In this document: piece by piece, positions 1 to 34,250 of the stretch
Layout of the letters: every line of letters begins with the position of its first letter
Numbering within the stretch: the first letter of the stretch is position 1
Origin: a virus
Lineage: Duplodnaviria; Caudoviricetes
Length of the DNA: 34,250 nucleotides
IMG/VR virus record: IMGVR_UViG_3300032285_003710
Location: 1-34,250 of that record
Strand: one strand, 5' to 3'
Translations under genes and position numbers: made by a program
Notes under the pieces: model-generated
Databases searched by the model: none
Seen by the model: only the letters and a program-made list of their open reading frames with translations
What the model was told of the DNA's origin: nothing

Positions 1-1119
1 GCCAATCAACGCTCGCCACAGCACGGTATCACGCCCGCGACGACGCGTGGGGCTGTGATTCGGAATAATACCTTCACGTCTTTCTCCGGTCAGCACATCT
101 ATGTCGATAGCTATAAGAACTTCGACTTGAAGATTCTTGATAACAGCGCGACGCTCTGTCCGCAGTTTATCTCCTTCGTCACGCAGAACTGGGTGCGTCT
201 CACAGGCAATCCAGCCTTTGCGCCTTTGATCTCGTCTCACGTCAACGTCACGATTCAGGGCAACACCGTCGGTCTCGCGGGGCCGAATAGTTTCTATTAC
301 GACTACAATCTCGCGCCCTATAACGCTACGTTCATGCTGTATCAGTATGATCGCGATGTGACAGATACTTACAATCCCACGCTCATTCCCGGCTTTAAGA
401 ACATTAACATTCAAGGGAATACGATCAGCAACTCGAATGGGAATGACATCGTGTTCAACAACGGCGGTTATTGGCCCGCGACGAGTTCTTTCCAAAACGG
501 CGAGCCTTATGGCCCAGTGCCGAATATCACAGACATACGAGTCATCGAACTCGCTACGCCGCCCGCCGGACCTAAAGTCTGGGACTTCAAACCCGCAGTG
601 CTGCAACCCGCAAAGAGTGCAAAGCCTGTCATTTTGAACAGGCTCGTTTACAAAAGTCTTACGGTGGCTGGGTTTACGCAAAACCTAGAAGCTTGGGCTG
701 GAGCGTCTCGCATCTTTGCGGTGCAGAATATCTTGTTACCCAATCAGAACTTCTGTATCCGACTCGGGCAGAATCTCAACGTCCCTACTTATGTTATGAC
801 CGTAAAGTGGGTCTCACAGGGCGCCGTGAAGCGCTATAAGCTCTGGTCAAACGGCTACGAGGTGCTGAGTTATCCGCTGTATAACGGCGAGATTATCCCC
901 GGCGAAGGCGCTCAGTTTGAATATTGGACTACATCTTTCGCCACAAGAGCTTTCTCCGAGGAGTTTGAGCTAGAAACCGACATCTTAGAAAAGCCAGACT
1001 CGTGTTGTGACGAGGTTGGTACCGCGCTTGCGAACGGTATTTGTCAAATCGGAACTCTGCCGAATCCATATCCGACAGTATATCCGGTTGAAAACTTTTA
1101 CGTTTGCCCAGTGGATTAA
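1..1119 (+). CDS. 5'-truncated tail/tailspike protein with parallel beta-helix repeats
   Basis: Frame is open from position 1. Repeated I-x-x-N-T/S motifs (IRNNTF, ILDNS, IQGNTV, IQGNTISNSNGNDI) are typical of right-handed beta-helices; it sits among virion genes. Confidence 0.6.
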   Translation, partial: ANQRSPQHGITPATTRGAVIRNNTFTSFSGQHIYVDSYKNFDLKILDNSATLCPQFISFVTQNWVRLTGNPAFAPLISSHVNVTIQGNTVGLAGPNSFYYDYNLAPYNATFMLYQYDRDVTDTYNPTLIPGFKNINIQGNTISNSNGNDIVFNNGGYWPATSSFQNGEPYGPVPNITDIRVIELATPPAGPKVWDFKPAVLQPAKSAKPVILNRLVYKSLTVAGFTQNLEAWAGASRIFAVQNILLPNQNFCIRLGQNLNVPTYVMTVKWVSQGAVKRYKLWSNGYEVLSYPLYNGEIIPGEGAQFEYWTTSFATRAFSEEFELETDILEKPDSCCDEVGTALANGICQIGTLPNPYPTVYPVENFYVCPVD

Positions 1120-1137
1120 ATAATCCAGATCAACCCT

Positions 1138-1174
1138 AAGGGTTATCTCCTTTTTTAGGAGATAGCCCTTTTTT
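1138..1174 (+). terminator. Rho-independent terminator-like hairpin
   Basis: AAGGGTTATCTCCT / AGGAGATAGCCCTT stem (one G-U) followed by a T tract. Confidence 0.75.
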
Positions 1175-1179
1175 ACTTT

Positions 1180-2370
1180 ATGTCTCTAAACACTAACCCT
1201 TTTGTCGAAGGCATCGACCCAACGAGTACGTTCGGCGGCTATGCCAGCGTGCTTTTGCAACTTATCCGACAAGCTCAGCCGTCGTCGACGTACGGCATGA
1301 TCTTGTTTGACACCACGGCGCCCGACGTGACTGGGGCGAATGCGTGGCGTAAGCGTTGTTTGTGGTTGAGTTTGTTAAATCCCGCTCAACCCGCGCTTAA
1401 TGTTTATCGTGAATCCGCGCCGGGTTGGGTCAATGTAAACGACATCATCAGCCCAGACACGATCACGACGGCGATGATTAAGGATTATAATCCTGCAACG
1501 CCCGGAACAGGTGTCACCCTCGCAAAGCTCTCCGTCAGCGGCGGCACAGCGAATCAACTCATCCGCGTTAATGCTTCAGCGACCGCGTTTGAGTTTGTCT
1601 CTTTGTCTTCTTTGGTCACAGCGGGATCTATTCCCGTCAGCTCGCTTATCACGACCGGAATCCCGGCGGGTCAATTCCGAATTGCAGGCACGTTCGGCCC
1701 AGGCACCGCGTCTTGGTACACGTCACAGAATGTCATTGATGGATTGACTGATGGTGCTATTTCTACGGATCTTATTGCCCCGGCGGCTGCATCTGGAACG
1801 AGAAGTAAACTTCTTACCACGCGCGTTGGTGATACTTTCGCCACCTGGCGTTACTTTGATCCGAATGTCGACATGCTCGACAATACGATGAGCGGCGGTA
1901 AGTTGCAGAACGGCACTGTCGATGTCTCGAAGATTGTTGTTCCCGCTGGAACTCCTGACGGAGCTTACATTGGACTCGTTGCCGGGGCTTTGGATTTCAT
2001 ACCCTTTCCGACTGCTAACACTGTACTTAAATACGAGTCAACTGCAACAGCGTTGCCCGCTGCAGGTGCTGCAATTACGCCACTAACGCATGGTTTAGGT
2101 GGACAACCTATAAATGTTTATGGTGTGTTGGTTTGCGTCACGGCAGAACATGGATATGTTGCAGGTGATGAGATTCCGTTGAATCAAATTTACGTAACTT
2201 TTTCTAATAACGAAAGCCCTGCTTTTGCTTTACATGCAACAACAACACAAATTCATTGTGTTCGTAACGTAGATGCTGATTTACTTACCTTAAATGGTAG
2301 TACAGGTGCAACGGCTGGTGTTAATCTTACCGCTGCTCGCTGGACCATCAAGTTCTACGCTCTCAAATAA
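1180..2370 (+). CDS. tail fibre-like protein
   Basis: 396 aa, G/A/T-rich, with repeated (I/V)-T-x-x-K/M-(I/L) units (ITTAMI, VTLAKL, VDVSKI) and a C-terminal THGLGGQP tip-domain motif. Confidence 0.6.
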   Translation: MSLNTNPFVEGIDPTSTFGGYASVLLQLIRQAQPSSTYGMILFDTTAPDVTGANAWRKRCLWLSLLNPAQPALNVYRESAPGWVNVNDIISPDTITTAMIKDYNPATPGTGVTLAKLSVSGGTANQLIRVNASATAFEFVSLSSLVTAGSIPVSSLITTGIPAGQFRIAGTFGPGTASWYTSQNVIDGLTDGAISTDLIAPAAASGTRSKLLTTRVGDTFATWRYFDPNVDMLDNTMSGGKLQNGTVDVSKIVVPAGTPDGAYIGLVAGALDFIPFPTANTVLKYESTATALPAAGAAITPLTHGLGGQPINVYGVLVCVTAEHGYVAGDEIPLNQIYVTFSNNESPAFALHATTTQIHCVRNVDADLLTLNGSTGATAGVNLTAARWTIKFYALK

Positions 2371-3359
2371 TGAACTCCCTCATCCAACAAGTTTCCGAAA
2401 CAGTCGGAGTTCTTCCTGACTCACAGGATAAAGAGACTCAAGTGCTCGCGTGGCTGAACCGCGCGGCCGTGATGATCTATGACCAGTATGATCTGCCCGG
2501 CTCTGTGTTCGAGCAGTTCTTCTGCGTCGATAACAATCAGCACGTCGTGACGTTTCCGTGGTATGTGGGCGCGATTCGAGGCGTGCGCTGGCATGACTCT
2601 TCGCGCTTGGTCACGCTCACCGATATGCGCCCTCGCTTTCACGCGGTGCCTTGGACGCAGCCTTATCTTAAATGGCGCCAGATGCAATCAACGCCGTTGC
2701 ATACCCCGCTGACCAACGCGGGGCCTTTGACTTTTCAGATCTCCTCTTTAGAGACAGAGCCGTTTGACATTATCGTCAACGGCCAGACTGCCACGGCGGC
2801 GAATGTTACGGAGATCGTAAGCTTTGCTGTTGGGGATGTGGTGAAATCCACAAGCAATCTCTTCGAACCCGAAAGCCCCTTCGGCATCACTTCGATCAAG
2901 AAGTCGCGTTATACGAATAGCGATGTTCTGGTTTTGAATAGCGCCACCCAAGGCGAGATTGGGCGCATTCCCAATAACCAACTGTACGCCTCAAACTTAA
3001 GGATCCAGATCCTTGATTGGAATGCTGGCGTGCCGTTTATCATCGGTGAAGATTGCGTCGAGGTGCTGTTCAAACAACGCTTCTCGCCCTTCGTCAACAT
3101 CGACTCGATCTGGACCGACGAGCGTCTTGTGCAAGCGCTGGTCTATGGCGTCAAGTATATCTACGCGCTGGAAAAGGAGAAGAATGATGTGGCAGCGATT
3201 AGTAAAGATTTGATGTCCGAGATCTGTAAGAAGGTCTGTGAGAATCTCGAAAGCGGTACTGAGCTTATGGTGCAGACTGAACGCCATGCGACTCAGAACG
3301 CTTCGATCATGTTCCCGACTTGGCCGCTCGTTCAGGGAGGAGTTCGTAATCTATGGTAG
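2370..3359 (+). CDS. head-tail adaptor / tail tubular A-like protein
   Basis: 329 aa. Helical N-terminus (LIQQVSETVG...LAWLNRA) and position just before the nozzle-like gene. Confidence 0.5.
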   Translation: MNSLIQQVSETVGVLPDSQDKETQVLAWLNRAAVMIYDQYDLPGSVFEQFFCVDNNQHVVTFPWYVGAIRGVRWHDSSRLVTLTDMRPRFHAVPWTQPYLKWRQMQSTPLHTPLTNAGPLTFQISSLETEPFDIIVNGQTATAANVTEIVSFAVGDVVKSTSNLFEPESPFGITSIKKSRYTNSDVLVLNSATQGEIGRIPNNQLYASNLRIQILDWNAGVPFIIGEDCVEVLFKQRFSPFVNIDSIWTDERLVQALVYGVKYIYALEKEKNDVAAISKDLMSEICKKVCENLESGTELMVQTERHATQNASIMFPTWPLVQGGVRNLW

Positions 3360-5887
3360 TCACTAAAACAAACTGGCTCGGTGGACTTAATCAGCTCTCG
3401 GATATTACGAAGCTGAAAGAGGACGAATACTGGATTCTGCTCAACGGACGCGTTCGTAAGAATGCTGTTGAGGCCGTGAATCTGCCGTTGAATGTCACGA
3501 ACAATTTGTCTTCTGTAGGAAATATTCAAGACATTACGGCCGCCGGGACCTTGCTTGTCGCGTTTGCGGGCGGCAAGGCGTACTATAAAACCACAAGCGG
3601 AACGTGGAACCTGATCGAGACTTTTGCGATGGGTTCTACTCAGGCGCGTGTTTATACTGCTTTGGTCCCCGGTTCGACTGTGAACTTTACCCGCGGCGTG
3701 ACTTCCTCCACGGGAACTCTAACGCTCGGCGGGGCTGTCGGCGCCTCGCCTTCTGCTTTGGTTGTAATGGATGGCGTGCTGCAACCTTGGGTTATCTTCC
3801 CCGACGGCACTGCTCGCGTGACTGATACTTACGGCAACTGGACTATCGCACATCCTGAATATGTTCCCGTCGCCAATTATCCGATGTTCTATAACGGCGT
3901 TCTTTACGCGGTTATGCAGGAGGCGGACGGGAATAGTCCGTATCGCCGGAAGAATCAGATCGTGCGCTCAGTTACTGGAGCGCCTCTGAACTTTGTTATT
4001 GCGGTGACGCCCACGGGCGACAAGACTTCAATCAAAGAATCCGAGGGCGGAGCTTTGGCGATGGCTACGAATGTCGACTATAACGACATTACCTGTCTCG
4101 CGCCGCTGAACGCTAATGACGGAGGCTTCTTCGTCGGCACTCAGCACTCATCTTTCATAGTCTATCCTGACTATAACAATCTGATCTACGCGGAGCCTAC
4201 TTTCCGCAATCAGAGCATTACTTCGATTGGGCCGCTAAATCCTGATTCTGTTGTGGACGTGCTTGGGGATGTGGCATTTGTTCATGACACCGGAATTAGG
4301 AGTTTCAACGGGATCACGCAATTCCGATTTGAGGGTCGGAATGCGCCCTTTAGCGGCCCAATCAACTCTTTAATGGACGGCATCACTCAAACGTCTGCCG
4401 CGACAGGCACGCACGATAACTATGCGCTGTTCGCCGTCACGACTATTTACGGCAACGGGATTCTGTGGTTTGATATGCTTCTGCAGAAGTTCGTTGCGCT
4501 TGATATTTATCCCGGCGTCGGAACCATTCTTAAGTTCGCTTCAACACTCGACGGAGGCAAGCGATATACTTACTTCATGACGACGACCGGGATTTATCAA
4601 CTCTTTGGCTCGTCGGAGCGGGCGACCGTCTCGATCTACGGCTCAGAAGTTATCCCGTCTGACACCTATAAGAACGTCAAGATGCAGAGTCTGCGTCTGA
4701 CCTTTGATGGCGTAAAAGAAGGCGGCTCTGTCGAGGCGTTGCTGTATGGCGACGGGCAGATTGTGAATCGAAAGACTGCGACTCTTGTCCCGCTCCCGCA
4801 GAATAACTCCACTCAAGCGAGCATTCCCTATAACGGCGGCTTGAATGAGGGCGTTGTTGCAATGGCTGAGTTTAACTTCGTCGACTCGTCGCCTGAGGTT
4901 GAACGGGCGGGCGTTCTTATTCGTTTTGACACGGATGGCCGCTTGATCACTGCCTCGGCCGACGTTGGCCAGAGTGGAACTTGGCCGCGTGTGAATGCTT
5001 TCCGCGGGATCACGCCACATCCTTACGAGACCTTTGCTGTGATTGGCAATGACGGTGTTCCGGATATTGTCGGCGGGGCTGTGTCTCCGACCTTTACTGC
5101 GACAGAGGTCGCTAATCGCAAAGCGCTAAATAACAAGATCCGCTCCATTAACGGCCTGACTAAGGTTATAGGCACCGGCAATCATAACTACGGTTTGCCT
5201 TATGGTGGTTATGACGCTGGAACTGCTGGAGCTTTGGCGCAGACTCTTACCCCATTCTGGGACGCTATCAAAGACAAGCTCTTGTTCGTCCCCGGAATGA
5301 AGGATAATGACTCGGCCGCGGGCAGTCCGTTGTTTGATTACCAGCAGCATCTGCGTTACTTTCAGTATACAAGCGAATATGTTGATATCTTCCTGATCAA
5401 CACGGGCTTTGACTCTTCGTTCGTACAGACCGAAATCGACAACGCCTTCACGCCGCCGCAGACTATCGCAGACAGCCCACAGTTCCAATGGCTCCGTCAG
5501 GCGCTGGCAAATAGCACCAAGAAACACAAATGGGTCGTAGTGCATCAGCCTCCGTTCACGAGCGGCAATGACTACTACAGTTCAATCAATGCAAACGGCT
5601 ACCTTGCTTTTATCCAGAATGTGCCCTTTAAGAACTGGGGTGCAACTGTCCTATTGGCTGGAACTAGTGCTCTTGTTGAAAGGCTTGATTGGAATGGGCT
5701 ACCCGTTATTATCAGCGGCGCTGGCGGCAAGGCTCTTACTACCGTACATAATCCGCCCATTGCGCAATCTCAATTTGCTGCGGCCCAAGCGGCTTATTGG
5801 GAAGCTGTCGTGAGCAAGCTCTCTGTTGAGTTTGTTTGTAAAACTGCAACTGGCTCAATTCTGGATAGGTATTTTCAACCAGTATGA
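3353..5887 (+). CDS. tail nozzle / P22 gp10-like protein fused to a C-terminal degenerate calcineurin-like metallophosphoesterase domain
   Basis: N-terminal WLGGLN...E...N motif and a beta-rich body. C-terminal ~290 aa follow purple-acid-phosphatase motif order: FAVIGND, GTGNHNY, VPGMKD, QFQWLRQAL, VVVHQPPF, LLAGTSA, ISGAGG. Confidence 0.65.
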   Translation: MVVTKTNWLGGLNQLSDITKLKEDEYWILLNGRVRKNAVEAVNLPLNVTNNLSSVGNIQDITAAGTLLVAFAGGKAYYKTTSGTWNLIETFAMGSTQARVYTALVPGSTVNFTRGVTSSTGTLTLGGAVGASPSALVVMDGVLQPWVIFPDGTARVTDTYGNWTIAHPEYVPVANYPMFYNGVLYAVMQEADGNSPYRRKNQIVRSVTGAPLNFVIAVTPTGDKTSIKESEGGALAMATNVDYNDITCLAPLNANDGGFFVGTQHSSFIVYPDYNNLIYAEPTFRNQSITSIGPLNPDSVVDVLGDVAFVHDTGIRSFNGITQFRFEGRNAPFSGPINSLMDGITQTSAATGTHDNYALFAVTTIYGNGILWFDMLLQKFVALDIYPGVGTILKFASTLDGGKRYTYFMTTTGIYQLFGSSERATVSIYGSEVIPSDTYKNVKMQSLRLTFDGVKEGGSVEALLYGDGQIVNRKTATLVPLPQNNSTQASIPYNGGLNEGVVAMAEFNFVDSSPEVERAGVLIRFDTDGRLITASADVGQSGTWPRVNAFRGITPHPYETFAVIGNDGVPDIVGGAVSPTFTATEVANRKALNNKIRSINGLTKVIGTGNHNYGLPYGGYDAGTAGALAQTLTPFWDAIKDKLLFVPGMKDNDSAAGSPLFDYQQHLRYFQYTSEYVDIFLINTGFDSSFVQTEIDNAFTPPQTIADSPQFQWLRQALANSTKKHKWVVVHQPPFTSGNDYYSSINANGYLAFIQNVPFKNWGATVLLAGTSALVERLDWNGLPVIISGAGGKALTTVHNPPIAQSQFAAAQAAYWEAVVSKLSVEFVCKTATGSILDRYFQPV

Positions 5888-6249
5888 GTGCATGTATCAA
5901 CGCCATAAAGCTTTTCGAATGGGTCTTAGCGCATCCTGGGCGCGAGAATTGTTTCGGAAAAGCTTCCAACGTTGATATCGTCATGCACTGTGACCGAATC
6001 CTTCAGGACCCTAATACAGATCTATTCGTCCTCGAAGGCGAAACAGAAACCCCTTTAGTCGCACTATGGTGCGAGCTTGATAGTGAGCGTAAGAACATAC
6101 ACATTCTGAATATTCTCGGCGACCGCGGCTGCTTGCCTAGTGCAATAGGTGCGTGGAATGCGCTTTATCCCGGCTGGACTGTCAGTGGCGCGCGGCGCAA
6201 GAGTAAGAAGAATGTGCAGTATAGAATTTCAGACTTCGTAAAACAATGA
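5884..6249 (+). CDS. small virion-associated protein (possibly GNAT-like fold)
   Basis: 121 aa, ATGA-coupled on both sides; occupies the usual slot between nozzle and ejection proteins in podoviruses. Confidence 0.4.
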   Translation: MSACINAIKLFEWVLAHPGRENCFGKASNVDIVMHCDRILQDPNTDLFVLEGETETPLVALWCELDSERKNIHILNILGDRGCLPSAIGAWNALYPGWTVSGARRKSKKNVQYRISDFVKQ

Positions 6250-7559
6250 ACACATTTGAGTTTAATCTCTCTAAAGTTCTCAGCCACTCGTTGGTCTGGG
6301 AATCTTCTCGTCTTGAAGTTGACAATGGTATTCCTCTGGGATATTATCGAAACGGCACGAATGTCATTCCGAACACCTCAGAGTCGATGGAGTCTGTGAT
6401 GAAGGCTTATCGGGAGAATCTTATCCCGATGATTCAGAATCAGATTCAAGCGGCTCAAGCTTATGAGCCAGCGATGCAGACTCTGCGCGAGCAGATCTCG
6501 CCGCGTGAGCAGCAGCTTAACGCTGATCTTTATGCTCAATACGGGTCTCAGTTTGCAAAGACTGGATCTGACATTGCGCGTCAGAACGCTGAGGCTCAGG
6601 CCGCCACGGATCTCGGTATCGTGAGCGGGACGGGTCGAGACCTCGTTCGCGAGGCCATGAAGACACAGAAGGAAGCTGATCCTGAAGCTTATCGTGCGCG
6701 TGAGTTGGCGTTGTCGAATCTTGAGAATCTCAATCGCTCACTGACTGATCCCAACGCCGGACTTAGCGGTGCCGAGCGCGCTGAAGTTGATCGCTCTCTT
6801 GCGCGTGAGAACTTTGCGCGTGGCACTGGAGCGACTCCGACGGCGACTTCCACTGTGGCGAATGCTATGGCGTTTGGTGGCGCCGGTGAGGCTCGCAAAG
6901 CTCAACGACAGAGCGCGATTGCAAATGCTGCTCAGCTCGCCGCTGGGGCTGTTCAACCTTTGTCTTCACGCATTGATACTTTCCAGCTCACGACTGGTCG
7001 TCCGTCTGTGAATCAAGGCGAGGCTCGCACTGGTGGCGCTCGTGAGGTCGGACAGGAATCGAATGCGATGGGCATGAATCTGTTTGGTAATGCGAGTCAG
7101 ATGCGCCAGCAAGAGAATCAACTCAACGCTCAGCGCAAGACTGGTCTCGATCAGTTCACGCAGGTTATGGGTTCGATGCCGTCTGTGTCTTGCTGCTGGA
7201 CTTTTGCTGAGGCTTATTACGGCTGGGCTAATATCCCGGACGCTGTAAAGGTGTCGCGTGATCTGCATTATACGCCTCGTAGAAGGGAAGGTTACAGGAT
7301 GATGAGCCGCTTCTTGGTGCCTCGCATGCAGCGTTCAAAAGTCTGGCGCGCTGTCGTGAATGCCCTTCTGATTAAGCCGATGACCGCGCATGCTGAGTGG
7401 TATGTCAATGGCAAAGGATTTGGATGGATCTTCAGTCCGCTCCAGAAAACTTATCTCGCTCTGTGGGATTACTACGGAGAACGCGCTGGCGTTCCTGCCG
7501 AGGTGTTCAACTTAAGGTTGGCCGCTGGGCCGTGGAACTCTGGCATTTACCCGCGCTGA
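6246..7559 (+). CDS. internal virion / DNA ejection protein with C-terminal CFI-box-CTERM-like domain
   Basis: A/Q-rich helical body. Tail CCWTFAEAYYG...V..SRD...EGY...LV..M.RS...R..V..LLIKP resembles CFI-box-CTERM. Confidence 0.55.
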   Translation: MNTFEFNLSKVLSHSLVWESSRLEVDNGIPLGYYRNGTNVIPNTSESMESVMKAYRENLIPMIQNQIQAAQAYEPAMQTLREQISPREQQLNADLYAQYGSQFAKTGSDIARQNAEAQAATDLGIVSGTGRDLVREAMKTQKEADPEAYRARELALSNLENLNRSLTDPNAGLSGAERAEVDRSLARENFARGTGATPTATSTVANAMAFGGAGEARKAQRQSAIANAAQLAAGAVQPLSSRIDTFQLTTGRPSVNQGEARTGGAREVGQESNAMGMNLFGNASQMRQQENQLNAQRKTGLDQFTQVMGSMPSVSCCWTFAEAYYGWANIPDAVKVSRDLHYTPRRREGYRMMSRFLVPRMQRSKVWRAVVNALLIKPMTAHAEWYVNGKGFGWIFSPLQKTYLALWDYYGERAGVPAEVFNLRLAAGPWNSGIYPR

Positions 7560-7795
7560 CATTTGTCCCGCCGCATCATCACGATTTTGATGGCAAGTTC
7601 TTTAAGCTCTTTGGAAAAGGAGTAATCAACAAAGGTCACATCACCAAGATGTGGCCTTTCTTTGATTTCAGACTTTATAATATTCGCAAGGGCGAAAGGC
7701 ACTGGCTACAAAACAGCAATCTTCCTTTAATTTTTGTAAACATTCAGAAACATACTGGCGCTGTGACAAGTGCTGGTGAGAACTTTGTGGAGTAA
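7463..7795 (+). CDS. small cupin-like protein (start uncertain)
   Basis: VELWHLPALTFVPPHHH resembles cupin motif 1 (PxHxH). It fills the gap to the next ATG and overlaps the 3' end of the upstream gene. Confidence 0.4.
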   Translation: MGLLRRTRWRSCRGVQLKVGRWAVELWHLPALTFVPPHHHDFDGKFFKLFGKGVINKGHITKMWPFFDFRLYNIRKGERHWLQNSNLPLIFVNIQKHTGAVTSAGENFVE

Positions 7796-7797
7796 TT

Positions 7798-9033
7798 ATG
7801 GCATCTCAACTAAACAAATACGCACAGAATATCGCGCGTGCTCGCTATGCGACTCCCGCTATTCCCGCCACTGGCGTGCGATCTTCGCGCGCTAAGATTT
7901 CCATTCCGTCCCCGTCAGCCACTGGTCCCGCCGCTAAGGCTCCCGATGCGAAAGTCCCCACTGGGGTCGAACCCGGCGAGCCTACTGCGCCTGAGTATAA
8001 TCCTATCATCGACGCGGAGACTATGTCGCCGCCCGTTGATCCTAACCGCCAAGAAGCTATCGCCAATCAGGCTCGCATGCCGCGCTTTGCCATTGGCAAC
8101 CCTAACGTCGGAAACATTGATCTTGGCTCGCTGCTCTCTGCGAAGGCTAATCCTAACTACGATCCCAACGCGCCCGTCGGCGGCGCTAATGTTCCTTTTC
8201 AGGAGACTAAAGGCGTGGGCGGTTTCTTCCGGCGTATGTTTGGTGACACTGCGAACGAGCAGAATGTTGCTGCGCAGGAACAGCAGAAGGCTGAATGGAA
8301 GACTGAAGACACGCTTGCTAAGCGTCGGGCTGAGAAAAAAGCTGATCTTGAGGAAGAGATTCGTTTGCGTGAGGCTGGTCCTGCTGAACGGTTTAGGAAG
8401 ACCGAAGAGCGTTTGACTAAGTCTGAAGAGACTGCCGCTCGTGAGCGTGCACTTGATCGCGATCGCGCTTATTTCGAAGCCAATCGTAACTGGGTAGCTG
8501 GACAAGAAAAAGCTGCCCGTGATACTGCGCGAGAGGCTGCCGAACAAGGATTCAAAGAACGTCAGGTTGGTTTGGCCGAAAGTATGGCGGGTCAGATTCA
8601 TGCGACTGGTTTGCCCGGTGGCGGCGCAATTGTGACTAATCCTAAGGCCGGAACTGTTAATGTTGTCTCGCCGGGAACTCCTGGTTTTGGTGCTATGCCT
8701 GCGGTGCCTCCTCGCACGCAGCAGGTTTACCCGCAGCCGAAAGCTCCTGCTGCTGGCGGCGCGCAGGTTGACCGCATGACTGGCGCGCCGATGGGCGGAC
8801 CTTTACCAGTTGAGGCCGGACAACCTACAGCTGCTGTGACTCCTCCACGCGCTGGATTGATGGATATGATCTCTAGCGGCGCTGAGAATGTTGGCGGCGC
8901 TTTGGGCCTCGAAGGTGTTTCTCAGATTCCAGCGGCGCTCGGTGATTTGATCACGCGAGATCCTAAGGAAGTTGAAAAGGCTGCTCGTAGCCGTGCGCGT
9001 TATATGGTTCCGGGAATGCAGCGGACCTTCTAA
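7798..9033 (+). CDS. internal virion / ejection protein
   Basis: 411 aa, P/A/G-rich with a central charged coiled coil; lies between two other ejection-type genes. Confidence 0.55.
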   Translation: MASQLNKYAQNIARARYATPAIPATGVRSSRAKISIPSPSATGPAAKAPDAKVPTGVEPGEPTAPEYNPIIDAETMSPPVDPNRQEAIANQARMPRFAIGNPNVGNIDLGSLLSAKANPNYDPNAPVGGANVPFQETKGVGGFFRRMFGDTANEQNVAAQEQQKAEWKTEDTLAKRRAEKKADLEEEIRLREAGPAERFRKTEERLTKSEETAARERALDRDRAYFEANRNWVAGQEKAARDTAREAAEQGFKERQVGLAESMAGQIHATGLPGGGAIVTNPKAGTVNVVSPGTPGFGAMPAVPPRTQQVYPQPKAPAAGGAQVDRMTGAPMGGPLPVEAGQPTAAVTPPRAGLMDMISSGAENVGGALGLEGVSQIPAALGDLITRDPKEVEKAARSRARYMVPGMQRTF

Positions 9034-9037
9034 GACT

Positions 9038-12000
9038 ATGACACAAGAACAATATCAGTGGCTGAAAGATAACGGATATGATCCTGCCGTCTATGACGTA
9101 GACGAGCAGGGTAATGTCTTTCAGAATCCTATTACAGCCCCAGCGAGCAAAGAAAAGATGTCTCCTCTGCGCGCAGCGGGGGCTTCTTTCTTGGGTAACC
9201 TGTTGCCTAGTGCGGCCGGTTTGTATGCTGGCGCACAGGCTGGTGCTCTCGGTGGCTCGATGTTTGGTCTGCCTGGCACAATCATCGGCGGCATTGGCGG
9301 CGGTCTCGCTGGCGGCTATGGTGCCGGAAAGGCTCAAGAGGCTGCGTTGGAAAAGTTTGCGCCTGAGGCTTTGCAACAACTCGCACAGGCTGAACAAGAT
9401 CAGCCAGTTGCTTCTTATCTCGGCGGTTTTGCTCCGAATGCGCTCGCACTGAAGCCTTCGTTTGGCGGCATTAGGGGATTGACTGCGCCAGCGATGGGCA
9501 TGTCTAAAGCCACGCGTGCGGCTTTCATCCCGGCGGCTGCTAATGTGGGTGTCAATGTGGCTGGCTCCACGGCGGGTCAACTTGTGAATATGGCTCAAGG
9601 CGGCGAGTTCTCTGCCCCGCGCTTTGCTGCTGATGTTGCGCTTGGAAGTTTGTTCTCTGATCCAACGAAGCTTGGTCGTCGATTTGGTCTGACTCCTCTA
9701 AAGCCTGATGTTGCTGCGGCAGAATCTCCTATGGATCTTGCTGCGCTTCGTACTGCAGCGGCTGAGTCTAGTGAGGCTGCTCGTGTGGCTGGCGAGGCTG
9801 AATCTGCTCGCATCATGGACGAGACTCGCGGACAGATGGCTGCGGGCGGAATGACTGCGCGTGAGATCGAGTTGTTTAAGACTCGGCCTGAGATGGAATG
9901 GTGGAAGCGTCCGGAATCTGAGCGCATTGCAGACATCGAACGCACGGCTAAACAAGTTAAACAAAAACTGCCTAAAGGTATGGCAGCTGAGTTGGCTGGT
10001 TTGCCTGAGGTTTATGATGTCGTTCAGAATCCTGAGAAGTTTCCTCAGTTCCTCGCGACCTCGCTTGAGGAAGCTTTGAATGCGGCGCATGAGCGTGGTG
10101 TGCAGAATAAGTTTTTGCGGCCTGAGGATGCTGAGATAATGGGCCGTTATCAAGATAACCGCTTGGAGGTTATGGCGCAGAAAGGTACGCCTGAGTATCT
10201 TGCACAAGCAATGGGCGCTGGTCGTGAGCGCGTTGGAGCTTTTACGCCTGAAGGTGGTGCTCGCGTTGCGCCCGAAGGATGGACTCCTGAAGTTGCTCGG
10301 CCTATTCGAGCCGCTGCGACTACTGAGGAAGTTCTCGGTCGTCCGCCTGAGGCTGTGAAAGCCGAGGAAGGTGTGTCGCTGCAAGAAGCTCTCAAGCCGA
10401 CGGCTGAAGAAGCTGCAAAGGCTGAGGCTATTCAAGCTGAGAATGCTCGCATTGAGGCCGAGCAGAACGCTGCTGAGCTTCGTAAGTTGCAGGATCTTGA
10501 TGCCGCTCAGGCTTTGAGTGATGAAGCTGCGGCTCGTTTGCAGAGTTTGCAAGCGCGTCAAGCTGAGTTGCTGAAGCTGGCTGAGCGCACTCCTGCTGTG
10601 ATGCGTCGATCTATTCGAGGCGACATTGCTCCAGAGATCACTCAAGCCAAGCAAGAACTCGCTGATGCGCGTGCTATTGCTGATGATCTATACTCGCGCT
10701 TGCAACGTGCTGGAGGTGAAGGCTTGCTTAGTCAGGCTGACCTCGATGCGGCTGCTCAACTTGCGGCTCGGCGCGGCCTGAAGATTGTGCCCGCTACGCC
10801 AGAGCAACAAGCCCAAGGCATTCGCGGCGCATATGTCGTCAATGAAAATGGCGAGCGCGTTGTCTACATCAATCCTCTTGCGGCCACGGCTGACACAGCC
10901 ATTCACGAAATTGGTCATGACGTTTTTGAGACGTCGCCCAATGAACGGATGAAGCGTTCGCTGATGGATAGCGCTGAGGGTTCTGAGGCGTATCAACGCG
11001 AGTACGAAGCACGCTTGGCTGAAGGTAAGAGCGAGCAAGTCGCAAGGGATCTTGCGCTGGAAGAAGGCCTCGTTCAGGCTTTCGGCGAAGCTTATCCTAA
11101 AGCTAAACCCGGCGAGATTCGTCAGTGGTTCAATGCGCTGAAGTCGTCCGTCAAGAGCATGATCGGTATGAAGCTCTCGCCCGAAGACGCGCTCGCTTGG
11201 ATGCACTATGCGACTACGGAGGCTGTGCCTTGGAAGGGTGCTGCTGTGGCGAAGGTTGATGTTGCTGGAGAAGAAAGGATGCAGCGTGCCCAACAAGAGA
11301 CTCCTGAGTTTAAGGCGTGGTTTGGTGATAGTAAGGTTGTCGATGCTGATGGGAAGCCTTTGACGGTTTATCATGGAACACGTAGTCCTCAAGACTTCAA
11401 TACATTTAGGACTGATAGCGGACATAACTATGGACCGGGTGCTTACTTCACTCCTGAAGCTCGTCGTGCTAGTGGTTATGCAGGAGATCAAGAAGGTTCA
11501 CGAGTGTATTCTACTTACGTCAAGGTAGAAAAACCTTACATTGTACAGTCTGATGCGACTATTCAAGACCTTGGATATAAACTACGACAAGATTCTGCCA
11601 ATGATGTATTGATCCAAAAACTGTTGCAGAAATATAACAGCACGGATAAGAACATTCTAGGTAATGCTGAGGTTGGTAATGCTTGGCTTCGTGAACAAGG
11701 TTATGATGGTATTATCAAACAACGTAATCGTTATACTGAAAATGGTTATGTTCCTGAAGTTGTTGAAGTTGTAGCCTTCAATCCAGAACAAGTCAAATCT
11801 GCCACAGCCAACAAAGGAACCTTCTCACCCCTGAGCAAAGACATCCGCTATCAACGCAGTCTCGGCTCTGAGATCGCGAAGCCTTCTGAGCTAGATTATC
11901 TCGCGTCGAAAGGTGGTCCGTTTGAGCGCGTAGCTTCTGTGCTGAAACCCGCTTACAACACCCGAGACTTCAAAGCTGGTGAGTGGTCCAATAAGTATTC

Positions 12001-14227
12001 TCTCGCCGCTCAACTTAGACCTGATGATCAGAAGAGGCTGTTCACACATCTCTCCCAAGAGTTCGACAACAACACTCGCTCGACTCCGCCAGCGGATCTC
12101 CGTGCGGCCTATGATCAAATCCGCAATGACTATCTCCCGGCGATCGTCAATGACTATAACGCCGCGGGCATGACTGTGCGAGACACCGCCGGGCTTCGTG
12201 CGCGTGGATCTAATCCGACATATATTCCGCTGCACGCTATTGCGGAAGAGGTTAAGAATATCCTCACGACCAAGCAAGGATCGCCTGAGTATGACAAGCT
12301 GAAGAATGACTTCCTTCAGTGGAACACTCAACTGCGTCAAGCGGACGGCGCTAGTCTGGCCGAGGCACAGAAGTATGCGCTGGAGAAGTTTAAGGACAAA
12401 GTTGACATTACTTCAAAGCCACCGGGCATCGAAAGCGGCATTCCGTTCTCCGGTGCGCGTAAGCCTGAAGGTTATCCGCTGCCGCCTAGCTGGCGCAGTG
12501 ATGATCTGATTGGAAATCTGAACAACTACACGCGTCGTTCGGCGACGGACTATGCTTATCAGAAGCACGTTGAGTCGTCGCCTGAGGCGATGGCGGCGTT
12601 GGGTGCGAAGAAGTACTTTAACGACGTTCCGATCCCGGCGAATGTCTTGGCTTCAACCGCTAATATCATCAACGATCCTAGCGTGCAGTCTATCCTGCGT
12701 GAGTATCGCGGCACACCGGCGCAGAAAGTGGGCGGCGCTCTGAGCGACTTTGGCAAAGGCGTGAGCGTGGCGACGATCGGACCTGTCTCGAAGGTTGGTG
12801 ATATCGGGACCTCGCTCGTAAAGGGTTTGGTCTATATGCCCGCCGGTGAATACACGTCAGGCTTGGTTGACTTCACTAATCGACTGGGCAATTGGGCGGC
12901 TCTTAAGGAGCGTTCTTACGCATCGGGCCTGAATAAACGTGATGCCGCTCAGAACATGCGTCAGGTGCTCGGAATCGGTGACGATTCTGTGAGCTTCATG
13001 GCGAAGGCCGCCGAGACATTGAGTAAATTCACAGGTCTGAATCAGCTTGAGACTGTGGCGCGGACGATCGCACAAGGCTGGGGCGAGACTGTTGTGAAGT
13101 ACAACAAGCGACTCGCGCTGGGCGGCGATAAGAACGCTACGCAGATGCTCGACACGCTCAGTCCTGATTGGCGCACTCGGTCTGACGCTGATCTCGCGGC
13201 GCAGGTTGGGCGTTTGTTGCAAGGTTCTTATGACATGCGACAACTTCCTGCCTCTGTTCTTGAAGGTGCCGCTGCGCCTTATTTGACGTGGAGCAAGTGG
13301 AGCATTGGACAGTATGATTCGTTTGTCAAGTATGCTCTGCGCCCCGCTATGCAGGGTAATGTCAAGCCGCTGATCGGTCAGATGCTGATTGGCGTGCTGG
13401 GAGGCGGCGCTGTCTCCGCTGTGCAGGAATGGATCAATAACCGTGAGGGACGTGACATCAACTGGACTGAGCTTGAAAGCTGGATGCATCAGAATCAAGG
13501 ACAACTTGGCGCTGATGGTGGACAGCTTCTCGGGCAGAAACTTCTGACGATGGCTCAGAAGCTCGGCACGTTTGGCTTTGCGGGTGACGTGGCTAAGATG
13601 GTCATTGACACTACGGCGGGCGGAACGGCGCAAGGCGTGGCGACGATGCCAGCGTTGGATGCTGTGTACGATATCTCAAAGCGCGTGGCGGCTGCGACGA
13701 AAGCGCTTGATGACGGTGAAGACTTTGGCTTGGTGCTGAAGACTTTGATGCAGGATAGCGTGATCGGACACTTGCAGGTTGCGCGGCTTGCGCGGAACTG
13801 GCTGGACGAGGATGAGAATCTGCGATATGATGATCGTCGTCGGCGCCGGTTGTATGATGAGCTGACGGGCATGCCGAGTAAGGGCGGCGCGTTTGCTGTG
13901 AACTATAGTAACTTGAGCGAGAGGGAATTCGAGCGGGGCGAGATAACCCCACAGACCGGCGAAGAGGCATTCTCTTTGGTGTCTCGCGCGCGTGAGCAAG
14001 CAACGACACCAGAAGACTATGCGAGCCGGATTAGAAAATTGAAGACTGCTCAAAACCAAATCATGCCCTCGTTGGAGAGACAGCCTCTCAAGGCGGCAAG
14101 ATACTTAAGCTGGCTTGAGGGCACTGAGCAGGGATTGGGAAGTGAGGCTGCTAGAAGGTACTTGATAAGGGAACAAGAAGATAAGTATCGAAAGAGTTTG
14201 ATAGAAGGAATGAGTGGCTTGCGGTAA
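9038..14227 (+). CDS. large internal virion (polyvalent) protein with zincin metallopeptidase and ADP-ribosyltransferase modules
   Basis: 1729 aa from ATG 9038. Gly-rich hydrophobic N-terminus; HEIGH at 10904-10918; FKAWFGDSKVVD..GKPL.VYHGT...GAYFT...GYDGII...EVVAFNPEQVKSA matches the ART-PolyVal pattern. Confidence 0.75.
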   Translation: MTQEQYQWLKDNGYDPAVYDVDEQGNVFQNPITAPASKEKMSPLRAAGASFLGNLLPSAAGLYAGAQAGALGGSMFGLPGTIIGGIGGGLAGGYGAGKAQEAALEKFAPEALQQLAQAEQDQPVASYLGGFAPNALALKPSFGGIRGLTAPAMGMSKATRAAFIPAAANVGVNVAGSTAGQLVNMAQGGEFSAPRFAADVALGSLFSDPTKLGRRFGLTPLKPDVAAAESPMDLAALRTAAAESSEAARVAGEAESARIMDETRGQMAAGGMTAREIELFKTRPEMEWWKRPESERIADIERTAKQVKQKLPKGMAAELAGLPEVYDVVQNPEKFPQFLATSLEEALNAAHERGVQNKFLRPEDAEIMGRYQDNRLEVMAQKGTPEYLAQAMGAGRERVGAFTPEGGARVAPEGWTPEVARPIRAAATTEEVLGRPPEAVKAEEGVSLQEALKPTAEEAAKAEAIQAENARIEAEQNAAELRKLQDLDAAQALSDEAAARLQSLQARQAELLKLAERTPAVMRRSIRGDIAPEITQAKQELADARAIADDLYSRLQRAGGEGLLSQADLDAAAQLAARRGLKIVPATPEQQAQGIRGAYVVNENGERVVYINPLAATADTAIHEIGHDVFETSPNERMKRSLMDSAEGSEAYQREYEARLAEGKSEQVARDLALEEGLVQAFGEAYPKAKPGEIRQWFNALKSSVKSMIGMKLSPEDALAWMHYATTEAVPWKGAAVAKVDVAGEERMQRAQQETPEFKAWFGDSKVVDADGKPLTVYHGTRSPQDFNTFRTDSGHNYGPGAYFTPEARRASGYAGDQEGSRVYSTYVKVEKPYIVQSDATIQDLGYKLRQDSANDVLIQKLLQKYNSTDKNILGNAEVGNAWLREQGYDGIIKQRNRYTENGYVPEVVEVVAFNPEQVKSATANKGTFSPLSKDIRYQRSLGSEIAKPSELDYLASKGGPFERVASVLKPAYNTRDFKAGEWSNKYSLAAQLRPDDQKRLFTHLSQEFDNNTRSTPPADLRAAYDQIRNDYLPAIVNDYNAAGMTVRDTAGLRARGSNPTYIPLHAIAEEVKNILTTKQGSPEYDKLKNDFLQWNTQLRQADGASLAEAQKYALEKFKDKVDITSKPPGIESGIPFSGARKPEGYPLPPSWRSDDLIGNLNNYTRRSATDYAYQKHVESSPEAMAALGAKKYFNDVPIPANVLASTANIINDPSVQSILREYRGTPAQKVGGALSDFGKGVSVATIGPVSKVGDIGTSLVKGLVYMPAGEYTSGLVDFTNRLGNWAALKERSYASGLNKRDAAQNMRQVLGIGDDSVSFMAKAAETLSKFTGLNQLETVARTIAQGWGETVVKYNKRLALGGDKNATQMLDTLSPDWRTRSDADLAAQVGRLLQGSYDMRQLPASVLEGAAAPYLTWSKWSIGQYDSFVKYALRPAMQGNVKPLIGQMLIGVLGGGAVSAVQEWINNREGRDINWTELESWMHQNQGQLGADGGQLLGQKLLTMAQKLGTFGFAGDVAKMVIDTTAGGTAQGVATMPALDAVYDISKRVAAATKALDDGEDFGLVLKTLMQDSVIGHLQVARLARNWLDEDENLRYDDRRRRRLYDELTGMPSKGGAFAVNYSNLSEREFERGEITPQTGEEAFSLVSRAREQATTPEDYASRIRKLKTAQNQIMPSLERQPLKAARYLSWLEGTEQGLGSEAARRYLIREQEDKYRKSLIEGMSGLR

Positions 14228-14230
14228 AAT

Positions 14231-14279
14231 TAAAGAACAAAAAACCCTCCTTGAATTAACAAGGAGGGTTTTCTTTTTG
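14231..14279. terminator. bidirectional terminator between convergent late and replication arms
   Basis: AAAACCCTCCTTG-AATTAA-CAAGGAGGGTTTT, A-rich on the left and T-rich on the right. Confidence 0.9.
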
Positions 14280-14286
14280 TTAGAAT

Positions 14287-14592
14287 TTATTGCTCAAAAG
14301 GCTCGCCGGGTTTTGCTTGAGCATGCTCGGCAAAGCGTGCATAGGCGGCAAGATCGACGTAGTTATCAGGATGATAGACTCGCGTGGATCGTTGAACTTT
14401 GAACGCAACCATCATTAGTTCAACAATGTGCGGCGGGATTGCTGTTGGAAGTGTGATTCCGTAGTGTTGTTGTAGAATGCCAGTCCAACTCAGGCCGATG
14501 TTGAGATGGCTATGGTGCGGCTCGCCATAGATCTGGCCGCGCTGTTGTACGGTTTCTGAGACTGTATCGTTACTTTGCAACATATTGTTCAA
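14287..14592 (-). CDS. DUF6378-like phage protein
   Basis: RG..YG.P.....IG..W...MM..FKV.R......DNYVDLAAYA pattern. Confidence 0.7.
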   Translation of the reverse strand: MNNMLQSNDTVSETVQQRGQIYGEPHHSHLNIGLSWTGILQQHYGITLPTAIPPHIVELMMVAFKVQRSTRVYHPDNYVDLAAYARFAEHAQAKPGEPFEQ

Positions 14593-15829
14593 TGTTATTT
14601 AGTTTTACTAACTTTATCCGATCCATCGTCACTAGATCATCTAGCACACGACGGAGTTCATCAGGCGTCTTGAGGGACTGATAGAACCTGACAAAGATTG
14701 ATTTCTTCGTGGCGCCTTGCGTTGTTTTGATAAAGCGCCAGATGTCTTCTGTGATCTTTGCGCTCTCATTGCGGCCCATGCCGACGAATGGGATATGCAT
14801 ATCCTTTTCGAGATTGGCGAGATGAGCCGTGGCTTTCTCTGCATCCTCTCTCGTCACGGTCATATCCAACGTCCGCGCGAAGTGTACGGCGAACAGGATC
14901 TTCTGATGATGAAGATTCTTGCGGCCATAGTATTCGTCCAGCATTGGATGTTTGTTCGTATGAACGAGATTTGGATGAAGCTCGAAGTGATGATGGATGT
15001 ATTCCTTTGCTTCGTCATTCAGAACCAAAGGGCCATATAGTTTCGATAGTTCCCTAATGTAAGATTGCAGGCGAAGTTTAGCCGCCTTTTGTTCTTCGTT
15101 AAGCGGGGGAATAGAATAAAGATGGAAACGCTTCTCAACGCCGTAAACGATAATCGTTCGAGCCATAAAACCGTCCGAGAGAATATCTTGATTCTGAAGA
15201 CTTTGGAACTTGCCGAGCGTTGTGTTGCCCAAGAGACTGATGCACATATTCGTGCAGAAGTCAGTGTCGCTATGCTTAAGTTTTCGGACGTACTTTCTTC
15301 CACCGTTATAAGCTTCGAGAAGAAAGTCTGAAAGTTGTTCGGCATTTTTCTTAAAGATTGAGGTTAGTTCGTCGAGGATGAATACGAGAGAGCTGTGATG
15401 ATAGGCTTTTCTGCGATTTTGTTCATCAACATAGCGATGTAAATAAGCGACGCGCGAGGTCTCTTGCGTGAATTGCTCGAAGGTCGTACTGTTCGGAGCG
15501 ATATAGATAAGAGGCTGTCGTGCGCCTTTGCGGTTGTCTGAGGCATCTTCGCCGAGTAGCTCAGCTGCGAGATCATTCTCTGGAGTCTTGATCTCGGCGG
15601 GGATTTCGAGGAGTTCTTTCATCGGACTCGTAATGAGAGATTTACCCGCCGAAGCGGGTCCGATGAAAGCGATGTATTGATTCGGAAATACTGCGTGGAA
15701 GTCAAGGTCACCGAACCAGACGCGCCTTTGAAGGGCGGCGCCGATCATGAAATAGAAAGCAGCATCAACAAACGGCTGCGGGCTTTGTACGTCTTTTGTG
15801 TACAAACACCAGTCTTCATATAGGCTCAT
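14570..15829 (-). CDS. DUF3987-like P-loop NTPase, putative replicative helicase
   Basis: Walker A GPASAGKS, Walker B FILDE, GFMAR arginine motif; located next to the polymerase. Confidence 0.7.
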   Translation of the reverse strand: MSLYEDWCLYTKDVQSPQPFVDAAFYFMIGAALQRRVWFGDLDFHAVFPNQYIAFIGPASAGKSLITSPMKELLEIPAEIKTPENDLAAELLGEDASDNRKGARQPLIYIAPNSTTFEQFTQETSRVAYLHRYVDEQNRRKAYHHSSLVFILDELTSIFKKNAEQLSDFLLEAYNGGRKYVRKLKHSDTDFCTNMCISLLGNTTLGKFQSLQNQDILSDGFMARTIIVYGVEKRFHLYSIPPLNEEQKAAKLRLQSYIRELSKLYGPLVLNDEAKEYIHHHFELHPNLVHTNKHPMLDEYYGRKNLHHQKILFAVHFARTLDMTVTREDAEKATAHLANLEKDMHIPFVGMGRNESAKITEDIWRFIKTTQGATKKSIFVRFYQSLKTPDELRRVLDDLVTMDRIKLVKLNNIEQYVAK

Positions 15830-16043
15830 GCAAGTATGCGAGTCTTACAGAGTTCTTGCGGATTTGGAGTGTGGTGATTACGTCGAAACCTTCTAGCTTC
15901 TCAAGGTTCGGATCGAACTCGCTGGGAAGGTGGGTCTCATGTACAATAACGACCGAGGGCGGCGGCAGGTTAGGCGGCCACTCTTTTAGTTTCTCCCGGA
16001 TCGCATTTGTGATCTGGGTTATTCGGTCATTCGTCTGACGCAT
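15816..16043 (-). CDS. hypothetical protein
   Basis: 75 aa; fills the gap and overlaps the helicase start. Confidence 0.6.
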   Translation of the reverse strand: MRQTNDRITQITNAIREKLKEWPPNLPPPSVVIVHETHLPSEFDPNLEKLEGFDVITTLQIRKNSVRLAYLHEPI

Positions 16044-16047
16044 AAAG

Positions 16048-16075
16048 CGGAGGGAGCTTTTCTTGGGCCGATTTT
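16048..16075 (-). promoter_or_regulatory. sigma54-type promoter P4
   Basis: AAAATCGGCCCAAGAAAAGCTCCCTCCG: GG-N10-GC; near-copy of the site at 20073-20100; fills the whole intergenic gap. Confidence 0.65.
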
Positions 16076-17069
16076 AAGCGAGGTCTCTCATGCCGAGTGG
16101 ATTGTCTTTTGAATACTTACCCCAGTTCTTTCCAGCTTGGGCCTCAGACTTCATCGTGAAGTTCACACCGTCTCGTCCGGTGAGCGAAATGGCGAGGCAT
16201 TCTTGCATGAGCTTCGCCGTGTCAGTGACAAGCCCATCTGGAACCAGCGCCAGAAAAGAGTCATGTTTATTGTTAATCGCCGGTAGTGTTTTGAGTGGCC
16301 GCTCTTTGTTGAATCGGTTAACAGCAATGTGTGTGATGCAGCCCACGGTGGACTGAGGAACCCATGAGATGCCTTCCCTGATATAAGAGTCAGTAATAGT
16401 ACGCTCGAACCGGCGTGGATATCCAAACAGATTACGGAGTTGACGGTTAGCTCTAATTTGAAATTCAATTTCATCTTGCCATTCTATGATTTCGGGGAAT
16501 AGGGACGCGAAGAATCCAAGAAAGACTTTGCATTCTTGGAGACTTAGAGTCAAAGTGCCATGACTCTGTTTCAATGTCTGCAACTGAAAGGTCCGCTCAC
16601 GCATCCTGTAGGATGAAGCGTGGCAGACCATCTTGCCGATCTTGTATTCTTTGTCGGAGGATTTGATTGCTTTGTCGAGGGGTTTCCAATCGGGGTCTTT
16701 CTTTAGATCAGACGGGCTGAGGCTTTTCCAATAAGATGGCGACTTGCCCGCGAGAGGCCATATGTCTTGCATCTGCTCGCAGAAGATGTGGAGCGCGATG
16801 AAGGTATGAGGCTTGATCCCGACGTTGAAGAGTTCCCTATAACGGCCGGGGCGCGTGAGATTGGCGACAATAAGAGCCTCAGCGCCGCTCTGGTCGCATT
16901 GGACGAATGTGTGATTCGGCGGGGCGATGTAGATATCAAGAGCTTCCTTGTCTGGATTCTGGAGATTGGCGCCGTAGGTTCCAAGGAACTGCCCAGAGGC
17001 GAGGCGAAAGCTTCCTGTCCCGGCGACCTTGAGAGAGGTCAGGCAGTGGATGTGTGGTTGTTGGGGCAT
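16074..17069 (-). CDS. polA: family A DNA polymerase, C-terminal polymerase half
   Basis: GTGSFRLAS...NLQN; motif A DQSGAE; motif B KMVCHASSY; motif C KHDS. Likely start is ATG 17069. Confidence 0.9.
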   Translation of the reverse strand: MPQQPHIHCLTSLKVAGTGSFRLASGQFLGTYGANLQNPDKEALDIYIAPPNHTFVQCDQSGAEALIVANLTRPGRYRELFNVGIKPHTFIALHIFCEQMQDIWPLAGKSPSYWKSLSPSDLKKDPDWKPLDKAIKSSDKEYKIGKMVCHASSYRMRERTFQLQTLKQSHGTLTLSLQECKVFLGFFASLFPEIIEWQDEIEFQIRANRQLRNLFGYPRRFERTITDSYIREGISWVPQSTVGCITHIAVNRFNKERPLKTLPAINNKHDSFLALVPDGLVTDTAKLMQECLAISLTGRDGVNFTMKSEAQAGKNWGKYSKDNPLGMRDLA

Positions 17070-17073
17070 AAGA

Positions 17074-17922
17074 TTAAACGTCCTCACGCCATCCTACGAA
17101 CGAGGCATTGAACGGGCGGCCATCGTCGGTGAGGTTGAGATATTTGATAGTGGCTTTCTTTCGGAAGTCATAGTTTAGTTGAATATACTCTTCCCTTTCC
17201 TCGTCAGTGAATCCGGTGCCGACTTCGAAGCGCACGCCCTTCGCAGTGATAAACTCAAGCGCACCGAGTTTGCCTTTGCACTTACCTTCGTCAGAGACCA
17301 CGCGACCAATGCACAAGAACTCTGCGTCGAGAAACGCCTTGCGCTTTTGAAGATTCATCGTCGAGCGTTCCTTATCGCCCTGCGGCATATACGATCCGAA
17401 GACGCTCTTGAGCATTTGGCCTTCGAATTGTTGCTTGAGATATTCTTCGTAACACTCATCGAGTTCGATGCGGGTCTTGCAAATAGACCACGGGATCATT
17501 TCTACGCCAACGCCAGTAGATTCCTTAATGATCTTATCAAGCAAGAGCATTCTCGTAAGAGCATTATACTTTGGCTCTACGATATCGAACGCATAGAAAC
17601 TAATATGCTTTGCGTCTTCACCGGGCAGAATGCGGTTCACGCCCACGGCGGCATTGATCTTCTGGAGGCTCATGCCGTGGCAGTATAGCTCGCCGTCGAT
17701 AATATAGTCGTTAAGCGGCGGCGGAAAGATACTTTGCAAAACGGCATCATTCCACCTCTTCCCATCGCGTGAATAAAAACCAGAGCCGGGAATGTACATG
17801 CACCTCAGGCCGTTGAGCTTGGGCATCGAAACGACGTGGCCGAACTTTGATGGGTCATAAATCCCAGCGCGCATAAAGGATGCGGCGATTTGCGGGTCTT
17901 TTTCTTTTGTATCTTTTTTCAT
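17074..17922 (-). CDS. lig: ATP-dependent DNA ligase
   Basis: Motifs PKLNG, IDGELY, FYAFD, EGQMLK, QKRK and an OB-fold VGTGFTD. Likely start is ATG 17922. Confidence 0.9.
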   Translation of the reverse strand: MKKDTKEKDPQIAASFMRAGIYDPSKFGHVVSMPKLNGLRCMYIPGSGFYSRDGKRWNDAVLQSIFPPPLNDYIIDGELYCHGMSLQKINAAVGVNRILPGEDAKHISFYAFDIVEPKYNALTRMLLLDKIIKESTGVGVEMIPWSICKTRIELDECYEEYLKQQFEGQMLKSVFGSYMPQGDKERSTMNLQKRKAFLDAEFLCIGRVVSDEGKCKGKLGALEFITAKGVRFEVGTGFTDEEREEYIQLNYDFRKKATIKYLNLTDDGRPFNASFVGWREDV

Positions 17923-17924
17923 AT

Positions 17925-19355
17925 TTAATATTCCCAAATCCACTGTTGAAATCCTAACATACCTTTCAGCTTAACCATACGACGCATCTCGAAGATTACG
18001 TCGATGGCGACGTTCTTCGGATGCTTGAGTTTGATTTTATAGAGAGCATCCCCAGCGACACTCGGGGCGCCTTTGTCTGTGGTCTTCTCGGCTTTGTAGC
18101 GCATCTGAGTGTGAAGATAATTCACTACTTGATCCGGGCTGCCGGGATTGAGATCGAAGCCCACTAGGATTTTTAAGACCCTTGAGAGTTGCTTATATCT
18201 TTCTTCACAGCGTCGGACAATATATTGCCGCTTGACGGGATCGAAGTGCATTCCGTGCAGTGACATGAAGGCGTAGTCTGCGAGGGATCGACTAGCTTGA
18301 TCGACCGAATCTTGAAGTCCGCGATCGTCTCGGATGACTTCAAGCTGACCGAGGTAAATCTCTCGGAGGACAATAACGTCTTTAATGTTGTAAGCGCGGA
18401 GCTGCTCAAATTGTGCTCGATTGCGAGGATCAAAGTTCCCTGCTTCATCTTTGTGGAACGGTCTGTTAGAAAAAATAGTTGCTTGATGGGCCAGAGACTT
18501 CTCAGCCTCCGGAAAGATTCGATGGCCCGCGACCATGGTGTCATAGATATCTGTGCCAAATGGGATTTTGTAGAAGGCGGCGAGAAAGCAGAGATCGAAG
18601 AGGGCGTTGTGGATTACCACTCTCCGCTTTTTCATCTCTCTTACTAATCGCGCAAAGAAAACCACACCGACGTTAAGATTGCCGCCCCAATCGTACACAG
18701 GAACAGAATAAACAGGACTCTCTCCGCACGCGATGGCGAGGCAGGTGAGGGTGTTGGTCTTGGGGTGAGTCTCGATGTCGAAGAAGATTGGTCCGTCGTG
18801 GTTGAACACACGACAGGCTTCGTCGGCTCTTTGACAAGAGACGGTTTGGGGTTCAGGTTGAACTTTTTCGGGGTCATATGTTAGTAGTTTCTTGATGTCT
18901 TGTGCAAACCAAAAGCTGTAGTTGGATCTTTTAGTGGGACTTGTGCTTTTACCATCATCCTTATCGAGGATATCTTCTCCTTCGCCTTCGCCTTCAAGAG
19001 AGTCTTCGACGGCCCAAGCGTCCACACAGTCTTGTGGCCAATAGGTTACGATGTATTGTGTCTTTGTAGGTGAGGTATATACTACACCGCGAAAAGCGTC
19101 TAGGGTTTTTCCTTTAGCTGCTGGTAGATAATCAAGGCTTTTAGCTCCGGCGAAGATAATCTTTGTGATGCCGCTTGGTTTGTTTGCGCCTTTGAAGAAA
19201 TCGTCGGCGAAGGTGACGAAGACTTGATCTGAAGAATCAAGATCAATGGCGTGAGCAGCAAGAACAGAACGAACGAAATCACCAGCAGGGCCAAGAAGTA
19301 TTCCGTTGTTTTCTTTATCAAAGCGCGAGGGTCCATGCAGAACGAGGGCTATCAT
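17925..19355 (-). CDS. polA: family A DNA polymerase, N-terminal half (degenerate UDG-like domain + 3'-5' exonuclease + thumb)
   Basis: LLGPAG (UDG family 4-like); ExoI FDIET, ExoII HNALFD, ExoIII YNIKD; thumb GMHFD, NPGSPDQV, RRMVKLKG. Confidence 0.85.
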   Translation of the reverse strand: MIALVLHGPSRFDKENNGILLGPAGDFVRSVLAAHAIDLDSSDQVFVTFADDFFKGANKPSGITKIIFAGAKSLDYLPAAKGKTLDAFRGVVYTSPTKTQYIVTYWPQDCVDAWAVEDSLEGEGEGEDILDKDDGKSTSPTKRSNYSFWFAQDIKKLLTYDPEKVQPEPQTVSCQRADEACRVFNHDGPIFFDIETHPKTNTLTCLAIACGESPVYSVPVYDWGGNLNVGVVFFARLVREMKKRRVVIHNALFDLCFLAAFYKIPFGTDIYDTMVAGHRIFPEAEKSLAHQATIFSNRPFHKDEAGNFDPRNRAQFEQLRAYNIKDVIVLREIYLGQLEVIRDDRGLQDSVDQASRSLADYAFMSLHGMHFDPVKRQYIVRRCEERYKQLSRVLKILVGFDLNPGSPDQVVNYLHTQMRYKAEKTTDKGAPSVAGDALYKIKLKHPKNVAIDVIFEMRRMVKLKGMLGFQQWIWEY

Positions 19356-19370
19356 TGTTTGGGTTAATTA

Positions 19371-19406
19371 AAGAGAAAAGAAAAGGCAGACTATTTCCGG
19401 TCTGCC
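19371..19406 (-). terminator. terminator-like hairpin
   Basis: GGCAGAC/GTCTGCC stem followed by TTTTCTTTTCTC on the - strand. Confidence 0.7.
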
Positions 19407-19432
19407 AGCGGTGCGATGGGGATATGTCTGAG

Positions 19433-19473
19433 GAAAGAAACCTCTTAGAAAGTCTCGCAATCTTCCTAAGAGG
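19433..19473 (-). terminator. terminator-like hairpin after the SSB gene
   Basis: CCTCTTAGGAAG/CTTTCTAAGAGG stem (one G-U) followed by TTTCTTT. Confidence 0.65.
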
Positions 19474-19512
19474 CGCGTGTCTCTGTGATAGCAACCACTC
19501 TATCTCTGAGAC

Positions 19513-20031
19513 TTAGAAGTTATCGGCCAGCGGCGAGGCAGCGCCCTTGACTTGAGAGAAGTCAAACTGGGTGTTGTAGCGTTTGATGATGGCCTCGCCG
19601 TTCTCGTCGCGCTTGGCGAACTTGAGATCGCGGGAGTTCGACGGGTCGTCGGTGACATACTCAGGCTGCGACTGAACGAGCATGTTGAAAGCCTGACCTT
19701 GTAGCGACGAAAGAGCCTCAGCCACGTCCACGTCGGAGTAGTCGTCGGGCAATCCGTCATACAAGCCGACGGTCTGGAGCGGCGTGGCCAGCAGTTCAAG
19801 CGCGGAGTCAACTCCGTTCTTGTTCTCCAGCATGATGTACATGTTGCCCTTCGAGCCGAGCGTCTTGTAGGTCACGCCAGCGGCCGCGGCAGTCTCGGGC
19901 GCAATGATCTCGCACTCACAGACAACCATCTTGAAACCCTTCGCGCTCTGGCGAGTCTCGGTCTTGTGGACGAGAACCTTATAGACGTTCGCGGGGATGA
20001 ATCCGATCTTGACTTCAGTACCTTTTTTCAT
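19513..20031 (-). CDS. DUF669-like single-stranded DNA-binding protein
   Basis: IPANVYKVLV...ETRQSAKGFKMV pattern; directly downstream of the Sak4-like ATPase. Start is ATG 20031. Confidence 0.6.
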   Translation of the reverse strand: MKKGTEVKIGFIPANVYKVLVHKTETRQSAKGFKMVVCECEIIAPETAAAAGVTYKTLGSKGNMYIMLENKNGVDSALELLATPLQTVGLYDGLPDDYSDVDVAEALSSLQGQAFNMLVQSQPEYVTDDPSNSRDLKFAKRDENGEAIIKRYNTQFDFSQVKGAASPLADNF

Positions 20032-20072
20032 TTTATGTTTTGTTTTGTTTTGTTTTACTAGCACCGACAAAT

Positions 20073-20100
20073 GGGAGGGAGCTTTCTGTGGGCCATTTTT
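20073..20100 (-). promoter_or_regulatory. sigma54-type promoter P3
   Basis: AAAAATGGCCCACAGAAAGCTCCCTCCC: TGGC...GC with 10-nt spacing, intergenic. Confidence 0.7.
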
Positions 20101-20801
20101 TACGGCTTCGAGAGTTCGCTTGCGATTTTGTTAAGAGCCTTCACAACACAATTCTCCATGGGATTAGGCAAGCCCCAGAAGATCGGAGTCTTCGCGGTCG
20201 TGACGCCATCGGTCTGCGTGGCGAAGAAGTATTGAATGGTGTCAGATCCTTTCTCTTTCTTTGCATACACGGACCACACAGCGAGACACTCAGACTCGAT
20301 GCCTTTGTTTGCCCACTCTTTACCTTGGACATACAAGCGGCGTCGAGTGGTCATGCTGCCGTCGAGGCCTTGGATTGGGACGATCTCTTCGAGACCGGTG
20401 ATGATAACGGTTTTATCGAGAGACTTGAGATTCGTACACAAAGTCTGGATGCCGTCGTTGTAGTTCTTCCAGATGTCGAATCCCTTGTACATCATTTCAC
20501 ACTTGACCTGAAGCTGATCAATCGCAGCGGTGATTGAGTCGATGACGACGAGATCTTTCGTTGTGTCTTTCTTTACCTTATTCAACTCAAGAGTGAGCTT
20601 ATCATAGCTGTCGATGGGGACAACGAGCTTCTCGTCGCGCACACGAAACGGCATACCCTTTCGTTCGGCGTCGAAGATAACGGTGCGCGCGGGATCTACG
20701 TTGCGGAAGGACGTAGACTTGCCCGCGCCACTCGGGCCAACGAGTGCGATGAGGGTCTTGGGCCATTTTGGATTTTGTTTTTCTACAGGGGATGTTTCCA
20801 T
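20100..20801 (-). CDS. AAA_24 / Sak4-like ATPase (single-strand annealing)
   Basis: GPSGAGKST, FDAERKG, VVIDSIT; flanked by a nuclease and an SSB. Confidence 0.75.
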   Translation of the reverse strand: METSPVEKQNPKWPKTLIALVGPSGAGKSTSFRNVDPARTVIFDAERKGMPFRVRDEKLVVPIDSYDKLTLELNKVKKDTTKDLVVIDSITAAIDQLQVKCEMMYKGFDIWKNYNDGIQTLCTNLKSLDKTVIITGLEEIVPIQGLDGSMTTRRRLYVQGKEWANKGIESECLAVWSVYAKKEKGSDTIQYFFATQTDGVTTAKTPIFWGLPNPMENCVVKALNKIASELSKP

Positions 20802-20813
20802 ATGTTTTTATTT

Positions 20814-21740
20814 TTACCAAGTCAAAGGCTCGTACTTAGTTATTGAGCACTCCGACAAAAAGAGTTCAAGCTGCACAGCGTTCTGCGCAAAGCAGATTCG
20901 CTTGAAGGGGCAGCTCGGACAGGCATTGCACGCTTTGCCGCTAGGCGGAGGAAGCTTATCGTGGGCCATTGCTTCGTTGATATGATCAGTGAAAGTCTCG
21001 ATGCGATCTTTGACTTCCGAATCAAACTCCCAGAGTTGTTCCTCCGTGAAGCTCCAATCCGGGCCGATGCGCCATGCGGGCGAAGGTAGAGAGATCTGGA
21101 CGATCAGCGTGCGTATCACCATGCGACGATACCATGCAGCGTTGGCGTAGTTGATGTCGTCTTTGAAGATCTCATACGCAAACTTCTGAAAGATGTAATA
21201 GTAATAAGAGAACTGCGTGTCGCCATCGTAGCCCGCGACGGCGTCTTTGAATGCGTACTTGCGCGTCGTCTTATAGTCTGTGATCTGAATGACGCCTTGT
21301 GGGGTTATGCTAAGGAGGTCAACAGTACCCACATACGCGAAGCCCGGGCGGTCGACGACGGGAATGTTGAAGTGAAACTCAGCCCCGCGATTGTCACCAA
21401 ACTTTAAGGGCTGCGGTAAGGATGACAGAGGCGCCGCAGTCAGAGCTTTCCTAATCTGATCTTGATCCTTGGTGGGAAGATTCTTTTCCTTCGCTTCTTT
21501 GAACGCCTCCATACAGGCTTCTTGCCACTTCTCTCCGCTCCGGTCGAATGCGACGTTCTCGGCGAACTTGTGGATAATTTTACCCACCGTCAAAGCGGTG
21601 ATGTCCTCGGCGGGTTTAAGACCGAGGAACACTGTAAAGAACCAGCGCCTCGGACAGGCTGAGATCTTTAATCCAGAAGCGTTGATGGGGATAACTGCGG
21701 GGATGCCTTCGTGAGGGAGGTCTTTGTAGGATAGTTTCAT
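20814..21740 (-). CDS. PD-(D/E)xK (Cas4/RecB-like) exonuclease
   Basis: ACPRRW, GKIIH, GTVD, TDYKT, Q..YY and C-terminal C..C.F...C. Confidence 0.85.
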   Translation of the reverse strand: MKLSYKDLPHEGIPAVIPINASGLKISACPRRWFFTVFLGLKPAEDITALTVGKIIHKFAENVAFDRSGEKWQEACMEAFKEAKEKNLPTKDQDQIRKALTAAPLSSLPQPLKFGDNRGAEFHFNIPVVDRPGFAYVGTVDLLSITPQGVIQITDYKTTRKYAFKDAVAGYDGDTQFSYYYYIFQKFAYEIFKDDINYANAAWYRRMVIRTLIVQISLPSPAWRIGPDWSFTEEQLWEFDSEVKDRIETFTDHINEAMAHDKLPPPSGKACNACPSCPFKRICFAQNAVQLELFLSECSITKYEPLTW

Positions 21741-21806
21741 TAGTAGGATGTTATATTATTGAGGAGAAAAGAGAAGGGCTTTTTAGGCTAACCCCAAGCC
21801 AAAGAC

Positions 21807-22247
21807 TTAGCTCATCTTGCTGTTCGACGCGGGCGACTCACAGTCGCACTTGGCGCGTTGGCCGAGCTTATACACGCGCTGCTCGCTCTCGTCGGCGAGA
21901 CCTTGCAGGAAGTTGAGGGTGCCGCTTGAAGATCCTTTGCAGCACGCATCGACTTCCTTCTGCACGCGGGTCTCGATTTCGAGAAAGATCTTTGGCCAGT
22001 TCTTGATATCTTCCAGATCACAGAACCATTTGGCGAGATCGGCCGCGGTGATGTTGCCGTCGGAGATCTTAGGCTCGACGCCCAAGCCGATCATCCGCTC
22101 GATCACGGCATCGTAGGCTTCTTCGTAGGTAGTATAAAGATTTCCCAGATACTTATGATCTGAAAAGAAACTCTCTCCAGTTACGGTGTTGTGTTTTTCA
22201 TGCGCGGTAAGTTGGGCCGCGCGGAACAGTGTAGCTAAATTATGCAT
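21807..22247 (-). CDS. Dps/ferritin-like protein
   Basis: H..H..VTG..FFSDH..L..LY......D.VIER...LG is the Dps ferroxidase-centre pattern. Confidence 0.75.
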   Translation of the reverse strand: MHNLATLFRAAQLTAHEKHNTVTGESFFSDHKYLGNLYTTYEEAYDAVIERMIGLGVEPKISDGNITAADLAKWFCDLEDIKNWPKIFLEIETRVQKEVDACCKGSSSGTLNFLQGLADESEQRVYKLGQRAKCDCESPASNSKMS

Positions 22248-22260
22248 GTTGTTTGTGGTT

Positions 22261-22348
22261 AAAGAAAAGAGCTACCCAGCGCGCCGTCCCAGGGGAAACC
22301 GTCAAAACCCTGCCGCAAGAACAGCTTGCGGTACGCGCTAGGTAGCTC
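22261..22348 (-). ncRNA. structured intergenic RNA (three-way junction + U tract)
   Basis: 15-bp closing stem with one U-G, enclosing CCGCAAG/CTTGCGG and CAGGG/CCCTG hairpins. Confidence 0.5.
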
Positions 22349-22352
22349 AAAG

Positions 22353-22583
22353 TTATTTCTTGAACTTGAAGTTCTGGGTTTGATTGATGATCGCCTGAAC
22401 ATCCACGCCTTTAAGGAGTGGATCGTTTAGGAGAGAAGCTAAATCCGTACCGGTTGGTCTCGTGTGCGGGAAGTGTTTGAGAAGAAACTTCTCAAGCTCT
22501 TTGTCTGTCATCTCTTCGACGGGTTTAGGTAGGCCGAGGAGGAGATCGAGTTCGTTGAGATTGGAGTTACCTGATGCGCTCAT
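22353..22583 (-). CDS. hypothetical protein
   Basis: 76 aa in the operon chain. Confidence 0.6.
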   Translation of the reverse strand: MSASGNSNLNELDLLLGLPKPVEEMTDKELEKFLLKHFPHTRPTGTDLASLLNDPLLKGVDVQAIINQTQNFKFKK

Positions 22584-22586
22584 AGA

Positions 22587-22790
22587 TCACAAAACAACAC
22601 AGCACAATTTCCTACGAATGATAGCTTTGTCCGTGGTGTTCTCTGCGGCTTTCTCCGGGCTGTCGTATAGCATGGTCGAGAACCATTGGCCCTTGAGGCT
22701 GTATTGATAGGCGTAGAAGTAATACTCTTTTGGGCGTGGAGCTTCTGGCTCGGTGGCGGTGGCAAATGTTAGACCTCGTTCTTCTTTCAT
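22587..22790 (-). CDS. hypothetical protein
   Basis: 67 aa from ATG 22790; the longer ORF call overlaps the SLT-like gene. Confidence 0.55.
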   Translation of the reverse strand: MKEERGLTFATATEPEAPRPKEYYFYAYQYSLKGQWFSTMLYDSPEKAAENTTDKAIIRRKLCCVVL

Positions 22791-22794
22791 GTTG

Positions 22795-23241
22795 TTATTG
22801 GTTGTTTCTGTATTCGCTGTAGAGATTAAAGAATCTTTCACATTTCCGTTGAGCGGGTTTGCTGAGTCGATTGAAGTCATAGTCTTTCCTTGAGAAAGCA
22901 GTAAGGCCGAGATTCCAGGCCGCGTATACATCTCTTGGATCTGGATCTCTCTTTCGCTGGGCGAGACAGAGTCTAAGTTCGAGCCAACAGAGATGGGCTT
23001 TGGCGCATCTTCGGGCCTCGGACGGAATATGTCTAGCATCCTTTTCAGAAGGGAAATGCTGGCGCCAGACTGATCGCTTGAGTTGATATCTTGAGAGTTC
23101 ACCGTGTTTGCCTTTTGCTTTGTCGTTGTCGCTGCTTTCGATTGTTGAGATCGCCCTGAGCTTAGCGTCGAAGTCTTGCTGGAGGGCGATGAGTGTAGTT
23201 TGGATTGAGGTGATTGTCAGACCTATCATAAGGATTTTCAT
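22795..23241 (-). CDS. lysozyme-like / lytic transglycosylase with hydrophobic N-terminus
   Basis: AISTIES (catalytic Glu), G..GE.S.YQ and YAAWNLG motifs. Confidence 0.65.
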   Translation of the reverse strand: MKILMIGLTITSIQTTLIALQQDFDAKLRAISTIESSDNDKAKGKHGELSRYQLKRSVWRQHFPSEKDARHIPSEARRCAKAHLCWLELRLCLAQRKRDPDPRDVYAAWNLGLTAFSRKDYDFNRLSKPAQRKCERFFNLYSEYRNNQ

Positions 23242-23648
23242 AGAGGCCAGAAGTATGGTAGGTTGTCTGGAATGTTTGGAAATTTTGGAGCGTAGTAATC
23301 CGCTTTCTTTCTTATCAGATTACTCTGATGTGTCTTGTGCAGATAAGAGCCGAGCCAATGGGGCTGGATGATGTAAGGGTAAGTGAGAAGCTCTTTCTCA
23401 AAATGCGGTAAGAGGTTATCAACATAGCCCCGAGCGCGGGCTTCTTGGCAGATCTTGATGCTATATAAGCACAACCACGCTGGATAATCTTTGACCATGC
23501 GCACAGCGGGATGACTGCGCCAGCCCTCTGACTTACCTTGGATTGTGTTGAGGATTTGATAAGACTCAACGCGCTGTTTCATAAGGCGCTGGGTGTCTAG
23601 CACGCGGGCAGACTGTTCGATGTCGGGATATGGGAGGAAGATTTGCAT
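23238..23648 (-). CDS. pyrimidine-dimer DNA glycosylase-like (DenV / MSMEG_6728 family)
   Basis: MQIFLPY...SARVLD..RL.KQRVE..QIL...GW..HPAVRM...HQSNLIRK...Y.WP. Confidence 0.85.
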   Translation of the reverse strand: MQIFLPYPDIEQSARVLDTQRLMKQRVESYQILNTIQGKSEGWRSHPAVRMVKDYPAWLCLYSIKICQEARARGYVDNLLPHFEKELLTYPYIIQPHWLGSYLHKTHQSNLIRKKADYYAPKFPNIPDNLPYFWPL

Positions 23649-23669
23649 TTTGTGGTTGTGTTTTATTTA

Positions 23670-24332
23670 TCACTCCAAGCCTTTCAACATCTCCTCACTC
23701 ATCTTCATCACGATAAGTTCGTTCGGAGTGGTCTCAATGATGATTGTGTTGTCTTGCATCGCGAGCTGCCGCGCGAATTTCTCTGCGCTGTTTGTATAGT
23801 TCTGCCAGCTCGCTTGACTTCCGACCTCGCCGCTGTTGACGAATGAGATGATCTCTTCGCGGAAGATCTCTTCGTTGAATGTAAAAGGATCTTCGTCGCT
23901 GCCTCCGAGGAGAGGCGTCATGGCGTCTAGGATATTCTCAACGGGTTCAAGAATCTCGATGACGAGATTTACTTTACGCACTGAGATGTGCACCTTTTCT
24001 TTAAGCTCGTCGACGATGGGGATATCATCAGGGTCGATAACGCCTTTAAGAACCCCGACGCCTTTGTCGTTGATAAAGGCTTTGCCCTGTGAGAGACGCG
24101 CGCGAATTGTTTGAGGTTGTTGCCTGAGTGTGAGTGAGTTGATGGTGGCTTTCTTAGAAGGGATCTTAGAGAGCTTCACTACTAACTGAGCGAATTGAAT
24201 CGCGTGCTTGATGTCGTAGTAAGGCCAGCCTTGCTTGCGCTCGGTTTTATTGAGAATACTTTCCGCTTGCTTGAGCAAGGCGGCTGGGTCTAGTTGTGGT
24301 TGTGGTTGATTTGAGGGATTGAATATGTTCAT
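23670..24332 (-). CDS. hypothetical protein
   Basis: 220 aa, ATGA-coupled to the upstream ORF. Confidence 0.7.
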   Translation of the reverse strand: MNIFNPSNQPQPQLDPAALLKQAESILNKTERKQGWPYYDIKHAIQFAQLVVKLSKIPSKKATINSLTLRQQPQTIRARLSQGKAFINDKGVGVLKGVIDPDDIPIVDELKEKVHISVRKVNLVIEILEPVENILDAMTPLLGGSDEDPFTFNEEIFREEIISFVNSGEVGSQASWQNYTNSAEKFARQLAMQDNTIIIETTPNELIVMKMSEEMLKGLE

Positions 24333-24520
24333 AGGACTAAGAAGTCAAAGTTATTCTGCCAGCTATCATTCAACTGATTATAGGTATTGTTCTTGATCTT
24401 CCACGTTCGCGGGTCGCGGGTTGCTTTGGTATGGCGGCACCGGATACGAACGTCGATGGTTTGAAGTGCGGAGTTTCGGAGGTGGTGATGGTGCGGGAGT
24501 TCGTGGAGCAGGATGGTCAT
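24329..24520 (-). CDS. hypothetical protein
   Basis: 63 aa with ATGA overlaps at both ends. Confidence 0.6.
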   Translation of the reverse strand: MTILLHELPHHHHLRNSALQTIDVRIRCRHTKATRDPRTWKIKNNTYNQLNDSWQNNFDFLVL

Positions 24521-24735
24521 ATTTTCTCCGTGAGTGATCTGATGTACCTGTTCCGCTCCTTCGGTCTGACGTTGATGAGGTATTGGATTGCCAGACAGGC
24601 ATTGACGGTTGCGGTATTTTCCCAGTTCTCCTTGTTGTCGTAGTACTCATGCCACCGTTCACTGGGTGCTACGATGACTTGGCCGGTTCGCTTGTGCTTG
24701 AAGACGAATGCGGCAGGGCCGATGGGGACGTTCAC
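24517..24735 (-). CDS. hypothetical protein
   Basis: 72 aa; GTG start preceded by AGGAGG. Confidence 0.6.
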   Translation of the reverse strand: MNVPIGPAAFVFKHKRTGQVIVAPSERWHEYYDNKENWENTATVNACLAIQYLINVRPKERNRYIRSLTEKI

Positions 24736-24971
24736 GACCTAACCTCCTGCTCACGCCACAGCAGCAGATCCGCTCGCATGGCGTCGTTCTCCTGCTCTAG
24801 TTGCTTGATGCGTTCTCGCGCTTCTTGAAGTTCCCACGCAAGACCACCAATCACATTGTCTCCAGTGACATCTCGCCACTCCTCGCCATAGCGAAGGACG
24901 CGAGTTCCACCAGTTGATACTTGGACGATAGTGTATTTACCGTCACAAATGGTTACGTTTACTCCGCTCAC
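24732..24971 (-). CDS. hypothetical protein (cassette gene)
   Basis: GTG start inside the 26-bp repeat, after AAGGAGG; C-terminal coiled coil. Confidence 0.6.
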   Translation of the reverse strand: MSGVNVTICDGKYTIVQVSTGGTRVLRYGEEWRDVTGDNVIGGLAWELQEARERIKQLEQENDAMRADLLLWREQEVRS

Positions 24972-25213
24972 GGATTGGCCTCCTTGGCTTTGTACCACTC
25001 TATAATTTTTTCGTGATAATCGGTGCTTTTGCTATGACTCAATAAGCAGTTACCAGCTTGAACCAACCGATTGATGCGCTCGTTCAGTTTCTGAATCTCG
25101 TTAGCTGCTGCATCCATCATTATTGCGCGGTTGAACCACCCCACTTCTCGAAGTGACTGAGCGTCATTTCGTAGTTGTTCTTCGAGACTCACGGCTTGGC
25201 CTCCTTGGCTTTG
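24967..25213 (-). repeat. 26-bp direct repeats at gene junctions (24967-24992, 25188-25213)
   Basis: CAAAGCCAAGGAGGCCAA[G/T]CCGTGAG, 25/26 identical. Confidence 0.9.
24968..25192 (-). CDS. hypothetical protein (cassette gene)
   Basis: 74 aa from GTG 25192; bounded by the two repeats. Confidence 0.6.
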   Translation of the reverse strand: MSLEEQLRNDAQSLREVGWFNRAIMMDAAANEIQKLNERINRLVQAGNCLLSHSKSTDYHEKIIEWYKAKEANP

Positions 25214-25214
25214 G

Positions 25215-26060
25215 TCATAGTTCATTCTCCTTATCATATTCCGGCAATTCAATCTCTCCAAGTTCTCTCTTCAATAGAAGATTACGCAACGCCCGAACAT
25301 TCCCAAACGAGAATGTCTCGTCGCCGAAGTGTTCTCTTTCTCCCAACGGGGTCCAGTTTTCCTCGGCGATGATAGCACTGGCGACACAGCGTATCTCTTG
25401 CACACCCCGCTGTTGTAAAGAGAATGTCTTCAAGCCGAGTTCGTTGATGCGGAAGTATAGATCCTCTCTAAAGCTTCCCTCTTTAACCATCTTCAACAAG
25501 TCTCTATTCGTTGCGAAGATGAAGCGACATTGAATCGGAACGGGATCAACAGCTCCGACGGGCAAGACGGTTTTATCCTGCAGCACACGGAGCAACTTAG
25601 CTTGATGCGCCAGCGGCAACTCGCCTATCTCGTCGAGGAAAGCAGTGCCCTTGCCGACTGCTCGGAGAAAGCCAACGTCGCCTCTTGATTTGGCACCGGT
25701 AAAGGCACCGGGCATGTAGCCAAATAGCTCGCTTTGGAATAGAGTATCCGTAAGACCGGCCATGTTCATAGCTTTTAGAGGCTTCCGTTTGTGGGCTAAG
25801 ATGCGAGCGACTAACTCCTTGCCGGTGCCCGACGGGCCTTCGATCAAGACGTTGTATCTCTGCAAGCTCTCTTCGGCGTAGGTTATTGCGGCCGTGAGCA
25901 TCCTCTTGGTGAGAGGATCTTGTGTGGCATAGCACGAAGCTATTGACTGAATAGAGTTCTCCTTCAGCGCGTCGCCTGTGATCTTCAACACATCCTTGCG
26001 GATGTTATCGAGGAAGCTGTCGGCCGCGGCGGTGTTAAGGACGTTTGCGTGGATGTTCAT
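25215..26060 (-). CDS. sigma54-dependent transcriptional activator (bEBP), AAA+ domain only
   Basis: GPSGTGKE, SELFG..PGAFTGA, FLDEIGELP, Q.KLLRVLQ, ATNRDL, FREDLYFR, GNVRAL. No receiver domain and no C-terminal HTH. Confidence 0.97.
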   Translation of the reverse strand: MNIHANVLNTAAADSFLDNIRKDVLKITGDALKENSIQSIASCYATQDPLTKRMLTAAITYAEESLQRYNVLIEGPSGTGKELVARILAHKRKPLKAMNMAGLTDTLFQSELFGYMPGAFTGAKSRGDVGFLRAVGKGTAFLDEIGELPLAHQAKLLRVLQDKTVLPVGAVDPVPIQCRFIFATNRDLLKMVKEGSFREDLYFRINELGLKTFSLQQRGVQEIRCVASAIIAEENWTPLGEREHFGDETFSFGNVRALRNLLLKRELGEIELPEYDKENEL

Positions 26061-26233
26061 TTCTTTTTATTCTTTCTCTTTGAATATATCGAAGAACCGG
26101 GATCTCTTAGCTTATACTTCATGATCGCCTTACGCGTAGAGGCCATCTCTTCTCGCGTAAGATACTCTTCGTCGAGCGAGCCGAGTTTGTATTTGCTGAC
26201 GTACTGATCACCGCGTTGATGGAATTTGCTCAT
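26057..26233 (-). CDS. small basic protein (58 aa, absent from the ORF track)
   Basis: MSKFHQRGDQ...SKRKNKKK; its stop overlaps the bEBP start (ATGA). Confidence 0.6.
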   Translation of the reverse strand: MSKFHQRGDQYVSKYKLGSLDEEYLTREEMASTRKAIMKYKLRDPGSSIYSKRKNKKK

Positions 26234-26528
26234 ACTTTGATAGTTTAGTTTTTAGCCCTATGATCTCCCTCTCCAAGACAGAGATCCTCGCGGCCATTTG
26301 ATTCTTCAAATTAGTCAGATCAAAGATCATTCTGTCATAGTGTTCTTTATGATAAGGCATCTTGCTGATGTTTGAGATAGTGCCCCGTGAGACTCCGAAG
26401 TACTCGCCCGCTTGAACGCGCGTTAGATGCGGGTTAGCATGGATGTGCTCGCGGATGTGCATCTTCTCCTCGAAGGTGAGGAAGTAGTTCTTGCGTGTGA
26501 TATGTGTTGACTTTCTTGAAGGGTTCAT
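26208..26528 (-). CDS. helix-turn-helix protein with C-terminal coiled coil
   Basis: LTRVQAGEYFGVSRGTISNI HTH followed by heptads (LTNLKNQMAARISVLEREIIGLKTKL). Confidence 0.75.
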   Translation of the reverse strand: MNPSRKSTHITRKNYFLTFEEKMHIREHIHANPHLTRVQAGEYFGVSRGTISNISKMPYHKEHYDRMIFDLTNLKNQMAARISVLEREIIGLKTKLSKYEQIPSTR

Positions 26529-26550
26529 ATATGATTTAGATATGGTTAAG

Positions 26551-28722
26551 TTAACTGACAGACTCTACAGGTTCATCGTCATCATCTTCTTCTTCCTCAA
26601 CCTCAACGACGCCGGAGGATTCAGACGCCGTGAGATCTTCGGCGGTAAGTCTCACGACCGCCGCCTTATCCTTGAGTGCCTTCTCAAGTTCTCCCGCCAG
26701 ATCGACGTTCGATGACCCGATTGCGTCTACGGATTTCAATTTTCTTGCAAGCTTAGGAGCCATGTGATCACTGAGGATTGTGCCTTCGGGAACATAGATC
26801 TCTTGCAGTGTGTCGGTGAGGGTTGTGATACGGACACAGCGACCGAGAGCTTGAGCAAACTCCTCTGCCCAATAGGTCATCGTCGATGCGACTTTGCGTG
26901 GGCGTGTATGGGCATAGCGATGATCCAGTGATATGCCTGTGCCTCCGCTTGAGAGAGTATAGATACAGAACTCCGTCTCGCCATTGAGGAACGCTTGCAC
27001 GTTCTCATGTCGTTCCTTTTGATTCTGATTGTGAAGCTTCATCTCTCTTAATTTTTCATTCCTCGCGGCGAATGCATCCTTTGTCATCTCTCGGAAGATA
27101 CGCTCGGAGGTGTACTTGATGCCCTTGTGGAAAGCGCGGAATTCTTCCTTGGTTATCCCAATGTCATCCGCTTTAGGCTTTCTTGCTTCATGAGGATTAT
27201 CAAGAATCCACATGCCCATCTTCGCAGCGATCTCTGCGGCGCGGGTTTCTGGGAGAAGCTCCTCGGGCTTGATCTCTTTGTTGCCACCCCAGATTAGGGA
27301 TATTTTGTCTTTGGTTAGACCCTTAGACTTAAAGTATTCACTATCACAGAGCTTCATCACAAGCTCCTTGAGAGTCTCTGTGAAGCGAATTGCTATGACT
27401 GGCGCATAGCCCTGTCGATGGGCCTCGATCGCATCAGCGACCCAAGTGTCTACGGTGGCAAGCTCGGCCGCTCGGGCCATGACCATGAAGGCGACCATGA
27501 CTTGACCTTGTGGATCTATTGAGCGGCCTGTTCTTTCAATCGCCTCAAGATAATTCTTCATCGCATTCTTGAGCATGTTTTGATTGGCGGGATCAGTGAT
27601 CTCAAAGAGCTTGACTTTGTTGAGAGCCTTCACCTTTTGAGGATCGCCCGGCGGCTTGACTAGTCTATCTCCTAAAGCACCAGCCCAGCGTTCGAGTGCG
27701 GCTGCATTCGCCGAGCGAGGATCTGCGCCGAGAGTTATAGTGCGTGCGAACTCTGGGAATGTTTCTCGCGTGAGAGGTCTTGCTCCATAAGGAAGTCTCA
27801 TAGCGAGAGTCATAAACATCGTATCCCACACAGTCACAGCGGGCGTGGCTGAGGTGAAGACCCACTTAATAGATGGGAATTGAAGGAAAGCTTCGAGGTA
27901 TTTGGTGCGTTTAGACTTCTCTTTCTTAATCTCCTGACACTCGTCGAGGATGATGAGCTTTGGAGCGGCCTGTTCAGGCAGGTTAAAGCGGATCACGTTC
28001 GTCGCTTGACCGAAGATCTCCGTTGTCTCAGTCTTAAAGAAGTTCTTGTTCTTCGTAGAGAAGACTTCGTTGTATGACCACACATCCACGGCGAGGCCCA
28101 CGCTTTCAAGACCCAGTTTCTTGAGGGTGTCTCGGAAGTCAAGGACGACAGACTTCTTGGTGATGATTAGGATCGGCGGAAAGAGACCGAGAAAGTTACA
28201 GAACTTTTGAGGGTCATGTTTTTGTAGCCACAGCGCGAGACCTGCGGCAATCCAACTCTTACCTTTGCCCGTTCCTAAGGGAACGAGGGCGCCGTTGAGG
28301 TTGTCTTTGTACAGTACATCGAGCAAGGCCGCGATAGCTTTCTTCTGCTGGGGCTTGAAATCTAATCCACCCGGGAGTTTGATATCTATGGTGCTGTAGG
28401 TTCTTTTCTCCCTCAAGGCTGCTTCTTCTGCTAAGCGGAGAGCTTCTCGTTGTTGCCTCAAGGGCGCTTGATTAACCCAGCCTTGAAGAAAGCCGAGCAG
28501 TGTAGCGTAATCGAGCTTTACGGTGGGGATTGTCGTGAGATTTAATTCACGCTGCAAGAAGTCCCACTCATAAGGCTCTTTGCGATAGAGATCGGTGAGC
28601 TTCTTCGCTTGCGCGCGGGCTGTGGTGAGTGCTGTTTGTTGAAGACGATCTTCCTTGGAGGTATATTGTTCAGTTTGAACAGGTGCCTTACGGACACCCG
28701 CAGGAGTAGAGAATATATTCAT
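26551..28722 (-). CDS. superfamily 2 helicase/ATPase (SNF2 / strawberry-notch-like)
   Basis: GTGKGKS, ILDEC, SATP, GGTGISL, QALGRCVR; acidic C-terminal tail. Confidence 0.85.
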   Translation of the reverse strand: MNIFSTPAGVRKAPVQTEQYTSKEDRLQQTALTTARAQAKKLTDLYRKEPYEWDFLQRELNLTTIPTVKLDYATLLGFLQGWVNQAPLRQQREALRLAEEAALREKRTYSTIDIKLPGGLDFKPQQKKAIAALLDVLYKDNLNGALVPLGTGKGKSWIAAGLALWLQKHDPQKFCNFLGLFPPILIITKKSVVLDFRDTLKKLGLESVGLAVDVWSYNEVFSTKNKNFFKTETTEIFGQATNVIRFNLPEQAAPKLIILDECQEIKKEKSKRTKYLEAFLQFPSIKWVFTSATPAVTVWDTMFMTLAMRLPYGARPLTRETFPEFARTITLGADPRSANAAALERWAGALGDRLVKPPGDPQKVKALNKVKLFEITDPANQNMLKNAMKNYLEAIERTGRSIDPQGQVMVAFMVMARAAELATVDTWVADAIEAHRQGYAPVIAIRFTETLKELVMKLCDSEYFKSKGLTKDKISLIWGGNKEIKPEELLPETRAAEIAAKMGMWILDNPHEARKPKADDIGITKEEFRAFHKGIKYTSERIFREMTKDAFAARNEKLREMKLHNQNQKERHENVQAFLNGETEFCIYTLSSGGTGISLDHRYAHTRPRKVASTMTYWAEEFAQALGRCVRITTLTDTLQEIYVPEGTILSDHMAPKLARKLKSVDAIGSSNVDLAGELEKALKDKAAVVRLTAEDLTASESSGVVEVEEEEDDDDEPVESVS

Positions 28723-28726
28723 AATC

Positions 28727-29032
28727 TTATAGGTCCATCAACTTCGCGATCACTTCCTCAGCATTCTTGAATCCATAGGCTTGTGGTGTGCGTGAGATCA
28801 AAGAGATGTACTCGCCGAAGACGATACTCTCTGCGGTTGGTTTGTCAAGTAGGGAGAATGAGCGATTGATGGCGTCACGTTTGTTGAGAAGGGGCGTGAG
28901 TTTCTTTTGAAGAGAGATCATCTCATCCTCCAGCCGTTGGCGTAACATTACATTCTTGGTAGTAGCCTTGTCCATCTTGGCTTTGAGGCGCGCTGCTTCC
29001 TTCTGACATTTCTTCTGTAGGTTTTTGTTCAT
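28727..29032 (-). CDS. hypothetical coiled-coil protein
   Basis: 101 aa in the operon chain. Confidence 0.55.
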   Translation of the reverse strand: MNKNLQKKCQKEAARLKAKMDKATTKNVMLRQRLEDEMISLQKKLTPLLNKRDAINRSFSLLDKPTAESIVFGEYISLISRTPQAYGFKNAEEVIAKLMDL

Positions 29033-29636
29033 TTTCTTTTTGATTTTCTTGGTTAATTTTTTCTAAGAGACCGCGAGTGTCTACGATACGGAGGACTTCT
29101 TCGATGGGAAAGTAACAGTTGATATTGTTGAACGCTCCTTTGAGAGCGTCGTTAAGTTGTCTGCTCTTATTCAGATAGACCTCTTCGCCCTGCGATGTGA
29201 TCGCGGCGGCAACTTCAAAGGCTTTCTGTTTGGTGAAGAGCTTAGCTTTGCTTAACGCATCTGCGATCATTTCGATCCGCAGCTCTTCCGCTTTTTTGTG
29301 GAGGAAGGATATGTCAGAGGCAAGGTGGTTTGCTCGTAGTGTTCTTCGTCTTTCGTCGCTGAGATTCCATTCCGTTGAGTCCCAGATGACACTATAGCTA
29401 AGTCCATCTTCGTCGATTCTCTGTATATGGATATGTTCACCCGCGCAGTGAGCTTTAACCCAGTCCGCTGTTTCATTTGTAGCAACAATCGCATGGGCAA
29501 GATTATTTCCTGCAGTTCTGCGGATAAAGTGGCCTCGCTCTGTATCGACATGACAAGAGCAGGCTGGAAAGAGCAATCCCCAGAGGGATTCGCTTGTTGG
29601 CGTTGAGATTTCGTCGTTTTCATTTTGAAGAGGCAT
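28923..29636 (-). CDS. hypothetical protein
   Basis: 237 aa; start overlaps the rpoN stop. Confidence 0.6.
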   Translation of the reverse strand: MPLQNENDEISTPTSESLWGLLFPACSCHVDTERGHFIRRTAGNNLAHAIVATNETADWVKAHCAGEHIHIQRIDEDGLSYSVIWDSTEWNLSDERRRTLRANHLASDISFLHKKAEELRIEMIADALSKAKLFTKQKAFEVAAAITSQGEEVYLNKSRQLNDALKGAFNNINCYFPIEEVLRIVDTRGLLEKINQENQKENEQKPTEEMSEGSSAPQSQDGQGYYQECNVTPTAGG

Positions 29637-30909
29637 AGATTTTCCTTAAGTGCGAGGGTTGAATGCCTAGTTCGGCTCTGTACTTTGCGATCGTGCGGCG
29701 AGCGATGGTGTTCTTTAAGAGGACAACGATGTCTTCGTCGCTTAGTGGGCGAGATTTATCTTCTTTAGATATAATCTCTGCGATCTGATTTTTAATGCTT
29801 AGGTTTGACTGCATGGTGTTTTCATTGTGGTTGATGATAGCTGAGGTGAAGAAGAATCTTAATTCATAGGTCCCTTTTGGGGTGCTTATGTATTTGTTAT
29901 GCACTGCCCGCGAGACGGTTGTCTCATGGATCTCACACACGAGAGCGATCTGCGCCATGATAAGAGGCTTGAGATCTTTGATATTCCCCGAGCGGAAGAA
30001 GTCTGTTTGATAATCTACAATAGCCTTCGTCACGTTGAAGAGTGTAGATTGACGCTGCATGATCGAGCGGATCAAGAACTTCCCTTGCTTCACACGCTCT
30101 CGAATGTATTCTCTGTCTTGCGGCGAGAGCTTATCAAGGTAATTCAGATATCCTTGATTGATCTTGTAGACAGGCAGACGCTCAGCGGGGATCGTGATGT
30201 TGAGATCTTTGTCAAGAAAGATCTCTGCGTCTTTGGGTGTGTGCGTTGAATGGGTGAACTCTGAAGCGGGATTGTAGTTTAGCTTTGCTAGAGACTTGTA
30301 CAGATTCTCTATCGTTGTGAAGGTCTCGTTGTATTTTTTACTTAAGAGAGGAATCTGACGGCGCGTGAATAAGTCTTCGTCTTGTTGGAGGATCTTGTAC
30401 GCGAGAGAGTCTTCTGGGAGTTGAAGACAAAGACAGTCTGCTAATCCCAAAGCGCCTAGTCCGCGTGGTTCTAGTGTGCGGATAAAACGCAAAGCATCTC
30501 TTTGACTTGTGCTGAGTGCATCCAAGTCTCCCGTATAGAATCCGCGCTCGTCGAGCAGATGAATGATTGACAGATCGTGTTGTGCTATAAGAAGTTCTCT
30601 CTCAAGGAACTCTTCAAGAGTCTCCTCTCTCGCGGGGTTATTCTCTAGTGGATACTCCTCTCGGGCGGGCAGAGAATACGAACTAGTCCACTGCATGTCT
30701 TGTGGAAGTTCTGCTTTGTCATTGCGAAAGAGGATTTCTTCTTCAGGCATCTCTCTATCGAGGAGTTCTACGCAAGGATTATCCTGCGTGAAAGACTCCA
30801 TCAAGGTATGGAGTTCACAGAGAGGAGCCTGTAGTAGCGCGAGACTTTGCTGGAGTTGAGGACTCAGGATAAGACTCTGAGTCTGCTGTACGTTAAGTGA
30901 AAACTTCAT
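29620..30909 (-). CDS. rpoN: RNA polymerase sigma-54 factor
   Basis: Region I QQTQSLILSPQLQQSLALLQ..EL...NP; core-binding LDERGF, LEPRGLGA..L.DCL.LQL; HTH LKPL...IA...IHETTVSRAV.NKY..TP.G..ELRFFF; ED...PLSD; RpoN box ARRTIAKYR. Confidence 0.98.
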   Translation of the reverse strand: MKFSLNVQQTQSLILSPQLQQSLALLQAPLCELHTLMESFTQDNPCVELLDREMPEEEILFRNDKAELPQDMQWTSSYSLPAREEYPLENNPAREETLEEFLERELLIAQHDLSIIHLLDERGFYTGDLDALSTSQRDALRFIRTLEPRGLGALGLADCLCLQLPEDSLAYKILQQDEDLFTRRQIPLLSKKYNETFTTIENLYKSLAKLNYNPASEFTHSTHTPKDAEIFLDKDLNITIPAERLPVYKINQGYLNYLDKLSPQDREYIRERVKQGKFLIRSIMQRQSTLFNVTKAIVDYQTDFFRSGNIKDLKPLIMAQIALVCEIHETTVSRAVHNKYISTPKGTYELRFFFTSAIINHNENTMQSNLSIKNQIAEIISKEDKSRPLSDEDIVVLLKNTIARRTIAKYRAELGIQPSHLRKIYASSK

Positions 30910-30935
30910 TTGTCTGGTGGTTGATTCAGACTATT

Positions 30936-30963
30936 GCGATAGAGCCTAAAGTATGCCAAGTTT
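30936..30963 (-). promoter_or_regulatory. sigma54-type promoter P2 (upstream of rpoN)
   Basis: AAACTTGGCATACTTTAGGCTCTATCGC: TTGGCA and GG-N10-GC; 21/21 identical to P1 outside the 7-nt spacer. Confidence 0.8.
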
Positions 30964-30983
30964 TGGCATCTGCGAGATGCCAA
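30963..30983. promoter_or_regulatory. palindrome of two extra TTGGCAT boxes abutting P2
   Basis: TTGGCATCT-GCG-AGATGCCAA. Confidence 0.55.
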
Positions 30984-30998
30984 TACTTGAAACACCTC

Positions 30999-31035
30999 AA
31001 AGAAAAGCCTCTGTGAGATTGCTCCCACAGAGGCT
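30999..31035 (-). terminator. Rho-independent terminator
   Basis: AGCCTCTGTG/CACAGAGGCT stem followed by TTTCTTT on the - strand. Confidence 0.85.
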
Positions 31036-31084
31036 CCTTGTGATTTAGTTGTATTGCAGATTACTTCGTGAGGAAGTAAAACTA

Positions 31085-31732
31085 TTAGACCTTGGCGCTC
31101 TTCTTGGCTTCGCGCTTGGCCTTCGCGGCCGAGAGTTCGTTGGCCTTGGCCAGAAGCTGCGCCAGAGAGGCTATCAGGTTGGACTGCTTCGCGATCGCAG
31201 CGTCCTTATCAGAGACGCCCAAAGAGCGGGCAGTGTCTTCGGTCCACTCGCCAGCCAGAGCGAACACAATCGAGCCGATCTCAGAGCGGATGCTCTCGAT
31301 CTTCTTGAGGACAGACTTCTCAGTCTCACGATCGGCGCTGACGCCATAGATAAAGGCGGCGAAATAGTCGGGCGTATTTCCTTTTGACAAGTAAGCCTCG
31401 CTAGCGTCTTCGGCGATATCCAGCAAGTGCTCGGCGACGAGATCGCTCAAGGCGTTCGACACGCGCTTGGTCTCGGTCACAGAGCCATCTTCGTTCTTAA
31501 CCTTCGTGACGTGCTCAGTGGCGATCTCAGCGAGAGCTTCGCCGCGCTTGATGTAGTATTGCAAGTCGCTCACAGCCAGAACGGGCTTCTGGAAGGAGAC
31601 AGTGCGCTCGGCGCTCTTCGCAGTCTTACGGACGTGACGCTCGCTGGTGGTGAACAGAGGATTGCCATCGGCGTCGCTTTGGAACACGCTACCGGCAAAG
31701 GAGGCGACGAGTTCGAGGTTCTTAGTGCTCAT
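31085..31732 (-). CDS. hypothetical protein, monocistronic, with K/A-rich C-terminus
   Basis: 215 aa with its own promoter (P1) and terminator. Confidence 0.8.
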   Translation of the reverse strand: MSTKNLELVASFAGSVFQSDADGNPLFTTSERHVRKTAKSAERTVSFQKPVLAVSDLQYYIKRGEALAEIATEHVTKVKNEDGSVTETKRVSNALSDLVAEHLLDIAEDASEAYLSKGNTPDYFAAFIYGVSADRETEKSVLKKIESIRSEIGSIVFALAGEWTEDTARSLGVSDKDAAIAKQSNLIASLAQLLAKANELSAAKAKREAKKSAKV

Positions 31733-31829
31733 TTTATTTTGTATTTCTAACTTTGTTGGTTGTTTGTTTTGGGATGTTTACGGTCGCGCGACCTTAGACA
31801 TTTCGCTTGTCACCAACGGGACTTGCAAA

Positions 31830-31857
31830 GCGATAGAGCTTCTTGAATGCCAAGTTT
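31830..31857 (-). promoter_or_regulatory. sigma54-type promoter P1
   Basis: AAACTTGGCATTCAAGAAGCTCTATCGC; located just downstream of a terminator. Confidence 0.8.
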
Positions 31858-31869
31858 CGTGTAAGCTCT

Positions 31870-31902
31870 AAAAGTAAAAACCCACTCAGTGAAGAGTGGG
31901 TT
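31870..31902 (-). terminator. Rho-independent terminator
   Basis: AACCCACTC/GAGTGGGTT stem followed by TTTACTTTT. Confidence 0.85.
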
Positions 31903-31955
31903 GTAATCTGTAATGCGTTGGCTGCGTAGCAGCGGGCGTAAGCCCTTGTGATCTG

Positions 31956-32255
31956 TTATTTGATCACGACGGCCAGAGTGAGAGCATTCTTTCTGATCTC
32001 TCGGATTTGACGCGCCGCGTTTGCGAGATTGCGGGCGGCAGATGAATCGGGATAGCCTTCAACGTGAACGAGTTCAAAGCCGGGATGCTTTTCATCCATT
32101 ACACACTTTAGCTTGTGAACGTCTGAGGCTTCATAGATATGAAGCTCTTTCTGCTCATCGAGATAGAAGGCTGCATAGCTTCTGTGTTTAGCCATGGCGG
32201 TTGCGTTGCGGGAAAGAACCTCGTTGATGAACGAGAGTTCGGCTTGTTTTGTCAT
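31956..32255 (-). CDS. hypothetical protein (paralog of 33341-33631)
   Basis: 99 aa from ATG 32255. Confidence 0.7.
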   Translation of the reverse strand: MTKQAELSFINEVLSRNATAMAKHRSYAAFYLDEQKELHIYEASDVHKLKCVMDEKHPGFELVHVEGYPDSSAARNLANAARQIREIRKNALTLAVVIK

Positions 32256-32376
32256 GTTGTGTTTGTCGCTCGGGCGTTGTGCCTTACTAGACAAACGAGA
32301 TCTTGCATCTAATAGACCATCTGATCTGGGAAGCTTCTGAGCTACGCTGGCGGCTACGCCGCTGACGCCTCACGGA

Positions 32377-32523
32377 TCACTTCGCATATCGTGGTTTGCT
32401 TGATGCCTTACGCTTTACGTCATAAGCAATAGCGAGAGCTTGTTTTTGAGGCTTTCCTGCTTTTAGTTCAGCTTTGACGTTCTTACTGAACGCTTCTTTA
32501 CTAGCAGATTTAACAAGAGGCAT
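32377..32523 (-). CDS. small basic phage protein (48 aa, absent from the ORF track)
   Basis: [48 protein letters not shown]; matches the widespread MPL.K..S.....N...E...GKPQKQA.AIA phage family. Confidence 0.8.
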
Positions 32524-32594
32524 AAGTGATATTTATTTCGACTGTGTTGCTTTATTACAACACAAACAAAATAAACATCAACTATGCCACCTGT

Positions 32595-32768
32595 TTAGTT
32601 GCCGCCGAGGATCTGACCGAGTTCTTCGGCGGTGAGGTTGAAGTCTACGCTGTAGATATTCTCAGCGAGGATACGCTGGATGTATGTGTGAACGTCTAAC
32701 GAATTACTAACAGGTGCGAGACAATAAGAGTAGAAACCCTTAATGTGCGAGGGGATTATGATGATCAT
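32595..32768 (-). CDS. hypothetical protein (57 aa, absent from the ORF track)
   Basis: ATG lies 3 nt after the upstream stop; frame is open to TAA at 32595. Confidence 0.55.
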   Translation of the reverse strand: MIIIIPSHIKGFYSYCLAPVSNSLDVHTYIQRILAENIYSVDFNLTAEELGQILGGN

Positions 32769-32771
32769 AAG

Positions 32772-33032
32772 TTATGCATCCTTGATTGTTATGTTTGTTG
32801 TACCGGTTTGAAAAGCTGCGCCGTTTGTACCTTTTGCCTTGCGCGCAGTGACTCTTTTATGAACGCGAAAAGCATCAGGGTGCATAGGTTGAATCGCGCC
32901 GCCGGTCTTGTGGCCAAAGTTCAGCGCACCCTTATAGCTCCACTGAGGAGCGCATTTGATACAGCGATCGAAGCCTAATGCTTTGCGATCGGTGTCGATG
33001 ATTTGGAGACATCTTAAGCAGCGATTTGTCAT
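32772..33032 (-). CDS. DksA/TraR-like C4 zinc-finger protein
   Basis: CLRC..IDTDR..LG..RCIKC. Confidence 0.6.
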   Translation of the reverse strand: MTNRCLRCLQIIDTDRKALGFDRCIKCAPQWSYKGALNFGHKTGGAIQPMHPDAFRVHKRVTARKAKGTNGAAFQTGTTNITIKDA

Positions 33033-33163
33033 TTCTTTTTAGTGAATAAGTTTTTAATGAAAAATGCCACAGTGCTAAGAGCTAGAATGAAACAAGCTCC
33101 GAGCATGACAATAATCATAATAACGGCATGAAAGATTTTTTGATTTGGTGATCTTTTTCTCAT
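33029..33163 (-). CDS. small single-TM membrane protein (44 aa)
   Basis: MRKRSPNQKIFHAVIMIIVMLGACFILALSTVAFFIKNLFTKKK; ATGA overlaps at both ends. Confidence 0.65.
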   Translation of the reverse strand: MRKRSPNQKIFHAVIMIIVMLGACFILALSTVAFFIKNLFTKKK

Positions 33164-33300
33164 AGGAGTTCTTCCTTTCCAATATCCCATCCCGGACCAT
33201 CATCAAGAGGCTCGTCGTCGTAGATGCTCAATTCACGACGCAAGTCTTCCAAGGTGGGATTTTGTTCTGTCTCTTCGATTGGTTCTTGTTTATTGTGCAT
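33160..33300 (-). CDS. small acidic protein (46 aa)
   Basis: MHNKQEPIEETEQNPTLEDLRRELSIYDDEPLDDGPGWDIGKEELL; stop overlaps the next ATG. Confidence 0.6.
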   Translation of the reverse strand: MHNKQEPIEETEQNPTLEDLRRELSIYDDEPLDDGPGWDIGKEELL

Positions 33301-33335
33301 AAAATAAAAAACCTGTAGTTATTCACTACAGGTTT
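33301..33335 (-). terminator. Rho-independent terminator
   Basis: AAACCTGTAGT/ACTACAGGTTT stem followed by TTTATTTT. Confidence 0.8.
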
Positions 33336-33340
33336 CAAAA

Positions 33341-33631
33341 TTAGGTTGTTAGCAGATTTAGTCCAATACCTTTTGAATTTACTACTAATTTATTACAAAA
33401 CTTAAATGCTTCTCTGACTTGTCGCGCTTCTTTATGGCGCTCAAAAGCTAGTATTGAATGCAACTCCCAATCGGGATTGCGCTCTTTGAAATATGCAACG
33501 GATTTGTTTACGTCCTTTGCGTCAAACGCATCATAACTATTATCTGGCTTGTGATAAATCAGAATAAATGTTGGATTTGTGGATTGCTGTAAAGCTTCAT
33601 TGGTTTTAGCCAATGCGCTTTGCAACGCCAT
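33341..33631 (-). CDS. hypothetical protein (paralog of 31956-32255)
   Basis: 96 aa from ATG 33631; the upstream ATG lies in a terminator loop. Confidence 0.7.
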   Translation of the reverse strand: MALQSALAKTNEALQQSTNPTFILIYHKPDNSYDAFDAKDVNKSVAYFKERNPDWELHSILAFERHKEARQVREAFKFCNKLVVNSKGIGLNLLTT

Positions 33632-33652
33632 ATCCTGAAAATCATCGCCCGT

Positions 33653-33689
33653 AAAAACAAAAGAAGCGTCTTTGTGCATAAAGACGCTT
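33653..33689 (-). terminator. terminator-like hairpin
   Basis: AAGCGTCTTT/AAAGACGCTT perfect 10-bp stem followed by CTTTTGTTTTT. Confidence 0.7.
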
Positions 33690-33711
33690 TTGCATTACGA
33701 AAGCCAATTTG

Positions 33712-33810
33712 TCAGAACATTATTCCTTTCACAAAGTAATACAATACTACAAAGAGCACAATGGCTCCGAGCGTTGCGATAATGAGTTCGTCTTTCTTGT
33801 GTTCTTTCAT
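33712..33810 (-). CDS. small membrane peptide (32 aa)
   Basis: MKEHKKDELIIATLGAIVLFVVLYYFVKGIMF. Confidence 0.55.
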   Translation of the reverse strand: MKEHKKDELIIATLGAIVLFVVLYYFVKGIMF

Positions 33811-33815
33811 AAATA

Positions 33816-34043
33816 TTAGATCCAATCTATCTTAGAGAGTTTGACTTGCGCCGCCGAGACGGCAAAAGTACCTTTACAACGCCAAGCGCGTGCCTTGTGA
33901 CACGAGGATTTGTCGTGCTTAGCGTTGCGCTTGCTTGTATGTTTTATGGCAAGCTTGTTGAGCTTACGAGAAGCTTGAGAGGTTAACAAATGGAATTGAG
34001 CTTGTGACGATTTATCAAAAGCTGCTGTCGGGTTTGAACGCAT
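33816..34043 (-). CDS. hypothetical basic protein
   Basis: 75 aa from ATG 34043. Confidence 0.45.
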   Translation of the reverse strand: MRSNPTAAFDKSSQAQFHLLTSQASRKLNKLAIKHTSKRNAKHDKSSCHKARAWRCKGTFAVSAAQVKLSKIDWI

Positions 34044-34250
34044 AGTATCGAGACACAAAGGTGATGGAGTAAGGAGGATAAAGGAAGACTGAGAAGAGAG
34101 AGAAGACTGACAGAGGATACTTTGTGTCCCGATACTATGCGTCCGCTTGTGGCAATTTGGTCGCGCTCTTTGAGGGAGTAAATCCCCAAAGGGTTGCAAT
34201 TATCAATCCACAAGGGACGCTTGTGTGTCTAGTGTAGGGACAAGCCTACA

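Follow-up and report, generated by a model that had tools for sequence, protein, structure and literature searches.

Predicted promoters and genes in the window

The window, which is the whole stretch of 34,250 nucleotides of viral DNA that was analysed, carries on its minus strand four sites, P1 to P4, listed in Table 1 with the genes and hairpins around them. A sequence-only reading of this DNA had proposed four -24/-12 promoters here, and all four sequences were found where it had placed them. The GG-N10-GC spacing is exact in 4/4 window sites and in 71/71 distinct orthologous sites, and the base after the GC is T in all 71 of the latter; sigma-54 promoters have T or A at this position, and this base is described as captured in the RI/ELH pocket of sigma-54 (PMC10083551). 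Judged by their spacing, the T after the GC and their conserved orientation into genes, P1 to P4 are very likely to be sigma-54 promoters, and we have little doubt that they would act as such.

Table 1. Coordinates of predicted promoters, genes and other features in the window
Feature	Position	Strand	Remarks
Weak fifth candidate promoter	33691..33706	-	AT at -15/-14; ATG 12 nt after GC
Terminator-like hairpin with U tract	31879..31902	-	Just upstream of P1
P1, predicted sigma-54 promoter core (TGGC..GCT, -26 to -11)	31852-31837	-	Serves 215-aa gene; predicted +1 near 31826
215-aa gene behind P1	31085..31732	-	No convincing family found
Terminator-like hairpin	30995..31040	-	46 nt folded, -26.8 kcal/mol; between 215-aa gene and P2; missed by simple scan
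Palindrome	30954..30968	.	Two back-to-back -24 boxes overlapping P2; 15/15 relatives
P2, predicted sigma-54 promoter core	30958-30943	-	Heads predicted rpoN-helicase-activator operon; predicted +1 near 30932
rpoN, 429 aa	29620..30909	-	AID, core-binding and DNA-binding domains
237-aa gene	28923..29636	-	Homologue directly follows P2 slot in rpoN-less G042
Superfamily-2 helicase-like gene	26551..28722	-	In predicted P2 operon
Small HTH protein	26208-26528		Weak HTH match; in predicted P2 operon
Minimal sigma-54 activator, 281 aa	25215..26060	-	AAA+ core, Walker A/B, GAFTGA
P3, predicted sigma-54 promoter core	20095-20080	-	Directly 3' of Sak4-like gene; predicted +1 near 20069
Probable single-strand DNA-binding protein gene, 172 aa, behind P3	19513..20031	-	phrog_7778 E 0.054 (weak) and position
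Terminator-like hairpin	19385..19406	-	Closes P3 unit, upstream of split DNA polymerase genes
P4, predicted sigma-54 promoter core	16070-16055	-	Directly 3' of polymerase C-terminal gene; predicted +1 16044
75-aa gene behind P4	15816..16043	-	Followed by DUF3987 gene
Primase/helicase-like DUF3987 gene	14570-15829		Follows 75-aa gene behind P4

The sites are conserved and, as had been described, non-coding and oriented into genes, except that the AAA with which P3 and P4 begin shares bases with the stop codons of the upstream genes. The proposed consensus, AAA-N3-GGC-N7-ARGCTC-NN-TC, fits the window sites, but as a full pattern it fits just 18 of the 71 distinct orthologous sites; its core, GGC-N7-ARGCT, fits 67, and the remaining four read GAGCT. 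The full pattern occurs 4 times in the window against 0.03 expected, a count reached in 0/100 shuffles; as it had been built from P1 to P4 themselves, the count was repeated without the -15/-14 term, and intergenic YGGC-N9-GCW then gave 8 matches at N10 spacing, none at N9 and three at N11. Positions -15/-14 are AA, AG or GA in all 71 sites, with T at either position in none. The TT of the compiled bacterial consensus (YTGGCA/TTGCT; PMC11997794), typical though not absolute, is replaced here, as had been claimed.

P1 and P2 each sit just downstream of a terminator-like hairpin. The palindrome over P2 was considered as an rpoN-specific operator and rejected: such palindromes are common in unrelated phages, and 16 of 63 viral matches lie near rpoN and 47 away from it. 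For the gene behind the weak fifth candidate, no homologue was found among the relatives' loci examined; a hairpin overlaps this candidate. Two further sites were discarded, namely a P3-like site at 20953-20968 inside the exonuclease gene, which follows the coded peptide, has lost its GG in G004 and is not a conserved promoter, and a plus-strand site at 7703-7718, which lies inside a conserved reading frame and is found at that position in only 6/21 blocks. Sigma-70-type matches in the window are not above chance (21 versus 18.4); one sigma-70-like site (28848-28821), a possible route to the activator gene, occurs in 12/17 clade-1 blocks, but its sequence follows that of the encoded peptide. 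Sigma-70 region 2 was found in 0/5 records, with controls matching, and T7-type RNA polymerase likewise in 0/5, where the control sequences were also without a match.

Conservation in relatives

Upstream blocks of relatives were anchored on the downstream gene and not on the motif. The element is present in all distinct relatives at P1 (13/13), P2 (15/15), P3 (40/40) and P4 (37/37), sites inside one clade being non-independent observations, with flanks and parts of the spacer varying around it. GG-N10-GC is kept at the same slots in every close relative examined. The sequence-only reading had suggested looking upstream of the late genes, and complete relatives carry three further conserved slots, located ahead of the terminase-like, the capsid and the tail-like genes; these late slots mix all sequence types.

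The predicted +1 positions assume that the C of the GC is -12. On this numbering an ATG is at or near the predicted +1 in many variants of the P4 slot (11-12 nt after the GC in 11/23), the terminase slot (14-15 nt in 6/7) and the tail slot (13-14 nt in 2/2). At P4 the ATG is 12 nt after the GC, and a leaderless mRNA is therefore predicted.

The phage sigma factor and its activator

The phage RpoN postulated earlier does exist, as a full sigma-54 encoded in the window. PF00309, PF04963 and PF04552 all score above cut-off; L26, R336, H377, E378, T380, R383, R455 and R456 are kept, residues whose roles are described in PMC10083551, PMC5505868 and PMC12096077, and a structure model of the protein matches sigma-54 structures. 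The recognition helix, HETTVSRAV, does not differ between the 116 phage RpoNs and the 116 Verrucomicrobia-like ones. All 116 clade-1 RpoNs have a 3-residue deletion at E. coli positions 450-452, before the RpoN box, and near-fixed changes at 331, 374-376, 387 and 468. Among the base-reading residues, recognition helix and R455/R456 are unchanged; the deletion is fixed and the flanking substitutions are nearly so.

The gene is present in 5/6 records at least 90% complete, and the phage RpoNs nest among Limisphaera/Verrucomicrobiota proteins (tree support 0.99). The evidence is divided over whether rpoN was acquired twice, independently by clade 1 and by G037: the gene lies at different positions in the two, and rpoN-less sisters exist for both, but clade 1 and G037 come together in the RpoN tree (0.94, long branches). 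P0123, a 43%-identical RpoN, groups with clade 1; no locus for it was found in the viral collection. GenBank phages gave 15 RpoN matches, all with less than 80% query coverage (best-place identity 26-37%) and none a cultured close relative; an atlas search with RpoN returned generic sigma-54 clusters only, and a literature search turned up no publication describing a sigma-54 encoded by a phage.

The activator is matched by PF00158 (E 2e-49), with no other domain type in its 281 aa; the domain search detected neither a regulatory (signal) domain nor an HTH DNA-binding domain. With AAA+, GAFTGA and Walker motifs it fits a type Ic bEBP. It is 91-98% identical across 27 loci, is present in 6/6 records at least 90% complete, and no other PF00158 match accompanies it in any of the 15 records having one; a match is also found in GenBank MT121960.1. 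The GAFTGA activator and the sites co-occur across the phage family.

The -12 element in phages without rpoN

The -12 element had been called phage-specific and the promoter set orthogonal, and comparison with relatives supports neither label. G042 is a complete sister phage with terminal repeats, in which HMM search of the complete genome found no rpoN (the gene that occupies the P2-slot position in the window phage) and in which sigma-70 region 2 was not found either. It has AAGCTC at its P2 slot and TAGCT at its P1 and P3 slots, reading AAGCT, TAGCT or TAGCA across four orthologous slots. AAGCT also occurs in the rpoN-less partial records G047 and G065, and AAGCT/TAGCT-type elements extend to G043, G044 and G064, so that the variant is not restricted to genomes with the cognate sigma factor. 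Because a complete relative without a phage sigma factor has the same -12, the odd sequence is probably not a private phage code, although rpoN-less phages may infect other hosts.

A at -14 is found in 12/16 sites of clade 1, 5/6 of its rpoN-less sisters G042 and G047, 3/3 of rpoN-bearing G037 and 4/6 of G037's rpoN-less sisters; for other near relatives the count is 5/25, and for far relatives 2/29. It is enriched in exactly the two branches holding rpoN-bearing members, and may have evolved under a phage RpoN since lost. Far relatives have near-canonical TTGCT, CTGCT or ATGCT sites, and at the terminase slot the promoter in rpoN-bearing phages reads TT, GT, AT or AA at -15/-14. Mostly absent from the sisters of clade 1 are a purine at -15 (found in 71/71 P1-P4 sites), the C that P3/P4 have at -22 and the RpoN deletion.

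Host

A Limisphaera-like bacterium of the Verrucomicrobiota is the probable host. One 4.4-kb contig of clade 1 lies in a genome titled Phycisphaerales, outside Verrucomicrobiota; for that genome's phylum, the best matches to a Pedosphaerales-like query are about 31-43% identical. At 25 Verrucomicrobia-like loci, 8 sites were found (TC and TT twice each; CC, AA, CT and AT once each) versus 9 control matches over two wrong spacings, which is not clearly above control.

A probable family-wide sigma-54 programme and its alternatives

We regard a family-wide sigma-54 programme as probable. The phage activator would fire it, host sigma-54 could likely read it, and this clade has added an rpoN of its own. 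RNA polymerase with sigma-54 would form closed complexes at P1 to P4, and the activator, having neither HTH nor sensor, would work from solution without an enhancer. That host sigma-54 can read these sites seems a good deal more probable than not. P2 would drive both rpoN and the activator, and the circuit would therefore be a positive-feedback loop, started by read-through or by a host activator; we lean, somewhat less firmly, towards such a loop. The phage rpoN would mainly add to the supply of sigma-54 and bring no new recognition code.

A fully orthogonal code, in which only the phage RpoN reads the ARGC -12 and ignores host TTGC promoters, would account for the lack of T at -15/-14 in P1-P4 orthologues against the bacterial consensus (PMC11997794), but is very improbable: AAGCT is present in rpoN-less phages, TTGCT stands at the terminase slot in 2/7 clade-1 variants, the recognition helix is that of the Verrucomicrobia-like group, and P2 has to fire before any phage RpoN exists. 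Equally doubtful is that the sites are operators or docking sites for another protein, for example the small HTH protein, or repeats left by duplication. P1/P2 and P3/P4 do share long flanks within each pair and could be duplicates, a palindrome lies over P2, and the weak HTH match is in the same operon; but the N10 spacing is fixed, the sites face in a single orientation into genes with terminator-like hairpins before them, an ATG is found at the predicted +1, the GAFTGA activator co-occurs family-wide, and far relatives have near-canonical sites.

More room is left for partial specialisation, though we think it unlikely. Here P1/P2 would be served first, by host sigma-54, and phage RpoN produced from P2 would afterwards favour P3/P4, giving a sigma-54-based early-to-middle switch. 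The two sequence classes on which this draws had been recognised earlier and are conserved: P1/P2 have the canonical TGGCAY -24 box with A at -22 in 21/21 sites, and P3/P4 have C at -22 in 46/50 and AA at -15/-14, whereas the P3 slot reads TGGCAY in G042, G047, G043, G044, G064, L263 and G037. The deletion and near-fixed changes of clade-1 RpoNs would also fit, as would the Cereibacter sphaeroides RpoN paralogues, described as discriminating by one position and a cognate activator (PMC11999139). Yet a single evolutionary event lies behind the pattern, rpoN-less G060 (92% complete) has C at -22 in its P3 slot too, four of the 50 clade-1 P3/P4 sites are without it, the recognition helix and RpoN-box arginines are unchanged, rpoN-bearing G037 keeps TGGCAC, and the late slots are mixed. 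The downstream TCCTCC tract of P3/P4 type is already present in rpoN-less G047. A phage-run cascade, in which host sigma-54 starts P1/P2 and a phage sigma-54 with a shortened RpoN-box turn then prefers the GGCCC/AAGCT of P3/P4 and turns on replication genes, is similarly unlikely; if true, it would be a naturally re-tuned sigma-54 serving as a phage temporal switch.

Under the family-wide programme, this phage likely runs much of its gene expression via sigma-54, an unusual route in bacteria. A family of phages of about 50 kb with a minimal enhancer-less activator, in which sigma-54-type sites precede the replication, packaging and capsid genes and some branches have rpoN as well, would represent a new transcription strategy for phages. 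The sigma factor/activator pair is small and could be reconstituted, and rpoN-bearing and rpoN-less sister phages form a natural control pair. Two questions follow: can an AAA+ core, acting alone and from solution, fire sigma-54 promoters, and what determines the tolerance at -15/-14 and -22?

Comparison with known sigma-54 systems

Bacterial sigma-54 promoters and their bEBPs, as described in PMC7057263, PMC10083551 and PMC5505868, share with this phage the GG-N10-GC spacing, T/A after the GC, a full RpoN with region I, ELH-HTH and RpoN box, and a GAFTGA activator. They differ in that here a phage genome carries sigma factor, activator and promoters alike, -15/-14 is purine-rich instead of TT, and no enhancer-binding domain was detected in the activator. 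Like the phage protein, the type Ic activators CtcC of Chlamydia, FlgR of Helicobacter and FleT of Cereibacter/Rhodobacter are reported to have an AAA+ core without HTH (PMC3162934, PMC11999139), and FleT also lacks a signal domain (PMC11999139). However, FleT is reported not to activate alone, needing FleQ (PMC11999139), whereas the phage activator is the sole PF00158 match per record. C. sphaeroides, with RpoN1 and RpoN2, resembles the situation proposed here in having a second sigma-54 in one cell; its discriminating base is given as -11 (PMC11999139, PMC3162934), a position at which all 71 P1-P4 sites have T.

Engineered sigma-54 R456H/Y/L provides the concept of an orthogonal sigma-54/promoter pair, but its orthogonality is described as arising from a changed R456 and -24 GG (PMC12096077), while the phage RpoN keeps R455/R456 and its promoters keep GG. 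Phages are described as rarely using sigma-54; the one cited case found is Pseudomonas phage YuA, whose programme likewise uses sigma-54 (PMC5053324; bioRxiv 10.1101/2023.10.13.562163). As these sources describe it, YuA borrows the host factor and has one mapped sigma-54-like promoter (P015), whereas the present phage carries genes for RpoN as well as the activator, and its conserved slots number about seven.

Sigma-54-type sites in the window

The window, a 34,250-nt virus record, has a replication block on its - strand and large genes on its + strand. We found P1-P4 at the - strand positions reported by the sequence-only reading, with agreeing predicted +1 positions, and its consensus matches exactly these four sites (0.03 matches expected). 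As that consensus had been built from P1-P4 themselves, we recounted without the -15/-14 term: intergenic YGGC-N9-GCW occurs eight times at N10 spacing, never at N9 and three times at N11, and P1-P4 are four of the eight. Another of the eight, at 7703, was rejected. The AAA prefix in P3 and P4 overlaps the stop codons of the upstream genes.

Sites and genes of interest in the window
Feature	Position	Strand	Remark
P1	31837-31852	-	predicted promoter
P2	30943-30958	-	predicted promoter
P3	20080-20095	-	predicted promoter
P4	16055-16070	-	predicted promoter
Weak candidate site	33691-33706	-	intergenic YGGC-N9-GCW match
Candidate site	14507	+	intergenic YGGC-N9-GCW match
Candidate site	32348	+	intergenic YGGC-N9-GCW match
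P2 palindrome	30954-30968		back-to-back -24 boxes
rpoN	29620-30909	-	429 aa
Gene for 106-aa protein	26208-26528	-	weak HTH match (CENP-B_N, E 0.002)
Activator gene	25215-26060	-	281 aa, AAA+ (PF00158)
Pyrimidine-dimer DNA glycosylase gene	23238-23648	-	
Ferritin/Dps-like gene	21807-22247	-	
Split DNA polymerase and ligase	16074-19355	-	family A polymerase over two genes, ATP-dependent ligase gene between
ART-PolyVal ORF	8972-14227	+	1,751 aa, ADP-ribosyltransferase domain (Pfam E 1.8e-27)
132-aa reading frame	7397-7795	+	overlaps end of gene 6246-7559

Among the other genes listed, the split polymerase-ligase order recurs in distant relatives, the ART-PolyVal ORF stands at the end of a probable virion gene cluster, and the 132-aa frame appears conserved in relatives.

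Conservation of the sites in related phages

Upstream blocks were positioned by the gene behind each site, and their alignment made no use of the motif. The element is present in every distinct block (P1 13/13, P2 15/15, P3 40/40, P4 37/37). The flanks contain indels, and a 20-nt tandem duplication in one of the P2 blocks still leaves the element intact in one copy. In the 71 distinct sites, which come from related phages and are not independent events, the core of the proposed consensus, GGC-N7-ARGCT, is well kept (67/71), but the full pattern occurs in only 18. T is found at neither -15 nor -14 in any of the 71, and -11 is T throughout. The two sequence classes, put forward as possible temporal classes, are real in sequence, -22 being A in 21/21 P1/P2 sites and C in 46 of 50 P3/P4 sites. 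Terminator-like hairpins lie directly upstream of P1 and of P2, and a third closes the gene behind P3.

Complete relatives have three more slots that are missing from the window. The element precedes the first gene of an opposite-strand cluster (7/7), the second gene of which has a weak terminase match (E 0.006); it also precedes the capsid gene (4/4; identity from Atlas look-alike PF13252, score 0.97) and a tail-fibre-like gene (two distinct variants). The ATG lies 14-15 nt after the GC in 6/7 terminase-slot variants and 13-14 nt in 2/2 tail-slot variants; at P4 the first ATG follows at 11-12 nt in 11 of 23 variants, at 17-19 nt in 10 and at 27-28 nt in two. Start codons placed at a predicted +1 lend indirect support to real start sites with leaderless or nearly leaderless mRNAs. 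P1-P4 are likely sigma-54 promoters.

Two further arrangements were observed. The P2 palindrome is present in 15/15 upstream blocks of rpoN in clade 1 (the rpoN-bearing clade of the window), where a third box is often found another 9 nt upstream; the opposite-strand box in the window is without a -12 at N10, and 47 other viral contigs show the same layout away from rpoN. Behind the capsid promoter of G001-G005, in the gap between scaffold-like and capsid genes (e.g. locus L026 near 8630-8820), is a conserved leader of about 155 nt with apparent hairpins, possibly a structured RNA; similar elements occur in G042, G037 and G044. In G001 (58.6 kb), which has the P1 gene, several structural genes are repeated at both ends, suggesting assembly overlap.

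Phage RpoN and the activator

The window does encode an RpoN: its three Pfam domains all score above the cut-off, and identity across 13 viral loci is 75-93%. In a Foldseek comparison its model (mean pLDDT 75.5, pTM 0.49) matches sigma-54 structures, with a best E of 5.5e-27 and a TM of only about 0.4. The activator, 91-98% identical across 27 viral loci, retains GAFTGA and both Walker motifs (A and B), and a Pfam search found no domain type in it besides PF00158. As the genes from 30909 to 25215 share one strand, overlap or have short gaps, and a terminator scan flagged no - strand terminator between them, rpoN and the activator are both predicted to be transcribed from P2. The 106-aa protein, encoded in this predicted P2 operon just upstream of the activator, is a candidate regulator or partner.

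Recognition of -12 falls to the ELH-HTH and that of -24 to the RpoN domain (PMC10083551, PMC5505868). Numbered by the enterobacterial-type RpoN from locus L110, positions 377-385 read HETTVSRAV in at least 98% of the RpoNs both in clade 1 (116 proteins) and in the Verrucomicrobia-like group (116 proteins), and both groups have L26, S332, R336, T339, R455, R456, T457, K460, Y461 and R462. Fixed or near-fixed in phage RpoNs are a three-residue deletion at 450-452 and K331R, H334M, VGV to CEI at 374-376, G387N, V458I and L468Q.

Limisphaera is among the best cellular RpoN matches, the RpoN of G037 (a second rpoN-bearing lineage) shares about 45-51% identity with proteins of a group labelled Verrucomicrobiota at NCBI, and phage RpoNs nest inside that group (54-row FastTree, 0.99). 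These relationships point to the rpoN donor and probably to the host, which would be a Limisphaera-like member of the Verrucomicrobiota. Against such a host, one 4.4-kb clade contig is in a genome titled Phycisphaerales, itself with its own RpoN, a possible mis-binning. In 25 Verrucomicrobia-like loci we counted eight sites (TT in two and AA in one at -15/-14), versus nine control matches over two spacings, and they yielded no host consensus. Bacterial Verrucomicrobia-like rpoN genes have an opposite-strand sigma-54-type site just upstream in L031 (-15/-14 TC), L034 (TC), L036 (TT) and L049 (CT).

Is the -12 element tied to phage rpoN?

The sequence-only reading took the -12 element as phage-specific, an orthogonal code read by the phage RpoN. 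Relatives bearing the activator without rpoN were found through polymerase and activator alignments: of 24 records, nine have rpoN and 15 the activator (five and six of the six at least 90% complete). A search without its own positive control gave no RpoN match in 22 further records (11 at least 90% complete). An HMM built on that search's alignment recovered all eight copies known in a set of 15 records. Neither RpoN nor sigma-70 region 2 was found in G042, a 49.8-kb record with terminal repeats. Its P1 slot carries TAGCT and its capsid slot TAGCA; its P2 slot carries AAGCTC immediately ahead of a gene homologous to the one behind rpoN in the window, and its P3 slot combines TAGCT with the same TCCTCCCATTT tract.

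Among the listed rows of an unrooted activator and polymerase tree (32 rows), G042, G047 and locus L263 form one group (99), which is separate from clade 1 (split 100); G037 clusters with the rpoN-less G043, G044 and G064 (100). When sites were collected by a pattern that ignores -15/-14, 12/16 in clade 1 had A at -14, as did 5/6 in G042/G047, 3/3 in G037, 4/6 in its sisters, 5/25 in other near relatives and 2/29 in far relatives; controls at two wrong spacings gave 5, 2, 0, 2, 1 and 2 matches in the same order. Thus A at -14 tracks branch, not rpoN presence, and AAGCTC occurs in the complete, rpoN-less G042. Neither a phage-specific element nor an orthogonal code is supported. Within clade 1, four of seven terminase-slot variants carry T at -14, two of them as TTGCT. 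Specialisation could still lie in the -15 purine, the C at -22 of P3/P4 or the deletion in the RpoN box. These clade-1 features amount to a single evolutionary event, and the P3 slot of rpoN-less G060 also has C at -22. Most likely, phage rpoN raises sigma-54 supply.

The 488-aa RpoN of G037 (G037:C1:2730-4196, L147) is longer and closer to host RpoNs; its gene sits elsewhere than in clade 1, between Sak4-like and SSB-like genes, and no sigma-54 site was detected directly upstream. A far wider set of records with the minimal activator (L281-L330; rpoN in 0/22 tested) has near-canonical TTGCT, CTGCT or ATGCT sites.

Proposed mechanism and known systems

Sigma-54 holoenzyme would dock at about seven phage promoters, which the activator, in which no HTH or sensor was detected, may open from solution as type Ic activators suggest. 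P2 would feed back on both components, and the first round may be triggered by read-through, a host activator or a putative sigma-70 site.

Literature searches on phages and sigma-54, covering listings and abstract openings with few subscription papers among them, turned up no description of a phage-encoded sigma-54 or such a minimal activator, and the GenBank phage set has no close RpoN relative in cultured phages. The known case is phage YuA, which relies on host sigma-54 (PMC5053324, bioRxiv 10.1101/2023.10.13.562163), and the type Ic activators are CtcC, FlgR and FleT (PMC3162934, PMC11999139), of which FleT needs a partner (PMC11999139). An engineered orthogonal sigma-54 works via R456 and GG (PMC12096077), whereas the phage RpoN keeps R456 and the phage promoters keep GG.

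What the first reader, a model, noticed from the sequence alone, without database searches (positions are those of the whole stretch)
25215..30963. Phage-encoded sigma54 transcription system: RpoN plus its own AAA+ activator in one operon
Seen: a full-length RpoN (Region I, core-binding region, HTH, RpoN box) and an intact GAFTGA bEBP, co-oriented in a chain of overlapping or abutting ORFs with no terminator spotted between them. Both are embedded among phage genes, with none of the usual bacterial rpoN neighbours (lptB, hpf, ptsN). Established: sigma54 holoenzyme needs bEBP ATP hydrolysis to open promoters, and the characterised phage sigma factors I know (T4 gp55, SPO1 gp28/gp34) are sigma70-family. 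Inference: this phage redirects host core RNAP with a private sigma54/activator pair instead of its own RNAP, a temporal control strategy I do not know to have been characterised.
Basis: partly seen in the sequence, partly recalled or inferred. Interest (0 to 1): 0.95.

Follow-up and report, generated by a model that had tools for sequence, protein, structure and literature searches.

The report
Phage-encoded sigma-54 transcription switch
An uncultured tailed phage carries its own sigma-54 factor, a stripped-down ATPase activator and matching promoter sequences, and likely uses them to make the host's RNA polymerase read its replication and virion genes; the activator and promoters are shared by its whole lineage, while the sigma factor is an add-on found in only two branches.

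Summary
Confirmed. The window encodes an intact RpoN (29620-30909) and a 281-aa GAFTGA activator (25215-26060) that lacks both regulatory and DNA-binding domains. Both are under purifying selection (dN/dS about 0.10 and 0.06). All 19 close-relative contigs long enough carry both genes in the same order.

Among lineage members found through the capsid gene, 19 of 19 near-complete genomes encode the activator but only 5 of 19 encode RpoN, and 34 of 34 capsid loci have an upstream -24/-12 element. Such elements also head the rpoN-activator operon itself and replication, terminase-like and tail-fibre genes.

Best model: an enhancer-independent, probably constitutive activator switches on phage sigma54 promoters in a positive-feedback loop. 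Phage RpoN, likely taken from Verrucomicrobiota, tops up host sigma54. The odd AGC -12 element also occurs in RpoN-less relatives, so it is not a private code. Activity, timing and host are untested. Ten literature searches found no phage-encoded sigma54 or GAFTGA activator. This scan noted the system before on other DNA (e1-6260072, e1-6286161).

The parts
29620..30909 (-). rpoN, full-length sigma54 (429 aa): Region I, core-binding domain, ELH-HTH, RpoN box
   Evidence: median dN/dS 0.096 over 8 usable of 9 pairs
25215..26060 (-). minimal bEBP (281 aa): AAA+ core with GAFTGA, one N-terminal helix (about residues 10-42), no receiver domain, no HTH
   Evidence: pLDDT 82; NtrC4/NtrC1/FleQ, TM about 0.7; median dN/dS 0.057 over 9 pairs
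30943..30959 (-). -24/-12-type element TTGGCA-N8-GCT heading the rpoN...bEBP gene run, about 49 nt before the rpoN ATG
   Evidence: present in 19 of 19 upstream regions and 25 of 25 metagenome loci with enough upstream DNA (these sets overlap), with a variable spacer of fixed length
30954..30983 (.). inverted -24 half-sites next to the rpoN promoter: TGCCAA-N3-TTGGCA (30968-30954) and a second arm forming TTGGCA-N9-TGCCAA (30983-30963); candidate autoregulatory site
   Evidence: first palindrome in 19 of 19 and second in 14 of 19 regions; first in 25 of 25; not seen at the g215 element; function inferred
30998..31035 (-). intrinsic-terminator-like hairpin that would insulate the rpoN promoter from the upstream gene
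   Evidence: z -5.5; conserved in the alignment; flagged in a relative but not by the window scan
31837..31853 (-). -24/-12-type element (TTGGCA-N7-AGCT) before the 215-aa gene, just after a terminator-like hairpin at 31879-31902
   Evidence: a homologous element stands in the RpoN-less G006 and G007
20080..20096 (-). -24/-12-type element (TGGCCC variant, AGCT) before the SSB-like gene and the DNA polymerase/ligase block
   Evidence: at the homologous place in G001-G007 and G014; the G014 homologue has a weak DUF669 hit
31085..31732 (-). 215-aa conserved gene of unknown function behind a sigma54-type element
   Evidence: no family hit
28727..29636 (-). two unknown ORFs (237 aa, 28923-29636; 101 aa, 28727-29032); in RpoN-less G006 the 237-aa homologue sits directly behind the sigma54-type element
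26551..28722 (-). SF2 helicase-like gene (723 aa), the lineage-wide upstream neighbour of the activator
   Evidence: a homologue lies within 1.5 kb of the bEBP core in 18 of 23 records
26057..26528 (-). fast-evolving small HTH-like ORF (106 aa, 26208-26528) and a 58-aa ORF just before the activator; clade-restricted
   Evidence: weak HTH hits; 35-92% identity and duplicated in L017, L018, L028; no hit in G006/G007

Best explanation
The phage encodes a full sigma54 and a minimal AAA+ activator with no regulatory or DNA-binding domain, and it likely uses them to turn the host's core RNA polymerase onto its own -24/-12 promoters for replication, packaging, capsid and tail genes.

Shown: intact motifs, purifying selection, promoter-like elements with exact GG-N10-GC spacing before these operons across the lineage, no shared upstream enhancer, activator in every near-complete genome and RpoN in two branches only.

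Inferred steps: (1) Host sigma54-RNAP binds the phage elements as closed complexes. (2) A first trickle of the rpoN-helicase-activator operon comes from read-through or from host bEBPs acting from solution. (3) The activator, lacking an inhibitory receiver domain, would be constitutively active and open any sigma54 closed complex without an enhancer, including the one on its own operon. This gives a positive-feedback switch set by protein level rather than by a signal. (4) In this clade rpoN sits right behind a pre-existing sigma54 promoter and would raise the sigma54 pool, so that it competes better with sigma70 for core enzyme and frees the phage from low host sigma54. (5) The inverted -24 half-sites beside the rpoN promoter would damp rpoN when sigma54 is abundant. 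The host is likely a member of Verrucomicrobiota.
For: Integrity and selection.
Co-occurrence in the clade: 13 of 13 RpoN contigs hold the bEBP; 19 of 27 bEBP contigs hold rpoN, and the other 8 end before its position.
Lineage census through the capsid gene (25 records of 33 kb or more, from 34 loci; 9 shorter contigs left out): PF00158 in 23 of 25 and 19 of 19 at least 90% complete; PF04552 in 5 of 25 and 5 of 19; a local HMM search with --max also found RpoN only in G001-G004, G014 and the window of 12 records.
Promoters: TGGCA-N8-GC lies within 330 nt upstream of 34 of 34 capsid loci, against 0-3 loci for spacings 5-7 and 9-11. In sense upstream regions of 12 records the counts for spacings 5-11 are 5, 1, 3, 33, 0, 13, 4, with 1 antisense and shuffled means of 0.08-0.5 per record (six of these records are close kin). 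Six further RpoN-less genomes give 4, 4, 3, 39, 4, 6, 4. Positions left free in the pattern also follow the sigma54 consensus, and no shared upstream word or dyad was found in 21 non-redundant capsid promoters.
Activator architecture: all 23 phage bEBPs are 235-355 aa, and the 19 with a recognised GN[VI]R end 15-28 aa after it. 27 short phage-type bEBPs split from 30 cellular ones at 97/97.
The capsid call rests on ESM Atlas (Phage_capsid_3 clusters, 0.97); the tail fibre is a PHROG/Pfam call.
The isolated ATPase domain of a bEBP can activate sigma54 transcription (PMC7482065, passages).
Against: There are no RNA, start-site or biochemical data. The only known bEBP lacking both domains, FleT, does not activate by itself and needs FleQ (PMC11999139, passages). 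The activator operon depends on a sigma54-type promoter and sits behind a terminator-like hairpin, so how the loop starts is unexplained; the one internal TTGACA candidate is coding and not conserved. An enhancer-free activator would also fire host sigma54 promoters. The AGC -12 element is not enriched across Verrucomicrobiota (241 matches against about 397 reversed-control matches, controls hand-summed, in 151 genomes), while canonical WTGCW is (867 against about 218), which leaves room for altered specificity. In G430 no element was found within about 4 kb upstream of the activator run. The terminase call is weak (Pfam E 0.1). The cellular RpoN set was biased towards Verrucomicrobiota and lacked Chlamydiota and Planctomycetota.
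Confidence: 0.66

Rival explanations
1. Orthogonal private pair: phage RpoN works only with the phage activator and prefers the AGC -12 promoters, as RpoN paralogues do in Cereibacter sphaeroides, so phage transcription is insulated from host sigma54 and host bEBPs.
For: AGC dominates the intergenic sites of RpoN-bearing phages (A at this position in 17 of 28 distinct clade A sites and 4 of 6 in G014), yet is not enriched in most of 151 host genomes. Phage RpoN is on a long branch. Paralogue-specific promoter and activator pairing is documented (PMC11999139, PMC3162934, passages).
Against: RpoN-less G006/G007 have A in 8 of 10 sites, and G420 and G422 also use AGC. The HTH and RpoN-box recognition helices match those of host RpoNs. 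A few Verrucomicrobiota genomes are AGC-rich (G153 13 vs 0, G112 15 vs 1, G158 7 vs 0, G130 6 vs 0). The loop must be started by host sigma54.
Confidence: 0.16
2. FleT-like helper: the phage activator cannot work alone and acts only in a mixed ring with a host bEBP, or needs a phage partner (the neighbouring SF2 helicase or the small HTH protein) to be delivered to phage DNA.
For: FleT precedent (PMC11999139, passages). Helicase adjacency holds in 18 of 23 records at down to 25-30% identity. The AAA lid is shortened. An enhancer-free activator needs some way to favour phage DNA.
Against: All catalytic, R-finger and GAFTGA/GSFTGA motifs are kept across the lineage. Genomes of 30-59% GC suggest varied hosts with different bEBP sets. 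No shared enhancer was found. The HTH ORF is missing in sister genomes.
Confidence: 0.11
3. Host-directed takeover: the main job of phage RpoN and the activator is to sequester core RNAP from sigma70 or to rewire the host's sigma54 regulon (envelope, nitrogen), and the phage elements are secondary or act as decoys.
For: An enhancer-free activator would hit host sigma54 promoters, which are common in Verrucomicrobiota. Opposed or non-gene-facing sites exist in some relatives (G426).
Against: The elements are strand-correct and sit in front of the capsid gene in 34 of 34 loci and of other essential operons. No alternative phage sigma70 was found.
Confidence: 0.06
4. Assembly chimera or a decaying recent capture of host genes.
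For: GenBank 'phage' hits to both proteins are mostly bacterial-looking contigs, so such contamination exists in databases.
Against: Same order in 19 contigs, unbroken contig cover, dN/dS 0.06-0.10, and only 35-44% identity to the best cellular RpoNs.
Confidence: 0.01

Closest known systems
Bacterial sigma54 (RpoN) / bEBP transcription, especially FleT and FleQ with RpoN2 of Cereibacter (Rhodobacter) sphaeroides
   Same: AAA+ GAFTGA activator and a dedicated sigma54 paralogue. FleT is described as the only known bEBP lacking both regulatory and DNA-binding domains (PMC7175178, passages), and fleT itself is sigma54-dependent (PMC11999139, passages).
   Different: Here the genes are viral, the activator has no phage-encoded FleQ-like partner and is the only bEBP per genome (one match in each of 23 records), and the targets are phage replication and virion genes. 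FleT is inactive alone.
[quoted passage not shown]
   Same: No HTH. The CtcC regulon is mid-late developmental genes, and its ATPase domain alone activates (PMC7482065, passages).
   Different: CtcC and FlgR keep a receiver domain and need phosphorylation (PMC7175178, Table 1). The phage protein has only a short helix there.
Phage-encoded sigma factors T4 gp55 (with gp33/gp45) and SPO1 gp28, gp33/34 (recalled, not looked up)
   Same: The phage redirects host core RNAP with its own sigma to phage promoters.
   Different: Those are sigma70-class and melt DNA without an AAA+ remodeller. Here the sigma is sigma54-class, and the conserved phage component is the activator, not the sigma.
Pseudomonas phage YuA, which has a sigma54-like promoter
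   Same: A phage promoter of sigma54 type, read with host factors (PMC10914365, one passage citing Ceyssens 2008).
   Different: One such promoter was reported. The passage I saw mentions no phage-encoded RpoN or bEBP.
Htm (Gp204) of E. coli phage AV110, a bEBP-like AAA+ protein
   Same: Phage AAA+ protein without HTH, proposed to act on sigma54-RNAP (bioRxiv 10.64898/2026.10.06.757011, passages).
   Different: Htm lacks the GAFTGA loop and has an altered Walker B, and it was studied for its effect on the host transcriptome. The protein here has all canonical bEBP motifs and cognate phage promoters.

Membership tests
sigma54 (RpoN) family | Region I (activator-interacting), core-binding and DNA-binding domains over curated cut-offs | tested here: met
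sigma54 (RpoN) family | HTH for -12, RpoN box for -24, and the inhibitory Region I / R336 pair intact | tested here: met
   the box reads ARRTIAKYR, as in several Verrucomicrobiota RpoNs
sigma54 (RpoN) family | binds core RNAP and forms an activator-dependent closed complex | not testable with these tools
   needs biochemistry
bacterial enhancer-binding proteins (clade 6 AAA+) | Walker A (GxxGxGKE), Walker B, R-fingers, sensor II and the GAFTGA loop | tested here: met
   fold match to NtrC1/NtrC4/FleQ/PspF
bacterial enhancer-binding proteins (clade 6 AAA+) | ATP-dependent remodelling of sigma54 | not testable with these tools
   needs ATPase and open-complex assays
bEBP groups 1-4 (enhancer-bound) | C-terminal HTH binding an upstream enhancer | tested here: not met
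   no HTH_8; tail of 15-28 aa after sensor II; no shared upstream motif
bEBP group 5 (CtcC, FlgR) | no DNA-binding domain but an N-terminal receiver domain | tested here: not met
   no receiver domain; 74 residues before Walker A, one long helix
FleT-type bEBP (no R, no D domain) | lacks both regulatory and DNA-binding domains | tested here: met
FleT-type bEBP (no R, no D domain) | works only in a hetero-oligomer with a full bEBP | not testable with these tools
   no second bEBP in the phage genomes; a host partner cannot be excluded
sigma54 -24/-12 promoters | GG and GC exactly 10 nt apart, strand-correct, upstream of genes, beyond chance | tested here: met
sigma54 -24/-12 promoters | canonical TTGC at -12 | tested here: not met
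   this clade has AGC or GGC; distant relatives have the canonical TGC
sigma54 -24/-12 promoters | transcription start about 12 nt downstream, dependent on RpoN | not testable with these tools
   no RNA holder listed

The most novel reading that the evidence does not exclude
A widespread family of about 50-kb tailed phages runs its whole middle and late programme on an ATP-driven, enhancer-free sigma54 switch. At least one branch, probably two independently, has completed it into a self-amplifying, self-damping module with its own sigma54 that has drifted towards AGC promoters and its cognate activator. The neighbouring SF2 helicase may act as the DNA-tracking carrier that replaces the lost DNA-binding domain. 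This would be a third route to phage transcription control beside own-RNAP and sigma70-type sigma switching.
Probability: 0.3. Interest if true: 0.92.

Novelty: new variant of a known kind. Interest (0 to 1): 0.82.

Why it matters
In the papers I could search, sigma54 has been a purely bacterial, signal-gated system. Here a whole phage lineage (30-59% GC) appears to have turned it into a developmental switch by stripping the activator to its motor, and two branches also carry the sigma. This adds a strategy to phage transcription control. It offers a natural minimal activator to test what a bEBP needs beyond the AAA+ core, and how specificity arises without an enhancer. It gives sister phages with and without RpoN as a natural experiment on sigma competition, and a candidate semi-orthogonal sigma54/activator/promoter set. 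It also points to Verrucomicrobiota as hosts of a common freshwater phage group.

Tried and rejected
1. Canonical TGGCAC-N5-TTGC scan of the window with up to 2 mismatches: 20 matches against 30 expected, uninformative. The sites only appear with the GG-N10-GC core.
2. Sigma70-type scan of 14300-34250: 21 against 18.4 expected. The TTGACA at 28848 is a Leu-Asp-Lys codon run and is not conserved; rejected as an internal early promoter.
3. The excess at spacing N10 (13) is partly the palindrome before rpoN; not a second promoter class.
4. The AlphaFold model of the putative capsid protein failed (pLDDT 33), and the PDB profile search found nothing. The capsid call rests and gene order.
5. Prophage search with the capsid profile: 0 of 401 Verrucomicrobiota genomes, with no positive control, so it shows nothing about lifestyle.
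6. Sigma54 elements before cellular rpoN: found in 3 of 40 loci, all with T, giving no host hint.
7. One or two gains of rpoN: the phage tree rejects grouping the two RpoN-bearing branches (p-AU 3.5e-5) and the gene positions differ. The RpoN gene tree neither rejects (p-AU 0.45) nor firmly supports (80/63, long branches) one origin. The first, larger tree finished only in quick mode. Unresolved; one gain with later losses remains possible.
8. A recalled likeness of the helicase to Strawberry notch got no Pfam support at E up to 1.
9. No RNA holder listed.
10. Complex prediction of helicase with activator was not available, so that question is open.
11. No tRNAs in the 9 loci scanned, and no Rfam hit in the window.
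12. The T7-type RNAP search had no ringing control.
13. GenBank phage hits for both proteins were low-identity and largely bacterial-looking contigs; not used.
Full report
OBSERVATION. The window is a 34,250-base virus record with a plus-strand virion arm and a minus-strand early/replication arm. ORF 29620-30909 is a 429-aa RpoN with all three Pfam domains and an over-cut-off TIGR02395 score. It aligns over its full length to solved sigma54 chains and keeps Region I, R286 (the R336 equivalent, whose loss gives activator bypass according to PMC7057263, passages), the HTH and the RpoN box. ORF 25215-26060 is a 281-aa bEBP with all catalytic motifs and GAFTGA. Its model (pLDDT 82) matches NtrC4, NtrC1, FleQ and PspF and shows one N-terminal helix and no HTH. 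The six steps from rpoN to the activator overlap or abut, with no minus-strand terminator listed between them. One contig of run X1, possibly the source sample, spans 25181-33500 without differences; contigs of three runs recorded as freshwater metagenomes cover most bins as diverged relatives.

CLOSE RELATIVES. IMG/VR scans gave 13 RpoN and 27 activator contigs. All 13 RpoN contigs hold the activator. 19 of the 27 activator contigs hold rpoN in the order g215-rpoN-g237-g101-helicase-g106-g58-bEBP, and the other 8 end before that position. The protein database lists 120 best RpoN relatives at 73-93% identity. Median dN/dS against the window is 0.096 for rpoN (8 of 9 pairs, one saturated), 0.057 for the activator and 0.063 for the helicase. 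These are maintained genes.

THE WIDER LINEAGE CHANGES THE READING. Searching with distant short bEBPs and, independently, with the putative capsid protein exposed a lineage of 45-56-kb phages with 30-59% GC. Of 25 records of 33 kb or more (9 of 34 capsid loci on shorter contigs left out), 23 encode the activator, including 19 of 19 at least 90% complete. Only 5 encode RpoN (confirmed for 12 records by a local search): four in the window's clade and G014. G014 and two fragments carry a different 488-aa RpoN, about 33-39% identical to the window's, at another position, between the Sak4-like and SSB-like genes. All 23 phage activators are short and leave no room for an HTH, and the phage-type sequences split from 30 cellular bEBPs at 97/97. 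In a four-gene phage tree the window's clade is sister (100/100) to the RpoN-less G006/G007, and grouping it with G014 is rejected. In G006 the sigma54-type element stands directly before the g237 homologue, so in this clade rpoN occupies the slot between that promoter and g237. Both phage RpoNs fall inside a Verrucomicrobiota clade (99/98; 98/95). References came (80 best of 175 pattern hits; 30 best of 401 genomes of that phylum), so the sample is biased and lacks Chlamydiota and Planctomycetota. Whether RpoN was gained once or twice is unresolved by the gene tree. No sigma70_r2 domain was found in 20 of 20 records.

PROMOTERS. Upstream of rpoN and g215 lie TTGGCA...GCT elements with GG and GC 10 nt apart, each after a terminator-like hairpin. 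The rpoN element is in 19 of 19 regions and 25 of 25 metagenome loci (overlapping sets), with a changing spacer of fixed length. Homologous elements precede the SSB-like/polymerase block, the small gene before the putative terminase, the capsid gene and a tail-fibre gene. The exact spacing is enriched: 33 against 0-13 for other spacings and shuffled means of 0.08-0.5 per record in 12 records (G005, G014 and G010 were not significant alone), 39 against 3-6 in six further RpoN-less genomes, and 34 of 34 capsid loci. In 21 non-redundant capsid promoters the unconstrained positions follow the sigma54 consensus, and nothing upstream is shared, as expected for an activator without an enhancer. The -12 element is AGC in this clade, in G014 and in RpoN-less G006/G007, mixed in G420/G422 and canonical in the rest. 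In 151 Verrucomicrobiota genomes the canonical form is enriched (867 matches; reversed controls hand-summed to about 218) and the AGC form is not (241 against about 397), apart from a few genomes. A TGCCAA-N3-TTGGCA palindrome, that is an inverted -24 half-site, flanks the rpoN element in every case examined. Predicted sigma54 autoregulation of rpoN is reported for Verrucomicrobiia (PMC12316311, passage), but I found an element before only 3 of 40 cellular rpoN loci.

MECHANISM. Most likely (0.66), the activator is a constitutive, enhancer-independent motor. It opens sigma54 closed complexes on phage DNA, including the one driving its own operon, and so flips the infection to replication and virion gene expression. 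In most of the lineage it must use host sigma54. In this clade a captured RpoN in the same operon would amplify the switch and help sigma54 compete for core enzyme, with the inverted half-sites as a possible brake. The anatomy and conservation are shown; activity, start-up, timing, feedback and host are inferred. The start-up is the main gap, because the operon is behind a terminator-like hairpin and I found no conserved internal sigma70 promoter. Rivals are a strictly private pair (0.16), a FleT-like helper needing a partner (0.11), mainly host-directed action (0.06) and artefact (0.01).

COMPARISON WITH PRINT. It works like bacterial sigma54/bEBP transcription. The sigma is a family member on every sequence test. 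The activator fits none of bEBP groups 1-5 and shares FleT's architecture (PMC7175178, PMC3162934, PMC11999139; passages read, no supplements). Ten full-text searches (listings, with passages of eight papers) found no phage-encoded RpoN or GAFTGA activator. The nearest items are a sigma54-like promoter of phage YuA (PMC10914365) and the GAFTGA-less Htm (10.64898/2026.10.06.757011). The library omits most subscription papers, and annotation tables in supplements of virome papers, which I did not read, may list such genes. T4 and SPO1 sigmas are recalled. Earlier notes of this scan describe the same clade (e1-6260072) and the activator-only lineage (e1-6286161); I tested their main claims here and they hold.

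VERDICT. Real, conserved and apparently undescribed in the literature searched: a new variant of a known kind, interest 0.82.

Noticed in passing
window 16074-19355 (-): Family A DNA polymerase split into two genes (exonuclease part 476 aa, polymerase part 337 aa) with an ATP-dependent ligase, and in relatives further genes, between them. The split is kept across most of the lineage; in G009 the halves are adjacent.
   Followed up: partly
window 8972-14227 (+): 1751-aa probable internal virion protein with an ART-PolyVal ADP-ribosyltransferase domain (791-951). It could modify host targets at entry and so bear on how the sigma54 loop starts; the G014 and G008 counterparts had no such hit.
   Followed up: no
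window 21807-22247 and 23238-23648 (-): Dps/ferritin-like gene present in only a few relatives (L012, L031), and a pyrimidine-dimer glycosylase present in most.
   Followed up: no
window 26208-26528 (-): The small HTH-like ORF before the activator varies from 35 to 92% identity and is tandemly duplicated in L017, L018 and L028, beside a 91-98% conserved activator.
   Followed up: partly
window 33691-33707 and 21786-21802 (-): Two further GG-N10-GC elements with TTGGCT, before the 112-aa gene and the exonuclease gene; the second also occurs in G003. Weaker candidates.
   Followed up: partly
L082 (whole) and protein P0128: A fragment of this phage clade sits in a Phycisphaerales MAG, and the G006 activator is filed in NCBI under a Caulobacteraceae MAG; both look like mis-binned phage DNA.
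   Followed up: partly
G153, G112, G158, G130 (whole genomes): A few Verrucomicrobiota genomes are rich in AGC-type -24/-12 sites, unlike the phylum as a whole (some G112 sites look repeated). Their RpoNs do not group firmly with the phage RpoNs.
   Followed up: partly
G009 15875-18078; G422 17453-19917: The helicase before the activator is split into two ORFs in G009, and two 408-aa ORFs stand at that place in G422.
   Followed up: no
L166:13178-13459 (G008): Small ORF with an R67 dihydrofolate reductase domain hit (PF06442, E 1e-19) behind a sigma54-type element in the early region.
   Followed up: no
G001 2519-9194 and 51826-58477: The record holds two diverged copies of the same virion gene block at its two ends, so its 58.6-kb length probably includes an assembly overlap of two strains.
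   Followed up: no
L172:1925-4354 and L165:7312-9765: The 810-850-aa virion-arm protein of G014 and G008 carries a calcineurin-like phosphoesterase domain; the window's 844-aa counterpart (3353-5887) had no Pfam hit.
   Followed up: no
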